Origin: an uncultured Chloroflexia bacterium
GTDB lineage: Bacteria > Chloroflexota > Limnocylindria > Limnocylindrales > CSP1-4
Assembly (NCBI GenBank): GCA_963850035.1
Contig: CAWKJP010000005.1
Location: 195,644-259,643, forward strand
Direction: 5' to 3'
Length of the DNA stretch: 64,000 bases
Positions 1 to 64,000 of the stretch are shown one piece after another. The position numbers and the translations under genes were made by a program. How positions within the stretch are numbered: the stretch's first letter is position 1; the number at the start of each line of letters is the position of its first letter. The notes beneath the pieces were generated by a model that was not told the DNA's origin, did not search any database, and worked only from the letters and a program-made list of their open reading frames with translations.

Positions 1-2
1 CC

Positions 3-1679
3 GTGGTCCACGAGGTCGCCTACGCGACCCTCGCCCGCCGGGACCGGCGGACGAGGCACCTCGCGGCCGCGCGCCACATCGAATCGCTCGGCGACGAGTC
101 GATGGCGACGGTCCTCGCCACACACTACCTGGAGGCCTACCGCGCGGCCCCAGAGGACGCGCAGGGCCAGGCGATCCGCGCCCAGGCCCGGGTGGCGCTC
201 CGGGCCGCCGCCGATCGGTCGGCCCGGCTCCACAACTACCGGCAGGCGGTGAGCGATCTCGGCCTGGCCCTCGATCTCAGCGACGACGCCTCCGAGCGGG
301 CAGGGCTGCTCATGCGCCAGGCCGAGCTGAGCGAGGCCGGCGCCCGCTACGAGGAGGCGACCGCGGCAGTGGAGGAGGCGAGGGAAACCTACGACCGTCT
401 GGGTGACCGATCGGCGTTCCTGGGGGCCACCGCGCTCCTCGGCAGGATCGAGATGAAGTCGGGCCGGATGGTCGAAGCCGCCGCGCTCTTCGAGCAGAGC
501 CTGTCCGACCTGGACCCCGCGGCTGACCCGGCCACCTACGCGCGGTTCGCGGCCGAGTATGCCCGGATCCACATGGTCGAGAACCGGGCCGCCGAGGGTG
601 CCGCCTGGACCGAGCGTGCGCTCGCGGCCGCGGGGCCGATCCGGCTCGTCGAGGTCATCGCCGAAGCGCTGAACACGCGCGGCGTATGCCTTCAGTACCT
701 CAATCGGCTCGACGAGGGTGTGGCGCTCCTGCGCGCCAGCGTTGATCTCGCGGCGGCGAACCACCTCTCGAGCGCGGAGCTGCGGGCGCGGTTCAATCTC
801 GCCGGCCGGCGCTTCGCCGACGATCCACGGGACGCGATCGAGGTCCTGCGGACGGGCGTCGAGGTCGCCCTGAAGACCGGCAGGCGCGATTGGCTCCTCG
901 CCCTGTCCGGCTTCCTCTCGGGTCAGCTCACGGCCATCGGGGAGTTCGACGACGCGCTCGCCGTCCTCGATGTCGTGTCGGACTCGGATCGGCCGCCCAG
1001 CGAACGCGCCGAGGCGATCGTCCATCGTGCCGAGATTGCCGCCTACCGTGGCGACGCGACAGCCTGGCGCCAGGGCATTGCGGAGGCGGACGCGCTCGTC
1101 GAGGGCGACTCGAGCCCACAGCGACAATGGGCGTGGGCGGCCACCGCGATGCAGGTCGCGCTCGCCGAAGGTCGCCTCGATGACGCCCGAAGGGAGGCCC
1201 GCGGGATCGGCGGCAACTGGGCGATGTGGGGCGCGATCGGGTCTGCACGGGCGGCCCTCCGGGCACGCGACGCCGATGGAGCACGCTCGGCGATCACCTC
1301 GGCACTGCTGCGCGACGACATCGGGCTGACCGTCGACCAGGAGCGCCTCAGCCTGCGGTCGAGCCTTGCTGCGCTCGACGGACGCCGCGATGAGGCCGTC
1401 GCCGGGTATCGCGAGGCCGCGCGACTCTCGCGCGAGCTCGACGACCCGCTGGGCCTCGCGGTGACGATGCTCGACGCCGTCATCACCCTCGGCCCGGCGG
1501 ATCCGGAGTCGGCGGGCTTCGCGGCCGAGGCCCGCCTCGTCTACGAGCGACGCGGCGCGAAGGCCATGCTCGCACGGCTCGACGAAGCGCTGGCGGCCTC
1601 CGCGCCGAGCCCCCGACGGCCAGCCCCGCGGAGCGCCGACGCTGCGCCCGAGCGGACGGGCCCTCTCTCGAGCCTGTAG
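3..1679 (+). CDS. C-terminal TPR-repeat portion of a large AAA-ATPase/adenylate-cyclase-family regulator (5' end lies outside the window)
   Basis: The ORF is open from the window edge. Its C-terminal region parallels that of the 1188-aa protein at 4493..8059 (e.g. ...EVAYATLARRDRRTRHLAAARHIESLGDE... versus ...EVAYNTLARADRKARHLAAARFFEALGSDE...). It has a TPR-like alpha-repeat composition. Confidence 0.6.
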   Translation: MVHEVAYATLARRDRRTRHLAAARHIESLGDESMATVLATHYLEAYRAAPEDAQGQAIRAQARVALRAAADRSARLHNYRQAVSDLGLALDLSDDASERAGLLMRQAELSEAGARYEEATAAVEEARETYDRLGDRSAFLGATALLGRIEMKSGRMVEAAALFEQSLSDLDPAADPATYARFAAEYARIHMVENRAAEGAAWTERALAAAGPIRLVEVIAEALNTRGVCLQYLNRLDEGVALLRASVDLAAANHLSSAELRARFNLAGRRFADDPRDAIEVLRTGVEVALKTGRRDWLLALSGFLSGQLTAIGEFDDALAVLDVVSDSDRPPSERAEAIVHRAEIAAYRGDATAWRQGIAEADALVEGDSSPQRQWAWAATAMQVALAEGRLDDARREARGIGGNWAMWGAIGSARAALRARDADGARSAITSALLRDDIGLTVDQERLSLRSSLAALDGRRDEAVAGYREAARLSRELDDPLGLAVTMLDAVITLGPADPESAGFAAEARLVYERRGAKAMLARLDEALAASAPSPRRPAPRSADAAPERTGPLSSL

Positions 1680-1915
1680 CGAGCCGCGGAGGCGGTGACG
1701 GCGTGAGCCGGTCGTCGTCGACCGATACGCGGGCGAGCACCAAGCGCGTTTCGCTGGTGCGCCCTAACGCTCCGGTCGAGGTCGAGGTCGGCTCAGCGGC
1801 GCACCTGCGGGTTGACCGCCGACGTGCTGGAGCCGATCCTTCGGCGCTGACCGGTGAACCCGCGAGCGTCGTGAACCGTAGCGCGGGAGCGTCATCAGCA
1901 CGAAAGGCGGGGGGC

Positions 1916-2449
1916 ATGGACCAGGCGACGTTCGCGAGCTGGCACGACTTCTACATAACGATGGGCACGGCCTCCGCCAGCCTCATCGGCCTCCTGTTCG
2001 TGGCCCTCTCTCTCAACCTCGACGCGATCATGGGCGAGTCGCGGGACCACGTGCGGGCGTTTGCGGAGCAGGCATTCAACAGCTTCTCGACGGTCCTCCT
2101 CATCGCCGTCTGCTTCCTCATCCCCCAGCACACTGCCGACGGACTCGGCGTCGTCTACGTGCTGCTCGCGATCGTGGGCGGGTATCGCATGCTCCGACGC
2201 GCGCCGACGGTGTGGCGCGGCAGAGAGCGGGATCGACTGGGCGAGGTGGCGTTCTGGCGCCTCGCGCTGCCGGCCGCGGCGGTGCTCGGCCTCGCCGCCT
2301 CCGGCGTCGGGCTCCTGTATGGACTGCCCGACGCGGTCTACTGGCTGGTGGCCGTGATCATCGGCCTCCTGATGTCGGCGGCCCGCAGCTCGTGGGACCT
2401 GCTGGTCAAGGTCGGCGAAGAGCGACGCACTGCGGGGCCTGCCGGCTGA
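1916..2449 (+). CDS. hypothetical integral membrane protein (about 4 TM helices)
   Basis: ORF 1703..2449 trimmed to the internal ATG at 1916 (MDQATFASWHDFYITMG...), which sits just before the first hydrophobic helix. It has several hydrophobic segments. I recognise no family. Confidence 0.45.
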   Translation: MDQATFASWHDFYITMGTASASLIGLLFVALSLNLDAIMGESRDHVRAFAEQAFNSFSTVLLIAVCFLIPQHTADGLGVVYVLLAIVGGYRMLRRAPTVWRGRERDRLGEVAFWRLALPAAAVLGLAASGVGLLYGLPDAVYWLVAVIIGLLMSAARSSWDLLVKVGEERRTAGPAG

Positions 2450-2538
2450 CGGGACGGGCAGTCCAGATCGGTGCGGCCGCGCCGATCGTCAGGTGCTGCG
2501 CATTTCGCTGCGCGACCGAAACGCGGGGGACGATCGAG

Positions 2539-2870
2539 ATGTTCACCGAGCATGCGGCGAACGGCTACCGAACCGTCGCGCCGGGAATCGAGCTGCGCGT
2601 CCTGTGCTACGGCGCCCGGACGATGCTGACGGAGTTCCGCCTCGCGGCCGGCCACGATCTGCCGACCCATAGCCACCCGCACGAGCAGACAGGTACCTCG
2701 TGCACGGCCGTATGCGGCTCCGGATCGGCGACGAAACGTACGAGGTCTCTCCAGGCGACAGCTGGCCGATCGCCGGCGGCGTCGAGCACGGCGCCGCGAT
2801 CGCCGAGGATTCGATCGCGATGGAGGTGTTCTCGCCGGTCCGCGAGGAATACCTTTCCGGAGGCCGCTGA
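2539..2870 (+). pseudogene. cupin-domain protein with an apparent -1 frameshift near 2693-2700
   Basis: The N-terminal frame reads MFTEHAANGYRTVAPGIELRVLCYGARTMLTEFRLAAGHDLPTHSHPHEQTG. The reading then continues in another frame as YLVHGRMRLRIGDETYEVSPGDSWPIAGGVEHGAAIAEDSIAMEVFSPVREEYLSGGR* (TGA at 2868). This reconstitutes a typical ~110-aa cupin with an H-x-H...E...H motif. Confidence 0.55.
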
Positions 2871-3323
2871 TCAGCCGAGGCGAACCCGCGTCGGTCGGAT
2901 CCGGATCGGGATGCTGAAATCGAGCGCGGTCTTTGTGAAATCCAGGCCCCAGTGCGCGTGCGGCTCGGCGTACTTCGCCCGGTAGCGTTCGTGTACATCC
3001 AGGGGCGGGATTGTCGTGTCGATCGCTGCCATGCCTTCGATGATCAACGAGTGGTCGCCGTACGGGTCGGACTGGAGGTGGAACGAGACCCGCGGCGAGC
3101 CAGCGATGTTGCGCACCTTCGGCGTGTTCGGCTGGCTGTAGAAGAACACGTCCGGACCGTCGTGAAGGAACGAGATCAGGGACGACTGGACGCGCCCATC
3201 CGGCGCCACGGTCGTCAGCCACCCAACGACGTCACGCTCGAGGTGCTCCCGTGCCCAGGCTGCGTCGTCGCGAGCGAGCGCGGCCGCGAGCGGACCATCA
3301 GCCAGCGGGTCGTTGTCGGTCAC
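2871..3323 (-). CDS. PPOX-class F420-dependent / pyridoxamine 5'-phosphate oxidase family protein
   Basis: 150 aa starting at a GTG preceded by GGAGG (VTDNDPLADGPLAAALARDD...DVVGWLTTVAPDGRVQSSLISFLHDG...SPRVSFHL...). This pattern is typical of the FMN/F420-binding split-barrel family. The upstream portion of the longer ORF is low-complexity. Confidence 0.6.
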   Translation of the reverse strand: MTDNDPLADGPLAAALARDDAAWAREHLERDVVGWLTTVAPDGRVQSSLISFLHDGPDVFFYSQPNTPKVRNIAGSPRVSFHLQSDPYGDHSLIIEGMAAIDTTIPPLDVHERYRAKYAEPHAHWGLDFTKTALDFSIPIRIRPTRVRLG

Positions 3324-3709
3324 GCCGTTCCTCCGGTGCAGACGCCGCGATGGTAGCCCACGACCGTGACGGTGCGACACGGATTCCGCGGTCCGAGGTC
3401 GAGCGTGCACGTGGACGACCCGCGCGCGACCAAGCTGAGCGCGATCGGGAGCCTGATCTGCACCTCGGGTGCATGCCCCCAGTTGAGGATCGCGTTCAGC
3501 ATCACCGTCGTCGTCGAGTGACGGTCGCGGTACTCGGTCGAGATCCAACCCGCCGTCAGCCTGGCCGTTTGCCAGCGTGCGCGTCCCCTCCCGGGGCGTC
3601 GCCTCTGCAGGGCTCGCGCGAACCGGGACGGGGGCTTGACCGGGCGGCACGGACACCTAGGATCGGCCGTCATCGGCGTCCGGGAGGAGCTCGCAGGGGG
3701 CGGAGCGCG

Positions 3710-4369
3710 ATGGCAATCGATCGGCCGATCAGCACTCGGTCACGGGCTCGCGCGTCCGGCGCGACCCTGGCCGTCGCGGTCATCCTGGGAGCGCTGATCG
3801 CCGGGTGCGGCGGCACGTCCTCCCCGGCCGGTGGCGGAGGCGGCGGAGGAGGAGGCGGGGCGAGCAGCGGCGCCGCCGGCGCGGGTGCGACCGTCACGAA
3901 TGCATGCGCGCTGCTGACCGCCGCCGACATCCAGAACGTCGTCGGTCATGCTGTCGCCACCTCGAGCCCGTTCCAGAACCAGCCGGACCAGCCCGGCTGC
4001 GAGTGGAGCTGGGACTCGGGTATCGGGTCGAACGACGTCAGCCTGACTGTCGTCAGCCCCGGCGGGCGGTCGGACTTTGACTCGACACGGCAGTTCGACC
4101 TCAAGTTCGCCGGCGGTCTCTCCGCGCTCGGGTCGGCCGCCGCGAGCGAGGCCGCGCCGCTCAGCTCCGACCTGGCCCAGAACCTGGGCGACGTGTTCAA
4201 GGTCGGCGACGTGGCAGGGCTCGGCGATGCCGCGTTCATGGGGCCCGGCACCACGATCTACGCCGTCAAGGGCGACACGGAGATCCAGATCCAGATCCTC
4301 GACGTGATCGACGACGGGATCCCCGCCAAGACGATCCAGCTCGCGAAGATCGTCCTCGGCCACCTGTAG
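3710..4369 (+). CDS. secreted lipoprotein (DUF3558-like)
   Basis: Signal peptide and lipobox (MAIDRPISTRSRARASGATLAVAVILGALIAGCGG), followed by a Gly/Ser-rich linker. An internal ATG at 3710 sits inside the longer ORF 3251..4369. Confidence 0.6.
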   Translation: MAIDRPISTRSRARASGATLAVAVILGALIAGCGGTSSPAGGGGGGGGGGASSGAAGAGATVTNACALLTAADIQNVVGHAVATSSPFQNQPDQPGCEWSWDSGIGSNDVSLTVVSPGGRSDFDSTRQFDLKFAGGLSALGSAAASEAAPLSSDLAQNLGDVFKVGDVAGLGDAAFMGPGTTIYAVKGDTEIQIQILDVIDDGIPAKTIQLAKIVLGHL

Positions 4370-4492
4370 CCCCCCGACGCGGCCGCGAGGCGGCCGATCG
4401 GGGCACCTCGACGAAGGCCACGCCGTCGAGGAGCGTGGGCCTTCCGGGTCGAGCCCGCGCCCCGCGAGGGGCCGCGGGCTCGCAGACGGTGA

Positions 4493-7400
4493 TCAGACGC
4501 GCGGCACGCGCGGCGCTCGGGCCGCCCCGTCGATCCCCTGGGAACGCTCGGAATTCGCCGCCGATCGCTCCGCCGTCGTGTCCGCGGCTCGATCCGTGAG
4601 GGCCGCATCGAGCCGCGCCACGAATGGAGCGGCTCCAAGACGAACGAGGATCTCGCGGGCCGATTCGGCCGAGGCCCGAACCTCGGGATGGGCCGGATCG
4701 AGGAGCGTCGCCATGTCGATCCCGATGAGCGCCTCGTCCCAGGCGAGGCCAAGGTCGCGCCAGGACCGAAGGCACTCGCGGTACCGTGCGAGGGCGTCGG
4801 CCGGGTGGCCGTCCAGTGCCGCGAGACCTGCGCGGATCGTCATCCGATCAGCCTCGCTCGCGGGTCCGTGGACACCCGACGCGTCGAGGGCTGCGAGGTC
4901 GTCGCGGGCGCCCGCGGCATCGCCTGCCCACAGGGCCGCCCGGGCGCCGCGGGCCATGGCCTCCGGAAGGTTGTTCGCGCTGGCCGAGGCGACTCGATGC
5001 CAGGCGGTCCGAGCATCCTCGAGCCGTCCCGCCGCCAATGCCACGAAACCTGCGGCGATCCCCTGCCCCGAGACCACGTTCGGGTCGCTGCTCGGCCCCA
5101 CCAGGCGGGCGAGCTCGTCGACAAGACCGGGGACAGCCTGACCCCGCACGGCGAGGAGGCTGATGAAGACCGGGAGCGTCAGGATCCGGTCCGGTGAGTC
5201 CTGTTCGTCGGCAAGGGCGGCCTCGAGCCCCTCGATCGCCCACTGCCAGTCGCCGACCCGGAGGGCGTGCTCCGCGCCGTTCCCAAGCAGGAGCGCGGAG
5301 CTGGTCCGGCGACCGAGCCGTCGGGCGAGCGGAAGGCCTGCCCGGGCGACCTCGAGCCCCGCGCGCGGGTCGCGGCCGGCCTCGATGACGGTCCGATTGT
5401 TCATGGCACGGAGGAAGGTCGGGCCGAGCCCCTGCGCCTCGGCAAGCTCCTGGCCGGCCCGCAGGAGTCCCCGGCCCTCGGTAGCCCGGCCGATGATGGC
5501 GAGCGCCGTCCCCTTGGTCAGCAGCGTGTCGGCGACGATCGCGAGCAGGTCCGCATGCTCGGCCGCCTCGAGCACGCGGTCGGCCACCTCGATCGCCCGT
5601 CGGTTGTCGTCGGCAAGGAAGTGTGCCCGTGCGAGCTGGCCGCCGAGGGCGATGACCTCCGGCTCGGCGGCGAGGTCGGCGAACTCGGCCGCCGCCGGCT
5701 CGAGGAGCGCGATCGCCTCGGTCCCGTGGGAAGCCCCGAGCAGGGCGCGGCCGAGCGCGGCCGTCGCCCGACTGATCGAGGGCCGATCACCGAGGGCACG
5801 CTGGGCCTCGAGCGCCGTCCGCAGGTGCCGCTCGGCGACCTCGTGCCGGCCAGCAGCCGACGCCTCGTCACCGGCGCGCTCGAGGAGCTCCGCGCGAGCA
5901 CCGGGTTCGGTCGTGACCGTCAGCGCCTGGTCGAGGAAGGTGACGGCCTGGTCGTGGGCCCCCAGGGCGGCCGCCCGATCGGCCGCCGCCCGCAGGGCGA
6001 TCCGCGCCTGCCCCGCAAGGGCCTCCGCCGCGGATCCCTCCGGGGCGCTTCGATAGGCGGCGAGATAGTGCCCGGCCAGGGCCCCTGCGAGCTCGTCCGA
6101 GCCGAGCGCCTCGAAGAACCGTGCCGCGGCCAGGTGACGGGCCTTGCGGTCGGCGCGAGCGAGCGTGTTGTAGGCAACCTCGCGAATGAGCGCCTGGACG
6201 AACGCATACTGGCCGCGCTCGGGGCTGCGCGGATCGGCCTGGACCGCCAGCAGCTCGCGCCGGACGAGCATCCGCAGGCGCGGCTCCAGCTCGGCCTCAT
6301 CGATCCCGGAGACGGCGGCCAGGCCCGCAAGCGTAAAGCTCTGACCGATGACCGCGGCGTCGCTGACGAGCGCACGATCCTCCGCCGCGAGCCCGTCGAG
6401 CCGCGACGCGATCAGCGCGCTGAGCGTCTCGGGCACGGCCAGGGTGGTCAGGTCGCCGACGGGCACGTAGACGCCATCCTGCAGCGCCAGCCGGCCCTCC
6501 GCGACAAGCATGCGGACCGTCTCGACGGCGTAGAGCGGGATGCCGTCCGCCCGAGCCACGATCGCCCGGACCGCCGAATCGGGCAGGCCCGGGACCAGGC
6601 CGAGCAGCAGCTCGCGGATGGCCGCCTCCGACAGGGGGTCGACGAAGAGCGACACGAAGTTACGCTTGCCGGCTCCCCAGTCCGGCCGGCGATCCACGAG
6701 CTCCGGCCGCGAGAGCGTCACGACGTAGATCGGCACGCCCCGCGACCACTCCATGAGGTGGTCGACGAAGTCGAGGAGGCCGCTGTCCGCGAGCTGGAAG
6801 TCCTCGAAGACCATCACGACCGGGGCGGTCGCGGCCAGCCGTTCGAAGAACGTCCGCCACGCGGCGAAGAGCTGGTCCGCGCCGATCGCGCCCGTATCGA
6901 TCCCGAAGAGGGCGAGCAAGGCCGGCTCGATCCAGCGCCGCTCGGCCTCGTCGGGGACGTGACTCGCGACCGCCGCGGCGATCTTCCTCCGGGTCGTGGG
7001 CTCGTCATCGGTCTCGAGGAGCTCGGCGCGCCGACGGACCATCTCGCCGAGGGCCCAGAAGCTGATTCCCTCGCCGTACGCGGGCGACCGGCCATCGTGG
7101 AACCAGACCGTCTCGACCAGCCCGTCGAGGTACTTGAGGAACTCCCAGGCAAGGCGCGACTTCCCGATCCCCGCTGGACCGACCACGGACACGAGCCGGG
7201 CCCGCCGCTCGCGGGTGGTCGCGTGGAACAGGTCCTTGAGAAGCCGGAACTCCTCGTCACGCCCCACGAACGGCGCCTCCAGCGAGTCCGAGCGGTTGCG
7301 TCCGCCGCGCTCGGCGACCACGCGCAGGGCCCTCCAGGCCGGGACGGGCGCGGTCTTGCCCTTGAGCGTCTGCTCGCCGACCGCCTCGAAGGCGATGGCC

Positions 7401-8059
7401 CGGCTGGCCGCTCGCTGGGTCGCCTCGCCGACGATCACCGCGCCGGACGGCGCCACGCTCTGAAGTCGGCTCGCGGTGTTGACGAGATCGCCCGCGACCA
7501 TGCCCTCGCCGATGGCGCCGAGCGTCACCGCGGCCTCGCCGGTCAGGACGCCGGCCCGCGCGCTGATCCCTGGCCCAAGCTCGCGAACGGCCTCGACCAG
7601 GTCGAGGCCCGCTCGGACGGCCCGTTCCGCGTCATCCTCGTGGGCGGTCGGCGTCCCCCAGACGGCCATGACCGCATCGCCGATGAACTTCTCGACGGTC
7701 CCGCCGTAGCGGGTGATCACGTCGCGGGAGAGGTCGAAGTAGCGCGACAGCAGCTCCCGCGTCTCCTCGGCGTCGCGGCCTTCCGCGAGGGCCGTGAACC
7801 CGACGAGGTCGGCGAAGAGGATCGAGACGGTCCGGCGCGCGGAGACCGGTCCGGCGGCCGCGGACACCGCGTCCGGACGCGCGTTCGATAGGCGAGGCGA
7901 CGACGCGCCGGCGAGCGGCGTCGCGCACTCGCCGCAGAACCGCTCGCCCACCTGGTTGATTGCCCCGCAGGACGGGCAGGCGAGCGCAAGGGGCGACGCG
8001 CATTCCGAGCAGAACTTGCGTCCCGCCCTGTTCTCAGCGCCGCAGTTCGAGCAGACCAT
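4493..8059 (-). CDS. class III adenylate/guanylate cyclase fused to an AAA ATPase and TPR repeats, with an N-terminal double zinc ribbon
   Basis: 1188 aa. The N-terminus has CxxC...CxxC x2 (MVCSNCGAENRAGRKFCSECAS...CPSCGA...CGEC). A cyclase catalytic core (SILFADLVGFTALAE...FIGDAVMAVWG) and a P-loop (VVGPAGIGKSRL) follow, then long TPR-like repeats. Confidence 0.85.
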   Translation of the reverse strand: MVCSNCGAENRAGRKFCSECASPLALACPSCGAINQVGERFCGECATPLAGASSPRLSNARPDAVSAAAGPVSARRTVSILFADLVGFTALAEGRDAEETRELLSRYFDLSRDVITRYGGTVEKFIGDAVMAVWGTPTAHEDDAERAVRAGLDLVEAVRELGPGISARAGVLTGEAAVTLGAIGEGMVAGDLVNTASRLQSVAPSGAVIVGEATQRAASRAIAFEAVGEQTLKGKTAPVPAWRALRVVAERGGRNRSDSLEAPFVGRDEEFRLLKDLFHATTRERRARLVSVVGPAGIGKSRLAWEFLKYLDGLVETVWFHDGRSPAYGEGISFWALGEMVRRRAELLETDDEPTTRRKIAAAVASHVPDEAERRWIEPALLALFGIDTGAIGADQLFAAWRTFFERLAATAPVVMVFEDFQLADSGLLDFVDHLMEWSRGVPIYVVTLSRPELVDRRPDWGAGKRNFVSLFVDPLSEAAIRELLLGLVPGLPDSAVRAIVARADGIPLYAVETVRMLVAEGRLALQDGVYVPVGDLTTLAVPETLSALIASRLDGLAAEDRALVSDAAVIGQSFTLAGLAAVSGIDEAELEPRLRMLVRRELLAVQADPRSPERGQYAFVQALIREVAYNTLARADRKARHLAAARFFEALGSDELAGALAGHYLAAYRSAPEGSAAEALAGQARIALRAAADRAAALGAHDQAVTFLDQALTVTTEPGARAELLERAGDEASAAGRHEVAERHLRTALEAQRALGDRPSISRATAALGRALLGASHGTEAIALLEPAAAEFADLAAEPEVIALGGQLARAHFLADDNRRAIEVADRVLEAAEHADLLAIVADTLLTKGTALAIIGRATEGRGLLRAGQELAEAQGLGPTFLRAMNNRTVIEAGRDPRAGLEVARAGLPLARRLGRRTSSALLLGNGAEHALRVGDWQWAIEGLEAALADEQDSPDRILTLPVFISLLAVRGQAVPGLVDELARLVGPSSDPNVVSGQGIAAGFVALAAGRLEDARTAWHRVASASANNLPEAMARGARAALWAGDAAGARDDLAALDASGVHGPASEADRMTIRAGLAALDGHPADALARYRECLRSWRDLGLAWDEALIGIDMATLLDPAHPEVRASAESAREILVRLGAAPFVARLDAALTDRAADTTAERSAANSERSQGIDGAARAPRVPRV

Positions 8060-8119
8060 CTCGCCCCCAGGTCCGAAGTGCCAGCGAGCGTACCCGACGC
8101 GACGCCTGGCGAAAAGACC

Positions 8120-8174
8120 GTGACGCCGCCCTGCGCACCGTGTCGTCGGCGGGCGCAGGAAGAACGGGCGTCAC
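8120..8174. promoter_or_regulatory. nested inverted repeat in the divergent intergenic region (outer GTGACGCC / GGCGTCAC, inner CCTGCGC / GCGCAGG)
   Basis: Read directly: GTGACGCC at 8120-8127 pairs with GGCGTCAC at 8167-8174, and CCTGCGC at 8130-8136 pairs with GCGCAGG at 8153-8159. It lies between the divergent gene starts at 8059 (-) and 8196 (+). Confidence 0.3.
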
Positions 8175-8195
8175 CTCGTCCCCGATGATGAGCCC

Positions 8196-9308
8196 GTGAC
8201 ACCACCCATCGAGGGCAGCCGCCTCGATCGCAGGACCCTCAACCGGGCGCTGCTCGCCCGCCAGCACCTGCTCGACCGCGTTGAGCTGCCGGTCGCCGAT
8301 GCGATCGAGGAGCTCGTGGGGCTCCAGGCGCAGGTTCCGCGCGACCCGTACATCTCGCTCTGGTCGCGGCTCCGCGGCTTCGATCCGGCGGAACTCGAAC
8401 GGCTGCTCCTCGAGCGGCGCGCGGTTCGCATGACCCTCATGCGAACGACCCTCCACCTGGTGACTGCCGCGGACGCCCGGGTGTTGCGCGGGGTGATGCA
8501 GGGCGTCTGCGAGCGGGGCTTCCAGTCGAGCTCGTTCCGTCGGCAGCTCGGCGGGATCGATCTCGACGCGGTCCTGGCCGCCGCAACGGAGATTGTCGAG
8601 GGGCTGCCATGCACGATCGCGGACCTCGGGCGGGCCCTGGGCGAGCGATGGCCAACGCAGGATCCGAACGCGATGGCCTACGCCTTCCGGTACCTCGTCC
8701 CGCTCGTCCAGGTGCCGCCGCGCGGCCTCCTGCGGAGGTCCGGCGCCGCTCGCGTGACGACGCTGGCCGCGTGGCTCGGCCGGCCGGCGGGGGTCCCGGA
8801 GGCGGATGCCGCGGCGGACGCTGTCGTCGTGCGCTACCTACGGGCCTTCGGACCGGCGACCGTCGCGGACATGCGGACCTGGTCGTGGCTGACCGGCTTG
8901 CGCGGCGCCGTGACGCGCCTGCGGCCGCGCCTGCGCTCCTACCGGGACGAAGCAGGGCGCGAGCTGCTCGACGTCGAGGACGGGGCCTTCGTTGATCCGA
9001 ACGAGCCGGCGCCCGTCCGCTTCCTGGGCGAGTACGACAACGTCTTCCTCTCGCATGCGGACCGGTCCCGCATCACCGGCGACGCGGCATGGGGCGTGGC
9101 GTACGCCCGCAAGGGCGCGTTTTTCGTCGACGGATTCCTCGCTGGGTCCTGGTCGGCGTCGAGCGCGGGTGAACGGTCAACCCTCGCGATCGAGCCCAGG
9201 GCCGGTCTTGGCGGAAGCGCCAGCGAGGTCTCCGCCGAGGGCGAGGCGCTGCTCGGGCTCCTGTTCCCGGACGTTGCGTCGCACGCGGTCGAGATCCATC
9301 CCGGATAG
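8196..9308 (+). CDS. winged-helix DNA-binding domain protein (YcaQ/DUF1006 family)
   Basis: 370 aa. The N-terminus (...LNRALLARQHLLDRVELPVADAIEELVGLQAQVPRDPYISLWSRL...) is characteristic of the YcaQ-like crosslink-repair glycosylase / winged-helix family. Confidence 0.65.
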   Translation: MTPPIEGSRLDRRTLNRALLARQHLLDRVELPVADAIEELVGLQAQVPRDPYISLWSRLRGFDPAELERLLLERRAVRMTLMRTTLHLVTAADARVLRGVMQGVCERGFQSSSFRRQLGGIDLDAVLAAATEIVEGLPCTIADLGRALGERWPTQDPNAMAYAFRYLVPLVQVPPRGLLRRSGAARVTTLAAWLGRPAGVPEADAAADAVVVRYLRAFGPATVADMRTWSWLTGLRGAVTRLRPRLRSYRDEAGRELLDVEDGAFVDPNEPAPVRFLGEYDNVFLSHADRSRITGDAAWGVAYARKGAFFVDGFLAGSWSASSAGERSTLAIEPRAGLGGSASEVSAEGEALLGLLFPDVASHAVEIHPG

Positions 9309-9367
9309 GGGCTGCGGCTCGACCGAGCGCCGCTCGTCCGGGACGCTGCTGGGCGAGAATCCCCGGC

Positions 9368-9895
9368 ATGGACCACGCCGATCACGTCCGGCTCATCCGG
9401 GAGGGCGTCGAAGGAGGCGGCACCTCGTGGGCCGACCTCGGCTCTGGCGAAGGAGCGTTCACGCTCGCCCTCGCGGACATCCTGGGCGCCTCGGGCTCGA
9501 TCATCACGGTCGATACGGACGGCCGCGCCCTGCAGGTCCAGCTCCGCAGGCTCGCGGACGCGTTCCCCGGGACGCGCGTGACGCCCCTGGTCGCCGACTT
9601 CACGCATCCCCTGCGATTGCCGCCGCTCGATGGGATCGTGATGGCGAACTCACTTCACTTCGTGCGCGACAAGATTGCGGTGCTCGGCCTCGTGCGGGAG
9701 TCCCTGCGTCCGGGCGGCCGCCTGGTCCTCGTGGAGTACGACGCCGACCACGGCAACCCGTGGGTCCCCTACCCGCTCACCTTCCGCTCGTGGGCGGCGC
9801 TCGCGAAGGCGGCCGGATTCCGCGACACGCGGCGGCTCGGGTCCGTCCCAAGTCGATTCCTCGGGTCGATCTACTCGGCGCTCAGCATTCGCTGA
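9368..9895 (+). CDS. class I SAM-dependent methyltransferase
   Basis: 175 aa with a glycine-rich SAM-binding motif I (DLGSGEGAFTLALA) and downstream motifs (IVMANSLHFV, GGRLVLVEY). Confidence 0.8.
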   Translation: MDHADHVRLIREGVEGGGTSWADLGSGEGAFTLALADILGASGSIITVDTDGRALQVQLRRLADAFPGTRVTPLVADFTHPLRLPPLDGIVMANSLHFVRDKIAVLGLVRESLRPGGRLVLVEYDADHGNPWVPYPLTFRSWAALAKAAGFRDTRRLGSVPSRFLGSIYSALSIR

Positions 9896-9940
9896 GCGGT
9901 TCGCGTTGGGGGCCGCGCCACGTGTCGGCGGGGTGGCGCC

Positions 9941-10817
9941 TCAGGCGCCCCAGCCGCCATAGCAGATCCCCGGGGGCGACGGGGTCGACACGCGTCCGGC
10001 GCTCAGCGCCGCCGCCGGGAACCGCGCCGCCCAGATGTCGAGGGCCCCGATGTCGGTCCCCGTTCCCACCACCTCGATCGAGGCCCCATCGCCGCACAGG
10101 GCGATGACGGTCGCGTGGCCCGACGCATCGGTGAAGCACCCGGCACGGTCCGGCTCCACGCCACCAGGTCCCCACTGGCCATCGCCGGGCGTCCACGCGT
10201 CGTCGCCCGGCTGCCCGGTCGCGCAGTCTGCCGCTCCGGAGCCGGACACCCGCCGCAGCCAGCCGCGCCCGATAGTCGGCGAGTGCCAGGTCCGGCGTGG
10301 CGAAGCCGAGCACCCGCACCTGGGCGACGAGGGCGATGCCCGGCCGGCACGCGACGCTGGCGACCGCCGCGACCGGCACGTTCGCCGCGGCCACGCAGGC
10401 GACCTTCGCGTCGTCGCGGAGGTCGGCGAGGATCTGCGACTGCACGCTCCCGGAGCCCGTCATCCACGATGGGACCGGTGGCTCGTTGTTCGGGTATTGG
10501 GTGCTCGGACTGGGTGCCGGGTTGGAGGTCGCCCTCGGCGTGGAGGTCGGCGGCACGCTGCCTTTGGGCGTCGCCGACGGGCCCGCGTTCACGAGCGCGC
10601 TGGCCGACGGCACCGCGGACGCGGCCAACGGGGACACGACCGCCGAAGGGGCTCCCGACGGGCTCGCAGCGCCGGGCACGCTTGCGGCGGGCAGGCCGGC
10701 CGGCGGAACGGACCCGGTCGCGGACGTAGCCAGGCTCCCGGACCCTCCGGCGCAGGCGGCGACCGCGAACGCGATGGCGGCGATCGACGGTCCGATCCGC
10801 CTCCGCGTGACCTCCAT
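9941..10817 (-). pseudogene. lipoprotein with Pro/Ala/Thr-rich linker; apparent frameshift near 10250-10290
   Basis: An ATG at 10817 is preceded by GAGGTGG. It has a signal peptide and lipobox (MEVTRRRIGPSIAAIAFAVAACAGG). The frame then becomes RG-rich junk, while a second frame (ORF 9941..10249) continues as a plausible C-terminus (...GCFTDASGHATVIALCGDGASIEVVGTGTDIGALDIW...). Confidence 0.45.
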
Positions 10818-11109
10818 TCGCGTCCACCTCCCACAAGCCGAGCGTGACCTGGATCGTCTTCGGGTCCAGGGGCGCCATGGTACCCATGCGGTCGATCGGG
10901 TCATCAGGCGCAGGGAATGGTGCTCGGCGCGGGGTCGTAGACGCCGACCGAGATCGGCCAGGCTGCCCCAGCAACCGGCGATGCCGGCCCGCAATCGGCC
11001 CCCCCGAGCGGGCCGTTCGGCTCAGCCGATTGGTACGCATGGTTCGTATCGCTCCATCGTGGCACGCATAGGCTCCGCTACGAACAACCCCCCGCTGCGG
11101 AGATGCACC

Positions 11110-11901
11110 ATGTCGATCCGCCGCTCTGTCGTCCCGATGCCGCTCACCCTGGCAATCGCTGCTGCCCTCGCGGTCGCGGCCTGCGGTGGGTCGGCCCCCG
11201 CTTCGCAGGCTCCGGGCAGCGCAGCCCCCAGCACTGCGCCTGCGGCGTCGGTGGCTGCGAGCGCGGCTGCACAGCCGTCCGTCGATGTCAGCCCGCCGGC
11301 GGCCGAAGCCAGCCAGCCCCCGGCCGGCGACACGGGCGGCCTGGACGGTGCGGCCGCTCGACTGTCCAGCATCGGCAGCTACAAGTTCAAGATGACCCTG
11401 TCGGGCGGGAGCTTCGGCACCCTGCTCGGCGCCGAGCCGATCACCGGGACGGTCACGACGAACCCGAAGGCCGCCAGGATGAGCATGATGGGCATCGAGA
11501 TGATCGAGGCGAACGGCAAGACCTGGATCAAGATGGGCTCCGACTGGACCGAGAGCACGGACGACAGCACGTCGTCCCTGGCTGATTCGTTCGCGCCCGA
11601 GAAGATGTTCGGCTCGACCCTGAGCGGCTCGGCGGCGCAGGGCTACAAGGCCGCCGGCGAAGAGCAGAAGAACGGCGTCACGGCCGTTCATTACACGGCC
11701 GACGCGAGCCAGCTCGGCGAGTACGGCTCCCTGTTCGGGGTCGAGGGCGCCACCTGGTCGGCGGACGTCTGGGTCGCCAAGGAGGGCGGCTACCCGGTCT
11801 CCATGTCCGTGCAGGCGAACGGCGGCAGCGAGAAGTTCCAGATGTCGTTCGACATCACGGACATCAACAACCCGTCGAACAAGGTCGAATTGCCGGTGTA
11901 G
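11110..11901 (+). CDS. lipoprotein (secreted, Ala/Ser/Pro-rich linker)
   Basis: ATG at 11110 (MSIRRSVVPMPLTLAIAAALAVAACGG: signal peptide and lipobox), followed by a globular C-terminal domain (...SYKFKMTLSGGSFG...TWIKMGSDWTEST...). It is divergent from the lipoprotein at 9941..10817. Confidence 0.65.
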   Translation: MSIRRSVVPMPLTLAIAAALAVAACGGSAPASQAPGSAAPSTAPAASVAASAAAQPSVDVSPPAAEASQPPAGDTGGLDGAAARLSSIGSYKFKMTLSGGSFGTLLGAEPITGTVTTNPKAARMSMMGIEMIEANGKTWIKMGSDWTESTDDSTSSLADSFAPEKMFGSTLSGSAAQGYKAAGEEQKNGVTAVHYTADASQLGEYGSLFGVEGATWSADVWVAKEGGYPVSMSVQANGGSEKFQMSFDITDINNPSNKVELPV

Positions 11902-11907
11902 TCACTC

Positions 11908-11967
11908 CCGGCCGGCACGGCCGGCCACCTCGGCGCGCGGTGCGACCGCCCCCCATGGGGCGGTCGC
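11908..11967 (+). terminator. two consecutive strong GC hairpins immediately after the stop codon at 11899-11901
   Basis: Hairpin 1: CCGGCCG-gca-CGGCCGG (11908-11924). Hairpin 2: GCGACCGCCCC-ccat-GGGGCGGTCGC (11942-11967, 11-bp perfect stem). Neither has a U-tract, as is common in high-GC genomes. Confidence 0.4.
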
Positions 11968-12256
11968 CTGCTGACTGCCGCGTGCTCGCTGGAAGAACGA
12001 GGCGGCCCCGCCGTACCAGTCACGTGCGCAATCCACGATGACCTTCCCGTGTCGTGCGCCCGGGCAGAAGCGCCTGCTCCGCGGCCGGTCGCCACTCCGC
12101 CCGGCAACAGCCGGCTGGGTCTCCACGTGAGCGCTCCGGGCGACTACGCCACGTGCCGGCAGGGCCGGGCCCACGTGCCACCGAGCGCATCGCGTTCGGC
12201 GGTGGACGCGCCGGGCTCGAAGGTCGCTCACATCGCCGCCACCGTCGAGACAACCG

Positions 12257-12275
12257 ATGACGTTCTGTCATGACA
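12257..12275. promoter_or_regulatory. conserved palindromic motif, site 1 (ATGACG-ttc-TGTCATGACA)
   Basis: Read directly at these coordinates. The same composite palindrome recurs at 26146, 31595, 36886 and 47310. It contains a TTGACA-like hexamer (ATGACA), and CAGATT lies 17 nt downstream. Confidence 0.35.
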
Positions 12276-12335
12276 GGACACCCTCGCGCGCTCAGATTGC
12301 GCTCCAAGGGCGACCGGCAACGTCGCTCGTACTGC

Positions 12336-14018
12336 GTGCGCCCTCCCTGGGCGCCACGCAGCGGACTCGGGGTGAGGATTGAACGGCCAGGCCTGGACGT
12401 GGTGAAGCGACCCGCGGTCGCGATCCGCGACGAGTCCTCCGTGCGATTCCGGGGGTTGCTGGAGGCGGCCCCGGACGCCATGGTCGTGGTGGACCAGGAT
12501 GGGATGATCGCCCTGCTCAATCTGCAGGCGGAGAAGCAGTTCGGTTACCGACGTGATGAGCTGGTCGGCCAGCCCGTCACGAACATTATCCCGGTCGGGT
12601 TCGCCGAACAACTGATCGCGGACGACCTGCGCTCGGCCGCCGAAGCCCTGGCCCAGCAGATCGGCACCGGCATCGAGCTCGCCGGGCGGCGCAGGGACGG
12701 CAGCGAGTTCCCCATCGAGATCATGCTGAGCCCCCTCGAGAGCGCCGAGGGGATCCTCGTCATCGCGGCCATCCGCAACATCAGCGTGCGCAAGGAAGCC
12801 GAACACCAGCTGCTCCAGGCCCAGAAGCTCGAGTCGATCGGCAGGCTGGCCGGAGGGATCGCCCACGACTTCAACAACATGCTCTTCGTGATCAACGGGC
12901 ACGCCGAGATGCTCGACCAGGACCTGGTGCCGGCGCGACGGGCAGCGCTCGATCTCGACGAGGCGCTTCGCAACGTCCGGGCGATCCGGGAGGCTGGCGA
13001 GCGGGCCGCGACGCTGACGTCGCAGCTCCTCGCTTTCAGCCGCCAGCAGGTCATCCGTCCGACCGTGCTGGACCTCAACGCCGCCATCGAGGCCCTCGAG
13101 CCGATGATCCGCAATCTCATCGGCGAGAACATGCGGCTCGTCGCGAAGCCGGGTCGGGACGTCGGTCACATCCTCGCGGATGCGGGCCAGATCGACCAGA
13201 TCCTCGTCAACCTCGCCGTCAACGCCCGCGACGCGATGCCGGACGGCGGAACAGTGACGATCGAGACGGGGGACGTCCTCGTCGACGAGCCGTACGCGGT
13301 CGAGCGCTTTGGCCTTCGGCGAGGGCTGTACGTCCAGCTCGTGGTCAGCGACACCGGGATCGGGATGGACCATGCGACGAGGGAGCGCATCTTCGAACCC
13401 TTCTTCACGACGAAGCAGCTCGGAAAGGGCACCGGTCTCGGGCTCGCAACGGCCTATGGGATCGTCCACCAGGCCGGCGGCCACATCTGGGTGTACTCGG
13501 AGCCCGGCGTGGGTTCGGCGTTCAAGCTGTACTTTCCGCGGGTCGAGTCTCCCGTGTCGTCCGTGCCGCCGGACATCTCCGTCGCACCCGCGTCCGGAAC
13601 CGGCACGATCCTCGTGGTCGAGGATGAGCCCGTCGTGCGCGACATGACCACGCGGATGCTGATCCGGGCCGGGTATCACGTGATCCCGGTCGCTGACGGC
13701 GCCGACGCCATCGCGCAGCTCGCCCGGCTCGACGAGCCGATCGACGTGCTCGTCACCGACGTCATCATGCCGAACATGTCGGGCATTGAGCTCGCAGGCC
13801 TGGTGATGGATCGGGACCCGGCCGTGGGCGTCGTGATGCTCTCGGGGTATACCGCCGAAACCCTCAACCTCGAGCGCGTCACGACGCGCGGGGCGCTGTT
13901 CGTGCCGAAGCCCGTCACTTCTGGCCAGCTCGTGCTCGCGGTTCAGCGCGCCCGTGCCGTTCGAGGGGAAGCCAAGGGGCGCGACCAATCAGAGCCACGT
14001 GCGCGGTCGGGCTCGTGA
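12336..14018 (+). CDS. hybrid sensor histidine kinase (PAS - HisKA - HATPase - C-terminal receiver)
   Basis: It has a PAS domain (...MVVVDQDGMIALLN...), an H-box (LAGGIAHDFNNML), an ATPase G-boxes (DTGIGMD, GTGLGLA) and a receiver (ILVVEDEP...VLVTDVIMPNMSG). The start is uncertain. The ORF opens at ATG 12270, which lies inside the palindromic motif, and in-frame GTGs occur at 12336, 12372 and 12399. The stop overlaps the next gene's start (ATGA). Confidence 0.8.
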   Translation: MRPPWAPRSGLGVRIERPGLDVVKRPAVAIRDESSVRFRGLLEAAPDAMVVVDQDGMIALLNLQAEKQFGYRRDELVGQPVTNIIPVGFAEQLIADDLRSAAEALAQQIGTGIELAGRRRDGSEFPIEIMLSPLESAEGILVIAAIRNISVRKEAEHQLLQAQKLESIGRLAGGIAHDFNNMLFVINGHAEMLDQDLVPARRAALDLDEALRNVRAIREAGERAATLTSQLLAFSRQQVIRPTVLDLNAAIEALEPMIRNLIGENMRLVAKPGRDVGHILADAGQIDQILVNLAVNARDAMPDGGTVTIETGDVLVDEPYAVERFGLRRGLYVQLVVSDTGIGMDHATRERIFEPFFTTKQLGKGTGLGLATAYGIVHQAGGHIWVYSEPGVGSAFKLYFPRVESPVSSVPPDISVAPASGTGTILVVEDEPVVRDMTTRMLIRAGYHVIPVADGADAIAQLARLDEPIDVLVTDVIMPNMSGIELAGLVMDRDPAVGVVMLSGYTAETLNLERVTTRGALFVPKPVTSGQLVLAVQRARAVRGEAKGRDQSEPRARSGS

Positions 14019-16438
14019 TCGAAGAGCGGACCAACCCGAGCGCTCCGATCCTCGTCGTCGACGACGACGCGGCGACACGCGACCTGGTCGCGACACATCT
14101 TCGACGCGAAGGGTTCGAGACGCGCGAGGCGTCGGGCGGCGAGGCGGCGCTGCAGCTCATCGCGGACGAGGCGATCAGCCTGGTGATCCTCGACATGCGG
14201 ATGCCGGGCATGTCGGGAACCGATGTCGTCCGCGCCCTTCGGGAGGGTTCCATCACCTCCACCCTGCCGATCATGGTCCTGACCGGGAACACGGACGAGT
14301 ACTCCCTGGCCGCGAGCCTCGGCGTCGGTGCCGACGACTACCTGACGAAGCCCATCCCGCTCGACGAGCTCACGGCGCGGGTTCGCGCCCACCTGCGCGG
14401 CGCGCGGGTCGCGGCAGCGCAGGCGAAGCGAGGGAGCGAGGAGCAATATCGCGCGCTCGTGGAGCAGTCCGCAGATGGCATCCTCGTGTCGGACCCGACC
14501 GGACGCTACGTCGAGGCCAATGCGGCCGTCTGCCGGATGCTCGGCTACCAGCGCGACGAGCTCCTTGCCATGTCCTCGCCGGGCCTGAGCGCCGACGACG
14601 ATCCGCTGAGCCCAGAGGAGATGGACAAGCGGCTGGCGGAGACTCAGGCGGGGACGCCCATCATCGTCGAGCGGCGCTACCGTCGGAAGGATGGGACGAG
14701 CATGCCCGCCGAGGTCAGCTTCTCCCAGCTGCCCGACGGTCGCCTCCAGCGCAACATCCGCGACATCACGGCGCGCCTTGCCGCCGACGCGGAGCGCACC
14801 CGGCTCGCCTCGGCGGTCCAGCAGACTGCCGATGCGATCTGGATGAACGACATGAACGGCATCATCACGTACGTGAACCCGGCGTTCACCCACGCGTACG
14901 GGTACGAACGCTCCGAGATCGTCGGTCTGTACGGGTCGATCCTTGATGGCGGCCACCAGGACCAGGCGTTCTTCGCCACGATCTGGGAATCGGTGCGTGC
15001 GGGGCGGACGTGGTCCGGCACGATCGTCAACCGGCGCAAGGACGGCACGCCAATCGAAGTCGAATCGGTGATCTCGGCGATTCACGAGGCCGATGGCCGG
15101 TTCGCGGGCTATGTGCAGGCCGACCGGGACGTCACGCATGAGCGACGGCTCGAACGCGCCCTCGAGCGCGACGCCCGCGAGCGCGAGACGGTCGAGGCGT
15201 CGCTCGCGCAGATCGACCCGGATGCCTCGGCCGAGGAGATCGCGGCGGCCGCGTGCGCGGTCATCAACGAGCTTCCCGGCGTCGACTCCACGGTGGCGGC
15301 CCTCCTGGACGAGGGCATGGGAGCGGTCCTCGCCGTCGCCGGGCAGCTGGCCCTCGTCCTCACTCCCGCGATGATGCTACCGGCGCCGAGGGTCGCGTAT
15401 CTGCGCGAGCGGGCCTCGCGCGGCCCGTGGTTCGAGGCCTGGAATCCAGGCCCGGACGGCGGGGCGTGGGCGGAGCAGGCCACGACGACCGGACTCCAGG
15501 CGATTGCGTACGCGCCGCTGCGCAGCCAGCGTGGCGTGATCGGCGTCGTCGGCATCGGGAGCCACGACCCGGCGACCGCCTCGTCGCTCGTCGACCACAT
15601 GCCGGCCCTGGCGGCGTTCGCGTCCATTCTCGGGGCGCTGCTCGTGCCCAAGCTCGATGACCGTCGACGCGAGGGGGATCAGCGCGCACGAATCCAGGCC
15701 GTCATCGCGGACGCCGCGTTCACGCCGTACTTCCAGCCGATCGTCGACCTCCATAGCGGCGCCGTCGTCGGGTACGAGGCGCTCACCCGCTTCACGGATG
15801 GCGTGCCGCCCGATGCCCGGTTCGGCGCGGCGGTCCTGGCCGGCCTTGGCATCGACCTCGAGCTCGCCACGCTCCGCGCGGCGATCACGGCCGCGTCCGC
15901 CGTCCTGCCCCCCGTCGCATACCTGAGCCTCAACGCATCGCCCGGACTCATCACGTCGGGCGCGCTTCGCACCCTCCTCGGCGGCGTGGAGCGGCCGGTC
16001 ATCCTCGAGATCACCGAGCACGTCGCGATCACGGACTACGCCGCGCTCCGGGCCGAGCTGGCTGCCCTGGGGCCGACCGTCCGCCTGGCCGTGGACGACG
16101 CCGGCGCCGGCTACGCGAGCTTCCGGCACATCCTGGAGCTCGCCCCCGACGTCGTGAAGCTTGACATCGGGCTCATCCGCGGGATCGACGGCGACCCCGG
16201 CCGACAGGCGCTCCTCGCCGGAATGGCCTTCTTCGCGGTCAAGCGCAGGATCCGCCTTGTTGCCGAGGGGATCGAGACCGGCGCCGAGCTCGAGGTGCTC
16301 CGCTCCCTCGCGATCCCCTTCGGACAGGGCTACCTCCTGGGCCGGCCCCAGGACGGACGCGGGCCGGGGCCCTGGCCCGTCGCGGTCGTGCTCGAGTCGA
16401 CGCCGAAGAAGACCCGAAGGTCTCGCCGGTCACGCTGA
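14015..16438 (+). CDS. response-regulator receiver - PAS - PAS - GAF-like - EAL protein (c-di-GMP phosphodiesterase)
   Basis: 807 aa. It has a REC domain (ILVVDDDAATRDL...LVILDMRMPGMSG), two PAS domains and an EAL domain with catalytic signatures (YEALTRF, EITEH, DDAGAGYAS, KLD, EGIETG, QGY). Confidence 0.85.
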   Translation: MIEERTNPSAPILVVDDDAATRDLVATHLRREGFETREASGGEAALQLIADEAISLVILDMRMPGMSGTDVVRALREGSITSTLPIMVLTGNTDEYSLAASLGVGADDYLTKPIPLDELTARVRAHLRGARVAAAQAKRGSEEQYRALVEQSADGILVSDPTGRYVEANAAVCRMLGYQRDELLAMSSPGLSADDDPLSPEEMDKRLAETQAGTPIIVERRYRRKDGTSMPAEVSFSQLPDGRLQRNIRDITARLAADAERTRLASAVQQTADAIWMNDMNGIITYVNPAFTHAYGYERSEIVGLYGSILDGGHQDQAFFATIWESVRAGRTWSGTIVNRRKDGTPIEVESVISAIHEADGRFAGYVQADRDVTHERRLERALERDARERETVEASLAQIDPDASAEEIAAAACAVINELPGVDSTVAALLDEGMGAVLAVAGQLALVLTPAMMLPAPRVAYLRERASRGPWFEAWNPGPDGGAWAEQATTTGLQAIAYAPLRSQRGVIGVVGIGSHDPATASSLVDHMPALAAFASILGALLVPKLDDRRREGDQRARIQAVIADAAFTPYFQPIVDLHSGAVVGYEALTRFTDGVPPDARFGAAVLAGLGIDLELATLRAAITAASAVLPPVAYLSLNASPGLITSGALRTLLGGVERPVILEITEHVAITDYAALRAELAALGPTVRLAVDDAGAGYASFRHILELAPDVVKLDIGLIRGIDGDPGRQALLAGMAFFAVKRRIRLVAEGIETGAELEVLRSLAIPFGQGYLLGRPQDGRGPGPWPVAVVLESTPKKTRRSRRSR

Positions 16439-16619
16439 GGGCATGCACGAGCGAGCGGCGCCGGACGAGGCGCGGGCGATCGCAGCGTGCCACGACGGGC
16501 AACGGCCCGGATGCCCTTCGGCGTCACCGGGTAGGCTGCCGGCGACGAGCCGGCCCGGACGCTCGTCGGCCGCCGGCGCGGCGTGACCTCGCCCGGGACA
16601 CAGCGGAGGCGGGGGCGCC

Positions 16620-18005
16620 GTGATGGATGAGCAGTTCGACTTCGTGGTCATCGGTGCCGGTCCGGCCGGCGAGGCCGCCGCGGCCAGGGCGCGAGCCCGC
16701 GACGCGACGGTCGCCGTCGTGGACCGGGAGCTGTTCGGTGGGTCGTGTCCCTTCTGGGCATGCATGCCCTCCAAGACACTGCTGCACGCCGCCACCGTCC
16801 ATGCGGGTGGCGGCGACTACGACTGGCCGCGCGCCTCCGCCCGCCGCGACTACATGATCAGCAGAGAGGGAACCGACTTTCCGAGCGACGCCAGTCACGT
16901 GGCCGGGCTCGAGAAAGCCGGCGCGGTCGCGGTTCGTGGGACCGCCCGGATCGTCGGACCGGGGCGCGTCCTGGTGACGCACGACGGCAGAGAGCACGAG
17001 CTGCGCGCACGCCACATCATCGTCGCGATCGGGTCGACGTCGAAGGTTCCCGCGATCGATGGCATCGACACGATCACGCCGTGGACGAACCGCGAGGCGA
17101 CCAGCACGCGCCAGCTGCCGGCCAGCCTCGTGATCCTCGGGGGCGGTCCCACCGGCGTCGAGCTGGCGCAGGTGTTCGCCCGCTACGGCGTGCCCACCAC
17201 GCTCGTGGCCTCGCAGCCGCGCATCAACGCGAAGGGCCATCCGCGCAACTCGGCAGCGCTCGAGGCGACGCTTCGGTCGGATGGCGTGGTGATCCGGACG
17301 GGCGTGCGCGCGGTCCGGATCCGGGCCCGCGCGGCGACCTCCGGCGCGCACGCGATCGACCTCGGCGACGGCACCTCCGTCGCGGGCCACGAGGTCCTGC
17401 TTGCCGTCGGTCGGACCGTGCCGCTCGCCGGCCTCGGCCTCGAGACGCTCGGCGTCGACGTGTCCCGCGGCACCCTCAGCGTCGGCCCCGACCTCCGCAT
17501 CGCGCCGGACGTCTTCGTCGCGGGCGATCCCGCGGGCCCGGAGATGCACACCCATCTCGCCCATTACCAGGGCGAGATGGCCGTCCGGATCGCGCTCGGC
17601 GACGACGTCCTCCCCGACTACCGGGCGATCCCGAACGCCGTCTACACCGATCCCGAGGTCGCGGGGGTCGGCCTGTCGCTCGAGGATGCGCTGGCCGCCG
17701 GGCACGACGCGTTCGAGGAGGTCACGGACCTCGCGACGACGTCGAAGGGCTACGTCGCCGAGGCAAGCGGCCACGTGACGATCGTCGTGGATCGCCCCAC
17801 GCGCACGCTCCTCGGGGCCTTCATCGCGGGCCCGGCCGCGTCCGAGGTCATCCACGAGGCGGTGCTGGCGATCAAGACGCGGGCGACGCTGGACGTCCTG
17901 GCCGACACGATCCATGCCTTCCCCACGGTGGCGCGGGCCATGGGCGGGCTCTTCGCGCAGGCCGTGGTCACCCTCGACGCGGCGCCGCGACCGGCGGCGC
18001 CGTGA
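16620..18005 (+). CDS. FAD-dependent pyridine nucleotide-disulfide oxidoreductase (dihydrolipoyl dehydrogenase / mercuric reductase family)
   Basis: 461 aa with an FAD fold (FDFVVIGAGPAGEAAA), a redox-active C-x4-C (GGSCPFWACMPSK) and an NAD-binding GGGPTGVE motif. Confidence 0.8.
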   Translation: MMDEQFDFVVIGAGPAGEAAAARARARDATVAVVDRELFGGSCPFWACMPSKTLLHAATVHAGGGDYDWPRASARRDYMISREGTDFPSDASHVAGLEKAGAVAVRGTARIVGPGRVLVTHDGREHELRARHIIVAIGSTSKVPAIDGIDTITPWTNREATSTRQLPASLVILGGGPTGVELAQVFARYGVPTTLVASQPRINAKGHPRNSAALEATLRSDGVVIRTGVRAVRIRARAATSGAHAIDLGDGTSVAGHEVLLAVGRTVPLAGLGLETLGVDVSRGTLSVGPDLRIAPDVFVAGDPAGPEMHTHLAHYQGEMAVRIALGDDVLPDYRAIPNAVYTDPEVAGVGLSLEDALAAGHDAFEEVTDLATTSKGYVAEASGHVTIVVDRPTRTLLGAFIAGPAASEVIHEAVLAIKTRATLDVLADTIHAFPTVARAMGGLFAQAVVTLDAAPRPAAP

Positions 18006-18095
18006 GCGCAGCCGCGTGACCGCCGGCGCGCTGAACCGTCGCGTCGCGAGCCGTATCCTGTCGGCTCCGACCTCCCGTGATCCAGAAGGAAGCGA

Positions 18096-19034
18096 ATGAC
18101 CGAGCCCGGCGTCGCGCCGATCCAGGTTCCCGACCACTTCACGGTGTGGGCCGCGAGCGACCTTCACGGCCAGCTGCAATCGGTTGACCGGCTGCTGGCA
18201 GTCGCCGGCCTGACCGATGGCGCCGACCGCTGGATCGCGCCCGCGGCGACCGCCCTCGTCGTGACCGGCGACGTCGTGGACCGGGGTCCCGACTCGCTCG
18301 GGCTCGTGCGTCGCCTCGCGTCGCTCCGCGCCCAGGCCGCCGACGCGGGCGGGCTCGTGGCGATCCTGTGGGGCAACCACGAGGCGCAGGTCCTGGGTGG
18401 GCTCGACGGCGAGCCGCAGATCTTCCGTGCCTTCCTGGCGTTCGGGGGCGGGGCCACCCTGCTCTCCGCGGGGCTGCGCCCGGACGAGTGGGACGGTCGC
18501 CCGGCGGCGCAGATCGCGGCGCGCGTGGATGCGCTGGCGCCCGACCTGCGCCCGACGCTCTGGACGTTCGCGCCGTATGCCCGCTGGGGGGACGTGCTGC
18601 TCGTTCACGGCGGTCCGGTGCCGAACCAGGAGCTCGATCGGTTCGAGCGGAGCGCCGACCGGCTCTGGATCCGCAGGGCGTTCTTCGATTCGCCCGATCT
18701 GTTCCCGGACGCGGACGCCTGGTCGCCCTACCGGGAGGCCGGGATCGGCCGCGTGGTCTTCGGCCACACGCCGGTGGACGAGCCGACCCTGTCCCACGCG
18801 GGCCACGCCCTGAACCTCGACACGTGGCGCGGCCGGCAGGTCACGCTCGCCCGGCTGCTGCCGGGCCGCGAGCTCGGCGAGGCGCTGTTCCTCTCCGAAC
18901 CGGCAGAGCCCCGCGCGCTCGCGGACGCGCCCGTGACGGCCGCGGAGGTCGAGATCTTCGACGCGCAGCTTCCCGCGATCGTCGACGCGTGGGTGGCGAG
19001 CCGGCAGCGCGGGGCGCTCACGCCGCCTGGCTGA
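18096..19034 (+). CDS. metallophosphoesterase (calcineurin-like phosphatase family)
   Basis: 312 aa with signature motifs (ASDLHG ... GDVVDRG ... GNHE ... HGG). Confidence 0.75.
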   Translation: MTEPGVAPIQVPDHFTVWAASDLHGQLQSVDRLLAVAGLTDGADRWIAPAATALVVTGDVVDRGPDSLGLVRRLASLRAQAADAGGLVAILWGNHEAQVLGGLDGEPQIFRAFLAFGGGATLLSAGLRPDEWDGRPAAQIAARVDALAPDLRPTLWTFAPYARWGDVLLVHGGPVPNQELDRFERSADRLWIRRAFFDSPDLFPDADAWSPYREAGIGRVVFGHTPVDEPTLSHAGHALNLDTWRGRQVTLARLLPGRELGEALFLSEPAEPRALADAPVTAAEVEIFDAQLPAIVDAWVASRQRGALTPPG

Positions 19035-19077
19035 TCACCACGGAGCGCAGACGCGGTCCATCCGGTTCAGCCCGGTC

Positions 19078-19524
19078 TCACCCGGGCGAGCAGGCCGAGC
19101 AGCGGCCCACGATCGAAAGGTGCGACAGGTTCACGTGGAACCGCCGGTCGCGGGTGAGTGTCCGCGTAAGCCGGCGCGCCTCGTCCGCCTCGATCTCCCA
19201 CGTGCTGCCGCACGCCTCGCACCGGAGATGGCCGTGCTCCTTCGACGGGAGGACGTGGAACTCCTCGCGTCCGTCGTGACCGTGGGAGTGGCGGACCAGG
19301 CCGATCTCCTCGAGCACGTCGAGGGTCCGGTAGACGGTCGAGGCGGTGGTCTCCGGGTCGATCGCGCGGCATCGCTCGACGAGCTCCCCGCCGGTCACGT
19401 GGCCATCCGCCCCGACGAGCACCTCGACCAGCGCCCGTCGCTGGGGGGTCCAGCGCAACCCACGGGCGTGAAGCTCGGCTCGTGCCCGGGAGATCGCGTC
19501 GGGGAGCGGGGGGGCCTCAGCCAT
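19078..19524 (-). CDS. Fur-family transcriptional regulator (probably nickel-responsive, Nur-like, given its neighbour)
   Basis: 149 aa starting at an internal ATG (MAEAPPLPDAISRARAELHARGLRWTPQRRALVEVL...HSHGHDGREEFHVL...HGHLRCEACGSTWE...). It has a Fur-family fold with H/C-rich metal sites and is divergent from the NiCoT transporter. Confidence 0.8.
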   Translation of the reverse strand: MAEAPPLPDAISRARAELHARGLRWTPQRRALVEVLVGADGHVTGGELVERCRAIDPETTASTVYRTLDVLEEIGLVRHSHGHDGREEFHVLPSKEHGHLRCEACGSTWEIEADEARRLTRTLTRDRRFHVNLSHLSIVGRCSACSPG

Positions 19525-19675
19525 GGTCGCGCGATCGTACATCCGTGACGCGGGATGCCGCGTACTTGTGGGTGTACGACGTGCCTGCGCCCCGCCCAGA
19601 TGCGACATCGTGCAATAGCGACGACCCTCTGGTAGGCTCTCAGTCCCTCTCCTCCGCGTCCCCAGGAGGCCCGCG
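19525..19675. promoter_or_regulatory. divergent promoter/operator region between the Fur-family regulator and the NiCoT transporter
   Basis: A 151-bp intergenic region with short inverted repeats (CATCC-N8-GGATG; CGTAC...GTACG) and a TGCAAT hexamer. I could identify no clear full palindrome. Confidence 0.35.
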
Positions 19676-20761
19676 ATGCTGACCGCGCTCCGTCGCCTGA
19701 TCGGCTCTTCCGGCGCCCTGCGCAACCGGGTCGTCGCGGTCTACGCGTTCCTGGTGGTCTTCAACCTCCTGGCCTGGACCCTCGCGATCGTGAGCTCGAC
19801 CGCCTACCCGATCATGCTCCCGACAGCCTTCCTGGCCTACACGTTCGGACTCCGCCACGCCGTGGACGCCGACCACATCGCGGCGATCGACAACTCGACC
19901 CGCAAGCTCATGCAGGACGGCGAGCGACCCGTGGCCGTCGGGCTCTTCTTCTCCCTGGGCCACTCGACGATCGTGGTCGGCCTGACGGTCCTGGTCGCGA
20001 TCTCGGCCGGGATCATCAGCGACATTCCGGCCGCCCGGCAGGTCGGCGGCCTCATCGGGACCGCCGTCTCCGGCACGTTCCTGCTCGTCATCGGGATCAT
20101 CAACCTCGTGGTCCTGCTCGACATCACCCGGATGTTCCGGCAGGTCGCGGCCGGCGGGTCGTACAGCGAGGAGAGCCTCGAGGACTTCCTCAACAACCGG
20201 GGCCTGCTCGCCCGGCTCCTGCGGCCGATGCTCCGGCTGATCCGCAAGAGCTGGCACATGTATCCGCTTGGGGTCCTCTTCGGGCTCGGATTCGACACCG
20301 CGAGCGAGGTGGCGCTCCTCGGCCTGGCTGCCACGTCCGGCGCCGGCCACCTCCCGGTCCCGTTGATCCTGATCCTCCCGGCGCTGTTCGCGGCCGGGAT
20401 GTGCACCATCGACGCGACCGATGGCATCCTCATGCTCGGCGCGTACGGCTGGGCCTACGTCAAGCCGATCCGCAAGCTCTACTACAACCTCAACATCACC
20501 CTGGTGTCGGTCCTCATCGCGTTCGTCGTGGGCGGGATCGAGATCCTGAGCATCGTGGCTTCGCAATTCCACCTGACCGGCGGGATCTGGGACTTCGTGA
20601 GCGGGGTGGACTTCGGCCTGATCGGCGTGGCGATCGTGGCAGTCTTCGTGGTGAGCTGGGGCGCGTCCACCCTGATCTACCGCTGGAAGGGCTACGACAA
20701 CCTGACGCCGGGCCCGGCGAAGGACGCCTCCGGGCTCGACGGCTTCGACCGGGCCGCCTGA
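19676..20761 (+). CDS. HoxN/HupN/NixA-family high-affinity nickel/cobalt transporter (NiCoT)
   Basis: 361 aa with 8 predicted TM helices. It carries the canonical NiCoT signature (RHAVDADHIAAID) and LGHS / GLGFDTASEV motifs. Confidence 0.85.
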   Translation: MLTALRRLIGSSGALRNRVVAVYAFLVVFNLLAWTLAIVSSTAYPIMLPTAFLAYTFGLRHAVDADHIAAIDNSTRKLMQDGERPVAVGLFFSLGHSTIVVGLTVLVAISAGIISDIPAARQVGGLIGTAVSGTFLLVIGIINLVVLLDITRMFRQVAAGGSYSEESLEDFLNNRGLLARLLRPMLRLIRKSWHMYPLGVLFGLGFDTASEVALLGLAATSGAGHLPVPLILILPALFAAGMCTIDATDGILMLGAYGWAYVKPIRKLYYNLNITLVSVLIAFVVGGIEILSIVASQFHLTGGIWDFVSGVDFGLIGVAIVAVFVVSWGASTLIYRWKGYDNLTPGPAKDASGLDGFDRAA

Positions 20762-20819
20762 GCGCCGTCCAGGGTCCTGGGCGCCGTCCGCGCCCCGAGC
20801 GCGGCCGGATCACGCCGGG

Positions 20820-21263
20820 TCAGCCGGCGCCCGATCCCACCTCGTGCCGCGCCCAGGCGTAGAGGGCGTCGTAGACCGGGAGCTCCAGCTCGAGCTGGCG
20901 CTGGTCGTCGAGGCCGAGCAGCGCGAACCCGTCCGCGATGGCGAGCAGGCCGCGGGACTGCGGCGTCGCGTCGCGGTCCTCGGTGACATCGGCGCCGTGG
21001 ACCACCCGCGCCATCAGCGCAAGCGCGGCGTCGGCGCCCAGCCCGTGCTGCTCCACCATGACCTCGAACGTGCAGAGCCCATCGCGGTGCGTAAACGTGG
21101 CGCCGGGCGCGTCGAAGCTCGTCGCCCCCTCGCGCTCTGCGTATGCAAGGACCTGGTCACGGTGCACGAAGACGATCTCGGCACCCTGGTCGATGAAGGT
21201 GCGGACCAGCCAGGGGCAGGCAACCCGATCGGTATGCGGGTGCTCGCGCGTGACCCACTTCAT
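20820..21263 (-). CDS. ChrB C-terminal-domain-like (Chrome_Resist) small protein
   Basis: 147 aa (MKWVTREHPHTDRVACPWLVRTFID...). It resembles short actinobacterial chromate-resistance-domain proteins as I remember them, so the call is tentative. Confidence 0.45.
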   Translation of the reverse strand: MKWVTREHPHTDRVACPWLVRTFIDQGAEIVFVHRDQVLAYAEREGATSFDAPGATFTHRDGLCTFEVMVEQHGLGADAALALMARVVHGADVTEDRDATPQSRGLLAIADGFALLGLDDQRQLELELPVYDALYAWARHEVGSGAG

Positions 21264-21306
21264 GGTGCTCCTCCTTCGCATGCGTGGCCCGGAGACCTGG
21301 GACCGC

Positions 21307-22233
21307 TCAGTCGGCGTCGAGGAGCTCGAGCACGGGGGCCATCGCCTCGAGCGCCTCGAGCGTCTGCGGCTCCAGCAGGAACTCGAGCTGGGTGAACCCG
21401 GCGTCGCGAAACGTCCGGAACGAGTCCGCGATCTGGCCAGCCGAGCCGGTGATCGCGCTCCCGAACATGCCCGTGTACTCGCCCGACGCAAGGGGCGCAA
21501 CGACGACGCCCGCCGAGCGGCGGATCGCCGCCGGGTCGCGGCCGATCTCCGCGCAGGCCGCCTCGAGCCCCGCGACCCGGGGCCCAAGCTCGGTGACGTC
21601 GCTCCGCTCGATGGCGTAGCAGCTCCAGATGTCGGCGAGGCGGGCGGCGTGCCGATACCCCTTCGGACCGTGACCGGCGATGAGGATCGGGATGCCGCCC
21701 GGGCGCGGCCCGGGCGGAAGCTGCTGAAGCCCGCGCGCCACGTGGTACGTGCCGTCCAGATCTGCGCGGCCCGACCGGATCAGCGGGACGACGATCTCCA
21801 GCGCCTCCTCGAACCGCTCGTAGATGTGGTCCTCGGGCAGGCCGAAGCTTTGGGCGCCGCTTCCAGCGTGGCCGGCCCCGAGACCCAGGACGAAGCGGCC
21901 ACCGCTGATCTCGTCGATCGTCGCGGCCGCCTTGGCGATGATCCCGGGATTCCGGTGAAGCGCCGAAGAGACCCACGTGCCCACCTTGATCCGCGAGGTC
22001 ACGGCGGCCATCGCCGCGGGCAGCGCGACGCCATCCCAGAACCCGTACACGGGTCCTTCCTTGACCAGGCGACCCACCAGCTCGTCCGGGCTCCACACCG
22101 TGTCGAGGCCCATCTCCTCGGCGCGCTGCGCCATCGCCCGGATCTCGCCCCAGCCGACCGTCGCAGGGTCCTGGCTGGACCGCCAGGTGGTAAGCGCGAC
22201 CCCGATCTCGAACGTGCGCACCGGATCCTCCAT
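21307..22233 (-). CDS. LLM-class (luciferase-like monooxygenase) F420-dependent oxidoreductase
   Basis: 309 aa starting at an internal ATG (MEDPVRTFEIGVAL...). It has a TIM-barrel LLM pattern (FDTVWSPDEL, GRFVLGLGAGH). Confidence 0.75.
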   Translation of the reverse strand: MEDPVRTFEIGVALTTWRSSQDPATVGWGEIRAMAQRAEEMGLDTVWSPDELVGRLVKEGPVYGFWDGVALPAAMAAVTSRIKVGTWVSSALHRNPGIIAKAAATIDEISGGRFVLGLGAGHAGSGAQSFGLPEDHIYERFEEALEIVVPLIRSGRADLDGTYHVARGLQQLPPGPRPGGIPILIAGHGPKGYRHAARLADIWSCYAIERSDVTELGPRVAGLEAACAEIGRDPAAIRRSAGVVVAPLASGEYTGMFGSAITGSAGQIADSFRTFRDAGFTQLEFLLEPQTLEALEAMAPVLELLDAD

Positions 22234-22285
22234 CGAACGGCGGGCTGGCCACGAGTCTACGTGGGCGGCGAGGGCCCGCGGCCGG

Positions 22286-22892
22286 TCAGGCGCGTGATCG
22301 TGCGGGCGGCGCCGACCCGGCGCCAACGGCTCCGTCCTCGGGCTCGTCGGCGCGAACCTCGATCCCGAGCTCCGCCGCCAGGAGCGGCGCAAGATCCTGC
22401 AGCTCGGACGGGCTGACGATCGCGCCGCGGAGGCTCTCGACGCCGACGAGCGAGCGCATCCTCGCGCCGGTCAGGTCGAACCCGGCAAGGGTGGCGCCGG
22501 CCACGTTGAGCTCGTCGATCGCAGAGTCGACGAAGACCACCGAGCGCGCACGCGCGGCCCGGAGGTCCAGGCCGCCGATCTCGCAGTCCTCGAACACCAC
22601 GTCCTCGAGCGTCGCGCCCGCGAGATTGACGAAGCCGAGCTTGGCGCCGTGAATCCGCACGCCGGTCCACGTGGCACCGGCCAGCATCAGCGCGCCGAGC
22701 CGGCCGCCCGAGATGCCCGATTCGCGCCAGGTCGGAATCGGCCAGGTCAACGCTGGCCGCACGACAGTCCGCGAGCACGGACTCGACAAGGCGCGCGCGG
22801 CGCATCGAGACGCCGTCGATGCAGCACCGCTGCAGGCGGCACTCGAGGAACCGCGCATCGCTCGCGTCCTGGCCCGTGAAGTCGCGGTCCAC
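22286..22892 (-). pseudogene. pentapeptide-repeat protein with an apparent frameshift near 22700-22720
   Basis: The N-terminal frame (ORF 22257..22892: MDRDFTGQDASDARFLECRLQRCCIDGVSMRRARLVESVLADCRAASVDLADSDLARIG) has a clear A(D/N)LxX periodicity. The periodicity continues in the other frame (ORF 22286..23257: ...GATWTGVRIHGAKLGFVNLAGATLEDVVFEDCEIGGLDL...). Confidence 0.5.
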
Positions 22893-23033
22893 GAAGTCGA
22901 GGGCGTCGTAGTCACGGTGCGGCTCGAGCCGCTGGCCGTCGAAGCGCGCGAGAGTCGGCAGGATTGCCGGTCGCGCCGGTGTCGGCGATGCGCGACGCTC
23001 CGGCCGTCGCGCCCGGGACCTTCCTGGCTGCCG

Positions 23034-24746
23034 TCATGAACCCGGCGCCCGCCCGCGCACGCCCGGAGGGCTGCGTACGGGTGCCACGATGCCGGGATCG
23101 GGGCCCGTCTCGCGCTGGTCCATGGCGTGGCGGTCGGTTGCGCGCATGACGTGCTTCGCCTGGTACATGTGCCGGTCCGCCTCGCTGATGAGCTCGTCGA
23201 GCGTCCGCGGACGATCCGGGTCGAATAGGGCGACCCCGGCGCTGAGCGAGATCGCAAACGCGCGGTCCGGGGCCTCGTTGGCTCGCTGGACCACGTCGCC
23301 GATCCGCTGCACGAGCCTGACCCCGTCCGTGGGCGTGACCTCAGTCGCCAGGATCGCGAACTCGTCGCCGCCGAATCGGGCGACGAGGTCGGCCTCCCGG
23401 AACGTCCGGGTCCGCAGCAGATCGGCTGCCTCGCGGAGCGCCTGGTCCCCGGCCTCGTGGCCGAGGCGATCGTTGATCTCCTTGAGGCCGTCGAGGTCCG
23501 CGAAGACGAGCCAGAGCCGGTTCCGCGTTCGGATCGACGTGCGGAGCTGCTGCTCGGCGAGCGTCGTGAAGCCCCGCCGGTTCAGGAGCCCGGTCAACCC
23601 ATCGGTCAGCGACAGCATGCGGATGGTCTCGACCATCTGGCGCCGCTCGGTCACCTCGCGCAGCACCACGAGCATCCCGGCATGGCCCCGGCGCTCGTCC
23701 TCGAGCGCGCTGCGCCGCACGTTGAACCACCGAGCCGCCGGGGGAGGCCCATCCGCCGGCGCGGGGCCCTGGGGCTCGGGTCGCACGGGTTCGATGGGGA
23801 TCTCCACCTCGCCTTCCCCGGCCGCCTGGCACGCCACGACGAGCGCAGGGAACCTGTGGAGGACGTCGTCGATCGCCTGCCCCACGGCATCCCGACCGAT
23901 CCCGAGGAGTCTCGTCGCCGACAGGTTGAACGCCGCGATCCGCCGCTCCGGATCCAGCACGAGCACGGCATCCGCGAGCGAGTCGACGAGCGTCGGCCAG
24001 GCGACCGGCATGACCTCGAGCAGCCGGGCCCGGAGGACGGCCCACGCGCCGATGAGCCCGGCGACCGCGAACGCGATCGAGCTCAGGTCGGCGTGCACCT
24101 CCGACTCGAGCCCGGCCACGTAGACGACGCTGACGACCACCGGCACGAGCGACCCGACGATGACGATCCGCATCCGAGCCGAGTAGACCCGGGGATATCG
24201 GTAGATGGCGGCCACGAGCGCCAGGAGCCCGACCCCGATGAGGATGTAGGCATACGCAGCCACCACCCAGAACCACGGGCCATGCTCGTAGACGGCGGTG
24301 ACGCCCCAGGCGTCGATGAGCGTGACCTTCGTCCAGAGGAGGTGGTGCCACTCGTTCGTCGCCGCCACGCCCACCGAGATGCTCGGCACGAGCAGCAGGA
24401 GCGCGACCCGGCCACGAGTGAGCCATGCGTCCTGGCGCGTCCATGCCAGCACGAAGAGCAGGTAGAGAACCGGTGCGCTCTCGATGCCGGCATAGGCGAC
24501 GACGGACCAGGCGATCTTCATCGTCCGATCGACGGCCGACGCTTCGAGCGCGTTCGCGAGCAGCCACCAGCCGACGGCAAGCATCAGGAGCGCGAGGCCG
24601 CCGGCGCCGACGAGGTGGCGTCGCCGCCACGCCGCAAGCGCCACCCCGACCGCGACCGCGGCAGAAGCCAGGTACGACAGGACGAGGAGGTTCAGCTGCA
24701 ACGAGCCCTCCGGGGCGAGGAGCGGGATACCGTTGCATTGCGGCAT
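23034..24746 (-). CDS. membrane sensor (about 7 TM) - PAS - GGDEF diguanylate cyclase
   Basis: 570 aa with an N-terminal polytopic domain, a PAS domain and a GGDEF domain carrying an intact active site (RFGGDEFAIL). Confidence 0.85.
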   Translation of the reverse strand: MPQCNGIPLLAPEGSLQLNLLVLSYLASAAVAVGVALAAWRRRHLVGAGGLALLMLAVGWWLLANALEASAVDRTMKIAWSVVAYAGIESAPVLYLLFVLAWTRQDAWLTRGRVALLLLVPSISVGVAATNEWHHLLWTKVTLIDAWGVTAVYEHGPWFWVVAAYAYILIGVGLLALVAAIYRYPRVYSARMRIVIVGSLVPVVVSVVYVAGLESEVHADLSSIAFAVAGLIGAWAVLRARLLEVMPVAWPTLVDSLADAVLVLDPERRIAAFNLSATRLLGIGRDAVGQAIDDVLHRFPALVVACQAAGEGEVEIPIEPVRPEPQGPAPADGPPPAARWFNVRRSALEDERRGHAGMLVVLREVTERRQMVETIRMLSLTDGLTGLLNRRGFTTLAEQQLRTSIRTRNRLWLVFADLDGLKEINDRLGHEAGDQALREAADLLRTRTFREADLVARFGGDEFAILATEVTPTDGVRLVQRIGDVVQRANEAPDRAFAISLSAGVALFDPDRPRTLDELISEADRHMYQAKHVMRATDRHAMDQRETGPDPGIVAPVRSPPGVRGRAPGS

Positions 24747-24858
24747 CCCATCCTAACCGCCCGACACCCGCCCTCGGACCCGTCCGGCGCCGCCTGCGCC
24801 CGGTGCGGCCCCGGCCCCGATCCCGGCCGGGACCCGGCGGAGCCGGGCGCCCATCGGA

Positions 24859-26097
24859 TCAGTCCAGGTCCACGCTGGAGAGCGTCCGCAGGCCGTGCTC
24901 GGCGATGGCGCGGTTCACCGATTCCGGGACCGGCTGGTAGCCGGCTGCGAACGCGGTCGGATCGGCGCTGAGGATCCGCATGGCGTGGGCCTGGAGCGCG
25001 AATCCCAGGTCCATGATCTCGATCTGGTGGCCGGTCCCGGCCGACAGGTTGAGCATCTCGCCGCGGGCCAGGAGGTGGACGCGGCGGCCGTTCGGCAGGT
25101 CGAACTCCTCGACGTGGGTGTTCACCGGGCGCGAAGCCGTCGCCATGGCGCGCAGGGCGTCGACGTCGATCTCCGTCGCGAAGTGGCCCATGTTCCCGAG
25201 CATCGCCCCGTCCTTCAACCGCGTGAGGTGCTCGCCGGTCACGACGCCGGGCCGACCGGTCACGGTGATGATCGTGTCGGCGCGCTCGACCGCGCGGTCG
25301 ATCGTCGTGACGTGCATCCCCTCGAACGCCGCCTCGAGGGCGCGGACGGGGTCGATCTCGACGACGATGACGATTGCGCCCAGCGCCCGCAGGGTGCGGG
25401 CAAGGCTGCGGCCGCACCATCCGAAGCCGGCCACGGCGAACGTCTTGCCCGCGATGAGCGTGTTGGTGGCGCGCATGAAGCCATCGACCGCGGCGGGCCC
25501 GATCCCGCGCTCGCTCTCGAAGGCAAGCTTGATGGGGCTGTCGTTGATGACGATCACCGGGTAGCGGATGCGCCCGGCAAGCTCGCCCACGAGGCGGTTG
25601 CGGCCGGAGGTCGTCTCCTCGGTGGCGGCGACGACCCGCGACGCGGGATCGTCCACGGTGCCCGCGATGAGGTCCGCGCCATTGTCGAGGAGCAGGTCCG
25701 GGTCGGATCGCAGGACCCGCGCGACGTGCTCGCGATGGACCGCCATGTCGTCGGCCTTCGCCGAGTAGATGCGAACCCCGGGCCGCATGCCCATCGCGGC
25801 GGCGACGCCGTCGTCGGTGGTCGCCGGGCTCCCTGTCCAGGCGATCTCCGCCCCGCCGGCGAGCAGCGTCTCCACGAGCACCGCCGTCTTGGACTCGACA
25901 TGGAGGCACATCCCGATTCGCCGGCCCTCGAGCGGACGCTCGTGCGCGAGCTCGACGCGCAGGCGGGCCAGGACCGGCATGTGCGCGCGTGCCCACGCGA
26001 TTCGCGCCTCACCCTCGGCTGCGAGCGCGGGGTCGGCGACGACGCTCGCCTCGAGGCTCGGGAACGGGATCGGCGACGTCGGTTCGATGGCAGGCAC
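24859..26097 (-). CDS. ahcY: adenosylhomocysteinase
   Basis: It has conserved SAHH blocks (HMPVLARL, an NAD-binding GKTFAVAGFGWCGRSLA, and HxxxxxxD). The start is uncertain. I used the GTG at 26097, which gives an N-terminus of about 18 aa before the conserved ADPALAAEG block. An ATG at 26160 is an alternative. Confidence 0.8.
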   Translation of the reverse strand: MPAIEPTSPIPFPSLEASVVADPALAAEGEARIAWARAHMPVLARLRVELAHERPLEGRRIGMCLHVESKTAVLVETLLAGGAEIAWTGSPATTDDGVAAAMGMRPGVRIYSAKADDMAVHREHVARVLRSDPDLLLDNGADLIAGTVDDPASRVVAATEETTSGRNRLVGELAGRIRYPVIVINDSPIKLAFESERGIGPAAVDGFMRATNTLIAGKTFAVAGFGWCGRSLARTLRALGAIVIVVEIDPVRALEAAFEGMHVTTIDRAVERADTIITVTGRPGVVTGEHLTRLKDGAMLGNMGHFATEIDVDALRAMATASRPVNTHVEEFDLPNGRRVHLLARGEMLNLSAGTGHQIEIMDLGFALQAHAMRILSADPTAFAAGYQPVPESVNRAIAEHGLRTLSSVDLD

Positions 26098-26145
26098 GGC
26101 GCGGCGAGTATACGGGCGCGGCCGGGGCGCCTCTGCGTGCCCCAC

Positions 26146-26163
26146 ATGACACCTCGTCATGAC
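26146..26163. promoter_or_regulatory. conserved palindromic motif, site 2 (ATGACA-cct-CGTCATGAC)
   Basis: Read directly. It lies in the divergent region between ahcY (-) and the multi-PAS hybrid kinase (+). Confidence 0.35.
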
Positions 26164-26363
26164 TGGAGGGCGCGGACAGGACACAGTGACGATGGACGAG
26201 CGTGTCCTCCCGGCACCCGCGAGCCGCGCGGGGGTCGGGCGACCGACCCGTCGCGCGCTACATGGGTGAGCACAGATGGCCGAAGACCTGGACGTCACGA
26301 CCCAGCCGAACGTGCTCGCAGGCACGCGGCATCTCGCGCGACGCTCACGAAGGTCCCGGCCAC

Positions 26364-29300
26364 ATGGTGACGCCGGCCGACCGTGCCCCGACCGGCACTG
26401 GGGGCGATGACACGCCCCATCAGGCCGCCGTGGGAGAAGACAGGGCCGCGCGGGCGCTCGAATGGCCCGCGCTCCTGGCTGCCCTCATCGCCATCGGCAT
26501 CGGGCTCGTGGTGCTCCTCGGGTGGGCGACGGGCCCCGGTATCCTCCGCACGTTTCTGCCTGGCGCGCCTCCCATGAAGGTGGGGGCGGCCATCCTGTTC
26601 CTGCTGCTCGGCGTGGCCCTGACCCTGCGAGTGGCAGGTCGGAATCCTCGCGTCGCAGACGCCCTCGCGATCGTCGTGGCCGTCGTCGCGCTTGCCACCC
26701 TGCTCGAATACGCCGCCGGCATCGATCTCGGCTTCGATCGGCTCTTTGTGGCGGACGTGATCGGGCCCGGCGCACCATTCCCTGGGCGCATGGCCGTGAG
26801 CACAGCGGTCGGGCTCGTCGCTGGTAGCCTCACGGTCGTCCTGCTCGGGCGTAGCTGGCTCGGCTGGCGCGTGCGGACGATCCTCGCGGTCGTCGTCGGA
26901 CTGATCGGCGGACTGGGGGTCCTCGGCTACCTGTACGACGCGACCGCGCTCGTCGCCCTCGGGTCGGCGAGTCAGATCGCGCCCCCGACTGCGCTCGGCT
27001 TCGTTATCTTCGCGGCCGGCCTTGTTGCCGCCGATCAGGAGCACGGGCTCATGCCGGTGATCCGCGATCGGGGACTCGCGGGCCAGCTGACGCGTCGGAT
27101 CACGCTGACCATCGCCGTGGTGCTGCCCCTCGCCGGCTGGCTGGACGTGCGGCTCGTTGGCGCCGGCCTGGTGGGCGACGGGCTCGCGATGGCCGCGATC
27201 GTCGGCTTCGAGGTCCTCGTGCTCGGGATCGCCGGAATCTGGACCTCGGGCGGCGTCCTCCGGCTCGAGCGCGCGCGCACGGTCGCCGAGGGTGAGCGCG
27301 ACCAGCAGCTGGAGGTCTCCGAGCGCCTCGTCTTTGCCATCGACAGGTCGACTGACGGGATCGTCATCACCGACCCCGACCGGCGCATCGTCTATGCCAA
27401 CACGGCCCTCGGCAGGACCATGGGCCGTGAACCGGCGGAGCTCGTCGGGATGCCTGTCACACAGGTCACGGCCACCGCCGTGGGCGCCGCCGTCGACGCG
27501 GCCGGCGATGGGGAATGGTCCGGCGAGATCGATCGCCTGGGGCCGGACGGGACGCCGCTTCGCCTCGAGGTGAGGATCACGCCGATCCGTGGTCCGCAGG
27601 GTGAGGTCTCGGCCTGGCTCGGCATGAACCGGGACATCACGGCCGCGCACCAGGCCCGCATGGCCCTCGAGTCATCGGAGCGGCACTTGCGCACCGCGCT
27701 CGACACGATGCTCGACGGCGTCACCATCCAGACGGCAGTTCGCGACGGGACGGGCAGGATCGTCGACTTCCGGGTCGACTACGCCAACTCCGCGATCGGC
27801 CTGATCAGCGGCACGGCGGCCAGCCTCCAGGCGGGGCGCACCCTGCTCGATCTGTTCCCCGCCCACCGGACGAACGGGCTCTTCGATGCGTATGTCCGGG
27901 TGGTCGAGACCGGCGTCGCGTTCCAATCCGAGGCGTTCCACTACGTCGACCCCGACGCGGAGGCCGGACCGCTCGACCAGGTGCTCGACCTGCGGGCCGC
28001 CAGGATCGGCGACGGCTACGTCCTCTCGGTCCGCGACGTGACCGGGCACCGCAAGGCCGAGCAGGTGCTCGTGGAGCAGCGGGCTCTTCTCGCCGCGCTG
28101 ATGGACAACACCCCGGACCACATCTACTTCAAGGACGCCGAGAGCCGCTTCACGATGATCAGCAGGGCCCTGGCGACCTCGTTCGGCCTTGGCGAAGCGT
28201 CACAGGCGGTTGGCAAGGCCGATCTCGACTTCTTCACGGACGAACACGCCCGCATGGCGCTCGAGGACGAGCGCCAGATCATGCGCTCCGGCGTCCCACT
28301 CGTGGGTCTCGAGGAGCGGGAGACACGGCTCGACGGCCGCGAGACCTGGGTCTCGACCACCAAGCTGCCCCGCCGGGATCGCGACGGGTCGATCGTGGGT
28401 ACCTTCGGGATCTCGCGCGACATCACCACGCGCAAGCAGGCCGAGACGGCGCTCGCCGAGACGAACCGGCGCCTGGAGGAAGCCATCACCCGGGCCACGG
28501 AGATGACCCTGCGGGCGGAGACGGCCAACGCCGCCAAGAGCGAGTTCCTGGCCAACATGAGCCACGAGATCCGGACGCCGATGAACGGGGTCATCGGGAT
28601 GATCGGGCTCCTGCTGGACACGGAGCTCGAGGCGGACCAGCGACACTACGCCGAGACCGTCCGGGCGAGCGGCGAAGCCCTCCTCGACCTCCTGAACGAC
28701 ATCCTCGACTTCTCGAAGATCGAGGCCGGTCAGGTCGAGCTGGAGACGCTCGACTTCGACCTGCGCACCCTCCTGGACGACTTCGCGGTCATGCCGGCCA
28801 TGCGCGCCCACGAGAAGGGGCTGGAGTTCATCTGCGCCACGGCTCCGGACGTACCCGCCCGTCTTGCCGGCGATCCGGGACGACTCCGCCAGGTGCTCCT
28901 CAACCTGACAGGCAACGCCATGAAGTTCACGCACCAGGGCGAGGTCTCGGTGCGGGCAGGCCTCCTGGCCGAGACCGGGGCCGACGTCGTCATCCGCTTC
29001 TCGGTCAAGGACACCGGGATCGGGATCGCACCCGAGAAGCAGGCGCGAATGTTCGAGAAGTTCACCCAGGCGGACGCGTCGACCACCCGTCGATACGGTG
29101 GCACGGGTCTTGGCCTCGCCATCTCCAAGCGGCTCGTGGAGCTGATGGGCGGGGAGATTGGCATCGCGAGCGAGGAGGGTCGCGGGTCGGAGTTCTGGTT
29201 CACGGTGCGCCTCGCGAAGCAGGCCGAATCGGACCGCCCGGCGATCCCGGTGGCGGAGCTGCGCGGCGCCCACATCCTCGTGGTGGACGACAACGCCACG

Positions 29301-30251
29301 AATCGCGAGGTCCTGTCTGCCCAGCTCCGTGCCTGGGACGCGCGCCCGCAGGAGGTGCCGGACGGCCCCTCGGCGCTCCTCGCGCTTGCACAGGCGCGGG
29401 ACGCGGGCGATCGCTTCGTCGCGGCGATCCTCGACATGCAGATGCCGGACATGGACGGGACGGACGTCGCCCGTGCCATCAAGGCCGACGAGACGCTGAA
29501 GGACACGCGCCTTGTGCTGCTGACCTCCCTCGGCAAGCGAGGCGATGCGCGGGAGATGGAGGAGATCGGCTTCTCCGCGTACCTGATGAAGCCTGCGCGA
29601 CAGTCGGACCTGTTCGACAGCCTTTCGGCCGTCCTGGCCGGCTCGGAGGTCAGTCGCCGCTCGCGACATATCGTCACCCGCCACGCGGTCCGGGAGATGC
29701 GCCGCGGCGCGGTCCGCATCCTGCTGGCCGAGGACAACCTCACCAACCAGCAGGTCGCGCTGGGAATCCTGCGAAAGCTGGGCCTGCGTGCGGACGCCGT
29801 CGGAGACGGCGCCGAGGCGGTCCGGGCGCTCGAGACGATCCCGTACGACCTCGTGCTCATGGACGTGCAGATGCCGGAGATGGACGGCCTGGAGGCCACC
29901 GCCAGGATCCGCGATCCGATGTCCGCGGTCCTGCACCACCACGTCCCGATCGTCGCGATGACCGCCCACGCCATGCAGGGTGACCGAGACCGCTGCCTGG
30001 AAGCCGGGATGGACGACTACGTCACCAAGCCCATCTCGCCCGACGCGCTGGCGGCGGCACTCGATCGGTGGCTGCCCCGGGAGGAGCCCGCCCCCACTGC
30101 CCATCCGGACGCGGCACGCCCGTCCGAGGTGCGCACCGCCGTGGTCGGTGCCGAGGCATCGAATGCCGGCCCGGACGCGACCGGGGCTGGATCCCGACTC
30201 GACGGCGCCCGTCTTCGACGCGGCGGGGATGATGGACCGGCTCATGGGTGA
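26364..30251 (+). CDS. multi-PAS hybrid sensor histidine kinase with two C-terminal receiver domains
   Basis: It has an N-terminal polytopic membrane domain, at least four PAS domains, an H-box ([17 protein letters not shown]), an ATPase ([18 protein letters not shown]) and two REC domains ([10 protein letters not shown]...[11 protein letters not shown]; [10 protein letters not shown]...[12 protein letters not shown]). The ORF opens at 26202. I placed the start at ATG 26364 ([11 protein letters not shown]), which has GAAGG about 10 nt upstream. An ATG at 26262 is also possible. Confidence 0.85.
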
Positions 30252-30570
30252 CCAGGAGCTCGCCGGGATCATCGTGCATGGCTTCCTGGAGGACTTGCCG
30301 CGATTGATCGAGGCGCTCAGGAACTCCCTCGCCGTCGGTGACGCGCCGGGCGCGATCCGCGGGGCCCACACCATCCGCGGCGCGTCGGCCACCGTCGGCG
30401 GGGAGGCGCTGCGCGCGGTGGCGTGGGAGATGGAGAAGGCGGCCACCGCAGGCGAATTCGGCGCCGTGAGCGCCCGTCTCCCGGAGCTCGAGCTCGAGCT
30501 CGGCCGACTCCGCGAGGCGATGGGCGCCTTCATCGACGCACTCCCGCGTGTCGCGGAAGCCCCGGCATGA
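30226..30570 (+). CDS. Hpt (histidine phosphotransfer) domain, either a standalone ~114-aa protein or the frameshifted C-terminus of the hybrid kinase
   Basis: It carries the Hpt signature (GAHTIRGASATVGGEALRAVAWEME). An ATG at 30226 overlaps the kinase stop at 30249-30251. Conserved Hpt-like residues (PVFDAAGMM) extend upstream in this frame, which suggests an original fusion. Confidence 0.5.
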   Translation, partial: GMMDRLMGDQELAGIIVHGFLEDLPRLIEALRNSLAVGDAPGAIRGAHTIRGASATVGGEALRAVAWEMEKAATAGEFGAVSARLPELELELGRLREAMGAFIDALPRVAEAPA

Positions 30571-30574
30571 CCCC

Positions 30575-31498
30575 ATGAGGATCCTCATCGCGGACGACGA
30601 CCTCACCTCGCGCCTGGTCCTCGCGGGCGTGCTGAAGAAGTGGGGCCACGAGGTGGTGGCCACGGTGGACGGCGGGCAGGCATGGGAGGCGATGCAGCGC
30701 CCGGACGCGCCCGCGGTCGCGATCCTCGACTGGATGATGCCCGAGCTCTCCGGGGTGGAGGTGTGCGGCCGGGTCCGGGGCCTTCACTCCGACCAGCCGC
30801 CCTACCTCATCCTCCTGACCGCGAAGGGTGAGAAGTCCGACATCGTCGCGGGACTGGAGGCGGGCGCGGACGACTACCTGTCCAAGCCGTTCGACCCGGG
30901 AGAGCTGCGTGCGCGCGTCGACGTGGGCCGGCGAATCATCGAGCTGCAGGCGCGCCTGCTTGAGACGCGCAACGCGCTCGAGCACGAAGCGACGCACGAT
31001 CCGCTCACCGGCGCGATCAACCGGCGCGCGTTCTCGGATGTCCTGGCTCGCGCCCTCTCGGAGGAACGGCGGCATCACGACGGGCTGGCCCTCGGGATCT
31101 GCGACGTCGACAGCTTCAAGACGATCAACGACACGCACGGGCACCAGGTCGGGGACGAAGTGCTCGTCGAGCTCGTCCGTCGGATCACGGGCAAGCTGCG
31201 CGGACACGACGTCCTGAGCCGCCACGGCGGCGACGAGTTCGTGGTGCTCGTGGGGCATGTCGGGGAGACGGACGTGGTCACGCTCTTCGAGCGCATGCGG
31301 GCCGCGGTCGAGGAACATCCGATCCCCACGAAGGTCGGGGACGTGTCCGTCACGCTGAGCTTCGGCGTCAGCAGATGGACGGAAGGCCAGACCGAGGACG
31401 CGCTCGTCGCTGCCGCCGACGTTGCCCTGTACCGGGCCAAGAGCGCGGGACGCAATCGCGTTGCCCTTGCTGGCGACCCGGCGGCGTCCGCCACGTAG
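30575..31498 (+). CDS. response regulator REC-GGDEF (PleD-like diguanylate cyclase)
   Basis: It starts 4 nt after the Hpt stop. It has a REC domain (MRILIADDDLTSRLVL...ILDWMMPELSG) and a GGDEF domain with an intact active site (RHGGDEFVVLV). Confidence 0.85.
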   Translation: MRILIADDDLTSRLVLAGVLKKWGHEVVATVDGGQAWEAMQRPDAPAVAILDWMMPELSGVEVCGRVRGLHSDQPPYLILLTAKGEKSDIVAGLEAGADDYLSKPFDPGELRARVDVGRRIIELQARLLETRNALEHEATHDPLTGAINRRAFSDVLARALSEERRHHDGLALGICDVDSFKTINDTHGHQVGDEVLVELVRRITGKLRGHDVLSRHGGDEFVVLVGHVGETDVVTLFERMRAAVEEHPIPTKVGDVSVTLSFGVSRWTEGQTEDALVAAADVALYRAKSAGRNRVALAGDPAASAT

Positions 31499-31594
31499 GA
31501 GCTGCGGACCCGAGCGCGGGTCGCCGGGCTCATCTCGGCGCCGCCGCTCGATCCCGGCCACCCGCGACCCGCGTCGAGCGGTGGCAGCACGCTC

Positions 31595-31614
31595 GTGACG
31601 ATCCGTCATGACAC
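31595..31614. promoter_or_regulatory. conserved palindromic motif, site 3 (GTGACG-atc-CGTCATGACAC)
   Basis: Read directly. ATGACA is followed 16 nt later by TAGGTT (31630-31635), a plausible -35/-10 pair. Confidence 0.35.
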
Positions 31615-34600
31615 GCGCGCTCGGTCTGTTAGGTTCAACCATGGATTGGCCTGCCCGTCCTGCTATCGCCGCCCGCCCGGGTGGCCATCGCGAGTGGCTC
31701 CTCCAGGGTGTCGCATGCGTGAGAATCGGGGCAAGGCGGGCAGAGCTGCCGCCTCCCCATCCGTCGGCCTCCGACGAGACGGCGCCCGCGACAGCTCCCC
31801 TGGCCGGGCGGGAGCGCCTGCGCCTGGCGCCCGTTCGACGGGAGCACCGCCCAGGGCGCGCCGGTCGCGCGAGCGGGCGGAGGCCGAGCTTCGCGAGAGC
31901 GACATCCGATATCGATCGGTGCTCGCCGCGCTCGAGGAAGGGGTCGTGCTCCACGGCCCGGACGGCGCAATCACCGAGCACAACGCGGCCGCCGGAACCA
32001 TTCTCGGCCTCGCGAGCGACGAGCTGATCGGCCGAATGCCGGCGGATTCGCGGTGGCAGGCGATCCACGAGGATGGATCGCCGTTTGCAGGCGACACGCA
32101 CCCGGCGGTGCGCACCCTGGCCACCGGCGAGCCATGCTCCGGCGTCGTCATGGGGATCCGGAAGCCTGACGGCTCGCTCACCTGGATCCAGGTCAACTCG
32201 CGGCCCATCCTCCAGGAAGGCGAGACGCACCCATCCGCCGTGGTCGTCTCGTTCTTCGACATCACCGAGCGCGAGGAGCGCTCCCGCCAGCGGGATCACC
32301 TCCAATCTGCGATCGAGGAGTCGTTCGATGGGATGGTCATCATCGGCCGCGATCTGCGGATCGTCTATGCCAACGCGACGGCCGCGCAGGGCGTGGGACA
32401 CGTCGCTGCCGACCTCGTGGGACGACCCATCACGGAGGTCGCGGGAGCCGTCCTGGATCCAGCCCAGGTCGCCGAAATGATGGAAACGGTCCTGGACGAG
32501 AGGCAATGGACCGGGGAGGTCGATCGTCAAGGACCGGAAGGGACGCCGCGTCGCGTCGAGGTCAGGATCACCCCGACCCGCGACGAACGCGGCACGATCT
32601 CGTCGTGGATCGGGGTGATCCGCGATGTCACGGCGGAGCATCGGGGCCGGGCGGCGCTCGAGTCGTCAGAGCATCGCCTTCGGATCGCGCTCGACACGAT
32701 GCTCGACGGCGTCGCGATCCAGTCGGCCGTGCGCGACGACACGGGACGGATCGTCGATTTTCGGGTCGACTATGTGAACGCAGCGATCGGCGTGGTCAGC
32801 CGAATGGCGGGCATTCCCCGGGTCGGACATAGCCTGCTCGAGCTGCTCCCCGCTCATCGGACCAATGGACTCTTCCAGAGCTACGTCGCCATGGTGGAGA
32901 CCGGTGTCCCATTCTTCGCAGACGGCTTCCACTACGTGGATCCCGACGCGGCGGGCGGACCCCTCGATCAGATCGTCGACCTGCGCGCTGCCAGGATGGG
33001 CGAGGGCTACGTGCTGTCGGTGCGCGATATCAGCGGGCGGCACCGGGCCGAGCGCGAGATGCGGCGCCTGTCGAGGGCAATCGAGCAGTCGGCAGAGTCG
33101 GTCATGATCACGGACGCGACCGGTGCGATCGAGTACGTGAACCCCGCGTTCGAGCAGGTCAGCGGATACACGCGCGACGAGGTCCTCGGCCGGAACCCGC
33201 GGCTCCTCAAGAGCGGCGTCCAGGATTCCGCCTTCTACGCCGCGATGTGGGACGCCCTCACGAGCGGGCAGACATTCGTGGCAGACATGACGAACCGGCG
33301 CAAGAACGGGGAGATCTACCAGGAGGAGAGCGTCGTCTCGCCGATCCTCGACGAGACCGGGACGATCACGAGCTACGTGGCGGTGAAGCGTGACGTCACC
33401 CGCGAACGCGCCTCGGAGGACGTCCGCGAGAGCCTCGCCCGGGAGCGTGCCCTCATTGCGACGGCCCTCTCCGGGCTGCACGTCCTGCCGACCCCGGCCG
33501 CGACGGCCGCGGCGATCTGCCGGCAGATCGTGGGCCTGGCCGGCGTCGCGAGCGCTTCCCTCGCCTACTTCACCCTCGAGGGTCCGGCTCTCGCGCTTGC
33601 CTTCGTGCGGGCCGACGGCGTGCCCGTGCGACTGCGGCGGCTGCCATTCCAGCGCAGCAGGGTCCTGCGCGAACGGGCCGAGGAGGGTCCGTGGGTGGAG
33701 ACCTGGGTCCACCGGCCCTGGCACCCGTACGACCGGCTCCACACCGACCTGGGCACCGCGGCCCTCGCCTACGCGCCGGTCCGCAGCGGCGGCACGCTCA
33801 TCGGCCTCCTGACAGTCACCTCGGATAGTGACGACGCGATCGAGCGGCTCACCGAGACCCTGCCGGGCCTGCTCGAGTTCGCTGGCTTCGCGGGCGCGCT
33901 CGTCGGCCGGGCGGTGGCCGACCTGACCGAGCTTGGCGCCACCCGCGAACGGATCGCGCAGATCATCAAGAGCGCGGCCTTCCGGCCGGTCTTCCAGCCG
34001 GTTGTCGAGCTCGCGACCGGCGCCAGGGTCGGCTACGAGGCCCTCACCCGCTTTGCCGACGGGACGGCCCCCGACCTCGTCTTCGCCGACGCGCGTGCCG
34101 CCGGGCTCGAGGCGGAGCTCGAGCTCGCCACCCTTGCGGGCGCGATCGCAGCGGCCACGGGGCTGCCGGGCGGTGCCTGGCTCAGCCTCAACGCGTCGCC
34201 CAACCTCGTGGGCGCGAGCTCGCGCCTCGCGGGATTGGTGCGCAGGGCAGACCGGCCGATCGTGCTCGAGGTGACCGAGCATGTGGCTGTCGCGGACTAC
34301 GCGGCCCTGCGCGCCGCGCTCGGCAGACTCCGCCCCAAGGTACGGGTCGCCATCGACGACGCGGGCTCGGGGATCGCCAACTTCAGCCACATCGTCGAGC
34401 TGCGGCCGGCCTTCGTGAAGCTCGACATCGGGCTCGTCCGCGGGATCGACACGGACCTGACCCGACAGGCCCTCATGGTGGGCCTGCTCCATTTCGCGAG
34501 CGAGTCATCCAGCCTGACGATCGCCGAGGGCGTCGAGACCCCGGAGGAGCTCGCGATGCTGCAGGCGCTCCACGTGCCGCTCGCCCAGGGCTACCTGCTG

Positions 34601-34804
34601 GGCCGCCCCGCGCCCGTCGCCGAGTGGGCGGAGACGCGGGGCATCACCGGGCCGGGACACGTGCCGCGGAACGGCAGGGGCGCGAGGCGCGCGACGGGCG
34701 CGCCTGCGCGGGTCGCCGCAACAACCGGACGCCAGGAGATCGCGAGCCCACGAGCCGGTGATACCACCGATCGCGGGGGCGACGATCCGAACGCCGCGGG
34801 TTGA
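31595..34804 (+). CDS. multi-PAS - GAF-like - EAL c-di-GMP phosphodiesterase
   Basis: At least four PAS domains are followed by an EAL domain (YEALTRF, EVTEH, DDAGSGIANFSH, KLD, EGVETP, QGY). The true start is uncertain. The first ~100 codons are Arg/Pro-rich low-complexity sequence that overlaps the motif, and the first PAS domain begins near 31900. Confidence 0.8.
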   Translation: MTIRHDTRARSVRFNHGLACPSCYRRPPGWPSRVAPPGCRMRENRGKAGRAAASPSVGLRRDGARDSSPGRAGAPAPGARSTGAPPRARRSRERAEAELRESDIRYRSVLAALEEGVVLHGPDGAITEHNAAAGTILGLASDELIGRMPADSRWQAIHEDGSPFAGDTHPAVRTLATGEPCSGVVMGIRKPDGSLTWIQVNSRPILQEGETHPSAVVVSFFDITEREERSRQRDHLQSAIEESFDGMVIIGRDLRIVYANATAAQGVGHVAADLVGRPITEVAGAVLDPAQVAEMMETVLDERQWTGEVDRQGPEGTPRRVEVRITPTRDERGTISSWIGVIRDVTAEHRGRAALESSEHRLRIALDTMLDGVAIQSAVRDDTGRIVDFRVDYVNAAIGVVSRMAGIPRVGHSLLELLPAHRTNGLFQSYVAMVETGVPFFADGFHYVDPDAAGGPLDQIVDLRAARMGEGYVLSVRDISGRHRAEREMRRLSRAIEQSAESVMITDATGAIEYVNPAFEQVSGYTRDEVLGRNPRLLKSGVQDSAFYAAMWDALTSGQTFVADMTNRRKNGEIYQEESVVSPILDETGTITSYVAVKRDVTRERASEDVRESLARERALIATALSGLHVLPTPAATAAAICRQIVGLAGVASASLAYFTLEGPALALAFVRADGVPVRLRRLPFQRSRVLRERAEEGPWVETWVHRPWHPYDRLHTDLGTAALAYAPVRSGGTLIGLLTVTSDSDDAIERLTETLPGLLEFAGFAGALVGRAVADLTELGATRERIAQIIKSAAFRPVFQPVVELATGARVGYEALTRFADGTAPDLVFADARAAGLEAELELATLAGAIAAATGLPGGAWLSLNASPNLVGASSRLAGLVRRADRPIVLEVTEHVAVADYAALRAALGRLRPKVRVAIDDAGSGIANFSHIVELRPAFVKLDIGLVRGIDTDLTRQALMVGLLHFASESSSLTIAEGVETPEELAMLQALHVPLAQGYLLGRPAPVAEWAETRGITGPGHVPRNGRGARRATGAPARVAATTGRQEIASPRAGDTTDRGGDDPNAAG

Positions 34805-35037
34805 CGCCGGAGTCACCCGGATCTGCGCAGGCCGGGGCGCCGCCGCGGGCCGCCGCTCGCGGGGCGCCGCCGGGATCTCCGAGCCGCGGCGCCCGGTGCG
34901 ACGTACGATCCACGAGATGACGAGAGACGAGAAGTGGCGCGAGCCCCACGGCAGGACTCGACGGCTCCGCGGGTGCCCAGGATGACGATCACGCCGGCCA
35001 ATTCGGTCGGGGCGCCAGGCGCGGCCCAGGCCTGCGC

Positions 35038-36805
35038 ATGACCCTGCGCGCTCGGGGCTCCTCGATCGCCACCGTCGCCTGGGTCGACGACGCGATCGAG
35101 ATCATCGACCAGACGAAGCTCCCGGCCACGTGCGAGATCCTGCGCCTCGAGACGGTCGACGCCGCGATCGACGCGATCCGCCGGCTGGCCGTGCGCGGCG
35201 CCCCCGCGATCGGCGTCTGCGGTGCGCTCGCAGTCGTGCTCGGCCTCGACGAGGCGCGTGCCACATCCCGTGCCAGGGGCGATCGCGGCCCTGGACAAGC
35301 ACGTCGTGCGCGTCGGCTCCGCCCGGCCCACCGCCGTCAACCTCTCCTGGGCGGTCCGCAGGGTGCGCGACGCGGCGGCTTCCGGGTCCACGCCAGCCGA
35401 GATCCGCGAGCGCGCGCTCGGCGAGGCGCTGCAGATCCTGGATGAGGACCGCGAGGCATGTCGCCGGATCGGCGAGTTCGGGCGCGTCGAGCTCGCCACG
35501 GCCATGCGGATCCTCACCCACTGCAATGCCGGCCGCCTGGCCACGCTGGGCTGGGGAACGGCACTCGGGGTCGTCTACGCGAAGGCTGCCGCGGGCGAGC
35601 GGGTGCAGGTCTTCGCGTGCGAGGCACGGCCGCTCCTGCAGGGAGCCCGCCTGACCGCCTGGGAGCTGATGGACGCGGGGATCGACGTCACGCTCATCGT
35701 CGACAGCGCCGCCGCGGCGCTCCTCCACAGCGGCCGTGTCGACGCCGTGGTCGTTGGGGCGGACCGGATCGCCGCCAATGGCGACACGGCGAACAAGGTC
35801 GGCACGTTCGGGCTCGCGCTCGCGGCGCGCCACGCGGGCGTCCCCTTCTACGTCGCCGCGCCCCGCTCCACGTTCGACCTGGCGACGCCGTCGGGCGATG
35901 CGATCGTGATCGAGGAGCGGCCAGCCGACGAGGTGCGCGGCTGGCAGGGGAGGGCTTCCGCGCCGCTGGACGTTCCCGCGTGGAATCCCGCCTTCGACGT
36001 CACGCCGCACGCGCTCGTGACGGCCTACCTCACCGACGCCGGCGTCCTCCACCCGCCGTTCGCCGAGCTCTCCGACGCGAGGCGCCCGGTGGCGGGGCGC
36101 CCGATGCAGCGTGCCATGACCGTGCCGTCCACCTGGACCGACGCACGGGAGCGGGTCCTCGTCTTCGCGCGGCGACTGCTGGCCGAACGCCTCGTCTACT
36201 TCACCGCGGGCAACATCAGCATGCGCATCGCGGACGACCCGGACCTGGTGGCGATGACGCCGGCGAGCACGCCGTACGACACGATGCGGTCCACCGACGT
36301 GGTGATCGTGCGCCTCGACGGGAGCGTCGTGGACGGGGCCCTGAAGCCGACGTCCGAGCTGCCGCTGCACACCATCACGTACGCGCGCCGCCCGGATGTC
36401 GCCGGGATCGTCCACACCCACAGCGCCGCCGCGATGGCGGCAGCGGCCATGGGCCTCACGATCCCCCCGATCCTTCACGGCCTGGTGGCGGCATGCGGGG
36501 GCGGCATCGTGACGGCGCCGTACGCCGGCGGCGGGACCGCGGAGATGGCGGAGCGCACGGCGGACGCCCTCCGAGACCGGAGCGCGTGCCTCCTCCGCAA
36601 CCACGGCGCGCTCGCGATCGGGCCGACGGTCGACCACGCCTACAACGCCGCCTCGGTGGTCGAGGGCGTCGCCGACGCGTATCTCCGGGCGCTCGCCTTC
36701 GGACCGGTGCCGGAGATCGAGCCCCACGAGGTGGCCCGGATCCGGCGCGAGCAGTGGGCACCCGCGTGGAGCGCGGGACCCGCCGTCCCCACCCACGGCG
36801 GATAG
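35038..36805 (+). pseudogene. mtnA: fused methylthioribose-1-phosphate isomerase (MtnA) / class-II-aldolase-type methylthioribulose-1-phosphate dehydratase (MtnB); apparent frameshift near 35266-35282
   Basis: The N-terminal frame (MTLRARGSSIATVAWVDDAIEIIDQTKLP...AVRGAPAIGVCGALAVVLGLDEA) matches MtnA and ends in junk. The second frame continues MtnA (...PGAIAALDKHVVRVGSARPTAVNLSWA...GADRIAANGDTANKVGT...) and then, without a stop, a class II aldolase/adducin domain (...YFTAGNISMRIADDP...IVHTHSAAAMAAA...LLRNHGALAIGPT...). Confidence 0.7.
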
Positions 36806-36885
36806 GCTCCCCTCCTTCGCCGCGGAGAGTACGCCCGTGCCCGTGCTCGCCCGGGCGCCGTGCGGGAATCCCCGCGCGGGCCAGC

Positions 36886-36905
36886 ATGACGCGGCGTCAT
36901 GACAC
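36886..36905. promoter_or_regulatory. conserved palindromic motif, site 4 (ATGACG-cgg-CGTCATGACAC)
   Basis: Read directly. It lies 115 nt upstream of the small CxxC ORF at 37021. Confidence 0.35.
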
Positions 36906-37020
36906 GGGTGATTGGAGACCGCACACTCCGGCGATCCCGCTCGGGCGAGCGGGAGTTGCCGTGCCCAAGTCCTGGCGGCCCGCCAGCGCGGCCACCCGAA
37001 CCGTCTCGAGGCTCCCCGCG

Positions 37021-37203
37021 ATGTTGACCGACCATCCCCTGGCCCAGTCCGCCTCCAGCGTTCCCGTCCGTTGCTCTGACTGCCTGCTGCCGTTCGACGC
37101 CCGCGACGCCCATCGCCAGATGCGCACACTCGATGGCCCCCTCGCCCTCTGCAGCGACTGCACCTGGCGCCTCGAGCACCCGGGAGACGCCCGGCGCGCC
37201 TGA
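37021..37203 (+). CDS. small putative zinc-ribbon protein (CxxC-x28-CxxC), 60 aa
   Basis: MLTDHPLAQSASSVPVRCSDCLLPFDARDAHRQMRTLDGPLALCSDCTWRLEHPGDARRA. It is in-frame within the shadow ORF 35458..37203. I see no clear ribosome-binding site. Confidence 0.3.
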   Translation: MLTDHPLAQSASSVPVRCSDCLLPFDARDAHRQMRTLDGPLALCSDCTWRLEHPGDARRA

Positions 37204-37334
37204 CCCCCGGCCCCCTGGCGGCACGTCGTGGGCGCGCCGTCCCCGATGAGCACGCCTCGGGACTTCGGTCCCGTGCGCGCGCGACGTCCGGCCCTGACGC
37301 AGCGAGCCGCCGGCACGGACGATCGGAGGCGGAG

Positions 37335-38204
37335 GTGTCATCCATGCTTCGCGCGCTCGCTCGCCTGGCCCTGGGGGCTGCGGCCGTGGCAGGCGGCCTC
37401 GCCGGGCTGCTCGTCGCGACCGGCCGGCGCTTCAGCCGGACCGTCGCCGCCGATCGCCACGGCCTCCTGGACCGGCCCCGCCCGCCGCATCCGCCGGTCG
37501 TCACCGAGGAGATGCTCGCCGGCCTCCCCGGCCCGGCGCAGCGCTACCTGCGCTACGCCGGCGTCATCGGGCGGCCGCTCGTCGACACGGTCCGCGTGCG
37601 ACAGGCAGGCCGCATGCGACCGGCGCCGAACGGGCTCTCGCTGCCGATCGTCGCCGAGCAGTGGTACTCGGTGGAGCCGCCCGGGTTCATCTGGGACGCC
37701 ACGGTGCCCGTCGCCGGCATCCCGCTGGTCCGGGGTCGCGACGGCTACGTCGACGGCCGCGGCATGATGACGATCAAGGGTGGGTCGCTGATTTCGATCG
37801 TGGACGCGAGCGGGCCCGAGATGAACCAGGCGTCCCTCCTGCGCCACCTGAGCGAGATGCCGTGGTTCCCCAGCGCGTTCCTCCGTGACCGGATCTCGTG
37901 GGAGGCGATCGACGACACGTCGGTCCGGGTCTCCATCGCGGACGGCGACCTGCGGGCCACCGGCATCCTGGAGATCGATCCGGACGGCCGCCTCGTGGAA
38001 TTCCGGTCCGAGCGCCACGCCATGGTGGGCCGGGGCTTCGAGCTCCGCCCCTGGTCGGCGCCCACCTACGCATACGGCGAGTTCGAGGGCCTCCGGCTGC
38101 CCGTGCGCGGCGCCGCGGTCTGGACGCTGCCCGACGGCACGAAGCTGCCGTACATCGAGATCGAGCTCCTCGACGTGACATCGGATCCGCCGCTCCCGGG
38201 CTGA
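37335..38204 (+). CDS. hypothetical protein with an N-terminal hydrophobic anchor
   Basis: 289 aa with a non-repetitive, protein-like composition (MSSMLRALARLALGAAAVAGGLAGLLVA...). I recognise no family. Confidence 0.5.
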   Translation: MSSMLRALARLALGAAAVAGGLAGLLVATGRRFSRTVAADRHGLLDRPRPPHPPVVTEEMLAGLPGPAQRYLRYAGVIGRPLVDTVRVRQAGRMRPAPNGLSLPIVAEQWYSVEPPGFIWDATVPVAGIPLVRGRDGYVDGRGMMTIKGGSLISIVDASGPEMNQASLLRHLSEMPWFPSAFLRDRISWEAIDDTSVRVSIADGDLRATGILEIDPDGRLVEFRSERHAMVGRGFELRPWSAPTYAYGEFEGLRLPVRGAAVWTLPDGTKLPYIEIELLDVTSDPPLPG

Positions 38205-38324
38205 TCCGAGTAGCAGCCGGCCCCGGGCCGCGGACGGCGCCGGCGGCCCGGCCCGCGGCATCGAAACGCGCGTCACATGGCCCGCCCAGATCCATGATGC
38301 GAGGCGTCTCGTATCGTTCGTGCG

Positions 38325-39911
38325 ATGCCCGATCCCCGAACCGACGACGAGCCCGAGCCATCACCCGCTGCGCGTCCACCGGGAGCGCGGGAGACGGGTG
38401 GATCTGCCCGGAGCCGCCGCGCGCGGGCCCTCGCGCTCCTCCTCGTCGGCCTGCTGGCGGCGGTGGGGGCCGTCGCGATGTCGGGGCTCCTCGCAGGTCC
38501 GGCCGGTCCACGGGAAGCTGTCGCCCCGGCGCCACCGAGCCCATCCGTCGCGCCGTCCGGCACTGCGAGCGCCGCTCCACCCAGCCCGGACGCGTCCGCC
38601 CAGGTTGGCGCCACGTCAGCCGGCCTCATCGCCGTCGTCGACGCGAACGGGGCCCTGACCACGATGGATGACCGCGGCGGGTCGATCGTCTCGTACGCCG
38701 TACGCGGGGTGGCGTTCGGACTTCCGACCTGGTCCCCCGACGGCTCGCGCATCGCCGCTGTCGGCTCCACCGCGACGGACGCCTCGATCTACGTCTTTCG
38801 CGTGCGGCGCGGGACCGCCGCTGGGACCACCCGGCCGGTCGTGATCTACCGCAGCCCGAACCGACCGCCGTTCTACCTCTACTGGACGCCGGACGGCCGG
38901 AAGGTCGCCTTCCTCGCGACCGAGTCGGCCGGGATCTCGCTGCGGATCGCGCCCGCCGATGGCACGGCACCCCTCGACGGGAGCGGTCCGGGCGCATTGA
39001 TCCGCCGGGGCGCACCGCTCTATTTCGATTGGGAGGGCGCATCGCGCCTGCTCCTCCACGTCGGCAGCCGGTCGAACGGGTTCGTCGGCGAGGTCGGCCT
39101 GGACGGCGCATCGCTCGCGCCGGCGGTGGCCGGGACGGGCGACTTCCGGGCCGCGAGCGCGAGCGGCGACGGCCGTTACATGGCCTACGCCCGGGCGACC
39201 ACCGGATCGTCGAGCGAGGTCGTGGTCGCCGCCCGGGATGGCACGAGCAGCTACTCCATGCCGGTGTTCGGCCCGGTCGCCTTCGTCTTCGACCCTGCCG
39301 GCGACGCCCTCGCCGCCATCGGGGCGATCGCGCCCGGAGCGCCGGCATCGGGATTCCCGATCGGCCCGCTCCGGCTGATCGACGCCCGCTCCGGGGCCGC
39401 GAGGACGCTCGTCGACGGCCTGGTGGTGGGCTTCTTCTGGGCCCCCGACGGCCGCACGATCGCCGTGCTCCGGCTCGCCAGCCCGGGGGGCCAGACGACC
39501 CGGGTCGGTGGCACCCTGGCGGCAGCCGGCATCGGGACGGCTACCGGCGCGACGGGACCCGACGCGAGGCTCGTTGCCGTGACGCCTGTCCCGGGGTCGC
39601 CCGCCGCGGCAACGCCCGGCGCCCCGGGGACGCCAGCCCCGGCGGCCGAGGTGCGCCTCGCGTTCGTCGACGCCGCGACCGGCGCCGTCCGCTCCGAGCA
39701 GGTCGTGCAGCCCGCCGTCGGCTTCGTCGACCAGGTGCTGCCGTATTTCGACCAGTACGCCCTGAGCCACCGCGTCTGGGCGCCCGACAGCACGTCGGTG
39801 GTGCTGCCCCTCGTGGACGCGACCGGGCGGACCCACGCGGTCGTGGTGCCCGCCGACGGGTCGGACCCGCGGGCAGTCGCGGACGGCGAGGCCGCGTTCT
39901 GGAGCCCGTGA
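38325..39911 (+). CDS. membrane-anchored TolB-like (PD40/WD40-like) beta-propeller protein
   Basis: 528 aa with an N-terminal TM segment (ALALLLVGLLAAVGAVAMSGLL) and recurring PD40-type repeats (WSPDGSRIA, WTPDGRKVAF, WAPDGRTIA, WAPDSTSV). Confidence 0.6.
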   Translation: MPDPRTDDEPEPSPAARPPGARETGGSARSRRARALALLLVGLLAAVGAVAMSGLLAGPAGPREAVAPAPPSPSVAPSGTASAAPPSPDASAQVGATSAGLIAVVDANGALTTMDDRGGSIVSYAVRGVAFGLPTWSPDGSRIAAVGSTATDASIYVFRVRRGTAAGTTRPVVIYRSPNRPPFYLYWTPDGRKVAFLATESAGISLRIAPADGTAPLDGSGPGALIRRGAPLYFDWEGASRLLLHVGSRSNGFVGEVGLDGASLAPAVAGTGDFRAASASGDGRYMAYARATTGSSSEVVVAARDGTSSYSMPVFGPVAFVFDPAGDALAAIGAIAPGAPASGFPIGPLRLIDARSGAARTLVDGLVVGFFWAPDGRTIAVLRLASPGGQTTRVGGTLAAAGIGTATGATGPDARLVAVTPVPGSPAAATPGAPGTPAPAAEVRLAFVDAATGAVRSEQVVQPAVGFVDQVLPYFDQYALSHRVWAPDSTSVVLPLVDATGRTHAVVVPADGSDPRAVADGEAAFWSP

Positions 39912-40008
39912 TCCCCCGACGCGCGGGCCTGCATCCGCCCCGTGACGTAGAGTGGCGGCTCGCGGAGCGGCGGATGCTGTCGATCCGCCGACGTTCGAGG
40001 GCACGCCG

Positions 40009-40380
40009 ATGGACGAACAGGACGTTCGAGACCGCGCCGAGGCACTCTGTGCCGCGGCGGTTGCCGGCGACATCGACCGGGTGATCGAGGACTTCAGCGC
40101 GGAGCTGCGACACAACCTCGGTGAGGTTCTCGCCCTCCTGCCGCTCCCGGCGAACGACGCAACCGTCGAGACGATCGAGCGAAGCGGCGGCTCCGGGGGG
40201 TACGCGGTCGTGCTCCGGCTCGTCGGCGAGGCAGAGGAGGTCCAGGTCCAGACGCGCTGGAAGGACCGGGATGGCCGGATCACGCTCATCGAGGCGAGCC
40301 ACCTGAGCAGGGTCGCGGCCGCCGCAGAGGAGGCCGAAGGGGCCGCGGCAGAGGACGGATCGGGCGAGTCGCCCGCCTGA
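40009..40380 (+). CDS. hypothetical small protein
   Basis: ORF 39952..40380 trimmed to the ATG at 40009 (MDEQDVRDRAEALCAAAVAGDIDRVIEDFSAELRHNLGEVLALL...). A GC-rich hairpin lies just downstream (around 40385-40415). Confidence 0.4.
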   Translation: MDEQDVRDRAEALCAAAVAGDIDRVIEDFSAELRHNLGEVLALLPLPANDATVETIERSGGSGGYAVVLRLVGEAEEVQVQTRWKDRDGRITLIEASHLSRVAAAAEEAEGAAAEDGSGESPA

Positions 40381-40566
40381 CCCCTCGGGCCCGGGCAGCC
40401 TGCGCCCGGCCGAGCGCGTCGGCGCGATTGCGAGGCATTCACGCTCCCGGGGCTCGGGTTCGGCTGTGCCCGGCCGGGACGGCCCGGCTCCATCACGGTC
40501 GCCGGAGCGCCAAACGGCCGGCGGCGCGGCGCTACGATGGGTTCCCGTTCCTGAGGAGTCCGCGCC

Positions 40567-41562
40567 TTGATGCTCAACCTGTTCGTGATCCTGTTCGGGA
40601 TCCTGATCCTGCTGCTCAGCGTCGGCCTCGGCATCGTCATGCCGATCAGCCGGACCGCGGCGGCAGTGAGCCGGGGCCACGATGACCGGGCCGTCCCGCG
40701 AAGCCACCTTGCGCGCGGCGTCGCCGGATCGATCCTCGGGTTCGCCGTCCTCGTGATCGGGATCTCCGGGCCCTTCGTCGAGGTCCCGGCGGGCAACGTC
40801 GGCGTCGCCACGAACTTCGGGCAGGTCCAGGTCGGCACGCTCCAGCCCGGCCTCCACGTGATCCTGCCGATCGTCCAGCAGGTGGTGAACGTCGACACGC
40901 GCGTGCAGCCGCACCAGTTCCAGGAGATCGACGCGGCGTCGAAGGAGCTCCAGACGGTCAAGCTCACCGGCACGATGAACTACCACATCGACGGGCAGTT
41001 CGCGTCGGACCTCTACCAGCGGGTCGGGACGGACTTCGCGGCCAAGATCATCGACCCGGCCTTCAACGACTTCATCAAGACCGTCGTGCCCGACTACTCG
41101 GTCAACGACATCCTGGCCAAGCGCGACGAGATCCGCTCGCTCGCCAAGACGCAGCTCGCCGCCAACCTGTCCCAGTACCACATCGTCGTCGACGACATCT
41201 ACATCGCCAACATCGCGTTCTCGGACGCCTTCCAGAAGGCGATCGAGGACAAGCAGGTCGCCCAGCAGCAGGTGCAGACGGAGCAGCAGATCCTGGCCCA
41301 GAAGCAGATCCAGGCGCAGCAGGCGGTCGCCGCGGCCCAGGGCCAGGCGGACTCGACCGTCACCCTGGCCACGGGCCAGGCCAAGGCGAACGACCTCCTG
41401 AACCAGTCCCTGAGCGACAAGATCCTGCAGTACCAGTACATCCAGAAGCTGAGCGACAAGATCTCGGTCATGCTCCTGCCCTCCGGCAACGGGACGATCT
41501 TCGACCTCAAGTCGCTCCTGGGCCAGTCGGCGCCCAGCCCGTCGCCCTCGGCCGCGCCATAG
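40567..41562 (+). CDS. SPFH/band-7 domain protein (prohibitin/HflC-like)
   Basis: 331 aa with N-terminal TM segments, an SPFH core (...VPAGNVGVATNFGQVQ...LQTVKLTGTMNYHI...AKRDEIRSLAK...) and a Gln/Ala-rich coiled coil (QQQVQTEQQILAQKQIQAQQAVAAAQGQ). Confidence 0.8.
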   Translation: MMLNLFVILFGILILLLSVGLGIVMPISRTAAAVSRGHDDRAVPRSHLARGVAGSILGFAVLVIGISGPFVEVPAGNVGVATNFGQVQVGTLQPGLHVILPIVQQVVNVDTRVQPHQFQEIDAASKELQTVKLTGTMNYHIDGQFASDLYQRVGTDFAAKIIDPAFNDFIKTVVPDYSVNDILAKRDEIRSLAKTQLAANLSQYHIVVDDIYIANIAFSDAFQKAIEDKQVAQQQVQTEQQILAQKQIQAQQAVAAAQGQADSTVTLATGQAKANDLLNQSLSDKILQYQYIQKLSDKISVMLLPSGNGTIFDLKSLLGQSAPSPSPSAAP

Positions 41563-41602
41563 CCCCGGGTTGCCAGGCGGACGAGCGGAGCAGGTTCCTG
41601 CG

Positions 41603-42544
41603 ATGCATCCATTCACGTTCCTCGCCTCGATCCAGGCCGTCATGGACGGCCCGACGCTGGCCGCGGAGGCCCGGCGCGCCGAGGCGATGGGCTTCACCGC
41701 CCTGGTCGTCCCCGACCACCTGATCGAGCAGCTCTCCCCGATCCCCGCACTCGCCACGATCGCGGCCGCGACGGAGCACCTGCGGATCGGCGCGTTCGTG
41801 CATAACAACGACCTGCGCCACCCGGCGGTCCTGGCGCAGGACCTCGCCAGCCTGGACGTGCTGAGCGGCGGCCGGCTGGACATCGCCATCGGGGCGGGCT
41901 GGAACCGGCCGGAGTACGACGCAATCGGGCTCGCCTTCGATCCAGCCCCGGTCCGCCAGGCGCGCCTCGAGGAGGCCGTCGCCGTCCTCAAGGGGTGCTT
42001 CGGCGACGGGCCATTCTCGTTCGCTGGTGAGCACTACACGATCCGGGAGCTGGACGCCCACCCGAAGCCGGTCCAGCGACCGCACCCGCCGTTCCTCATC
42101 GGCGGGGGTGGCCGCCGCACGTTGTCGCTCGCCGGGCGCGAGGCGGACATCGTGAGCCTGGCACCGCGCATCCTGTCCGGGCAGCGCTCGGACCCGACCT
42201 CGCTGACCCTGGCCGCCACGGAGGAGAAGATCGGCTGGGTGCGCGCGGCCGCGGGCGACCGGTTCGTCGACCTCGTCCTCAACGTCTACCCATCCGCGTG
42301 GCCGATCACCGTCACCGCGGACGCCCGGGGCGAAGCGGGGCGGATCGCCGACCACCTGCACGGCCGGGCCGCGGTCGACCTGACGATCGACGACGTCCTG
42401 GAGGCACCCCAGATCTTCGTCGGGTCGGTGGACGGGCTGGTCGCGAAGTTCCGGGAGCTCCGCGAGCGGCTGGGGATCTCGTCGTTCATGGTCGGCGGCA
42501 TCGACGAGCTGGCGCCGGTGGTGGAGCGCCTCGCCGGGACCTGA
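41603..42544 (+). CDS. LLM-class F420-dependent oxidoreductase
   Basis: 313 aa starting at an internal ATG (MHPFTFLASIQAV...). It has LLM TIM-barrel motifs (GFTALVVPDHL, GGRLDIAIGAGW). Confidence 0.75.
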   Translation: MHPFTFLASIQAVMDGPTLAAEARRAEAMGFTALVVPDHLIEQLSPIPALATIAAATEHLRIGAFVHNNDLRHPAVLAQDLASLDVLSGGRLDIAIGAGWNRPEYDAIGLAFDPAPVRQARLEEAVAVLKGCFGDGPFSFAGEHYTIRELDAHPKPVQRPHPPFLIGGGGRRTLSLAGREADIVSLAPRILSGQRSDPTSLTLAATEEKIGWVRAAAGDRFVDLVLNVYPSAWPITVTADARGEAGRIADHLHGRAAVDLTIDDVLEAPQIFVGSVDGLVAKFRELRERLGISSFMVGGIDELAPVVERLAGT

Positions 42545-42585
42545 GCCCGCCGGGGCGAGCAGGGTCGCGGCGGGCGTCGGGCCCG

Positions 42586-43515
42586 CTAGGGTCGCGTCTC
42601 GGCCAGCGCGGCGGCGATCTCCTTGAGGGCGTCCAGCGCCGGGTCGGCGGACGACTGGGCGCGCATCTGGAGGCAGACGCTGTCCGCCCCGGCATCGAGG
42701 TGGGCACGCACGCGCGCCACGATCGCGTCGACGTCGCCGCAGACGATGACCGCGTCGATCAGGCGGTCGCTCCCCTCCCCTGCGAGGTCGTCGTCGCTCC
42801 AGCCCAATCGCCGGAGGTTGTTCGCGTAGTTCGGGAGCGCCAGGTAGTTCTTCGCGAAGGCGCGCGCGATCCGGCGCCCCTCGCCCAGGTCCGTGGCGAG
42901 CACCGCGGTCTGCTCGACCACGAGGCACGGCTCCGGGCCGAGATGCCGGCGCGCGATGGGCGTGTGCTCGACGGGGACGAAGTACGGGTGCGCGCCGTCC
43001 GCCCGCTCCGCGGCGAGCTCGAGCATGCGCGGCCCCAGCGCGGCCAGCAGGACGGGCACCGGCGGGTCCGGCTCCGGGCCGCCATACGGCGACGCCGCCA
43101 TCGCATCGAGGTAGGCCCGCATCGTCTCCAGGGGACGTCCGTAGGTGCCGCCGCGGGTCGCGACCGATGGCGCATGGCTGACCCCGAGGCCAAGGATGAA
43201 GCGTCCGGGGTACGCCTCGCCGAGGGTCCGTGCCCCGTTTGCCATGGCCATCGGGTCACGGGCGTGGATGTTCGCGATCCCGGACGCGACGGCAATGCGC
43301 TCCGCGGACGCGAGCAGGATGGCGGCGTGGCTGAACAGCTCCTTGTTGCCGAGCGTCTCGGGAATCCAGGCCGCCGGATAGCCGAACCCCTCGAGCTCGC
43401 GCAGCGCCCGTCCGGCGTCGCTCGCCGGCAGGCGCTGCAGGGCCCAGCTCCAGACCCCGGCGGGCCCGAGCATCTCCGCCAGCCGGCGTCCGCCGTATCC
43501 ACCGATGCCGCTCAT
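42586..43515 (-). CDS. LLM-class F420-dependent oxidoreductase
   Basis: 309 aa starting at an internal ATG (MSGIGGYGGRRLAEMLGPAGVWSWAL...GYPAAWIPETLGNKELF...GRFILGLGVSHAP). Confidence 0.75.
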   Translation of the reverse strand: MSGIGGYGGRRLAEMLGPAGVWSWALQRLPASDAGRALRELEGFGYPAAWIPETLGNKELFSHAAILLASAERIAVASGIANIHARDPMAMANGARTLGEAYPGRFILGLGVSHAPSVATRGGTYGRPLETMRAYLDAMAASPYGGPEPDPPVPVLLAALGPRMLELAAERADGAHPYFVPVEHTPIARRHLGPEPCLVVEQTAVLATDLGEGRRIARAFAKNYLALPNYANNLRRLGWSDDDLAGEGSDRLIDAVIVCGDVDAIVARVRAHLDAGADSVCLQMRAQSSADPALDALKEIAAALAETRP

Positions 43516-43681
43516 CGACGCGCCTCTCCTCCCGGCAATCGGGTCGCGCAGCGGCGGCCCCCTCGACCCCCGAAGCCTAGCGAACCGCCCGACGACCTGC
43601 CGGCTTCGCCGCCCGCCGGGAACCGAGCCGGATCTTCGCGCGTCTGGCTTCCATCCAGCCACCCGACACAGAGGAGTCCCG

Positions 43682-44185
43682 ATGAAGCGCCGCGTCCCAT
43701 TCGCGCTCCTGGCCCTCGCGAGCCTGCTCATCCTGCCGGCAAGCGCCGCAGCGGCCGGGCCCCAGCTCCAGGCGACCGTCATCCCCGGCCGCGAGATCGA
43801 CGTTGCCGGCTCGGGCTTCCCCGCCTCGAGCACCGTCACGCTCGTCATCAGCCGGAGCAACCACCCCGACGAGACGCGGATGCTCGCCGCCGACGCCTCC
43901 GGATCCTTCACGACGACGATCGACGCGGGCCCCGGGCATGGCGGCGCCTACACGCTCGTCGCGAGCGCCGGGCAGCTGCGCGCGACGGCCCAGGTGGTCG
44001 CCGTGGAGACGGCAGGGGGAGCCGGCGGTGGGCTCGCCAGCCCGCCTCCGACCGATACCGCGCCGCTGCCGGATCCGGGCCGCGCACCGGCGGGCGCGCC
44101 CCTTGCCGTGATCCTCGCCGTCGCGCTCGCCGGAGCGATCGGGGCGGGGTGGTCATTCCGCCGCGTGGGACGCCCCTCCCGGTAG
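43682..44185 (+). CDS. secreted hypothetical protein with a signal peptide and a C-terminal TM anchor
   Basis: An ATG preceded by GAGGAG (MKRRVPFALLALASLLILPASAAAAG...) and a C-terminal hydrophobic segment plus RR (...LAVILAVALAGAIGAGWSFRRVGRPSR). Confidence 0.5.
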   Translation: MKRRVPFALLALASLLILPASAAAAGPQLQATVIPGREIDVAGSGFPASSTVTLVISRSNHPDETRMLAADASGSFTTTIDAGPGHGGAYTLVASAGQLRATAQVVAVETAGGAGGGLASPPPTDTAPLPDPGRAPAGAPLAVILAVALAGAIGAGWSFRRVGRPSR

Positions 44186-44373
44186 GCAGCGCTCCGGCGG
44201 CCGGTCAACCGTGGCCGGCCGGCCGGGTGTGTGGCCGCCGGCCGGTTCGGCACGTGGCGGCCGCTCGGCTCCGGGGTATGGCGGCCGGGCCTGCAGCGCG
44301 TTGCGGCAGGCCCCTGCCCGGGCACGGATTCCGCCGCTGCCGGCACGCCGCGCCGGTCGCGAGGCGCCGGGCT

Positions 44374-44832
44374 TCAGGCGAGCGAGACGATCCGCAGCCC
44401 GAAGGCGCCGCTCGGCGCGGTCACGAGCACCCGGTCCCCGACCCGGCCGCCCATGAGCGCGCGTCCGACCGGCGAGGTGCTGCTGATCCGGCCGGCCGCC
44501 GGAGCAGCCTCGTGGCTGCCGACGATCGTGTACGTCTCCTCGCCGTTGTCGTCCTCGACCGTCACCGTCGTGCCCAGGCTGACGTGACTCGTGGACGCTC
44601 CAACGATCTCCACGGCGTCGCGGAGCAGCACGGTCAGCTCGTTGACCCGTCCTTCGAGGATCGACTGCTCCTTGCGCGCCGTCTCGTACTCCGCGTTCTC
44701 GCGGAGGTCGCCGAGCTCGCGGGCCGCGGTGATCCGGGCGACGACGACGGGCCGCTCGACGGTGGTGAGCTGCTCGAGCTCGGCACGAACGCTGACGATG
44801 CCGCTCGAGGAAAGGTAGACGGTGCTGCTCAT
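44374..44832 (-). CDS. greA: transcription elongation factor GreA
   Basis: 152 aa with conserved GreA blocks (ARELGDLRENAEYETARKEQSILEGRVNELTVLLRDAVEI ... TVEDDNGEETYTIVGSHEA). Confidence 0.85.
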   Translation of the reverse strand: MSSTVYLSSSGIVSVRAELEQLTTVERPVVVARITAARELGDLRENAEYETARKEQSILEGRVNELTVLLRDAVEIVGASTSHVSLGTTVTVEDDNGEETYTIVGSHEAAPAAGRISSTSPVGRALMGGRVGDRVLVTAPSGAFGLRIVSLA

Positions 44833-44972
44833 GATCGGGCGATCTCCGGGGCGCGGGAGGACCAGGGCTGGGCTCGCCAGTCTGACAGGTGGTCCAAGAG
44901 CACGCCCGCGAGAACCCTGGAGCGTCCGCCCGGGCCGGCATGACGGTCGGCCGGGGCGCCCCGACCGACCGG

Positions 44973-45449
44973 CTACGCCTTCCGCTCCAGCAGCTCCTCG
45001 GCGGCGAAGAGGTTGATCCCGCTGTCGATCAGGTCCAGCAGCCCGCGCATCGTGCGCTCCTCCTCGACCTGCTCCTCGATGAACCATTGCAGGAACTGCA
45101 GGCTGCGGTGATCCCCTGCCGCCGTCGCCGCGCTGGCGAGCACGTCGAACTGGCCGGTCACGCGAAGCTCGCTCTCGAGGGCGGCCCGGACGGCCTCCCT
45201 CGCGGAGGCGTACCGGGTCGTGCCCGGTCCGATTGCCGGCAGGTCGAAGGGGATGCCGTTGTCGATGAGGAACGAGATGATCTTTGCGGCGTGCTGGGCT
45301 TCCTCGACGGACTGGGCACGGAACACTCCGGCCCATCTCGACAGGCTCTGCCCCTCGAAGTAGAGCGAGATCCCGAAGTACGCCTGGTGGGCATTGAGCT
45401 CGTGTCCGACCTGGGCGATGAGCAGGTCCCGGACCTCGTCGGTGATCAT
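44973..45449 (-). CDS. ferritin (non-haem, BfrB-like)
   Basis: 158 aa starting at an internal ATG (MITDEVRDLLIAQVGHELNAHQAYFGISLYFEG...EEAQHA...FLQWFIEEQVEEE) with ferroxidase-centre ligands. Confidence 0.8.
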   Translation of the reverse strand: MITDEVRDLLIAQVGHELNAHQAYFGISLYFEGQSLSRWAGVFRAQSVEEAQHAAKIISFLIDNGIPFDLPAIGPGTTRYASAREAVRAALESELRVTGQFDVLASAATAAGDHRSLQFLQWFIEEQVEEERTMRGLLDLIDSGINLFAAEELLERKA

Positions 45450-45601
45450 GGCTGTCCCTCTCCTTCCCGCGTCGTCGCATCGAGGATACCGTCGATCGGC
45501 CGCGGTCGCGGCTGTCGAGCCGCCACTGCCGCCCATCGTTCGCGGGCCACTCCCGCCTCGCGTCCCTTCGAGCCCCCGCGCGCGTCGCTAGAGTTCGCGA
45601 G

Positions 45602-46789
45602 ATGCCAGCCACGTCGCGCCGGCGGGCGCTCGTCCTCATCTGCGCCGTCGCAGTCGCGGTCGCCACCAATTACACGATCCAGGGCCCTGTCCTCGGGCTG
45701 ATCCGCGCCGAGTTCGGGCTGTCGTCAGCGGATGCGGGCGGCCTCGCCACGGCGTTCTTCGCCGGCTCCGCGGCCACGATGCTCGCCGGAGGCGCGATCG
45801 CGGACCGGATCGGGACGCGGCCCGCGGTGACCCTGGGGTTCCTGCTGGTGGCCGTCGGCAACCTCGGCACCGGTCTCCTCGCGCCAAGCTTCCCGGCCCT
45901 GCTGGCATGGCGCGTCCTCGGCGGCCTCGGCGGGGGCTTCGGGTTCGCGGCCGGGGCCGCCTATACGCGCTCGATCTTCGATGACCGTGGGCGCCACCTG
46001 GCCCAGGGGCTCTACGGTGCGGCGTTCCTCCTCGGGTCGGGGATCACGCTGGCCTACATCCCGGTCCTCGCCGGCCCGTCCGGCAACTGGCGGCTCGCCT
46101 TCACGCTGTCCGCGGCCGCCGTGACGGTGGTCTGGGTGGCCTGGACGCTGCTCGCCCCGGCGGAGGCCCGGACGCCGGCAGGCGGCGGTGCGCTGGACGC
46201 GCTGGTCGTCGCGCTGCGCGAGCGCAACACGTGGCTGCTGGCCCTCTGCCACATGTGCGGTTTCGGAATGGCGATCGTCGTCAGCACCTGGGTCACGCTC
46301 TACCTCGAGGAGGCGTTCGGCCTGTCGATCGGGGCGGCCGGGCTGCTCGGCTCACTGACGCTGGTGCTCGGCATCGTCTCCCGCGCCTCGGGCGGGGCCG
46401 TCCTCGAGGCGGGGCTGGCACCGATCCGCGCGGTCCGGATCGGCCTGGCGCTGGCCGTGACTGGCCTGTCGATGATCGCGCTTGCGCCGTCGCTGCCGAT
46501 CGCCGTGGCCGGCCTCGCGATCACCGGCCTGGGCGTCGGTCTTCCGTACGCGGCCGTGTTCAACGGAGCCGCGGCGAGCGTCCCCGCAAGTGCCGCATCC
46601 GCCCAGGCGGTCGTGGGCTGGGGTGGGCTTCTCACCGCGATCTTCGGAACGCCGCTCGTCGGCACCCTGCTCGACGCGACCGGGAGCTTCACCGCGGGCT
46701 TCCTCGTCCTCGCCGCGATCGTCGTGACCGTCCTGCTCCTGAGCTCGCTGGTCCGCCCGTTCGACCTCGCGGCGGCCGACTCGGTGTGA
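45602..46789 (+). CDS. MFS transporter
   Basis: 395 aa with about 12 TM helices and a typical MFS composition. Confidence 0.75.
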   Translation: MPATSRRRALVLICAVAVAVATNYTIQGPVLGLIRAEFGLSSADAGGLATAFFAGSAATMLAGGAIADRIGTRPAVTLGFLLVAVGNLGTGLLAPSFPALLAWRVLGGLGGGFGFAAGAAYTRSIFDDRGRHLAQGLYGAAFLLGSGITLAYIPVLAGPSGNWRLAFTLSAAAVTVVWVAWTLLAPAEARTPAGGGALDALVVALRERNTWLLALCHMCGFGMAIVVSTWVTLYLEEAFGLSIGAAGLLGSLTLVLGIVSRASGGAVLEAGLAPIRAVRIGLALAVTGLSMIALAPSLPIAVAGLAITGLGVGLPYAAVFNGAAASVPASAASAQAVVGWGGLLTAIFGTPLVGTLLDATGSFTAGFLVLAAIVVTVLLLSSLVRPFDLAAADSV

Positions 46790-47309
46790 TCAGGCGGGCA
46801 GGGCGCCGCGGCGGACCGGATGATCGACGACCCGTCGGCCGCCCGGTCGTCGGTCCGCCTGGCGCTCGGGCCCGATCCATCGCTCGCCGACGCCCCGATC
46901 GGATGGTTGCGGGGCGTTCTCGCACGACGCGGCGCACCCGCCGCAGAACTCCTCGATCAGCGCCGCCGCGAGCTGATAGCGCCGTGCGCGCGCCAGCAGG
47001 CGTCGCGCCATGAAGGGATCGAGCGTGGCGGTGCCCCGAGCGGCCGCACGGGCCTCCTCGCGGTAGTCGCGGCCGATCGTTCGGGGTCCCGCGCGGCGGA
47101 GCTGATGAGCGTCGACAGGGCGACCTCACCGGACGTCCGTCCGGGATCGCGGTCGTCCCATCCCGCAGCGATCGTCGAACCGAGGACCTGGAGAGCGCAG
47201 CCAGCCATCGAAGCTTCTCCCGGGCCGGCGTGCACTCCGCGGGCCGCATCGACGGCCCGCCGTCCTGGCGCTCCAGGCGCACGTCGACGACGTCGGCATT
47301 CTTCGCGCT

Positions 47310-47330
47310 CGACGCGGCGTCGTCATGACG
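47310..47330. promoter_or_regulatory. conserved palindromic motif, site 5 (variant: GACG-cgg-CGTC-GTCATGACG)
   Basis: Read directly. It shares GACGCGGCGTC with site 4 and the GTCATGAC core with all sites. It lies in an apparently gene-free ~650 bp region. Confidence 0.3.
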
Positions 47331-47399
47331 GCACGTAATCCGGGTGCGGCCCGAGGCGGGGCGGCGGCGACCTGACCGATCGCACGCCGGTGCCGCGCG

Positions 47400-47447
47400 T
47401 CACGGCGTCAGCTCCTCACGGCGTGAGCGCCTCACGGCGAGAGCGCC
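47400..47447. repeat. tandem 16-bp direct repeat x3 (TCACGGCGTNAGCNCC), with the gene's stop region as a degenerate 4th copy
   Basis: Read directly as TCACGGCGTCAGCTCC / TCACGGCGTGAGCGCC / TCACGGCGAGAGCGCC, followed by TCACGGGGTGAGG (the stop of the 47448..48497 gene). On the gene's sense strand each unit is a GGCG-nnnn-CGCC mini-hairpin followed by GTGA. Confidence 0.6.
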
Positions 47448-48497
47448 TCACGGGGTGAGGTCGATCACTCCCTTCATCCCGGCTTCGTAGTGGCCGGGCT
47501 CGTGGCACGCGAACGCGTAGGGGCCGACTCCACCGAACGTGTACGTCATGTAGTCGACGTGGAGCGGCTCGATCTTGTCGGCCTCGACGACGATCTGCCC
47601 GTCGGCCTGGTCCAGCGCGACGCGGTCGGCGGGGCCCACCTGGAACTCGTGCGTCAGCGAGGAGCCGACGTTGGGGAGCACGAACAGGATCGTCTCGCCC
47701 GGCGTGACCGCGACCTCGCTCGGCACGAACTCGAGGTGGTCGTCCATGCGGATCACGACCATTCGAGGATGCGCGACGGTCCCGATCCACGGCGTCGTCG
47801 GGACGACGTTGACGAAGCCGAACATGCCGTTCTCGAAGTGGCCCGGCGCATGGCAGGCGTAGGCGTACGGTCCCGTCCCGGAGAACGTGTAGGTGAGGGT
47901 CTTCGTGGAGCCGGGCGTGATCCCGGCCACTTCCGGGGTGCTCGGGACGTCGTCGAAGACGTCCTTCATCGGCCCGACCTTGAACTCGTGCTCCGCCTTC
48001 CCGGTGTTCGAGATCTTGAAGGTGATGGTCTCGCCCTGCGCGACCGTCACGACGGTCGGGTCGAAGAGCAGGAGGTCCGTGACCGCGATGTCGATGATGC
48101 GCGGCTTCGCCTTCGTGCCCGCCACGAAGCCGGGCTCACCCGGGTCGGGCGGGCCGGGCGGACGCGGGGACGGGCTGGCCGAGAGAGCCGGCGACGGAGA
48201 CGGGGCCGCGCTGGCGCCCGGCGCCGGGGACGCGCTGGCGCCGGGGGCCGCGCTGGCGCCGGGAGCCGCGCTCGCGCCCGGGGCCGCGCTCGGGGAGGCG
48301 GCTGGCGGTGCCGATGCGGCGGAGGCAGAAGCGGAAGGGCCAGCGGAGGGAGGGGCCGAGCCGGAGACGCCGGCGACCTGGGCGCCCGCGGGCGGGAACG
48401 ACCAGCTCGGGGCGCCCGCGCTCGTGCAGGCCGCGAGCGCGACGGCGAGCGCGGCCGCACCGAATCGAAGACGCAGCGGCAGGACGCGACCCCCCAT
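47448..48497 (-). CDS. lipoprotein with two tandem cupredoxin (Cupredoxin_1-type, type-1 copper) domains
   Basis: It has a signal peptide and lipobox (LAVALAACTSAG) and a Pro/Ala/Ser-rich linker. Two repeats each contain HEF(K/Q)VG...YA(Y/F)ACH(A/E)PGH(F/Y)E(N/A)GM(F/K)G, which supplies His, Cys, His and Met copper ligands. Confidence 0.7.
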   Translation of the reverse strand: MGGRVLPLRLRFGAAALAVALAACTSAGAPSWSFPPAGAQVAGVSGSAPPSAGPSASASAASAPPAASPSAAPGASAAPGASAAPGASASPAPGASAAPSPSPALSASPSPRPPGPPDPGEPGFVAGTKAKPRIIDIAVTDLLLFDPTVVTVAQGETITFKISNTGKAEHEFKVGPMKDVFDDVPSTPEVAGITPGSTKTLTYTFSGTGPYAYACHAPGHFENGMFGFVNVVPTTPWIGTVAHPRMVVIRMDDHLEFVPSEVAVTPGETILFVLPNVGSSLTHEFQVGPADRVALDQADGQIVVEADKIEPLHVDYMTYTFGGVGPYAFACHEPGHYEAGMKGVIDLTP

Positions 48498-48938
48498 CGT
48501 GGCTCTCCTCCGGGTGCCGTATCGGCGTGGACGGGTTGATCATCTCCCCATCGTCAAGGTTCGATTCGTCGTCGATGGGTCGATGCGTCGGCGTGACGCT
48601 CGCGGGATATCACCCGTCCGAGCGCGACCGATCGGCCTCCAATGCTGGCACGCGACGTGGGACCCGTGATGACGACGCGTAATGACAGGGTCGGGCGCCG
48701 GACACACAATCCGTCCACTGCTCGGAACCGTGATGGTCCCCCGCGACGAATCGAATCCTCCCTCGAACCTGCCCCGGTGTCGCAGAATCTCCCTCCGACG
48801 CCGGGGCAGGCGCCTGTCCGGCAGCCGAACGCCGGCGCGGCCAACCCGGCGGGCGAGCGCGGCGGGACGAACCTGGCGGGACGAACCCGGGGGAGCGCGG
48901 GCCGGCTGGCCGCGGACGCACGATTCGCGGGTCGGGGC

Positions 48939-49604
48939 CTACCTCACCGGAGTGGCAGATCCCCGCAGGAGCCCCAGGGCCTCGAGGGCGCTGCGGAGCG
49001 GGGCCGGACCCGTGAACAGCAGCGCATGCATCCCCAGATCGGCGGCAACCGCGATGTTCTGGGGGGTGTCGTCGACGAAGACCGCGTCGCCCGGGTCCAG
49101 CCCGTACCGCTCGAACAGGATCCGGTAGAGGCGCGGGTCCGGCTTGGAGACGCGCTCCTGCCCGGAGAGGACGATCCCGTCGAAGAGGCCAAGGAACGGG
49201 AACCGCTCGCGGGCGACCGGGAACGTCTCCGCCGACCAGTTGCTGAGCGCGTAGAGCGGAACGGCCCGGGCATGGAGCTCGCCGAGGATCGCGACCGTGC
49301 CCTCGATCCCCTCGCCGAGCGTCTCCGGCCAGCGCTCGTGGAAGGCCAGGATGCGTTCTCGCTCCGACGGGAAGGCCTCCGCGAGCTGGGCCACGGCCTC
49401 GGCAAACGGCCGGCCCGCGTCCTGGCGTGCATTCCACTCGGGCGTGCAGACGGTGGTCAGGAACGCCTCCATGGCCTCTTCGTCGCCGCCGAACAGCTTC
49501 CGGTAGAGGTGCCGCGGATCCCAGTCGATCAGGACGCCGCCGAGGTCGAAGACGACCACGGAGCGCCGCCGGGCATCGCCGCCCTTCCCCGTCCCTCGAT
49601 CCAT
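48939..49604 (-). CDS. HAD-family hydrolase
   Basis: 221 aa starting at an internal ATG, with HAD motif I (VVFDLGGVLIDWD), motif II (LSNWS), and motifs III/IV (KPDP, VFVDDTPQN). Confidence 0.75.
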   Translation of the reverse strand: MDRGTGKGGDARRRSVVVFDLGGVLIDWDPRHLYRKLFGGDEEAMEAFLTTVCTPEWNARQDAGRPFAEAVAQLAEAFPSERERILAFHERWPETLGEGIEGTVAILGELHARAVPLYALSNWSAETFPVARERFPFLGLFDGIVLSGQERVSKPDPRLYRILFERYGLDPGDAVFVDDTPQNIAVAADLGMHALLFTGPAPLRSALEALGLLRGSATPVR

Positions 49605-49758
49605 GCCCCCATTGTGGCGGGATCGGGACCCAACGGTGTCGGGGCTGCCGTGCGTGTCGTGGAAGGGCGGCATCGTTGCCTGGCCGGGGTCGCAGCGCGG
49701 ATCGCGCCGGGATGCAGATGCCGGGCGAGATCGCCCCCGAGGTTCTACCCTGAGGGCG

Positions 49759-52440
49759 ATGTCCGGCCTCCGCCGTCCTTCGCATCGCCGCCCGGCGCAG
49801 CACCGTTCTTCGCAGCGCCGCTCGGCGCCGCGCCGCATGGCCGCCGTGCTGGTCGCCTGCCTCTGGCTGGGCGCGTCCACCCTCGCGGGAGGGGTCGCGC
49901 TCGGGGCCACCCCGGAGGCTGGCCCGTCTGTGGGATCCGCCGGCGTTGCGTGGGCGCACCTGCCGCCGGACGAGGTCCTGCGCGCGCCCCTCCGGCAGCT
50001 GGCGTCCGGCGGGCTCTCGACGGCCGATCGCCGGCAGCTTCTCGCGGACCTCGTGACCGACGGCGGGCCGGCAGATCCGTCGATCGCCGTCACGATCGAC
50101 CTGGACGGCCCGCTCACGGCCCCGACGCTCGATGCCCTGGCGGGTGCCGGCGCCAGGGTCGTGAATTGCGGCGCGCGAACCGTCGAGGCGTACGTCGCGA
50201 CCGACCGCCTTGCAGCACTCGCGGCGGTCGACGGGGTCCGCTCGATCCGCCCGATCCGGCGGCGCCCCGCGACCGGTGCCGTCAGCCCCGTCGCGACGCT
50301 CCATGGATCGGCCGCCTGGCAGGCCGCGGGCCTGACCGGGACGGGTGTGAAAGTCGGGATCATCGATGGCGGCTTCGCGGGAATCTCGGCGCTTCTCGGG
50401 ACCGACATACCGGCGACGATCCACGCGCATTGCTACACCGCCGTCGGGACCTTCACGTCGAGCCTTGCCGATTGCGCCAACGGCGAGACGCACGGGACGG
50501 CCGTCGCCGAGGCGGTCTACAACATGGCCCCAGGGATCGACCTGTACGTGGCGGACCCGATCTCCTCGCTCGACGAGCAGAAGGCCGTCACGTGGATGAC
50601 GGCCAACGGCGTCCGGATCATCAATGCGTTGTTCTTCTCCGGCCTGATCTTCGAGGGGCCGGGGGACGGGACGTCGCCCTACGGCGACTCCCTGTACGCG
50701 CTGGTCGACCAGGCGGTCACAGCGGGCGCGTTCTGGGTGAACGCGGCCGGCAACGCCGGCGATTCCGGGTGGACGGGACCCTGGAATGACCCCGACAACG
50801 ATGGGCTGCTCGACTTCACCCCCGGGGTCAACGCGGATAGCATGACCCTGGCGGCCGGCGCGGACGTCACCGTGGCGATCCGGTGGGCCGACCCGTGGGG
50901 CGCGTCGTCGAACAACTACGACCTCGAGCTCTACTCGGGGTCGATCCTGGTCGCCTCGTCCACGGACGTCCAGGCCGGTGCCGGCGATCCGTTCGAGGTC
51001 GTCGACTACCGGGCAACGCGCGCGGGTACCTACAGCATCAGGATCCGGCTCGTGTCGGGTGCGGCGACGTCCCGCATGCAGCTCCTCGTGGGCACGAGCG
51101 AGGATGTCAGGCTCACGCAACAGGTCGCCGAGGGCACCCTGCCGACGCCGGCCGACAGCGCAAACCCCGGCATGCTCGCCGTGGGCGCGGTGAAGCTCGA
51201 CCAGCCGACCGTCATCGAGCCCTACAGCTCGCGCGGCCCGACGCTCGACGGGCGGACGAAGCCCGACCTCGTCGCCGCCGACTGCGCCCCGACGGTCACG
51301 GACAACCCGTTCTGCGGCACGAGCGAGGCGGCGCCGTTCGTGACCGGCGCGGCGGCCCAGGTCCTGCAGGCCCGCCCGGCGCTGACCCCGGCCCAGCTGG
51401 CCGACTGGCTCCGTTCCCACGCGTTCCCGCTGGGGAGCCCCGTCCCGAACTCCACGTTCGGGGCGGGACGGCTCGACCTCGGGCCGCTGCCGTTCCCGCC
51501 CGTCGCGTCGCTCGCGTTCGCGGTGCCGCCCACCGGCGCCGTCGCCGGCGCACCGCTGACCGGTCAGCCGGCCGTGATGCTCGAGGACGCCACCGGGCTC
51601 GTCGTCGGGTCGGGTCCGGGCAGCGCCGCCGGCGTGTCCATCTCGCTCGCGACGAACCCAAACGGTGCCACGCTCACCTGCCCCGGCGGCCTGACTCGCG
51701 ACGCCGTCGCCGGCGTGGCGTCCTTCGACGGGTGCGCGATCGATCGCCCCGGGACCGGCTACGTGATCCGGGCGGATTCGGCCGGGCTGCCGCCGGCCTC
51801 GTCGGCACCCTTCGAGATCCTCGATCCCGGCTCCGCGCTCCCGCTGACGCTGGCCGCGCGGCAGGGCCTGATCACGGTGGGCGGGACCGCTGCGCTCAGC
51901 GCCAGCTTCACGCCGGCTCCGGCCACGTCCGGCCAGCGGCTCGCGGTGGAGCAGTCCGTGGACGGAATCCACTGGACCTCGACGGGGAGCCTGGCCACGG
52001 ACGCGACCGGTGGGCTGCTCGTGAGCGAGGCGCCGACGGTGACGAGCTGGTTCCGCGTCCGCTTCGAAGGCGGCGCGGGCGTCCCGGCCGCGACGAGCTA
52101 CCCCGTGCGGGTGGTGGTCCGCCAGACGGTCGCGCTCGGCACGTCGCTCCACCCGCCGCGGACGATCGCGCGCGGGACGACCGTCACCTTCACCTCGATC
52201 GTCCGGCCGGCCGGTGCCGGGCTTCCGCGCCCGACGGTGAGCTACGTCGTCTACCGCCGCGTCGGGGCCGCCTGGGTCCTCTATCGCCGAATCACCGTGG
52301 TCGGCGATGCGACGGGGAAGGCCCGGCTGGCCTGGCGGTTCAGCCTCCCCGGGTCGTGGTACGTGCGCTCGACGGCCCTTGCCACGACATCGAACGCCCA
52401 GAGCACCTGGAGCCTGGTCGCCCGCTACGACGTGCGATAG
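49759..52440 (+). CDS. secreted S8-family (subtilisin-like) serine peptidase with C-terminal Ig-like extensions
   Basis: An ATG preceded by GAGGG. It has an Arg-rich n-region and a signal peptide (..RRMAAVLVACLWLGASTLAGG) and the catalytic triad blocks Asp (VGIIDGGF), His (HGTAVAE) and Ser (GTSEAAPFVTGAAA). Confidence 0.85.
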   Translation: MSGLRRPSHRRPAQHRSSQRRSAPRRMAAVLVACLWLGASTLAGGVALGATPEAGPSVGSAGVAWAHLPPDEVLRAPLRQLASGGLSTADRRQLLADLVTDGGPADPSIAVTIDLDGPLTAPTLDALAGAGARVVNCGARTVEAYVATDRLAALAAVDGVRSIRPIRRRPATGAVSPVATLHGSAAWQAAGLTGTGVKVGIIDGGFAGISALLGTDIPATIHAHCYTAVGTFTSSLADCANGETHGTAVAEAVYNMAPGIDLYVADPISSLDEQKAVTWMTANGVRIINALFFSGLIFEGPGDGTSPYGDSLYALVDQAVTAGAFWVNAAGNAGDSGWTGPWNDPDNDGLLDFTPGVNADSMTLAAGADVTVAIRWADPWGASSNNYDLELYSGSILVASSTDVQAGAGDPFEVVDYRATRAGTYSIRIRLVSGAATSRMQLLVGTSEDVRLTQQVAEGTLPTPADSANPGMLAVGAVKLDQPTVIEPYSSRGPTLDGRTKPDLVAADCAPTVTDNPFCGTSEAAPFVTGAAAQVLQARPALTPAQLADWLRSHAFPLGSPVPNSTFGAGRLDLGPLPFPPVASLAFAVPPTGAVAGAPLTGQPAVMLEDATGLVVGSGPGSAAGVSISLATNPNGATLTCPGGLTRDAVAGVASFDGCAIDRPGTGYVIRADSAGLPPASSAPFEILDPGSALPLTLAARQGLITVGGTAALSASFTPAPATSGQRLAVEQSVDGIHWTSTGSLATDATGGLLVSEAPTVTSWFRVRFEGGAGVPAATSYPVRVVVRQTVALGTSLHPPRTIARGTTVTFTSIVRPAGAGLPRPTVSYVVYRRVGAAWVLYRRITVVGDATGKARLAWRFSLPGSWYVRSTALATTSNAQSTWSLVARYDVR

Positions 52441-52484
52441 GCCGGGACCGCGCACAGGGCAACCCCGGCGCTATCCTCGACGCC

Positions 52485-53513
52485 ATGACCGATCGACGTC
52501 GCGCCCGGTGGATGCGCAACGCGGAGGCCGCTCCCCTGCTGGACAGCTTCTTCGTCGCCGCGGTCGTCTCGTTCCTCGGGATCCGCGCCTTCCTCGCTGC
52601 AACCGGCTACCCGCGCCTGGGCGGGAACGGGATCCACATCGCGCACATGCTCTGGGGCGGCCTCCTGATGCTCGTCGCGCTGATTCTCCTGCTGGCCTAC
52701 CTCGACCGGTCGGTCCAGCACGTCGCGGCGATCGTCGCGGGCCTGGGCTTCGGGACGTTCGTGGACGAGATCGGCAAGTTCCTGACGGCCGACAACAACT
52801 ACTTCTTCCGGCCCGCCGTGGCCATCATCTACGTGACCTTCGTGGCGTTGTTCCTCGTCGGGCGCGCGCTGATCGGCCGCCGCGAGCTTCGCCCGAACGA
52901 GGCGATCGCGAACGCGCTGGCGCTGCTGGCAGGCACGCTCGACCGGCCGATCGAACCCGACGACCGGGCGCGCCTTCGCCGGTTCCTCCGCCGGGCCGAC
53001 CAGGAGTCGGAGCTGACCGTGCTCGTGCGGCAGTATGTCGCCGGGCTACCGCGGACCAGGGAGCGCGAGTCGCCGCTGGAACGGTTGCGCGGCCTGCTCG
53101 ACGGCGCCTACCGATCCCTCATGGCGCACAACTGGGCCGAGACGGCGCTCATCGTCGGCGTGATCGCCTATACCATGTTTGCCGTCGCCGGCGTGCTCCT
53201 CGTCGCGACGGCGGCACCGGCGCCGGGCACCGCGGAGAGCTCTGCCGTCGCGAGCGTGGCCCAGCTGGTCTCGACGATCGCCGGCGCCGTCCTTGTCGGG
53301 CGGGGGATCCTGCTCCTCCGCGCGTCGCATGCGGACGCGTACCGGTGGTTCATGCGGGGGCTCCTGGTGTGGATCCTCGTCACCCAGGTGTTTGTCTTCT
53401 ACAGCTCCCAGCTTGCCGGCCTCAGCGGGCTCGCCGTCGACCTCGTGGCCTACGGGAGCCTGCGGTTTGCGCTCGCCCGCGAGCTCGCGGACGCGGCCGA
53501 ACGGTCCGACTGA
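52485..53513 (+). CDS. hypothetical integral membrane protein
   Basis: The 342-aa C-terminal part of the long ORF 50883..53513, from an internal ATG (MTDRRRARWMRNAEAAPLLDSFFVAAVVSFLGIRAFL...). It has multiple TM helices. Confidence 0.5.
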   Translation: MTDRRRARWMRNAEAAPLLDSFFVAAVVSFLGIRAFLAATGYPRLGGNGIHIAHMLWGGLLMLVALILLLAYLDRSVQHVAAIVAGLGFGTFVDEIGKFLTADNNYFFRPAVAIIYVTFVALFLVGRALIGRRELRPNEAIANALALLAGTLDRPIEPDDRARLRRFLRRADQESELTVLVRQYVAGLPRTRERESPLERLRGLLDGAYRSLMAHNWAETALIVGVIAYTMFAVAGVLLVATAAPAPGTAESSAVASVAQLVSTIAGAVLVGRGILLLRASHADAYRWFMRGLLVWILVTQVFVFYSSQLAGLSGLAVDLVAYGSLRFALARELADAAERSD

Positions 53514-53552
53514 TCCTCGGGGCTGCGCCGCAGGGCGTCCCGCGGCGGGCGA

Positions 53553-53957
53553 TCAGCGGGCAGGCAGTCCCGGGCGGGCGGGGCGACCCATCACGAGCAC
53601 GGCGGCGCCGATGAGGATCACGGCGTCGATCACCAGGCCGAGCGAGGCGTCCGGGAGCCCGGCGGCGCAGATCACGGCCGAGACCGCGGCCGCGACGAGG
53701 GCCCCGCGGAGCGCCCATGCCGTGTTCCGCCAGAGGCCCCACGCGGCGACGAGGAACACGGCCACGCCGATGAGCCACGCGATCCCGACGACGCGAGCTC
53801 CCCCGTCGCCGATCTCCACCGCCCCGTTGAACGCGGTGGTCCGGTAGGCGAGCTGCTGGAGGGTCGCCAGCTGCCAGGCGGCCACGAACCCCAGCAGGTG
53901 GATCAGGCCGTGCAACGCGAAGAGGACGGCCGCCGCGCGGCGCAGCATCACGTTCAT
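53553..53957 (-). CDS. small hypothetical membrane protein
   Basis: 134 aa with about 4 hydrophobic helices (MNVMLRRAAAVLFALHGLIHLLGFVAAW...). Confidence 0.4.
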   Translation of the reverse strand: MNVMLRRAAAVLFALHGLIHLLGFVAAWQLATLQQLAYRTTAFNGAVEIGDGGARVVGIAWLIGVAVFLVAAWGLWRNTAWALRGALVAAAVSAVICAAGLPDASLGLVIDAVILIGAAVLVMGRPARPGLPAR

Positions 53958-54017
53958 CGAATGCGCCTCACTCTCTCCGGCGCGACGCCGGCAACGTGCC
54001 CGGCTGCGTCGCCCGCG

Positions 54018-54527
54018 TCACGCTCCGGCGGTCGCCGCGCCTGCCTTGAGCGCCGCCGCGATCCCGCGGGTCCACTCGCGGACGTCGGCCCACGGTCGGA
54101 AGTCGCCTTCGGGTGCACGGACCGCCTTGAGGAGCACCTTCTCGCCGAGGCCGAGCACGGCCTTGTCCACCTTGCCGGCGAAGACGCGGTGCTCGCGGGC
54201 GTGCGTCGCCTCGATGATCTCGGCGATGTCCGAGGGGTCCTCCTCGGGCTTCGGCGGCTCACCGACCGGGCCGCTGGAGAACAGCCAGACCGGCAGCGAC
54301 ACGAGGGCCGCGGAATTGCGCTCGACGAGGCTCTTCGCCGCGTCCATCCAGTGTCCCACGTAGATGCCGCTCCCCAGGACCGCCCCCGCATAGCCGTCGA
54401 GTGACGTCACGGCGTCGGGCGGCAGGACGACAGCCTCGAGGCCCTCCTCCGTGAGCGTCTCGCCGATCGCCCGGGCGATGTCGGCGGTCGCGCCGTGCCT
54501 GGAGGCGGCGCTGACAAGGACCTTCAT
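54018..54527 (-). CDS. flavodoxin-family protein
   Basis: 169 aa (MKVLVSAASRHGATADIARAIGETL...), with GAGGGA upstream of the ATG. It has a flavodoxin-like fold composition. Confidence 0.65.
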   Translation of the reverse strand: MKVLVSAASRHGATADIARAIGETLTEEGLEAVVLPPDAVTSLDGYAGAVLGSGIYVGHWMDAAKSLVERNSAALVSLPVWLFSSGPVGEPPKPEEDPSDIAEIIEATHAREHRVFAGKVDKAVLGLGEKVLLKAVRAPEGDFRPWADVREWTRGIAAALKAGAATAGA

Positions 54528-54718
54528 GGTTCGTCCCTCGCTGGTTCCGTCCGGACCGCGCGAAACGAGCGCCCCGGGATCGCGTACACGGGTGCACGTG
54601 CACCTGTACCCCTGCACCGTACGGGCCGCGGTTCCGCGCGGCGGAGGGCCGAACGTCCCGAAGAGGCGGTCGGTCGGGAGGGCCGGACGGCGGTCCCTCC
54701 CGACTCCGGGCGGCGCGC

Positions 54719-56062
54719 TCAGGCGGCCGCGACGGGCTTCACCGCGGGATCCGGTACCACGACCCCGGCGCTGCGGGGGCTCAGGATCTGGTACAGGATG
54801 ATCGCCGTGAGCGTGGCGGTGCCGATCCCGCCCATCTCGAAGTCGCCGATCTTCACCGTGAAGTTGCCCGCGCCCATGGTGAGCGCCGCGGCCACCGTGA
54901 TCAGGTTGCGGCTGTTGCTGAAGTCGACCCTGTTCTCGCCCCAGATCCGCGCGCCGGTCGCCGCGATCAGGCCGAACAGCACGATCGCCAGGCCGCCCAG
55001 GACCGCCCACGGGATCGTCCCGATCAGGGCGCCGAACTTCGGCGAGAAGCCGAGCGCGATCGCCACGATCGCCGCGATCACGAAGATGAGGGTCGAGTAG
55101 ATCTTCGTGACGGCCATCACGCCGATGTTCTCGGCGTAGGTCGTGACGCCGGTCCCGCCGCCGAAGCCCGCGACCATCGTCGCGATGCCGTCACCCAGGA
55201 AAGCCCGCCCCAGGTACGGGTCGAGGTTCCGGCCGGTCATGGCGCCGACCGCCTTGACGTGACCGAGGTTCTCCGCGACCAGGACGAGGGCGACCGGCGC
55301 GATCAGGGTGATCGCGTTGATCGAGAATGACGGCGCGGTGAAGTTCGGCATCCCGATCCAGGCGGCGTCGCCCAGCTTGGCGAAGTCGATCGCGGGGCCC
55401 ATGCCGAGGCCGTTCGCGAGCACGAGGTACAGCACGTAGCCGATCACGCCGCCGAGGAGGATCGGCAGCCGGCGCAGGATTCCCGGCGCGTAGACCGCCA
55501 CGGCGGCCACGCTGAGGATGGTGAGGAGGCCGACGATCTGGTTGAACGACGTGGTCGCGGCATCCTTGCCGGCGAGATCGCTCACCGCGACCGGGGCGAG
55601 GTTGAGGCCGATGACCGCGACGACCGCGCCCGTCACGACGGGCGGCATGAGCCTCTCGATCCAGCGATACCCGACGGCCATCACCACGAGGCCGACGAGG
55701 GCGTAGAGCGCCCCGGCCGCGATGATGCCGCCGAGCGCGACGCCGATGTTCGGCGTCCCGCCGGCGAACCCGCTCGCGGCGTTGACGACGGCGATGAAGG
55801 CGAAGCTGGAGCCGAGGTAGCTCGGGACGCGCCCACCGACGACCACGAAGAAGATGAGCGTCCCGATGCCCGAGAACAGGATCGCCGTGTTCGGGTCGAA
55901 TCCCATGAGGATCGGGCCGAGGACCGTCGCGCCGAACATCGCGAAGATGTGCTGGAGTCCCACCGCCATCGTCTGCCCCCACGGCAGCCGCTCGTCCGGG
56001 GCGATGATCCCCTCGCGCTTCAGGGTCCAGTGGAAGGGGCGGCTGCGTGCGCCGGCATCCAT
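54719..56062 (-). CDS. uracil/xanthine permease (NCS2 family)
   Basis: 447 aa with NCS2 signatures (GLQHIFAMFGATVLGP ... TYAENIGVMAVTKIYS) and about 12 TM helices. Confidence 0.8.
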   Translation of the reverse strand: MDAGARSRPFHWTLKREGIIAPDERLPWGQTMAVGLQHIFAMFGATVLGPILMGFDPNTAILFSGIGTLIFFVVVGGRVPSYLGSSFAFIAVVNAASGFAGGTPNIGVALGGIIAAGALYALVGLVVMAVGYRWIERLMPPVVTGAVVAVIGLNLAPVAVSDLAGKDAATTSFNQIVGLLTILSVAAVAVYAPGILRRLPILLGGVIGYVLYLVLANGLGMGPAIDFAKLGDAAWIGMPNFTAPSFSINAITLIAPVALVLVAENLGHVKAVGAMTGRNLDPYLGRAFLGDGIATMVAGFGGGTGVTTYAENIGVMAVTKIYSTLIFVIAAIVAIALGFSPKFGALIGTIPWAVLGGLAIVLFGLIAATGARIWGENRVDFSNSRNLITVAAALTMGAGNFTVKIGDFEMGGIGTATLTAIILYQILSPRSAGVVVPDPAVKPVAAA

Positions 56063-56202
56063 GCGCTTCCTCCAGGGCAGGGCAACCCAGGGCTCCGCTC
56101 AGCGGGCCGATCGGGTCTGTGGGGTTGGGACGCGCCGATGTCCAGAGTCGCATGTCGCGGGCCGTTCTGCGCGGCGATCCTGCAGCCGCGGACGGGCGCC
56201 CT

Positions 56203-57081
56203 ATGCTTCCGCCCATGGTCCTGCTCGAGATCCAGAATGCCGGCGATCTGGTGACGCCGATCGTCATCGCCGCCCTCGACGGGTGGGTGGACGCCGGCGG
56301 GGCAGCCACGGCCGCAGCCGGCCAGGTCGCCGCCGGCGGCACGCGCGTGGCGACCTTCGACGACGACCGGCTCTATGACTACCGCGCACGCCGACCCACG
56401 CTGGACATCGTGGACGGGCGTCCCGCGACGCTCGAATGGCCCGAGCTGACGCTCCGCCGGACGAGGATCGGGGAGCAGGACGTCCTGGTCCTCACGGGGC
56501 CCGAGCCGGACTTCCGCTGGCGCGAGCTTTCCGCGTCGGCGGTCGAGCTCGCCAAGCGCCTGGGCGTGACGGAGTGGATCAGCCTCGGCGCAATCCCGGC
56601 GGCCGTGCCCCACACCCGCGACGTTCCCATCCTGGGAACGGAATCCGCGCCGGGCCTCCTGCGCGCGAACGTCACTCCCGGCCCCGACGGAATCCTGCGC
56701 GTCCCGGCGGCGGCGATCTCCGTCCTCGACGTCGCGATCGCGCGGGCCGGGATCCCGGCCGTCGGCTACTTTGCGCAGGTCCCGCACTACGTCACCGGCG
56801 CGTACGTGCCCGCCGCGCTGGAGCTGCTCCGCGTGCTCAGCCGGCACCTGGGCCGCGAGGTGGCACCCGGCGCGCTCCGGGACGAGGCACGCCTGGTGCT
56901 GGAGCGCCTGGACGTGGCGACGGCCGCCGACGAGGGAACCCGCGCCTACGTGGAGCGGCTGGAGGCGACGGTCGACGAGGCGCGCCGCCCATCCGGCGAC
57001 GACCTCATCTCCGAGATCGAGCAGTTCCTGCGCGAGAGCGGCCCGGACGGCGGGCGAGATGGGGGCGGCCGGAGCGCTTGA
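56203..57081 (+). CDS. PAC2-family (proteasome-assembly-chaperone-like) protein
   Basis: An internal ATG (MLPPMVLLEIQNAGDLVTPIVIAALDGWVDAGGAAT...). I call it a PAC2/DUF75-like family by pattern recall. Confidence 0.55.
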   Translation: MLPPMVLLEIQNAGDLVTPIVIAALDGWVDAGGAATAAAGQVAAGGTRVATFDDDRLYDYRARRPTLDIVDGRPATLEWPELTLRRTRIGEQDVLVLTGPEPDFRWRELSASAVELAKRLGVTEWISLGAIPAAVPHTRDVPILGTESAPGLLRANVTPGPDGILRVPAAAISVLDVAIARAGIPAVGYFAQVPHYVTGAYVPAALELLRVLSRHLGREVAPGALRDEARLVLERLDVATAADEGTRAYVERLEATVDEARRPSGDDLISEIEQFLRESGPDGGRDGGGRSA

Positions 57082-57099
57082 GCCCCCTCCGGGGGCGCT

Positions 57100-58134
57100 T
57101 CAGCTCCCCGCCGCGCCCCGGATCAGGGGGAGGGCCGCGGCGATGGGAATCGCGAACCCGACGCCCTGTGAGTTGCTGGCGCTGGCCGTGACGATCCCGA
57201 TGACCTTCCCGGCCCCGTCGAGCAGCGGTCCGCCGCTGTTGCCGGGGTTGATCGCGGCGTCCGTCTGGATGAGCCCGGTCAGGTGGGTCGTGCGCCGGGA
57301 GAGGCCGTCGCCCACGTCGATCGTGCGGCCGAGGCCCGAGACGATTCCCTGCGTGATCGTGTCGGAGAACGTGCCGAGCGGGCTGCCGATCGCGATCGCG
57401 ACCTCCCCCACCATCAGCGCGGACGAGTCTCCGAGCGCGAGCGGGGTCAGTCCCGTGGACGCGACCCGCACGAGGGCCAGGTCCAGCTTGGCATCGCTCG
57501 CGACGACCGTCCCGGCGACCTGGCGGCCGTTCTCGAACGTGACGGTGATCGTCGACGCGCCGTTGGTCACGTGGTTGTTCGTGAGGATGAGCCCGTCTGC
57601 AGAGACGACGAAGCCGGATCCGCTCCCCGTCGAGCCGGCGCTGCCGGTGAAGGGATCGAAGGCGCCCGCCTGCTCTGTCGCGATCGTGACCACCGACGCG
57701 GCCGCGTCGGTCGCGACGCGGGTCGCCACGTCGACGCCGCCGGCCGCGGTGAGCGACCCCTGGGCGGCCGACGCCGTGGCCGCGGCCGTTGTCGGTGCAG
57801 CGGTCACGGCGGGCGTGGCGGAAGGGCCCGGTGTCGCGATCTCGAGGGCGGCGAACGTCATGCCCGACGAGAGCAGCGCGGACAGCGCGGCCGCGACGAC
57901 GACCAGCCGTGCGCCACCGGAACGTGCCGGCCGGCGCGGCTCGCTGGGCGGCAGCAACGGCGCCTCGACGACGAGCGGCGGCCAGGCCCCGCGACCGCCC
58001 GGCTCAGGTGCAACCGGAGGATCGGCGAACGGCGCCGGGCGCCAGCGCGCGTCCGGCTCGACGCCCGGCCACGGCTCGGGGCTGAGCGGCGGTGCCGGAT
58101 CCGGCTCAGGCGCGCTGAAGGTCGGCTGGTCCAT
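57100..58134 (-). CDS. secreted trypsin-like (S1C/HtrA-type) serine protease without PDZ
   Basis: An ATG preceded by CAGGAG. It has a Pro-rich N-terminus, a TM or signal segment, and the catalytic blocks His (LILTNNHV), Asp (DLALVRV) and Ser (GNSGGPLLD). Confidence 0.8.
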   Translation of the reverse strand: MDQPTFSAPEPDPAPPLSPEPWPGVEPDARWRPAPFADPPVAPEPGGRGAWPPLVVEAPLLPPSEPRRPARSGGARLVVVAAALSALLSSGMTFAALEIATPGPSATPAVTAAPTTAAATASAAQGSLTAAGGVDVATRVATDAAASVVTIATEQAGAFDPFTGSAGSTGSGSGFVVSADGLILTNNHVTNGASTITVTFENGRQVAGTVVASDAKLDLALVRVASTGLTPLALGDSSALMVGEVAIAIGSPLGTFSDTITQGIVSGLGRTIDVGDGLSRRTTHLTGLIQTDAAINPGNSGGPLLDGAGKVIGIVTASASNSQGVGFAIPIAAALPLIRGAAGS

Positions 58135-58377
58135 GCGGGGCTCCTGTCCAGGCGAAGCGGGGGCGGTCCGCCGCGTGCCACGCATGTTGTATACCGCGCG
58201 GCTGAAGAGCGCCTGAACGGCTCCTCGCCGGCGACCGCCCATGGTCACCGCGGAGCCCGAAGGTCAGCTGCCACAATTCGCCGCGCGGCGGCGCATGCCG
58301 TGCCGGGCGACGCCCGCCCGAGCGTTGCCCGTACCCGAGGAGCGCCAGGGCCGTCAGGCGCGCATCCGCCTGTGTCC

Positions 58378-59649
58378 CTACCCGCCCCGGCGCGCGCGAC
58401 GGCCCGCGACCGCTCCGAGGAGCAGGAAGACCATGAGCAGGCCGACGGTCAGTCCCGCCACGATGCCGTCGCGAAGCGGCCCGCGCGCCCACGCCGCGTC
58501 GCGCGCGAGCGACGGCGCCGGGTCGGATCCACGCGACCCAGGGGTGGTCGGCGGAAGCGGAGGCGTGTCCCATCCCGCCCGCGGGGCTCGAGCCGAGATG
58601 GCGCTCCCCTGGCCGGCGGCGGCCTCGCCGCCCTGCGTCGTCGGGAGCGGACCCACCGACGGCGCGGGCGCGTCGCCAGGCGAGACCGGCGTTGCCGCGT
58701 TGAGGGGCGGGACCGGCACCCCTGCGCGATCGTCCCCCGCCGGCGGGACGGCCGGTGGCGTCGGGGCCACGACCCCTCCGGCCTCGGCCGGCGTCGATGC
58801 CCCGTCGCCCGTCCCCGGGACGGCTCCGGGCCCCGCGATCCCCAGCAGCTCCGGCACCGTCACGAACGAGAACCCGCGCGCGCGGTAGCCCGCGATCAGT
58901 GCGGGCAGGATCCGCGGGGTGACCGACGGGCCGGCATGCAGGAGGACGATGGACCCGGGCCGCCCGGCGCTCGCGTTCGCGAGGACGCTGGCGTCCGTGG
59001 CGCTGAGGCTCGCGTCGCCGCCCGTCGTGTCCCACAGCACGATGGTGGGGAAGCCGGCGGCGGCTGCTGCGGCGTCGGACGCCGCATCGTGGTAGCCGTA
59101 CGGTGGCCGGAAGACCGGGATCATCGGCCGGCCCGTCGCCTCGAGCACGAGCCGGGCGTTGCGAAGGAGGTCGGCCTGCACCTGTCCCGGCGGCCGGTTG
59201 CGCACGTCCTCGTGGAGCACGGTGTGGTTCCCGATCGGGAAGCCCGCCTCGGCGATCGACCGCCAGAGCTTCGGGTCCCAGCGCAGGTAGGCCCCGTTGA
59301 CGAAGAACGTCGCCGTGACGCCGGCCCGCGTCAGCTCGCCGAAGATCTGGCGCACGTTCGCGGGGGCATAGCCGTCGTCGAAGGTCAGGGCAACGACCTT
59401 GGCGGTCCGCGGTCCGTGGAAGACGACCAGCGGCGGCTGCACGACCGCGGTCCCCGGCGTCGCGGGCGCTGGACCAACCGGATGGCCGGAGCCGAACACG
59501 ACGGGCACCGGGACGAGGTCCAGGTTGTGCGGATCGGCCGCCCACGTGGTTCCGGGCAGCGCGGCAAGCGCGACGAGGAGCGGCGCCGCGAGCGCCGCGC
59601 GACGCAGCCGACTGATCGCGCGGGACCGCGCGGGGGAACCGGGAGCCAT
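58378..59649 (-). CDS. polysaccharide deacetylase (NodB/CE4 domain), secreted, with a C-terminal TM anchor
   Basis: It has a signal peptide (AALAAPLLVALAALPGTTWA), NodB motifs (LTFDDGY, HTVLHED) and a Pro-rich tail ending in a TM segment. Confidence 0.75.
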   Translation of the reverse strand: MAPGSPARSRAISRLRRAALAAPLLVALAALPGTTWAADPHNLDLVPVPVVFGSGHPVGPAPATPGTAVVQPPLVVFHGPRTAKVVALTFDDGYAPANVRQIFGELTRAGVTATFFVNGAYLRWDPKLWRSIAEAGFPIGNHTVLHEDVRNRPPGQVQADLLRNARLVLEATGRPMIPVFRPPYGYHDAASDAAAAAAGFPTIVLWDTTGGDASLSATDASVLANASAGRPGSIVLLHAGPSVTPRILPALIAGYRARGFSFVTVPELLGIAGPGAVPGTGDGASTPAEAGGVVAPTPPAVPPAGDDRAGVPVPPLNAATPVSPGDAPAPSVGPLPTTQGGEAAAGQGSAISARAPRAGWDTPPLPPTTPGSRGSDPAPSLARDAAWARGPLRDGIVAGLTVGLLMVFLLLGAVAGRRARRGG

Positions 59650-59766
59650 CCGCCAACGATAGCGGCCCCGGTCCCATTCGCCCATGGCCGAGGGGTACCG
59701 AAATGGATGCCGCATCGGTCGTCCCGCAGGCAACGCACACGGGGACGCGACGAGCAGGACCGCGAG

Positions 59767-61089
59767 TCAGGCGGCCGGCGTGGTGCCCGGGGCGGGACCC
59801 GGTCGGTGGGCCTCGCCCGCCGTGACCTGCCGCATGTCGAACGCGGCAAGCTCGGGGAACGAGCGGATGATCGCGACGAGGCCAACCAGGCACAGGAACC
59901 CGCCGCTGACGACGGAAAGCTGGGCGCCCGCGAGGGACGCGACCGCGCTGGCTTCCACGTCCCCGAGGCGCGGGCCCCCGGTCACGACCAGGATGTGGAT
60001 CGAGGTCACCCGTCCCCGCAGCTCGTCGGGCGTGAGCAGCTGCACGATCGCGCTCCGCAGGACCGCGGTGATCACATCGGCCGCGCCTGCGGCGGCCAGC
60101 AGGACGAGCGCGAGCGGGAAGCTGAACGTGCACAGGCCGAACGCGGTGATCGCCAGGCCCCATCCGGCGGACGCCCAGAGGACCGCGCGCCCGGTCCGCC
60201 GGACGCGCCCGACCCACCCCGTCAGCAGCGCCCCGATCAGCGCCCCCGCGGCAGGCGCCGCCGCCAGCAGGCCGAGCCCGGCGGGCCCGACGTGGAAGAC
60301 GTCGAGCGCGAGCACCGGGAAGAGCGCCGTCGGCATCCCGAAGACCATGGCGTTGAGGTCCACGACGAAGGTGCCGAGGATGGCGCGGCGGCGGCGCGCA
60401 AACCGCAGCCCCTCCGCGATCGCGGCGAGGCTGGGCCGGACCGCACCATGCGCCGGCGGGATCGGGGCGATGACGAGGAGCGCGGCGATGGCCGCACCGA
60501 ACGTGACCACGTCGAAGGCGTAGCCGGCCGCGATTCCCAGGGTCGCGATGACCAGCCCGCCGATCGCGGGACCGACGACGCCGGCCGCCTGGAAGTTGAG
60601 CTGGCCGAGCGCGAGCGCCGCCGGCAGCCGCTCGCGCGCAACGAGCCTCGGGATCGCCGAGGAGCGCGCCGGCTGGTCGATCGCGCCGAAGCCGGCGGCG
60701 ACGAACGCCACCGCGTAGATCGCCAGGACCGGGGGAGACGGCAGGAGCGCGAGTCCCGCGAGCATCGCACTGGCGACGGCGAGGCCGGCCTGCGTGGCGA
60801 GGAGCAGCCGGCGGCGGTCGACCGCGTCCGCGATGACGCCGCCGCCGAGCGAGAACGCCATGATCGGCACGACCTGGACCAGGGCCAGCGCTCCGATCGC
60901 CAGCGGCGTCCCGGTCAGCACGTAGAGCTGGTACGGCAGGACGATCGCGGTGACCTGGCGGCCCAGGCCGCTGATGGCCTGGCCGATCCACAGCATCCGG
61001 AAGTCGCGGTCGCGCCGGAGCGGCTCGACGTCGACGATCAGGCGACGCAGCGTGTCGCGACGACGGGTTGGCTCGGGGGACTGCTGCAT
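59767..61089 (-). CDS. MFS transporter
   Basis: 440 aa with about 12 TM helices and a typical MFS organisation. Confidence 0.8.
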   Translation of the reverse strand: MQQSPEPTRRRDTLRRLIVDVEPLRRDRDFRMLWIGQAISGLGRQVTAIVLPYQLYVLTGTPLAIGALALVQVVPIMAFSLGGGVIADAVDRRRLLLATQAGLAVASAMLAGLALLPSPPVLAIYAVAFVAAGFGAIDQPARSSAIPRLVARERLPAALALGQLNFQAAGVVGPAIGGLVIATLGIAAGYAFDVVTFGAAIAALLVIAPIPPAHGAVRPSLAAIAEGLRFARRRRAILGTFVVDLNAMVFGMPTALFPVLALDVFHVGPAGLGLLAAAPAAGALIGALLTGWVGRVRRTGRAVLWASAGWGLAITAFGLCTFSFPLALVLLAAAGAADVITAVLRSAIVQLLTPDELRGRVTSIHILVVTGGPRLGDVEASAVASLAGAQLSVVSGGFLCLVGLVAIIRSFPELAAFDMRQVTAGEAHRPGPAPGTTPAA

Positions 61090-61216
61090 CGCCGCATGAT
61101 CCTACCCGGGACGGCACGAAGCCCGGCCGCCGGGCCGGGCTTCGTCGCGCTGTTCAGGTCCGGCCGCGGGGCCGGGTGCCCGGGACCGGTCGGACCGGCC
61201 ACCGGATGGGCGTGGG

Positions 61217-63982
61217 CTACTTGTCGTTCTCCGCCGCGTTGACCAGGACCGCCTGTGCCGCCGCGAGCCGCGCCACGGGGACGCGGAACGGCGAGCACGA
61301 GACGTAGTTGAGGCCGATGGTCTCGCACTTGTGGATCGACGCGGGATCTCCACCGTGCTCGCCGCAGATGCCGACCTTGAGGTCGGGCCGGGTCGAGCGA
61401 CCCTTCTCGACGGCCATGCGCATCTCGTCGGCGATCACCACGTCCAGCGTCTGGAACGGGTTCTCGGGGAGGATCTTGTCCTCGACGTACTTGAGGAGGA
61501 AGCCGCCCTCCGCGTCGTCGCGGCTGTAGCCGAACGTCATCTGGGTGAGGTCGTTCGTGCCGAAGCTGAAGAACTCCGCGTGCTTGGCGATCTCGTCCGC
61601 GACCCAGCAGGCTCGCGGGATCTCGATCATCGTGCCGAACTTGAAGTTGATCGCCTCGCCGGCGGCGGCGACCACGGCGTGCGCCTCCGCGTCGAGCAGC
61701 GCGCGCGTCGCGATCAGCTCGTTCACGTGGCCGACGAGCGGGATCATGATCTCCGGGCGCGGATCCTTGCCGGCCCGCTTCACCGCCACGGCGGCGTTGA
61801 GGATGGCGCGGGTCTGGATCTTCACGAAGTCCGGGATCATCAGCCCGAGGCGGCAGCCACGAAGGCCCAGCATCGGGTTCTGCTCGTGCATCGACTTGAT
61901 GGTGGCGAGCAGCTCCTTGTCCTCGTCCGTCGCCGCGTCGCCGGCCTTCGTCACCTTGACGAGCTGCTCCTCGAGGTTCGGAAGGAACTCATGGAGCGGT
62001 GGGTCGATGAGGCGGATGACGACCGGGAGGCCGCTCATCGCGGCGAGGATCCCCTCGAAGTCGCCCTGCTGGAGCACCTCGAGCTTCCCCATCGCCCCGT
62101 CGAACTCGGCCACGACGGCCTGCTCGTCCGCATCGAGGGCCTCGCCCGCGGCGATCTTGGCCTTCGCCCGGGTCGCCGCGTTCGCGACCAGGATGGCGCC
62201 CCGGACGATCTCCAGGCGCTCGCCCTCGCGGAACATGTGCTCGGTCCGGCAGAGGCCGATCCCCTGCGCGCCGTACGAGCGGGCCTGTGCGGCCTCCTCG
62301 GGCTTGTCGGCGTTCGTCCAGATCTGGAGGCGACGGATCTCGTCGGCCCAGCCGAGGACACGCTGCAGCTCGGGCTGGTCCTCGAACCGCGCGGAGACGG
62401 TCGGCAGCGCGCCGACGAAGACCTCGCCAGTGGAGCCGTCCACGCTGACCCAGTCGCCCTCGGCGAAGCTGAGCCCGCTGTCCGTGCTGTGGGCCGTCTT
62501 CGTCGCGTAGTCGACGACCAGCTCGGCGCACCCGGCGACACAGGGCTTGCCGATCTGGCGGGCGACCACGGCCGCGTGCGACGTGGCGCCGCCGCGCGCG
62601 GTCAGGATCCCCTGCGCCACGGCCATCCCGTGGAAGTCGTCGGGGGACGTCTCGACACGGACCAGGACCACCTTCTCGCCGCGCGCGACCCACTCCACCG
62701 CGACGTCCGCGTTGAAGACGGCGCGCCCGACTGCGGCGCCCGGCGACGCGTTCAGCCCCTTGGCGATCCGCTTTGCGACCTTGCGGGCGATCGGGTCGAA
62801 CTGGTCGCGCAGGAGCTGGTCCACCTGGGCCGGCTCGATGCGGGCCACGGCCTCGGCCTTGGTGATGACGCCGTCGTCGACCATGTCGCAGGCGATCTTC
62901 ACGGCGGCTGCAGCCGTCCGCTTCGCGTCGCGGGTCTGGAGCATGTACAGGCGGCCGCGCTCGATGGTGAACTCGAGGTCCTGCACGTTCCGGTAGTGGA
63001 GCTCCAGCTGGTTCGCGATCCGCTGGAACTCCGCGTACGCCTCGGGCATCTCCTCGGCGAGGTGGCTGATCTTCTGCGGGGTCCGGATCCCGGCCACCAC
63101 GTCCTCGCCCTGGGCGTTGACGAGGTACTCGCCGTAGAGCTCCTTCTCGCCGGTGTTCGGGTCGCGCGTGAACGCGACGCCGGTCCCCGAGTCGTCACCC
63201 ATGTTGCCGAAGACCATGGTGACCACGTTGACCGCGGTGCCGAGGTCGTGGGCGATCTTCTGGCTGTTCCGGTAGTCGTTCGCGCGCTTGCCGAACCAGG
63301 AGGCGAAGACGGCCTTGATGGCGAGGTCCAGCTGCTCGTCCGGGTCGCTCGGGAAGTCCCGGCCGGTCGCGTCACGGACGATCGTCTTGAACTCGGTCAC
63401 GAGCTCGCCCAGGTCAGAGGCCGTCAGGTCCGTGTCCGCGGCCGCGCCACGGGCGGTCTTCTTGGCCTGGATGGCGTGCTCGAACAGCTCGCCGTCGACG
63501 TCCAGGACGATCCGGCCGAACATCTGGATGAAGCGCCGGTACGCGTCCCAGCCGAAGCGCTCGTTGCCCGTCAGCGCGACGAGGCCGGTGAGCGTCCCCT
63601 CGTTGAGACCCAGGTTGAGGACCGTGTCCATCATGCCCGGCATCGAGAACTTCGCGCCCGAGCGGACGGAGACGAGGAGCGGGTTCTTCGGATCACCGAA
63701 GCCCTTGCCCGTCTGCTTCTCCACGTCGCGGACCGCGGCCAGGACGTCGTCCCAGAGCCCGTCCGGGAGCTGCTTCCCGGCGGCGAAGTAGTCGTTGCAG
63801 GCTTCCGTCGTGATGGTGAATCCCGGCGGGGTCGGCAGGCCGGCGTTCGTCATCTCGGCGAGCCCGGCGCCCTTCCCGCCAAGGAGATCCTTCATCCCGC
63901 CGTTGCCCTCGGCCCGGCCGTCGCCCCAGGCGTAGATGTAGCGCTTGGCGGCGCGATGGGCGCGCGTGGCAGACTCCGGCAT
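61217..63982 (-). CDS. ppdK: pyruvate, phosphate dikinase
   Basis: 921 aa with N-terminal ATP-grasp blocks (LLGGKGAGLAEM), a central phospho-His domain (GGATSHAAVVARQIGKPCVAG) and a C-terminal PEP-utilising TIM barrel (GLCRTEHMF ... FSFGTNDLTQ). Confidence 0.9.
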   Translation of the reverse strand: MPESATRAHRAAKRYIYAWGDGRAEGNGGMKDLLGGKGAGLAEMTNAGLPTPPGFTITTEACNDYFAAGKQLPDGLWDDVLAAVRDVEKQTGKGFGDPKNPLLVSVRSGAKFSMPGMMDTVLNLGLNEGTLTGLVALTGNERFGWDAYRRFIQMFGRIVLDVDGELFEHAIQAKKTARGAAADTDLTASDLGELVTEFKTIVRDATGRDFPSDPDEQLDLAIKAVFASWFGKRANDYRNSQKIAHDLGTAVNVVTMVFGNMGDDSGTGVAFTRDPNTGEKELYGEYLVNAQGEDVVAGIRTPQKISHLAEEMPEAYAEFQRIANQLELHYRNVQDLEFTIERGRLYMLQTRDAKRTAAAAVKIACDMVDDGVITKAEAVARIEPAQVDQLLRDQFDPIARKVAKRIAKGLNASPGAAVGRAVFNADVAVEWVARGEKVVLVRVETSPDDFHGMAVAQGILTARGGATSHAAVVARQIGKPCVAGCAELVVDYATKTAHSTDSGLSFAEGDWVSVDGSTGEVFVGALPTVSARFEDQPELQRVLGWADEIRRLQIWTNADKPEEAAQARSYGAQGIGLCRTEHMFREGERLEIVRGAILVANAATRAKAKIAAGEALDADEQAVVAEFDGAMGKLEVLQQGDFEGILAAMSGLPVVIRLIDPPLHEFLPNLEEQLVKVTKAGDAATDEDKELLATIKSMHEQNPMLGLRGCRLGLMIPDFVKIQTRAILNAAVAVKRAGKDPRPEIMIPLVGHVNELIATRALLDAEAHAVVAAAGEAINFKFGTMIEIPRACWVADEIAKHAEFFSFGTNDLTQMTFGYSRDDAEGGFLLKYVEDKILPENPFQTLDVVIADEMRMAVEKGRSTRPDLKVGICGEHGGDPASIHKCETIGLNYVSCSPFRVPVARLAAAQAVLVNAAENDK

Positions 63983-64000
63983 TGAGCGATACCTCCGGTG

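Follow-up and report, generated by a model that had tools for sequence, protein, structure and literature searches.

The pho box, through which PhoB acts, consists of direct repeats that are bound head-to-tail, with the half-site CTGTCAT, and the actinomycete regulator BldD recognizes a box of the form TNAC-N5-GTNA. PhoB of E. coli activates transcription from a position at or just upstream of the -35 element, and a strict spacing between its site and the core promoter is required (PMC10294691). For another E. coli regulator, CusR, the palindromic target is AAAATGACAAnnTTGTCATTTT, located in the region that separates two divergent operons (PMC11195947), and HP1043 (HsrA) of H. pylori, an atypical orphan OmpR/PhoB activator, binds TTTAAG-5bp-CTTAAA spanning -26 to -42 (PMC8345958). 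We analyzed a 64-kb stretch of DNA from an uncultured Chloroflexia bacterium (the whole stretch is referred to below as the window), in which a 15-bp inverted repeat, ATGACG-N3-CGTCAT, recurs. Its C(C/T)GTCAT resembles the half-site of the pho box, but its two halves are inverted. The palindromic OmpR/PhoB-family sites of CusR (and of HprR/PcoR) have the same ATGAC half-site; however, the CusR/CopR copper box, ATGACAAnnTTGTCAT, has 6 bp between ATGAC and GTCAT, whereas every copy of the present motif has 5 bp. The pattern TGAC-N5-GTCA fits the BldD box, but the host here belongs to Chloroflexota and is not an actinomycete, and none of the genes seen near the sites was BldD-like.

Five exact copies of GTCATGAC are present in the window, at 12267, 26156, 31605, 36896, and 47322. 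The calculated chance expectation is 0.90 copies, and five copies were reached in none of 100 shuffles. The preliminary description had counted five sites; the recurrence is real, but the number is six. A position weight matrix built only from sites in other genomes matched the window at exactly six sites (and at the reverse reading of the sixth), with scores of 25-30 bits for the upstream part, and had no match in 30 shuffled windows. Four sites match RTGACRNNNYGTCATGAC with zero mismatches (at 12257, 26146, 31595, and 36886). The fifth had been read on the plus strand; the minus-strand reading from 47339 to 47321, ATTACGTGCCGTCATGACG, fits better, with one mismatch and a -10-like hexamer of its own. 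The sixth was overlooked because its 8-mer is GTAATGAC. All six sites share one layout: ATGACG-N3-CGTCAT is followed by GAC(a), by a spacer of 16-17 nt, and by a -10-like hexamer cAnAnT, positions 2 and 6 of which are A and T in every case. This hexamer had been noted at two sites only. Overlap of the palindrome with a -35-like element, ATGACA, and the lack of alignable flanks within the window had both been described correctly.

Site 1 (ATGACGttcTGTCAT followed by GACA; 12257-12275, plus strand) was found by motif match and weight matrix. It contains the -35-like ATGACA at 12270-12275 and, after a 17-nt spacer, the -10-like CAGATT at 12293-12298, a position conserved in 81 related sites; transcription would start near 12305. 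Gene models and Pfam domains place an operon downstream on the same strand, the first gene of which encodes a PAS-HisKA-HATPase-receiver hybrid kinase (from approximately 12372 to 14018) and the second a receiver-PAS-PAS-GAF-EAL protein (14015-16438). Site 2 (ATGACAcctCGTCAT followed by GACT; 26146-26164, plus strand, motif match) lies in the gap between ahcY, the real start of which is near 26043 on the minus strand, and a gene for a multi-PAS hybrid histidine kinase with two receivers (26202-30251, plus strand, Pfam). Its -10-like CACAGT is at 26182-26187, with a predicted start near 26194 on the plus strand; the start codon of the kinase is uncertain (GTG at 26202 or ATG at 26364). A gene for a receiver-GGDEF protein follows (30548-31498, plus strand, Pfam).

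Site 3 (GTGACGatcCGTCAT followed by GACA; 31595-31613, plus strand, motif match) has a 16-nt spacer and the -10-like TAGGTT at 31630-31635, with a predicted plus-strand start near 31642. It precedes a gene for a multi-PAS EAL protein (31715-34804, plus strand, Pfam), the true start of which is the ATG at 31715 or a later codon, 3' of the motif, and not the GTG at 31595 within it. That open reading frames had been started inside the motif by the caller was recognized before as an artefact; Pfam domains begin far downstream, and several public gene models also begin within the motif. Site 4 (36886-36904, plus strand, motif match) is the perfect consensus, ATGACGcggCGTCATGACA, with the -10-like CACACT at 36922-36927 and a predicted plus-strand start near 36934. 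Next on the plus strand come a possible small CxxC...CxxC ORF (from 36958 or 37021 to 37203), the GC3 of which is high and the codon score neutral, and a DUF6544/DUF6920 gene (37335-38204).

Sites 1-4 thus agree with the earlier statement that each copy lies 5' of a signalling gene or small ORF, but sites 5 and 6 have no recognizable gene downstream. Site 5 (ATTACGtgcCGTCAT followed by GACG; 47321-47339, minus strand, motif match with one mismatch) stands directly past the stop of a cupredoxin gene (47448-48497, minus strand). Its -10-like AAGAAT is at 47298-47303, with a predicted minus-strand start near 47291, and no recognizable gene was found in the gap of about 500 nt toward which it points (46790-47290). 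Site 6 (ATGACGacgCGTAAT followed by GACA; 48669-48687, plus strand), the variant ATGACGACGCGTAATGACA, was found by motif match with one mismatch and by weight matrix. It is located upstream of the cupredoxin gene and divergent from it. A generic sigma-70 scan also selects its pair of hexamers, in which the -10-like CACAAT is at 48705-48710, with a predicted plus-strand start near 48717; between 48717 and 48938, before a convergent HAD-hydrolase gene, no recognizable gene was found.

The module is not specific to this locus, as had been supposed. A scan of species-representative genomes with ATGACRNNNYGTCATGACA returned at least 120 loci. About 42 of the matches listed are from Chloroflexota (Limnocylindrales, "uncultured Chloroflexia" MAGs, and one member of Thermomicrobiales; GC 0.66-0.74), a GC range in which about 1e-3 chance matches per genome were calculated. 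Among the matches listed, the motif is strongly over-represented in Limnocylindria-like Chloroflexota MAGs, dozens of which carry the same module. Conservation extends to positions outside the selection criteria of the scan: at 44 selected sites, A38 was found in 32, A40 in 26, and T42 in 37, and this -10 signal is stronger at 34 sites that were not selected by the scan (30, 31, and 32, respectively). All three bases occur together at 50 of 81 Chloroflexota sites versus 1 of 79 matches from other phyla. Of the 81 sites, 73 have a spacer of 17 nt. GAC is present on at least one side of 78 of 79 palindromes, with the -10 on the same side as GAC. The layout is that of a sigma-70-type promoter (ATGACa, 17 nt, cAcAcT with A2 and T6 near-invariant) pointing toward genes, but position 37, the first base of the -10, is C in 50 of 72 sites and T in only 3, so that T-12, typical of housekeeping promoters, is largely missing. 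The information content of the module is about 30 bits.

Among unique Chloroflexota sites, 74 of 78 are intergenic versus 27% expected (P ~2e-37), with a median distance of 170 nt to the called gene start. When the regions 5' of the YGGT gene from 11 genomes were compared by footprinting, nothing proved conserved apart from the motif, the -10, a block in the 5' UTR, and the ribosome-binding site. An orthologue of the site 3 EAL protein in locus L116 (63% identity over 702 aa) has two motif copies upstream, even though the DNA around them can no longer be aligned. Perfectly symmetric, bidirectional copies occur in L151, L153, and L188.

Genes downstream of the Chloroflexota sites encode mostly small membrane and stress proteins (YGGT, GlsB/YeaQ/YmgE, and CsbD); signalling genes of the PAS/GGDEF/EAL type are additional targets that recur (L116 and L141). 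The proposal of a local c-di-GMP/phosphorelay regulon holds insofar as these signalling genes recur and the window is a hot spot, with six sites in 64 kb versus about one strict match per Mb on long contigs, but the module is lineage-wide and most of its targets are not signalling genes. No motif copy was found in 88 kb of five AhcY-anchored loci of relatives. Orthologues of the site 1 kinase in L186, L187, and L220 (69%-76% identity) also lack the motif because they are located inside operons. Membership of the signalling genes in the regulon is therefore not generally conserved. A link to copper is hinted at by the cupredoxin gene in the window and by DUF1775 genes in L150 and L151.

The largest gene cluster in the loci selected by the motif encodes an OmpR/PhoB-type regulator (Response_reg plus Trans_reg_C; 16 loci). 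The usual place of the motif there is 60-140 nt from the start of the regulator gene or right after its stop; where a YGGT operon diverges from this gene, the motif stands between the two. Four loci were also fetched with the regulator protein alone (L176/177, L178, L179, and L180/181); in all four independent loci, the neighboring targets of which differ, a full motif promoter was present at a distance of no more than about 300 nt from the gene. The candidate regulator is a highly conserved orphan of about 260 aa. In all six members tested, Trans_reg_C was matched with E values of 1e-22 to 1e-24 and Response_reg with 1e-7 to 1e-10. The receiver keeps the acceptor Asp and Thr, with the invariant Lys replaced by Met or Val and one acidic residue by His. 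No HisKA/HATPase gene adjoins the regulator in L176-L181, and no adjacent kinase was recognized on maps of the 16 motif-selected loci, in which neighbors were partly annotated. The protein scores below the cut-offs of the PhoB profile (134 versus 296 bits), of TIGR01387 for the heavy-metal subfamily (104 versus 279 bits), and of NF007346 (70 versus 420 bits). The gene is absent from the 64-kb window, and we assume that it is present in the rest of the source genome.

We consider it probable, though well short of certain, that the palindrome makes up the upstream half of a kind of promoter common to soil Limnocylindria-like Chloroflexota and that an OmpR/PhoB-type regulator activates this promoter. 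The inverted repeat is centered about 41 bp upstream of the predicted transcription start and shares 2 bp with the -35-like hexamer, ATGAC(a/g); the -10, which reads (r)cAcAcT, lies 17 bp further downstream. A dimer had been proposed earlier as the reader and is the natural one for such a motif; it would most likely be a dimer of the orphan regulator, which would bind the palindrome head-to-head and, at about -41, may activate RNA polymerase from a class-II or PhoB-like position. Small membrane and stress genes (YGGT, GlsB/YeaQ/YmgE, and CsbD) would form the conserved core of the regulon, to which the source genome would add two PAS-kinase/EAL operons, a PAS-EAL gene, a DUF6544 operon, and two orphan transcripts. 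Gene linkage suggests that the regulator is the cognate one; it could also be just a conserved member or neighbor of the regulon and not its master. A point against the model is that OmpR/PhoB regulators mostly bind direct repeats; the present site is an inverted repeat (6-3-6) without tandem direct repeats of 10-11 bp period, the sole direct ATGAC repeat having a period of 13 bp.

Like PhoB, the candidate is a winged-helix regulator that would act at or just upstream of the -35 element, but it differs from PhoB in lacking an adjacent kinase and the invariant receiver lysine and in falling below the PhoB cut-off. As with CusR, the regulator gene and a target operon diverge from a region that contains a site; CusR, however, has one or two targets and the present motif many. 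HP1043, which has a degenerate receiver, would share with the candidate the orphan state, an inverted-repeat-like site modelled as bound head-to-head, overlap with the promoter, and activation of a multi-gene regulon. Its half-site sequence and its phylum are unrelated, its site is 6-7 bp nearer the transcription start than the predicted position here, and it controls housekeeping genes; the Chloroflexota regulator, by comparison, has lost the invariant Lys and one acidic residue of its receiver but retains the acceptor Asp. We found no description of the motif in the searchable literature, in agreement with the earlier remark that the system may be undescribed. The regulon is undescribed, yet mechanistically of an ordinary kind.

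A more far-reaching proposal, to which we give a low probability, is that the orphan regulator is a phosphorylation-independent master activator of the Limnocylindria general-stress and envelope programme. It would substitute for a sigma factor, filling through one information-rich promoter module the role played elsewhere by sigma-B, sigma-S, or EcfG. PAS-kinase/c-di-GMP blocks captured in some genomes would connect second-messenger signalling to the stress programme, and the two gene-less promoters of the window would serve small RNAs or small proteins of the same regulon that have escaped annotation.

It is also rather doubtful that the palindrome is a repressor operator, at which a dimer of the same OmpR-type protein or of another one covers the -35 until a stress signal removes it, as with LexA, HrcA, or DdrO. 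The overlap with the -35 hexamer, the sigma-70-like score that the ATGACA-17-cAnAnT core reaches unaided, and the stress-related appearance of the regulon would suit such an operator. Operators, however, are usually placed variably over the promoter, whereas here the distance to the -10 is nearly constant and the palindrome almost always fused to GAC; the -10 is weak, without T at its first position, and OmpR/PhoB proteins at such a position are typically activators. The near absence of this T could instead reflect a dedicated sigma factor, for example, a general-stress one that recognizes the whole element as an extended -35 (CGTCATGACa) and a -10 (CACACT), the upstream arm existing because many promoters are or were bidirectional. 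The invariant GAC, the strict spacer, the symmetric bidirectional copies, and targets resembling sigma-B and sigma-S regulons (GlsB/YeaQ/YmgE, CsbD, and G6PD) agree with this explanation. We nevertheless rate it as less probable still, since in 75 one-directional promoters the distal arm (-48 to -43) varies as little as the proximal one, and to our knowledge no sigma factor reads that far upstream; moreover, the gene that recurs near the sites encodes a winged-helix regulator and not a sigma factor.

The preliminary description had regarded a CRP-like dimer governing a local c-di-GMP/phosphorelay regulon as conceivable. In favor of a CRP/FNR-type factor, class-II sites of this family classically have their center near -41, overlapping the -35, as is seen here; PAS/EAL/GGDEF operons make up three of the six window targets, and cyclase-domain proteins are encoded in the window. 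The CRP/FNR consensus is, however, an even palindrome, TGTGA-N6-TCACA or TTGAT-N4-ATCAA (14-16/22-bp sites), whereas all present copies have the odd, 15-bp TGA-N7-TCA in place of TGA-N6-TCA. Moreover, no gene for a CRP/FNR or other cNMP-binding regulator recurs beside the sites, the gene that travels with the motif being that of the OmpR/PhoB-type response regulator, from a different protein family. Together with the lineage-wide, mostly non-signalling targets, this makes a CRP-like factor very improbable. Finally, the possibility that the copies descend from a dispersed repeat (MITE, REP, or IS end), or that they arose by chance or from base composition, can be practically dismissed, even though the sequence is short, highly conserved, and present in many copies, one of them upstream of an IS110-type transposase gene: flanks are unrelated within the window and between orthologous loci, conservation is limited to 19 bp and three -10 positions, placement is directional and intergenic, shuffles yield 0-0.9 copies, and terminal-repeat pairs are absent, so that the earlier view of the element as an operator stands.

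Limnocylindria (Ellin6529-type Chloroflexota) are abundant in soil and freshwater and essentially without genetics, and in the searchable literature we found nothing on the regulation of transcription in this class. Our results supply a sharply delimited promoter module (about 30 bits), a candidate regulator identified by name, and a core set of targets, and together these open a regulon of an uncultured class to direct testing. Promoter annotation, start-codon correction in MAGs, and the reading of soil metatranscriptomes can all draw on the module. The candidate regulator would be the third OmpR/PhoB-family reader of an inverted repeat, after CusR-type regulators and HP1043, and would thus bear on how, in this family, head-to-tail binding gives way to head-to-head binding and vice versa.

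The 8-mer GTCATGAC is present in five copies in the 64-kb window (72% G+C), at the positions named in the preliminary description of this DNA. By chance, 0.90 copies would be expected (dinucleotide-preserving shuffle), and five were reached in none of 100 shuffles. Perfect matches to RTGACRNNNYGTCATGAC start at 12257, 26146, 31595, and 36886 (sites 1–4), and a pattern search of the window with one mismatch allowed revealed site 5 (ATTACGTGCCGTCATGACG, one mismatch; minus strand, 47339 to 47321) and site 6 (ATGACGACGCGTAATGACA, one mismatch; 48669–48687). All five sites listed in the preliminary description exist; the fifth fits better in the minus-strand reading than on the strand assigned to it, and the sixth had been missed. 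At each of the six sites, ATGACN of the motif is followed after 16–17 nt by a hexamer in which position 2 is A and position 6 is T (CAGATT, CACAGT, TAGGTT, CACACT, AAGAAT, and CACAAT for sites 1–6, respectively). Such a −10-like hexamer had been proposed at two sites only; CAGATT and TAGGTT were confirmed, and it is found at all six. When the sites were aligned, this hexamer was the sole likeness outside the motif, so the flanks are unrelated, as had been claimed, except for it. Gene models backed by Pfam matches place all six sites between genes. With a position weight matrix built from sites outside the window, precisely these six were recovered, along with site 6 in reverse reading, and shuffled windows gave no match. 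Searches of the window and of nine related loci gave no Rfam family, and a plasmid collection yielded weak domain-level matches only.

ATG and GTG codons within the motif at which long ORFs were called are artefactual starts, since the first Pfam domains of these proteins begin far downstream; the suspicion that the caller had been misled was correct. The public model of the window AhcY protein (P0001, 428 aa; 24859–26145, minus strand) starts at a GTG at the palindrome edge. Homologues and the Pfam domain begin ~34 codons further downstream, so this is probably another start-codon artefact due to the motif.

To follow the motif beyond the window, we scanned one genome per species with ATGACRNNNYGTCATGACA, a pattern to which just two of the six sites in the window conform. 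At least 120 loci were obtained, and ~42 of those listed were from Chloroflexota MAGs (66%–74% G+C); the calculated rate of chance matches at this G+C content is ~1e-3 per genome. The non-Chloroflexota remainder of the matches listed was spread over many phyla, in line with chance. Among the matches listed, 44 Chloroflexota sites kept unconstrained positions exactly 17 nt past the motif: A38 in 32/44, A40 in 26/44, and T42 in 37/44. Thirty-seven further copies, not selected by the scan, were found in the same 8-kb Chloroflexota loci, and the non-selected copies showed the −10 signal even more clearly (A38, 30/34; A40, 31/34; T42, 32/34). All three bases were present at 50 of 81 Chloroflexota sites compared with 1 of 79 sites from other phyla (same scan, matches listed). 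In the loci among the matches listed, the spacer was 17 nt at 73 of 81 Chloroflexota sites, and 74 of 78 unique sites were intergenic (27% expected; P ~2e-37). Called start codons lay a median of 170 nt from the inferred transcription start.

GAC was found on at least one flank of 78/79 palindromes, on one side in 75 and on both sides in three, and the flank that bears it is the one followed by the −10. The three perfectly symmetric copies (L153, 3296–3318; L151, 1253–1275; L188, 4880–4902) have the form TGTCATGACGnnnCGTCATGACA or GTCATGACG-N3-CGTCATGAC and look like bidirectional promoters with one common palindrome. Given the statistics on the spacer, the −10, the GAC side, and intergenic location, together with the recovery by weight matrix, we conclude that the element is a single directional unit, ATGACG-nnC-CGTCAT-GAC(a/g)-N17-(r)cAcAcT. 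This conserved architecture bears out the proposal of an operator fused to the −35 element of real promoters. An enrichment of GACAC (WhiA-like) between −35 and −10 is accounted for by the −10 consensus (g/a)CACACT.

Several exact 19-mer matches were also seen in Kitasatospora (L086, ~5058; L119, ~3987) and Streptomyces genomes, two of them sharing conserved flanks. Since no −10 signal is present there, they probably reflect chance or an unrelated conserved site. In the searchable literature, GTCATGAC or CGTCATGAC as a promoter, palindrome, or binding site returned only thyroid-hormone response elements and primers, and Limnocylindria alongside "promoter" returned one review. With no bacterial report of the sequence found there, the motif appears to be undescribed so far, as had been supposed.

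When all genes of the motif-selected loci were clustered, the largest family was a protein of ~260 aa, present in 16 loci. A weak Response_reg and a strong Trans_reg_C match place it in the OmpR/PhoB family; no NCBIfam equivalog cut-off was reached (best, PhoB, 134 bits versus 296). Its gene is typically divergent from a YGGT-GlsB-CsbD operon, with the palindrome 60–140 nt from the regulator start; in the other arrangement, the motif directly follows the stop codon. In an unbiased test, a search with the regulator protein alone gave well over 120 cluster representatives at 76%–87% identity, a very high conservation. In each of four independent loci fetched by protein identity, the gene has a full motif promoter no more than ~300 nt away; the targets differ (YGGT-like plus GlsB, an ABC-transporter binding protein, or DUF8253), and no histidine kinase gene is adjacent. 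Alignment of the receiver to KdpE and M. tuberculosis PhoP (PDB) showed that the acceptor Asp and Thr are retained, that the invariant Lys is replaced by Met or Val, and that one acidic pocket residue is His. The candidate regulator is not encoded within the window. An AAA_16-TPR-GerE regulator is directly upstream of it in L180 and L181. Large proteins that combine a double zinc ribbon and an adenylate/guanylate cyclase domain with AAA_16 and TPR are encoded in the window at 4493–8059 (minus strand) and 3–1679, and this architecture recurs at L181 8655–12212 (minus strand), two genes from the candidate regulator.

With the −10 placed at −12 to −7, the palindrome occupies −48 to −34, with its centre at −41, and has two bases in common with the −35 hexamer ATGACa. 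Alongside the observed architecture, directionality, conservation, and linkage to the regulator gene, we infer that a regulator dimer would bind head-to-head to the pair of ATGAC half-sites, which are separated by 10 bp from centre to centre. Positioned at −41, it would assist RNA polymerase at a promoter with ATGACa as −35 and a weak −10 without the customary T at the first position. Precedents in the same family support this reading. With PhoB, the distance from its box to the core promoter must be strictly kept (PMC10294691); E. coli CusR, also of the OmpR/PhoB family, recognises the palindrome AAAATGACAAnnTTGTCATTTT located between divergent operons (PMC11195947); and HP1043, an orphan OmpR/PhoB protein whose receiver is degenerate, activates from a site that resembles an inverted repeat and extends from −26 to −42 (PMC8345958). 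The module would then be a response-regulator-dependent class-II-type promoter of a mechanistically familiar type, its less common features being the inverted repeat and the atypical orphan receiver.

The overlap with the −35 could also let a bound factor occlude it and repress, which we consider unlikely; the precedents argue for activation. Still more doubtful is a dedicated sigma factor that would recognise an extended −35 together with the C-rich −10, the gene that travels with the motif being that of a response regulator. The CRP-like factor earlier thought conceivable is probably wrong, and a CRP/FNR protein would be most surprising, an OmpR/PhoB-type regulator being linked to the motif instead. 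That sites alike only in motif and −10 are repeat relics is barely credible. A BldD box was also considered, as TNAC-N5-GTNA fits and the gene content first looked actinobacterial, and seems less likely now that the AhcY relatives and the genome scan place the window in Chloroflexota.

In the window, sites 5 and 6 have the full promoter architecture and flank a cupredoxin gene (47448–48497, minus strand). Site 5 points into 46790–47290 (minus strand, 500 nt) and site 6 into 48717–48938 (plus strand, 220 nt), each convergent with the neighbouring gene. No recognisable gene, Pfam match, or intrinsic terminator was found in these stretches, and the two sites may be promoters of small RNAs, antisense transcripts, or small proteins that have escaped annotation. 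For the possible small CxxC ORF after site 4, as for the ORFs after sites 5 and 6, neither a Pfam match nor a homologue in the loci fetched was found, and codon scores were neutral or negative. Elsewhere in the window, a Fur-family regulator gene (19078–19725, minus strand) is divergent from a NicO nickel/cobalt transporter gene (19676–20761, plus strand) or overlaps its start, probably a Nur/Fur-type metal-uptake pair with no relation to the motif. At 44374–45449 (minus strand), GreA (44374–44832) adjoins a ferritin/Dps-like gene (44973–45449), between a luciferase-like oxidoreductase cluster and an MFS gene, with no motif copy nearby.

The nearest named relatives of the window AhcY (79%–81% identical) are from "Candidatus Limnocylindrales" and "Chloroflexota bacterium" MAGs, and the window therefore belongs to a Limnocylindria-like Chloroflexota and not to an actinomycete. 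Site 2 is not kept in the closest retrievable relative (L055, 84% AhcY identity), which has a bare GTCATGAC only and no synteny. Five AhcY-anchored relative loci (88 kb) contain no motif copy, and Mb-sized contigs among the matches listed have about one strict match each. These counts contradict an estimate of hundreds of sites per genome, drawn from the window and motif-selected loci; the regulon probably comprises tens of promoters per genome, and the window stands out as a hot spot (six sites in 64 kb). In metagenomes, kinases related to that of site 1 (80 loci) have no upstream motif, because the closest ones sit within operons. This absence, the AhcY-anchored loci, and the sparse matches on Mb-sized contigs speak against a general conservation.

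Two footprints support function. In upstream DNA of YGGT orthologues from 11 genomes, only the motif, the −10, a 5′-UTR block, and the ribosome-binding site are conserved, and the window PAS-EAL gene has an orthologue in L116 (63% identity over 702 aa) with two upstream motif copies, though the upstream DNA no longer aligns. The ~60-nt block of the YGGT-family 5′ UTR, downstream of the motif promoter (...CATTGGCCGGAGnGTCGnCCGGCAGTGGTCGCCAGnCCCCGCTTCCCCGGATGCC...), is conserved in at least nine genomes (L074, ~2085–2170, minus strand; L085, L135, L153, L168, L176, and L128) and in L128 also precedes a GlsB gene. It matched no Rfam family, and RNAalifold gave only two short hairpins with one compensatory pair.

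Fifty downstream genes were searched against Pfam. The commonest families were YGGT (nine genes) and Transgly_assoc (GlsB/YeaQ/YmgE; seven); PAS (four), Receiver (three), and EAL, Ice_binding, Zn_peptidase, and DUF1775 (two each) followed. Single cases include G6PD, a luciferase-like oxidoreductase, solute-binding and permease proteins, CsbD, FMN reductase, a CDGSH protein, and a GAF-GGDEF protein. In L087, an IS110-type transposase gene (2689–3732, minus strand) is the first called gene, ~490 nt downstream of a motif promoter. The local c-di-GMP regulon suggested earlier does not hold, as the motif is lineage-wide and its core is of stress type: the targets look like a membrane and general-stress set, with signalling proteins as extras.

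Follow-up and report, generated by a model that had tools for sequence, protein, structure and literature searches.

The window, by which we mean the whole 64-kb stretch of DNA analyzed, from an uncultured member of the soil Chloroflexota, carries two sets of predicted c-di-GMP signaling genes (Table 1). Pfam searches upheld the domain assignments that an earlier note had proposed for a 12-kb stretch, namely 7TM-PAS-GGDEF, AhcY, a hybrid kinase with two receiver (REC) domains, Hpt, REC-GGDEF and multi-PAS EAL, and they bore out an operon at 12.3–16.4 kb encoding a PAS hybrid kinase and a REC-PAS-PAS-GAF-EAL protein. Catalytic residues are intact, as had been claimed for the GGDEF and EAL motifs, and so are the phospho-acceptor residues, judging from motifs in the translations and from orthologue alignments. 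The count of three GGDEF proteins had to be lowered, with only two GGDEF domains present; a third was sought in the window by tblastn from three GGDEF queries, by scanning all six frames for the motif and by Pfam searches of the remaining large ORFs, and none was found. An Rfam search of the whole window returned no SAH, c-di-GMP or other riboswitch, and a consensus promoter and terminator scan of this 72% GC DNA was uninformative. Third-position GC (GC3) is high throughout the ORFs of the locus. Genes of the PAC2, LppX and AlkZ families also occur in the window; they had raised the suspicion that the DNA was actinobacterial, which was dismissed because the AhcY neighbors point to the Chloroflexota.

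Table 1. Features of the window, in order of position.
Feature	Coordinates	Strand	Evidence or remark
Palindrome CCGATGACGTTCTGTCATGAC, 14/18	12254..12274	+	Upstream of second kinase operon
Second hybrid kinase, PAS-HisKA-HATPase-REC, CckA-like, no Hpt	12270..14018	+	Pfam, NCBIfam
REC-PAS-PAS-GAF-EAL response regulator	14015..16438	+	Pfam, tblastn
HisKA_7TM-PAS-GGDEF diguanylate cyclase	23034..24746	-	Pfam: HisKA_7TM 1e-54, GGDEF 2e-37
ahcY, S-adenosyl-L-homocysteine hydrolase	24859..26160	-	Pfam: AdoHcyase and AdoHcyase_NAD
Palindrome CACATGACACCTCGTCATGAC, 15/18	26143..26163	+	Divergent ahcY/kinase region, ~200 nt before kinase ATG
Hybrid histidine kinase as assembled	26364..30251	+	Pfam, hydropathy; sequence identical to P0001
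G4 homopolymer at frame break between REC2 and Hpt	30183..30186	+	tblastn, in silico repair, alignment
Hpt domain coding sequence	30199..30570	+ (+1 frame relative to kinase)	Pfam: Hpt 9e-14
REC-GGDEF diguanylate cyclase	30575..31498	+	Pfam, NCBIfam, structure and orthologue alignments
Palindrome CTCGTGACGATCCGTCATGAC, 16/18	31592..31612	+	~100 nt before first ATG of EAL gene
Multi-PAS-GAF-like-EAL phosphodiesterase	31715..34804	+	Pfam: 3–4 PAS, weak GAF, EAL
Palindrome AGCATGACGCGGCGTCATGAC, 16/18	36883..36903	+	Downstream of mtnB

The large hybrid kinase is ordered as about eight hydrophobic segments, three PAS domains, HisKA (2e-21), HATPase_c (6e-31), REC1 and REC2, and its hydrophobic N-terminus matched no family in Pfam or NCBIfam searches. 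The phospho-acceptor His in MSHEIRTP is invariant across 15 orthologues, as is the Hpt His in GAHTIRGAS, and Asp, Thr and Lys are kept in both kinase receivers, the sole exception being a Thr-to-Ala change in REC1 of one orthologue. The REC-GGDEF protein has its receiver phospho-Asp in ILDWMMP, together with Thr and Lys, and an RxxD I-site five residues before GGDEF (RGHDVLSRHGGDEF); phospho-Asp, GGDEF and RxxD are kept in six orthologues. Its ATG begins exactly 4 nt past the Hpt TGA (30568–30570), a spacing that had been read correctly before. The same gap is found in five related loci (L001, L002/L003, L004 and L006), replaced by a 4-nt overlap in L005. Tight coupling of kinase/Hpt and REC-GGDEF is kept in seven related loci. 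More broadly, at 15 of 86 loci, spread over several phyla, a hybrid kinase is followed directly by a REC-GGDEF gene. With the phospho-acceptor residues invariant across the 15 orthologues, the proposed relay logic of HisKA to REC to Hpt to REC-GGDEF stands as a prediction from sequence.

A close known parallel in arrangement is Hk1-Rrp1 of Borrelia burgdorferi, in which a hybrid kinase (core, REC, Hpt) shares one operon with a phosphorylation-dependent REC-GGDEF cyclase (PMC4013479). In both cases a kinase-REC-Hpt gene adjoins a REC-GGDEF gene, but Hk1 has periplasmic sensor domains whereas the kinase here has a polytopic membrane domain and three cytoplasmic PAS domains, and it carries two REC domains. 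The cyclase resembles DgcR (Leptospira), PleD (Caulobacter) and WspR (Pseudomonas), REC-GGDEF proteins with phospho-Asp, GGDEF and RxxD I-site; it aligns over its full length with the Rec-GGDEF structures 6zxb/6zxm (E 1e-35 to 1e-37) and gives strong PleD and WspR matches. PleD differs in carrying two REC domains, and WspR in being fed by a CheA-type kinase. Scores lie far under the NCBIfam equivalog cut-offs for both DgcR (NF047654, 164 vs. 500 bits) and PleD (NF007135, 208 vs. 474 bits), and the protein is of the same architecture, not a named equivalog. The locus is a putative multistep phosphorelay of the Hk1/Rrp1 kind, leading to a cyclase of the PleD/DgcR type. In RpfC-RpfG (Xanthomonas), RocS1-RocR and VieS-VieA, too, unorthodox kinases that carry REC and Hpt domains control c-di-GMP-metabolizing response regulators; the outputs of those systems are HD-GYP or EAL phosphodiesterases, whereas here the output is a GGDEF cyclase.

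The other cyclase, with GGDEF motif and RxxD I-site both intact in the translation and motif scan, had been described as lying divergently upstream of the kinase. It is indeed on the minus strand, but it is not directly divergent from the kinase, since the gene in that position is ahcY, which is codirectional with the cyclase, lies 112 nt upstream of it and separates it from the kinase. AhcY homologues are 79–91% identical and are named adenosylhomocysteinase; the start is uncertain, the source gene call giving 428 aa (start ~26145) and most homologues having 405–412 aa.

Downstream, the start codon of the EAL gene is likewise uncertain, its ORF opening at 31595. The motifs EALxR, N, EVTE, DDAGSG, KLD, EGVE and QGY are present, i.e., all conserved metal- and substrate-binding motifs; loop 6 reads DDAGSGIANF, not the canonical DFG(T/A)GYSS. 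The best solved relatives of this EAL domain are BlrP1 and TBD1265 (E 2.5e-18 and 1.7e-13), from which the protein differs in having a PAS-GAF sensor, not BLUF or GGDEF. The EAL domain of the REC-EAL protein in the other operon is 57% identical to it by tblastn; that protein has an 80% identical orthologue in L002, and a regular-expression scan of it found no exact E[GA]VE match. The REC-EAL gene and the second kinase gene share 4 nt, and the true start of this kinase is probably near 12393 because its L002 orthologue is 541 aa long.

A recurring palindrome had been noted before the EAL gene, and it proved real: GTCATGAC occurs five times in the window vs. 0.9 expected, and none of 100 shuffles reached five. 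The full site is 21 bp long (9-3-9) and of the form GTCATGACG-N3-CGTCATGAC-like; six sites in the window have at least 14 of 18 matches, vs. 0–2 in shuffles. Sites stand 100–230 nt 5′ of both kinase operons and of the EAL gene, and the one at 36883 is ~120 nt before a conserved 60-aa Cys-rich ORF (37021–37200). None was seen ahead of the 7TM-GGDEF gene. Six relatives (L001, L002/L003, L004, L006 and L092) keep the kinase-upstream site, with or without ahcY; L001 has a counterpart before its PAS-EAL gene (15913, 15/18), and the position of the 36883 site is also kept in L001 (21310) and L002/L003 (18886). In high-GC metagenome contigs the palindrome falls inside an ORF at only 4 of 56 loci, and its neighbors there include kinase, PAS, GGDEF and EAL genes as well as Transgly_assoc, BON and DUF5661 genes. 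Two other candidates for a recurring motif, the hairpins at 31507–31585 (z = −1.6) and the decamer GCGACCCGCG (8 vs. 3.8 expected), were not significant. A role for the ATG embedded in the palindrome as a leaderless start was also rejected; it opens the right ORF only sometimes, and homologue lengths put starts downstream. The shared palindrome suggests common transcriptional control of the three signaling units, and it is most simply a putative operator of one regulator that would also govern stress-type genes, although a promoter element or an RNA hairpin would be an alternative reading.

Comparison with relatives does not bear out the 12-kb "supercluster" as a conserved unit; what they share is only a two-gene core, kinase-REC-REC-Hpt plus REC-GGDEF. 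L001, the closest relative, has the gene order of the window, and these two alone have ahcY and the 7TM-GGDEF gene beside the kinase, an arrangement absent in L002–L007; an orthologue of the 7TM-GGDEF gene was found in L001 only (85% identity). The EAL gene is missing from L002/L003, L005 and L006. On this comparative evidence ahcY, the 7TM cyclase gene and the EAL gene are lineage-specific neighbors of the core pair, the 7TM-PAS-GGDEF gene being placed outside the conserved core. A "shared input layer" had also been proposed, and it holds in part. In its favor, PAS1-PAS2 of the kinase have paralogues in PAS2-PAS3 of the EAL protein, with 67% identity in one PAS, and the palindrome is common to both genes. 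The paralogy itself is old, however, and the EAL protein in the syntenic position of L001 (34% identity) is without the kinase-type PAS. Recent gene conversion between the two PAS regions is out: at the DNA level they are 72% identical, and the EAL PAS is equally similar (66–67%) to every kinase orthologue.

These observations bear on whether the whole 12 kb forms one integrated, co-regulated c-di-GMP module, in which two cyclases and one phosphodiesterase would turn a shared input into opposing outputs. The common PAS-PAS unit, the palindrome before both kinase and EAL gene and the identical gene order in L001 are what such a module would have, and in L004 an EAL protein with kinase-type PAS (74–78% identity) is encoded 5.5 kb past the 3′ end of the operon. 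We nonetheless regard it as unlikely, given the scattered occurrence of the neighboring genes, the different PAS domains of the L001 EAL protein, the 7TM-GGDEF gene without an upstream palindrome, and a palindrome regulon that includes many genes unrelated to c-di-GMP.

The Hpt domain had been taken for an independent ORF. Relatives have it as the last domain of the kinase, at the C-terminus, and in this assembly it has been shifted into the +1 frame: the assembled kinase terminates in an out-of-frame tail (TGA at 30249–30251), and the Hpt-containing ORF spans 29980–30570. The tblastn frame switch falls between 30185 and 30199, and removing one G from the G4 run in silico yields an uninterrupted 1401-aa kinase-REC-REC-Hpt protein. 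Hpt is in frame with the kinase in 14 of the 15 closest homologues (66–85% identity), and kinase and Hpt matches share one frame in L001–L007 and L092. Two more frame breaks interrupt conserved genes within ~13 kb, one in a pentapeptide gene (~22733) and one in mtnA (~35280), the latter also at a G4 run, so that two of these three breaks lie at G4 runs; frame breaks occur in relatives too (P0012, L006). MFD-type MAGs were assembled from Nanopore reads only and polished once with Medaka (PMC12313526), and by extrapolation from the MAGs of its relatives we infer the same Nanopore-only origin for the window's contig. Because Hpt is fused in nearly all orthologues, at least two more frame breaks are present and the related MAGs are Nanopore-only, an assembly indel is the best reading, and the separate Hpt ORF is most probably a frameshift from a single-base insertion in the G4 run of a long-read assembly.

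Were the frameshift real, the kinase would stop at 30251 and a free Hpt of 108–113 aa would be made by translational coupling, giving a three-protein relay instead of an intramolecular one. In-frame ATGs at 30229, 30232 and 30244, the last just 5 nt ahead of the kinase TGA, overlap the kinase stop, and a split Hpt could therefore still be translated; the source gene caller gave exactly such a 108-aa protein from 30244 (P0122), and in other systems Hpt is commonly a protein of its own. Against this stand the fused orthologues, the position of the break at a homopolymer and the other breaks in housekeeping-type genes, and the Hpt-frame sequence ahead of the ATGs still resembles the conserved Hpt start. 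A true split is in our judgment distinctly unlikely.

We consider it probable that the locus holds a two-gene phosphorelay operon whose Hpt split is a long-read insertion error, with the 7TM cyclase and EAL protein acting independently and the palindrome serving as the operator of one regulator. The functional unit would be a membrane-bound, multi-PAS unorthodox kinase (HisKA-HATPase-REC-REC-Hpt in one polypeptide) together with the REC-GGDEF protein encoded 4 nt on. By the known biochemistry of two-component and GGDEF proteins, a signal sensed in the membrane and PAS domains would control autophosphorylation of the HisKA His, and the phosphoryl group would pass to a REC Asp, the Hpt His and finally the Asp of REC-GGDEF. 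Phosphorylation would lead REC-GGDEF to dimerize and synthesize c-di-GMP, with c-di-GMP binding at the RxxD I-site capping synthesis. The 7TM-PAS-GGDEF cyclase and the PAS-GAF-EAL phosphodiesterase would be independent enzymes, each directly sensor-controlled and located here only in this lineage.

As for the regulator acting at the palindrome, BldD of Streptomyces is a c-di-GMP-dependent repressor of c-di-GMP genes, among others, with the box 5′-TNAC(N)5GTNA-3′ (PMC4151990). All sites contain TGAC-N5-GTCA, a core that fits this degenerate pattern; the likeness is a lead only. The site here is longer (9-3-9) and the host belongs to the Chloroflexota, not Streptomyces; no Xre/BldD-like gene was seen among the GC3-supported ORFs of the 64-kb window, and a literature search for GTCATGAC returned nothing bacterial and relevant. 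It is conceivable, if quite improbable, that uncultured Limnocylindria-type Chloroflexota have an undescribed regulator, perhaps BldD-like and responsive to c-di-GMP, whose operator is the palindrome; such a regulator would tie a stress/dormancy regulon (Transgly_assoc, BON, DUF5661, etc.) to the genes for making and degrading c-di-GMP and close a transcriptional feedback loop around the phosphorelay, in which one Hpt might serve the two hybrid kinases.

The sharing of one Hpt has also been weighed by itself, as a branched relay in which the second, CckA-like kinase would reach REC-EAL by borrowing, in trans, the Hpt of the large kinase, one Hpt thereby feeding both a cyclase and a phosphodiesterase. 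The second kinase is a hybrid in an operon of its own without Hpt, tblastn detected only one Hpt in the window, the palindrome is on both operons, and Pseudomonas offers a precedent in LadS, which relies on the Hpt of GacS. The two operons, moreover, stay within ~10–16 kb of one another in the window and in L002/L003, and L001 also has an upstream REC-PAS-EAL gene. The case is purely architectural, however; Hpt domains are divergent, and others may lie outside the window; moreover, the HisKA of the second kinase could phosphorylate REC-EAL directly with its own REC as a sink, and we rate the branch as very unlikely. It is extremely improbable that the several frame breaks within ~13 kb are true pseudogenizing mutations in a decaying locus with a broken relay, given the intact catalytic residues, the high GC3, the G4 runs at most breaks and the involvement of essential-type genes such as mtnA, a better fit to technical error.

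Limnocylindria are abundant and mostly uncultured, and to our knowledge c-di-GMP signaling has hardly been examined in Chloroflexota. The kinase/cyclase operon is ordinary but well preserved; its relay follows a textbook layout, and the locus does not overturn current understanding. The Hpt case is a cautionary instance of a probable long-read frameshift taken for gene architecture. The conserved kinase-Hpt/REC-GGDEF pair offers a clean candidate for biochemical work, and the palindrome, a well-supported cis-element, defines a candidate regulon joining c-di-GMP enzymes and stress proteins.

ORFs in the window, which has a GC content of ~72%, were judged by Pfam matches and GC3. The window contains two GGDEF, two EAL and five REC domains, two kinase cores and a single Hpt domain. 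The kinase and EAL counts agree with an earlier note on this DNA, which had proposed a c-di-GMP phosphorelay supercluster here, but the search found two GGDEF domains where the note had counted three GGDEF proteins. Active-site motifs are intact, as it had described: both cyclases carry the GGDEF motif and an RxxD five residues before it, and the EAL domain of the multi-PAS protein has all catalytic motifs, with a non-canonical loop 6 (DDAGSGIANF). Because ahcY is on the minus strand, it, and not the 7TM cyclase as the note had it, is the gene directly divergent from the large hybrid kinase. Profile searches returned no family match for the hydrophobic N-terminal segments of this kinase.

Features of the signalling region and palindrome sites (window coordinates unless a locus is named)
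Feature	Coordinates	Strand	Basis
HisKA_7TM-PAS-GGDEF	23034-24746	-	Pfam
S-adenosylhomocysteine hydrolase (AhcY)	24859-~26145/26160	-	Pfam
Large kinase: ~8 hydrophobic segments, three PAS, HisKA, HATPase_c, two REC	26364-30251	+	Pfam, hydropathy
Hpt domain	ORF 29980-30570	+	Pfam
REC-GGDEF	30575-31498	+	Pfam
Multi-PAS (three or four), weak GAF, EAL	31715-34804	+	Pfam
Palindrome sites, window	12254-12274, 26143-26163, 31592-31612, 36883-36903, 47322-47342, 48666-48686		
Palindrome sites, L001 (closest relative)	9763, 15913, 21310		
Palindrome sites, L004 (another relative)	9869, 15856		
TGACR-N4-GTCATGAC, exact copies	12258, 26147, 31596, 36887	+	
TGACR-N4-GTCATGAC, near-copies	47322, 48670		

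Two further loci in the window were recorded. A zinc-ribbon, class III adenylate-guanylate cyclase, AAA_16 and TPR protein (1188 aa) is encoded at 4493-8059 (-), and L004 has a similar gene 2.5 kb upstream of its kinase gene. At 19078-20761 the genes for a FUR-family regulator and a NicO nickel/cobalt transporter diverge, an arrangement kept in L001-L003.

Comparison with the neighbourhoods of six homologues does not uphold the supercluster as one unit, since the sole invariant unit among the compared loci is the gene pair kinase-REC-REC-Hpt and REC-GGDEF, in that order. The REC-GGDEF proteins of relatives are 71-85% identical to that of the window, and the two genes are separated by 4 nt in L001, L002/3, L004 and L006 and overlap by 4 nt in L005; in the window the REC-GGDEF ATG lies, as previously noted, exactly 4 nt past the Hpt stop codon. 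Of the compared loci, only L001 shares with the window the placement of ahcY and the 7TM cyclase next to the kinase. L001 also has the EAL gene, which lies 5.5 kb away in L004 and is absent from the L002/3, L005 and L006 neighbourhoods. Searching all cluster proteins against 86 loci by tblastn placed a REC-GGDEF gene immediately 3' of a hybrid kinase in 15, so the pairing is widespread; distant pairs come from Acidobacteriota, Nitrospirota and Planctomycetota, including Granulicella rosea. For the kinase, L007, a soil MAG labelled 'Chloroflexia', is the nearest species representative (77% identity), and the closest named relatives of AhcY (79-80%) are Candidatus Limnocylindrales and Chloroflexota MAGs. 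A GNAT acetyltransferase gene follows REC-GGDEF in L001 (15146-15664) and L002 (15190-15708) and is not found in the window at 31499-31594.

As assembled, the Hpt domain is in the +1 frame relative to the kinase and its ORF overlaps the last 270 nt of the kinase gene. The earlier note took it for a stand-alone gene, and it is possible that the split is real, with Hpt made by translational coupling from ATG 30244, where the source gene call starts its 108-aa Hpt protein (P0122). The homologues speak instead for a fusion: a Pfam Hpt continues in frame after the kinase in 14 of the next 15 (66-85% identity), the fifteenth (P0012) being visibly frameshifted itself, out of frame after REC2, and kinase and Hpt tblastn matches share one frame in all seven related loci. 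The database protein identical to the window kinase (P0001) is without Hpt. In the window, the Hpt-frame translation before the kinase stop codon already resembles the conserved start of the domain; the frame switches, relative to the L001 orthologue, between 30185 and 30199 at the run CCGGGGCTGG, and in silico removal of one G restores an uninterrupted 1401-aa kinase-REC-REC-Hpt protein. By comparison with L001 orthologues, a pentapeptide-repeat gene is also split over two frames at ~22733 and mtnA is broken at ~35280, likewise at a G4 run; mtnA and mtnB, two genes with a 4-nt overlap in relatives, are fused as one 527-aa ORF (35222-36805; break region 36085-36125). These three breaks are probably assembly indels. 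The break in P0012 and that in the L006 kinase gene (8788-10007, with the N-terminal membrane domain in another frame) are consistent with error-prone assemblies across the set of relatives. MFD MAGs and 'contig_N' assemblies make up the closest named relatives, and MAGs of the MFD type were assembled from Nanopore reads only and polished with one round of Medaka (PMC12313526). Given the fusion in relatives, the position at a G run, the nearby breaks and the Nanopore-only relatives, we consider it likely that the separate Hpt gene is an assembly indel.

By established two-component and GGDEF biochemistry, applied to the observed domains and residues, a signal would control autophosphorylation of the HisKA His, from which the phosphoryl group would pass to one REC Asp, the Hpt His and finally the Asp of REC-GGDEF; the phosphorylated protein would then dimerise and synthesise c-di-GMP, subject to I-site feedback. 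The kinase-to-cyclase relay proposed earlier is borne out at the level of domains, all present, and of relay residues, which are invariant in 15 orthologues save one Thr-to-Ala in REC1 of one. REC-GGDEF aligns end to end with the Rec-GGDEF structures 6zxb/6zxm, PleD and WspR, although it scores far under the cut-offs of NCBIfam equivalogs, and the EAL domain is nearest to the active enzymes BlrP1 and TBD1265. Of the described systems, Hk1-Rrp1 of Borrelia comes closest, with a kinase core-REC-Hpt protein adjoining a REC-GGDEF gene in a single operon (PMC4013479); it resembles the window in this architecture and gene adjacency but differs in the sensor.

The second kinase, a CckA-like hybrid in the 12270-16438 operon, carries a REC but lacks an Hpt, and is paired with a REC-EAL protein whose gene overlaps that of the kinase by 4 nt. 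With the single Hpt of the window belonging to the large kinase, one possibility is that both kinases share it. PAS1-PAS2 of the large kinase are paralogous to PAS2-PAS3 of the multi-PAS EAL protein (72% DNA identity over 750 nt), and one PAS shows 67% protein identity between them. In this PAS, kinase orthologues share 81-89% identity with one another and 64-78% with the PAS domains in the EAL proteins of the window and L004, and the syntenic EAL protein of L001 is without the kinase-type PAS (34% identity), a pattern that marks the paralogy as old and patchy. The paralogous modules are compatible with a common ligand for kinase and EAL protein, and to that extent with the shared input layer suggested earlier, but the paralogy is no evidence for the cluster being a single unit.

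The recurring palindrome of the earlier note was found again in the window, as four exact and two near copies of TGACR-N4-GTCATGAC, and is kept in relatives. Five occurrences of GTCATGAC compare with 0.9 expected, and six sites match the 21-bp form GTCATGACG-N3-CGTCATGAC at ≥14 of 18 positions, vs. 0-2 in shuffles. The second kinase operon, the large kinase, the EAL gene and a conserved 60-aa ORF each have a site 100-230 nt before them. The kinase-upstream site is kept in L001, L002/3, L004, L006 and L092, with or without ahcY, and L001 and L004 have it as a perfect double palindrome; degenerate copies precede the L001 EAL gene and, in L004, stand between one GGDEF gene and one kinase gene. 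L002/L003 are without the PAS-EAL gene, yet a degenerate palindrome persists at L002 16895. The 60-aa Cys-rich ORF (37021-37200, +; CxxC…CxxC), which follows the 36.9-kb palindrome at a distance of ~120 nt, has no Pfam match and is 93% identical to its L001 counterpart.

A metagenome scan for the perfect 21-mer gave at least 120 matches, about half of those listed being a low-GC tandem repeat without relation to the high-GC sites. In these low-GC (39-51%) contigs the 21-mer belongs to a repeat, tandem or REP-like, whose flanks are nearly identical (cacgagccGTCATGACGGGCCGTCATGACggctcgtg; L112 3460-3610, L183 1274-1567, L130, L185 and ~50 others among the matches listed). The other 56 listed matches are on high-GC contigs with varied spacers, and the site falls within an ORF in just four. 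Among the matches listed, their signalling neighbours include an orthologue of the kinase-REC-REC-Hpt gene, genes for PAS proteins and PAS kinases, an EAL gene and members of a GGDEF family that carries DQTASDAD repeats; other neighbours are the stress-type Transgly_assoc/YmgE-like, BON and DUF5661 genes, and YGGT-like, VIT1, ice-binding-like and sugar-uptake genes. A GGDEF family marked by an acidic 'DQTASDADQTAS' repeat at the N-terminus recurs beside the palindrome on high-GC contigs, at L184 300-1424, L104 1274-1741 and L176 14-535. The palindrome core agrees with the degenerate BldD box, TNAC-N5-GTNA (PMC4151990); no BldD-like regulator gene was found among the window ORFs, and a literature search on the palindrome found nothing.

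From its sequence, the locus is predicted to encode a real kinase-to-cyclase phosphorelay, intact and of a known type, in a phylum that has been little studied. The most interesting by-product of its analysis is the conserved palindrome, which looks like a candidate operator for a regulator whose stress-type regulon would take in c-di-GMP enzymes.

What the first reader, a model, noticed from the sequence alone, without database searches (positions are those of the whole stretch)
27330..33058. Tandem PAS-PAS sensory cassette duplicated between the hybrid histidine kinase and the EAL phosphodiesterase (about 70% aa identity over ~245 aa)
Kinase residues spanning roughly 27330-28065 and EAL-protein residues spanning roughly 32330-33058 align almost colinearly over about 245 aa. 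Examples:
- [38 protein letters not shown]...[71 protein letters not shown] (kinase) versus [38 protein letters not shown]...[72 protein letters not shown] (EAL protein).
- The preceding PAS domain also matches: [50 protein letters not shown] versus RQWTGEVDRQGPEGTPRRVEVRITPTRDERGTISSWIGVIRDVTAEHRGR.

A kinase that ultimately drives a cyclase and a phosphodiesterase appear to read the same ligand or signal through a shared, recently duplicated sensor module.
Basis: seen in the sequence. Interest (0 to 1): 0.6.

Follow-up and report, generated by a model that had tools for sequence, protein, structure and literature searches.

The report
Old shared PAS sensor, not recent duplication
A histidine kinase and a neighbouring c-di-GMP phosphodiesterase do share a strongly conserved PAS sensor domain. 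It is an old building block reused by many signalling proteins of soil Chloroflexota, not a recent copy made between these two genes.

Summary
The colinear similarity is real (BLASTP E=3e-86) but weaker than stated. Identity is 61% of aligned residues over the claimed span: 68% for the second PAS domain (PAS-B, no gaps) and 44-51% for the first (PAS-A, with indels).

It is not a recent duplication.
- The kinase's PAS-B is 81-87% identical to PAS-B of ten orthologous kinases from other Chloroflexota genomes and metagenome contigs, but only 68% to the neighbouring EAL protein's.
- The EAL copy is equally distant (66-69%) from all eleven kinases.
- Silent-site divergence is higher between the two window copies (dS 0.67) than between kinase orthologues (0.40-0.49).
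- The longest identical nucleotide run is 28 bases.

PAS-B is the fixed first element of two conserved output modules: PAS-B/PAS-C/kinase/REC/REC/HPt and PAS-B/flavin-type PAS/GAF/EAL. Variable domains are shuffled in upstream of it. Only the window's kinase carries an 8-helix membrane domain plus PAS-A.

The relay from kinase to cyclase is supported: an HPt domain was found, out of frame, and all catalytic motifs are intact. That both arms read the same cue through PAS-B is plausible but untested. This is an ordinary case of domain shuffling, with a well-conserved, uncharacterised PAS subfamily.

The parts
26364..30251 (+). Hybrid sensor histidine kinase. The ORF is open from GTG 26202; ATG 26364 is the likely start. 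Domain order: 8 TM helices, PAS-A, PAS-B, PAS-C, HisKA, HATPase, REC, REC.
   Evidence: H-box SHEIRTP, G2 box and both REC Asp residues are present.
26469..27239 (+). N-terminal membrane domain with eight hydrophobic segments. It matches no Pfam family.
   Evidence: Hydropathy scan. No Pfam hit even at E<=1. It is 43-58% identical to the N-termini of other kinases and EAL proteins (L004, L005, L037, L038, P0066, P0088). It is absent from the ten orthologous kinases.
27294..27659 (+). Kinase PAS-A.
   Evidence: Pfam PAS_4/PAS/PAS_9. 44-51% identical to the EAL protein's PAS-A. Carries a 6-10 residue deletion in the helical region at 27462-27512.
27660..28064 (+). Kinase PAS-B, the strongly conserved shared domain.
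   Evidence: 68% identical to the EAL copy and 81-87% to ten orthologous kinases. Weak Pfam PAS_4 hit, 27.9 bits. AF2 pLDDT 96.3.
28065..28451 (+). Kinase PAS-C, not shared with the EAL protein.
   Evidence: Pfam PAS_4. Weak match to the BvgS PAS domain. 70-80% identical in kinase orthologues.
28533..29216 (+). HisKA and HATPase_c catalytic core.
   Evidence: Pfam. Motifs.
29232..30086 (+). Two receiver (REC) domains.
   Evidence: Pfam. Acceptor Asp in DMQMP and DVQMP.
30211..30570 (+). HPt phosphotransfer domain in a reading frame shifted relative to the kinase. It is either a sequencing or real frameshift of a fused HPt, or a separate small gene starting at ATG 30229.
   Evidence: Pfam PF01627, E=2.5e-14. 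Motif AHTIRGASATVGG. HPt is fused in frame in five of five orthologues.
30575..31498 (+). REC-GGDEF response regulator, a diguanylate cyclase.
   Evidence: Pfam. GGDEF motif, RxxD I-site and acceptor Asp present. 71-83% identical to genes in the same position in L002, L004, L030, L032 and L034.
31715..34804 (+). EAL phosphodiesterase. The ORF is open from 31499; ATG 31715 is the likely start. Domain order: PAS0, PAS-A, PAS-B, PAS-C, GAF-like, EAL.
31880..32266 (+). EAL-protein PAS0.
   Evidence: Its closest relatives (59-66%) are the PAS domains that sit directly upstream of PAS-B in six kinase orthologues.
32267..32650 (+). EAL-protein PAS-A.
32651..33055 (+). EAL-protein PAS-B.
   Evidence: 68% identical to the kinase copy and 57-69% to every other family member.
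33056..33424 (+). EAL-protein PAS-C, of the flavin-binding type (NifL/MmoS/LOV-like, with no LOV cysteine).
   Evidence: phmmer against PDB: MmoS 3ewk E=2.3e-35, NifL 2gj3 E=2.3e-17. NCBIfam nifL match.
33425..34609 (+). GAF-like domain (33425-33919) and EAL domain (33950-34609).
   Evidence: Pfam. EAL catalytic set present: EALTR, N, EVTE, DDAGSG, KLD, EGVE, QG.

Best explanation
The similarity reflects old paralogy plus domain shuffling, not a recent local duplication.

PAS-B is a lineage-specific PAS_4-like domain under strong purifying selection. In soil and peat Chloroflexota (MAGs labelled Chloroflexia or Candidatus Limnocylindrales) it is the fixed first element of two conserved output modules:
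- PAS-B / PAS-C / HisKA / HATPase / REC / REC / HPt
- PAS-B / flavin-type PAS-C / GAF / EAL

Different input domains have repeatedly been fused upstream of PAS-B: PAS-A, PAS0, an 8-helix membrane domain, REC, and TM-GAF-GGDEF. In the window's lineage the kinase lost the cytoplasmic PAS array of its orthologues and gained the membrane domain plus a PAS-A of the kind normally found in the EAL family. That is why two consecutive domains now align.

Inferred mechanism: PAS-B responds to one unknown intracellular cue in both proteins.
- In the kinase it gates autophosphorylation. The phosphoryl group then passes His, Asp (REC), His (HPt), Asp (REC-GGDEF) and switches on c-di-GMP synthesis.
- In the EAL protein it gates c-di-GMP hydrolysis, integrated with a flavin-type redox PAS and a GAF domain.

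The locus would then be a synthesis/degradation pair with one shared input and several private inputs.
For: Shown:
- Homology is real: E=3e-86, PAS-B 68% identical.
- The kinase PAS-B clusters with ten orthologous kinases at 81-87% aa and about 84% nt identity, bootstrap 79 and 69.
- The EAL PAS-B is 66-69% identical to all eleven kinases alike.
- dS is 0.67 for the in-window pair against 0.40-0.49 between kinase orthologues. dN/dS is about 0.3.
- The longest identical run is 28 nt.
- PAS-B at 55% identity or more occurs in 34 cluster representatives and about 35 loci, with many architectures. The broader family has 5445 representatives at E<=1e-3, often in tandem arrays.
- Five kinase orthologues read in full are cytoplasmic, and none of the ten loci holds the TM domain upstream of its kinase or a PAS-A of 40% identity or more.
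- PAS-A of the kinase is no closer in raw identity to the window's EAL PAS-A (45%) than to PAS-A of other organisms (42-48%).
- HPt is present and all catalytic motifs are intact.
- The order kinase-HPt-REC-GGDEF is conserved. A PAS-B EAL gene lies downstream of the kinase operon in L004 as well.

Inferred: that PAS-B binds a ligand, and that it is the same ligand in both proteins.
Against: - The trees are neighbour-joining on 135 residues, with moderate support (69-79). The branching among the EAL-type PAS-B copies is unresolved.
- The window's EAL PAS-B is closer to the kinase clade (66-69%) than to PAS-B of the other EAL proteins (57-65%). An old conversion from a kinase-type copy therefore cannot be excluded.
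- In the PAS-A tree the two window copies pair with bootstrap 76. This allows an old local copy of PAS-A.
- No ligand, cofactor or activity was tested.
- The differences between the two PAS-B copies cluster in the C-alpha/D-alpha loop, a region that flanks the pocket in solved PAS sensors (the pocket location is my own knowledge of PAS structures).
- The HPt is out of frame in the window, so the relay may be impaired if the frameshift is real and HPt is not translated separately.
Confidence: 0.75

Rival explanations
1. One reading: a PAS-A/PAS-B cassette was recently duplicated, or homogenised by gene conversion, between the two neighbouring genes.
For: The two domains align colinearly in adjacent same-strand genes, E=3e-86. 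The two PAS-A copies pair with bootstrap 76.
Against: The kinase PAS-B is 81-87% identical to orthologues in ten other genomes or contigs, against 68% to the neighbour. dS is higher between the paralogues than between orthologues. Third-position identity is 59-60%, against about 70% for orthologues and 39% by chance. The longest identical run is 28 nt. The kinase orthologues have no PAS-A.
Confidence: 0.03
2. An old local exchange of modules took place between the two neighbouring genes. The shared PAS-B sequence (about 75% nucleotide identity) would have served as the anchor for recombination. The kinase received PAS-A from the EAL gene, and the EAL gene received PAS0 from the kinase. This is compatible with the best explanation for PAS-B.
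For: PAS0 of the EAL protein is closest (59-66%) to the PAS domain directly upstream of PAS-B in six kinase orthologues. The PAS-A copies of kinase and EAL protein pair with bootstrap 76, and join the nearest EAL relative L040 with bootstrap 40. The C-terminal half of PAS-A is 56% identical between the two, against 50-52% to the next best.
Against: Raw PAS-A identity (45%) is no higher than to PAS-A of unrelated proteins such as P0059 (48%). Both branches are long, so long-branch attraction is possible. PAS0 and PAS-A also occur next to PAS-B in other proteins (P0076, P0110, P0066, P0059), so other paralogues in the unseen part of the genome could be the donors. No breakpoint is visible inside PAS-B.
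Confidence: 0.3
3. PAS-B is not a ligand sensor. It would be a conserved dimerisation or signal-transmission module, or a docking surface that lets the kinase and the phosphodiesterase form a complex. The two proteins would then share a structural part rather than a signal.
For: PAS-B always sits inside the array, directly upstream of the output module, in many architectures. Its G-H loop (YVDPDAxGGPLDQ) and beta-sheet are almost invariant, as expected for an interaction surface. The predicted N-cap and C-terminal helices are long, as in coiled-coil-linked PAS dimers. DgcO and PdeO of E. coli form a complex (PMC8846402).
Against: Conservation also covers the E-alpha/F-alpha helices ([14 protein letters not shown]), which line the pocket in solved PAS sensors (my own knowledge). 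The nearest solved fold, the Rv1364c PAS domain, binds fatty acids (PMC4159695).
Confidence: 0.25

Closest known systems
E. coli dgcO-pdeO (dosC-dosP) operon
   Same: A cyclase arm and a phosphodiesterase arm are encoded side by side and respond to one cue. In E. coli the cue is O2, sensed by both proteins (PMC8846402).
   Different: In E. coli the two sensors have unrelated folds (globin and heme-PAS) and the cyclase senses directly. Here the shared element is a homologous PAS domain, the cyclase arm is indirect (hybrid kinase, HPt, REC-GGDEF), the cue is unknown, and co-transcription and complex formation are untested.
Unorthodox or hybrid histidine kinases with HPt (ArcB/BarA/TorS type) feeding a PleD/WspR-type REC-GGDEF cyclase
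   Same: The order HisKA-HATPase-REC-(REC)-HPt followed by a REC-GGDEF gene. All phospho-acceptor residues, the GGDEF motif and the RxxD I-site are present.
   Different: No NCBIfam equivalog cut-off is reached. There are two REC domains. HPt is out of frame in the window. The sensor array (8 TM, PAS-A, PAS-B, PAS-C) is lineage specific.
Pfam PAS_4 (PF08448); nearest solved fold is the N-terminal PAS domain of M. tuberculosis Rv1364c (PDB 3k3c)
   Same: Canonical PAS fold with N-cap and C-terminal helices. Foldseek TM 0.71, probability 1.0. Distant PAS-B relatives are fused to SpoIIE/PP2C phosphatases (P0028, P0031); that Rv1364c also carries such a phosphatase domain is my own recollection.
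   Different: Only 18% identity. Neither the single sequence nor the profile detects any solved structure. The Pfam hit is marginal (27.9 and 18.2 bits against a cut-off of 23.1). Fatty-acid binding by Rv1364c (PMC4159695) is a lead, not a test.
NifL PAS1 and MmoS PAS-A, flavin (FAD) redox-sensing PAS domains
   Same: The EAL protein's PAS-C matches them by sequence: MmoS E=2.3e-35 for the whole chain (two stretches, best stretch 1e-17), NifL E=2.3e-17.
   Different: This concerns a domain that is not shared with the kinase. Flavin binding was not tested. The LOV cysteine is absent (GRNPRLLKSG).

Membership tests
PAS fold (Pfam PAS_4, PF08448) | Profile HMM match at or above the gathering score | tested here: inconclusive
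   Kinase PAS-B scores 27.9 bits, above the 23.1 cut-off. EAL PAS-B scores 18.2 bits, below it. Both PAS-A copies pass clearly (58 and 62 bits).
PAS fold (Pfam PAS_4, PF08448) | Five-stranded antiparallel beta-sheet flanked by helices | tested here: met
   AF2 models with pLDDT 94.7 and 96.3 show the order A-beta, B-beta, helices, G-, H-, I-beta. Foldseek probability is 1.0 to many solved PAS and LOV domains.
Recent segmental duplication or gene conversion | Paralogues within one genome are closer to each other than to orthologues in other genomes | tested here: not met
   68% within the window against 81-87% to ten orthologues. Kinase clade bootstrap 69-79.
Recent segmental duplication or gene conversion | Low synonymous divergence and long identical DNA tracts | tested here: not met
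   dS 0.67, above the 0.40-0.49 between orthologues. Longest identical run is 28 nt. PAS-B nucleotide identity is 75%.
Hybrid histidine kinase phosphorelay with HPt | H-box His, ATP-binding boxes, receiver Asp, HPt His | tested here: met
   Pfam HisKA, HATPase_c, two REC, Hpt. Motifs listed. Caveat: HPt is in another reading frame than the kinase.
Hybrid histidine kinase phosphorelay with HPt | Phosphotransfer to the neighbouring REC-GGDEF protein | not testable with these tools
   Only synteny supports it: kinase-HPt-REC-GGDEF in the window, L002, L004, L030, L032 and L034. The HPt stop lies 4 nt before the regulator's ATG.
Active GGDEF diguanylate cyclase (PleD/WspR type) | GG(D/E)EF active-site motif, RxxD I-site, receiver Asp | tested here: met
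   RGHDVLSRHGGDEF, ADDD/LDWMMP and KPF are present. Pfam GGDEF E=1.2e-41. Enzyme activity was not tested.
Active EAL c-di-GMP phosphodiesterase | Conserved catalytic and metal-binding residues (EALxR, N, ExxE, DDxGxG, K, EGVE, QG) | tested here: met
   All are present. Pfam EAL E=3.8e-40. Enzyme activity was not tested.
Co-operonic cyclase/phosphodiesterase pair reading one signal (DgcO-PdeO type) | Both proteins sense the same stimulus | not testable with these tools
   The only indication is a shared homologous PAS-B at 68% identity. The differences cluster in the C-alpha/D-alpha loop.
Co-operonic cyclase/phosphodiesterase pair reading one signal (DgcO-PdeO type) | Genes co-transcribed and proteins forming a complex | not tested
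   The genes lie on the same strand with a gap of 96-216 nt, depending on which start is used. The adjacency recurs only loosely in L004, with two genes in between.

The most novel reading that the evidence does not exclude
PAS-B is a dedicated receptor for one still unknown small molecule. The nearest solved fold, the Rv1364c PAS domain, binds fatty acids, so a lipid-like ligand is one lead. Under this reading PAS-B controls synthesis and degradation of c-di-GMP at the same time from one locus, giving a single-input push-pull switch. Its unusually conserved DNA would also serve as a recombination hinge through which these Chloroflexota repeatedly rewire input domains onto kinase or EAL outputs.
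Probability: 0.2. Interest if true: 0.5.

Novelty: new member of a known kind. Interest (0 to 1): 0.25.

Why it matters
If the shared PAS-B reads one cue, the locus is a compact example of one signal setting both production and removal of c-di-GMP in a poorly studied soil phylum. PAS-B would also be a tractable, highly conserved sensor family with no solved structure and no known ligand.

As it stands, the finding mainly shows that high identity between neighbouring sensor domains can come from strong constraint on an old module rather than from recent duplication. It also documents extensive shuffling of input domains around a fixed PAS anchor. Both are ordinary for bacterial signalling proteins.

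Tried and rejected
- A metagenome scan with the junction of the kinase's membrane domain and PAS-A found no relative. No second example of the window's exact kinase architecture was found.
- Exact look-ups of the REC-GGDEF protein with two alternative starts found nothing, and the window's own proteins are not in the protein database. The source organism is inferred only from relatives: Chloroflexota MAGs labelled Chloroflexia or Candidatus Limnocylindrales.
- PDB sequence searches with PAS-B, as a single sequence and as a profile, gave only chance-level hits.
- Foldseek on the two-domain model gave only generic tandem-PAS matches (NifL, MmoS, FixL, DosP) at 15-22% identity, which does not suggest a cofactor.
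- I considered a heme ligand role for the conserved His in FPAHRTNG.
- I looked for a recombination breakpoint inside PAS-B. The kinase copy resembles its orthologues along its whole length.
- RR-GGDEF and the EAL ORF are in the same frame, separated by one stop codon. I judged this compatible with chance in 72% GC DNA.
- Rfam and tRNA scans of the window were empty.
- A literature search for c-di-GMP in Limnocylindria found nothing relevant.

Full report
**The locus**

The window is 72% GC. The region of the finding holds four features on the + strand.

- **Hybrid histidine kinase**, 26202/26364-30251. Its domains are eight hydrophobic segments, then PAS-A (27294-27659), PAS-B (27660-28064), PAS-C (28065-28451), HisKA, HATPase and two REC domains.
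- **HPt domain**, 30211-30570, in a reading frame shifted relative to the kinase.
- **REC-GGDEF response regulator**, 30575-31498.
- **EAL protein**, 31715-34804. Its domains are PAS0, PAS-A (32267-32650), PAS-B (32651-33055), PAS-C, a GAF-like domain and EAL.

**Checking the observation**

BLASTP aligns kinase residues 365-621 with EAL-protein residues 225-487 colinearly, E=3e-86.

| Region | Identity |
|---|---|
| Claimed span | 142/232 aligned residues, 61% (55% counting gap columns) |
| PAS-B | 92/135, 68%, ungapped |
| PAS-A | 44% by BLAST, 51% of aligned residues, with a 4- and a 10-residue indel |
| Nucleotides | 72% overall, 75% for PAS-B |

Other PAS pairs in the window are 22-42% identical, and PAS-B has no third copy there.

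**Age of the similarity**

- Third codon positions are 59-60% identical. Chance gives 39% at this GC3 of 86-88%, and kinase orthologues show about 70%.
- Nei-Gojobori dS is 0.67 for the in-window PAS-B pair and 0.40-0.49 between the window's kinase and its orthologues. dN/dS is about 0.3.
- The longest identical nucleotide run between the two copies is 28 bases.
- Scans of genomes and metagenomes gave ten orthologous kinases: L002-L004 and L030-L036.
- Their PAS-B is 81-87% identical to the window's kinase PAS-B. These eleven form a clade in neighbour-joining trees, with bootstrap 79 and 69.
- The window's EAL PAS-B lies outside that clade. It is 66-69% identical to every one of the eleven kinases and 57-65% to PAS-B of other EAL proteins.

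The split between the two copies therefore predates the divergence of these genomes. There is no sign of recent duplication or gene conversion.

**What PAS-B is**

- Pfam sees it only marginally as PAS_4: 27.9 and 18.2 bits against a cut-off of 23.1.
- No solved structure is detectable by sequence or profile.
- AF2 models are confident (pLDDT 94.7 for PAS-A plus PAS-B, 96.3 for PAS-B alone) and show a canonical PAS fold with long N-cap and C-terminal helices.
- Foldseek places the pair among tandem PAS sensors (NifL, MmoS, FixL, DosP) at 15-22% identity.
- PAS-B alone lies nearest the N-terminal PAS domain of M. tuberculosis Rv1364c (TM 0.71, 18% identity), followed by short LOV proteins. Rv1364c's PAS domain is reported to bind fatty acids (PMC4159695). 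This is only a lead.
- An exhaustive HMMER search found 5445 cluster representatives at E<=1e-3 and 2048 at E<=1e-10. Many carry several copies, up to nine matched stretches per protein in that search and up to eight copies per protein in a local re-scan.
- The family signature is avRd..G.i.DFr....N...G..ll..fP.....glf..y..vveTG...gDG.v.t..D.t.

**A fixed anchor with shuffled inputs**

A close subgroup, at least 55% identical to the window's copies, occurs only in Chloroflexota-type sequences: 34 cluster representatives and about 35 loci. Its domain contexts are many.

| Context | Examples |
|---|---|
| PAS-B / PAS-C / HisKA... | kinase orthologues, P0043 |
| PAS-B directly before HisKA | P0003, P0013, P0041, P0052 |
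| PAS-B / flavin-type PAS-C / GAF / EAL | L001, L006, L037-L041, L048-L054, P0068, P0088, P0091, P0141 |
| 8 TM / PAS / PAS-B / PAS-C / GAF / EAL | L037, L038 |
| TM / GAF / GGDEF / linker / PAS-B / PAS-C / GAF / EAL in one ORF | L039, L041 (L006, cut at the contig start, shows only GGDEF onwards) |
| REC ... PAS-B ... EAL | P0091 |

PAS-B is thus the constant first element of two conserved output modules. The domains upstream of it vary.

**Is PAS-A plus PAS-B a unit?**

Not in the kinase family.

- The five kinase orthologues read in full (L002, L004, L030, L032, L034) are cytoplasmic proteins with the order PAS, PAS-C', optionally PAS0', then PAS-B, PAS-C, kinase core, REC, REC and HPt, all in one ORF.
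- None of the ten orthologous loci holds the membrane domain upstream of its kinase (in L004 it sits in a separate gene) or a PAS-A of 40% identity or more.
- PAS-A followed by PAS-B is common in the EAL family and in other proteins: L001, L040, L051-L053, P0001, P0002, P0066, P0081.
- The kinase's PAS-A is 45% identical to the window's EAL PAS-A and 42-48% to PAS-A of other organisms.
- It carries a 6-10 residue deletion in the helical region.
- In a neighbour-joining tree the two window PAS-A copies do pair (bootstrap 76), and they join the nearest EAL relative L040 with bootstrap 40.
- Conversely, PAS0 of the EAL protein is closest (59-66%) to the PAS domain that sits directly upstream of PAS-B in six kinase orthologues.

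An old exchange of modules between the two gene families, possibly between these neighbours, is therefore possible. I give it about 0.3. Donors elsewhere in the unseen genome are just as likely.

The kinase's membrane domain has no Pfam match even at E<=1. It recurs at 43-58% identity on other kinases and EAL proteins.

**The signalling circuit**

- All catalytic and phospho-acceptor motifs are present: the H-box, both REC Asp residues, the HPt His, GGDEF with an RxxD I-site, and the full EAL residue set.
- HPt is confirmed by Pfam (E=2.5e-14) and is fused in frame in five of five orthologues read.
- In the window the frame changes somewhere in the low-complexity linker. A GGGG run at 30183-30186 is one candidate for a one-base error. 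Alternatively, HPt could be translated from ATG 30229, which lies 23 nt inside the end of the kinase ORF.
- The HPt stop lies 4 nt before the ATG of the REC-GGDEF gene.
- The order kinase-HPt-REC-GGDEF is kept in L002, L004, L030, L032 and L034.
- A PAS-B EAL gene follows within 4.5 kb in L004, with two genes in between.

**Private inputs**

The EAL protein's PAS-C resembles the FAD-binding PAS domains of MmoS and NifL, with E=2.3e-35 for the whole MmoS chain and 2.3e-17 for NifL. It lacks the LOV cysteine. The kinase has its membrane domain and a different PAS-C. The two proteins would share at most one input among several.

Within PAS-B, the 43 differences cluster in the C-alpha/D-alpha loop (2/11 identical) and the C-terminal helix (3/9). 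The beta-sheet, the E/F helices and the G-H loop are nearly identical. The same ligand is plausible but not assured. A role as a dimerisation or docking module cannot be excluded.

**Comparison with known systems and verdict**

The nearest concept is the E. coli dgcO-pdeO (dosCP) operon, where a cyclase and a phosphodiesterase encoded together both sense O2 and form a complex (PMC8846402). Here the shared element is a homologous PAS domain and the cyclase arm runs through a phosphorelay. Large Pfam PAS families, including PAS_4, are known to overlap and to be poorly classified (PMC10468136), so an unrecognised subfamily is no surprise.

The finding is a real homology with an over-read interpretation. 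It is an ordinary case of domain shuffling around an old, strongly constrained PAS module. The modest points of interest are the uncharacterised PAS-B family and the possible shared-input synthesis/degradation pair.

Noticed in passing
window 30100-30251 and 30211-30570: The HPt domain that is fused in frame to the kinase in five orthologues is in a shifted frame here. A GGGG run at 30183-30186 is a candidate one-base error. Alternatively HPt is a separate gene starting at ATG 30229, overlapping the kinase's end by 23 nt.
   Followed up: partly
window 26469-27239: The kinase's N-terminal domain has eight hydrophobic segments and no Pfam match even at E<=1. The same domain (43-58% identity) heads other kinases and EAL proteins (L004 15531-17261, L005, L037, L038, P0066, P0088). 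It looks like an undescribed membrane sensor domain.
   Followed up: partly
window 33056-33424: The EAL protein's PAS-C is of the NifL/MmoS/LOV flavin-binding type (MmoS E=2.3e-35). It has GRNPRLLKSG in place of the LOV cysteine motif, which suggests a redox input private to the phosphodiesterase.
   Followed up: partly
window 31880-32266: PAS0 of the EAL protein is most similar (59-66%) to the PAS domain that sits directly upstream of PAS-B in six orthologous kinases. This hints at exchange of modules between the two gene families.
   Followed up: partly
window 27462-27512: The kinase's PAS-A has a 6-10 residue deletion and an Ala/Gly/Val-rich stretch in the helical region. All other PAS-A copies have a conserved helix there. 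The AF2 confidence dips to 74 at this point.
   Followed up: no
window 12261-16438 and 23034-24752 (- strand): More c-di-GMP signalling genes lie nearby: a PAS-kinase-REC gene, then a REC-PAS-PAS-GAF-EAL gene whose second PAS is 41% identical to the focal EAL protein's PAS-C, and a HisKA_7TM-PAS-GGDEF gene on the other strand. The window is a signalling-rich region.
   Followed up: partly
L039 8069-11959, L041 3-3452, L006 2-2383: In these relatives a single ORF encodes TM-GAF-GGDEF, an Arg-rich linker, then PAS-B, PAS-C, GAF and EAL. The sensor domains therefore sit between the cyclase and phosphodiesterase domains of one protein, an unusual order.
   Followed up: partly
L037 3-3848, L038 3747-5501: An EAL protein with the same 8-TM domain and a PAS-B 78-80% identical to the window's kinase is colinear with the kinase's first 620 residues (53% identity over 543 aa). 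The window's kinase looks like a mosaic of this family and the kinase family.
   Followed up: partly
window 31496-31715: The REC-GGDEF gene and the EAL ORF are in the same reading frame, separated by a single TAG. The frame stays open from 31499. I judged this compatible with chance in 72% GC DNA.
   Followed up: partly
L003 about 12690 onward; L004 18841-18873: L003 switches from the kinase's second REC domain into an EF-G-like sequence, probably a chimeric assembly or a rearrangement. L004 changes frame inside its EAL gene, between a PAS-A-like domain and PAS-B. Both suggest assembly or homopolymer errors in these MAGs.
   Followed up: no
P0034-P0040 and similar; L012-L017: Distant PAS-B relatives (about 30-36% identity) form tandem arrays of up to eight or nine copies per protein, for example in Spirosoma and other Cytophagales.
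   Followed up: no
L037 about 3350-3848, L054 about 1900-2753: Some EAL relatives end in a long repetitive tail rich in Ala, Glu, Arg and Asp (AAERDxIAxARDxA repeats) after the EAL domain. The window's protein lacks it.
   Followed up: no
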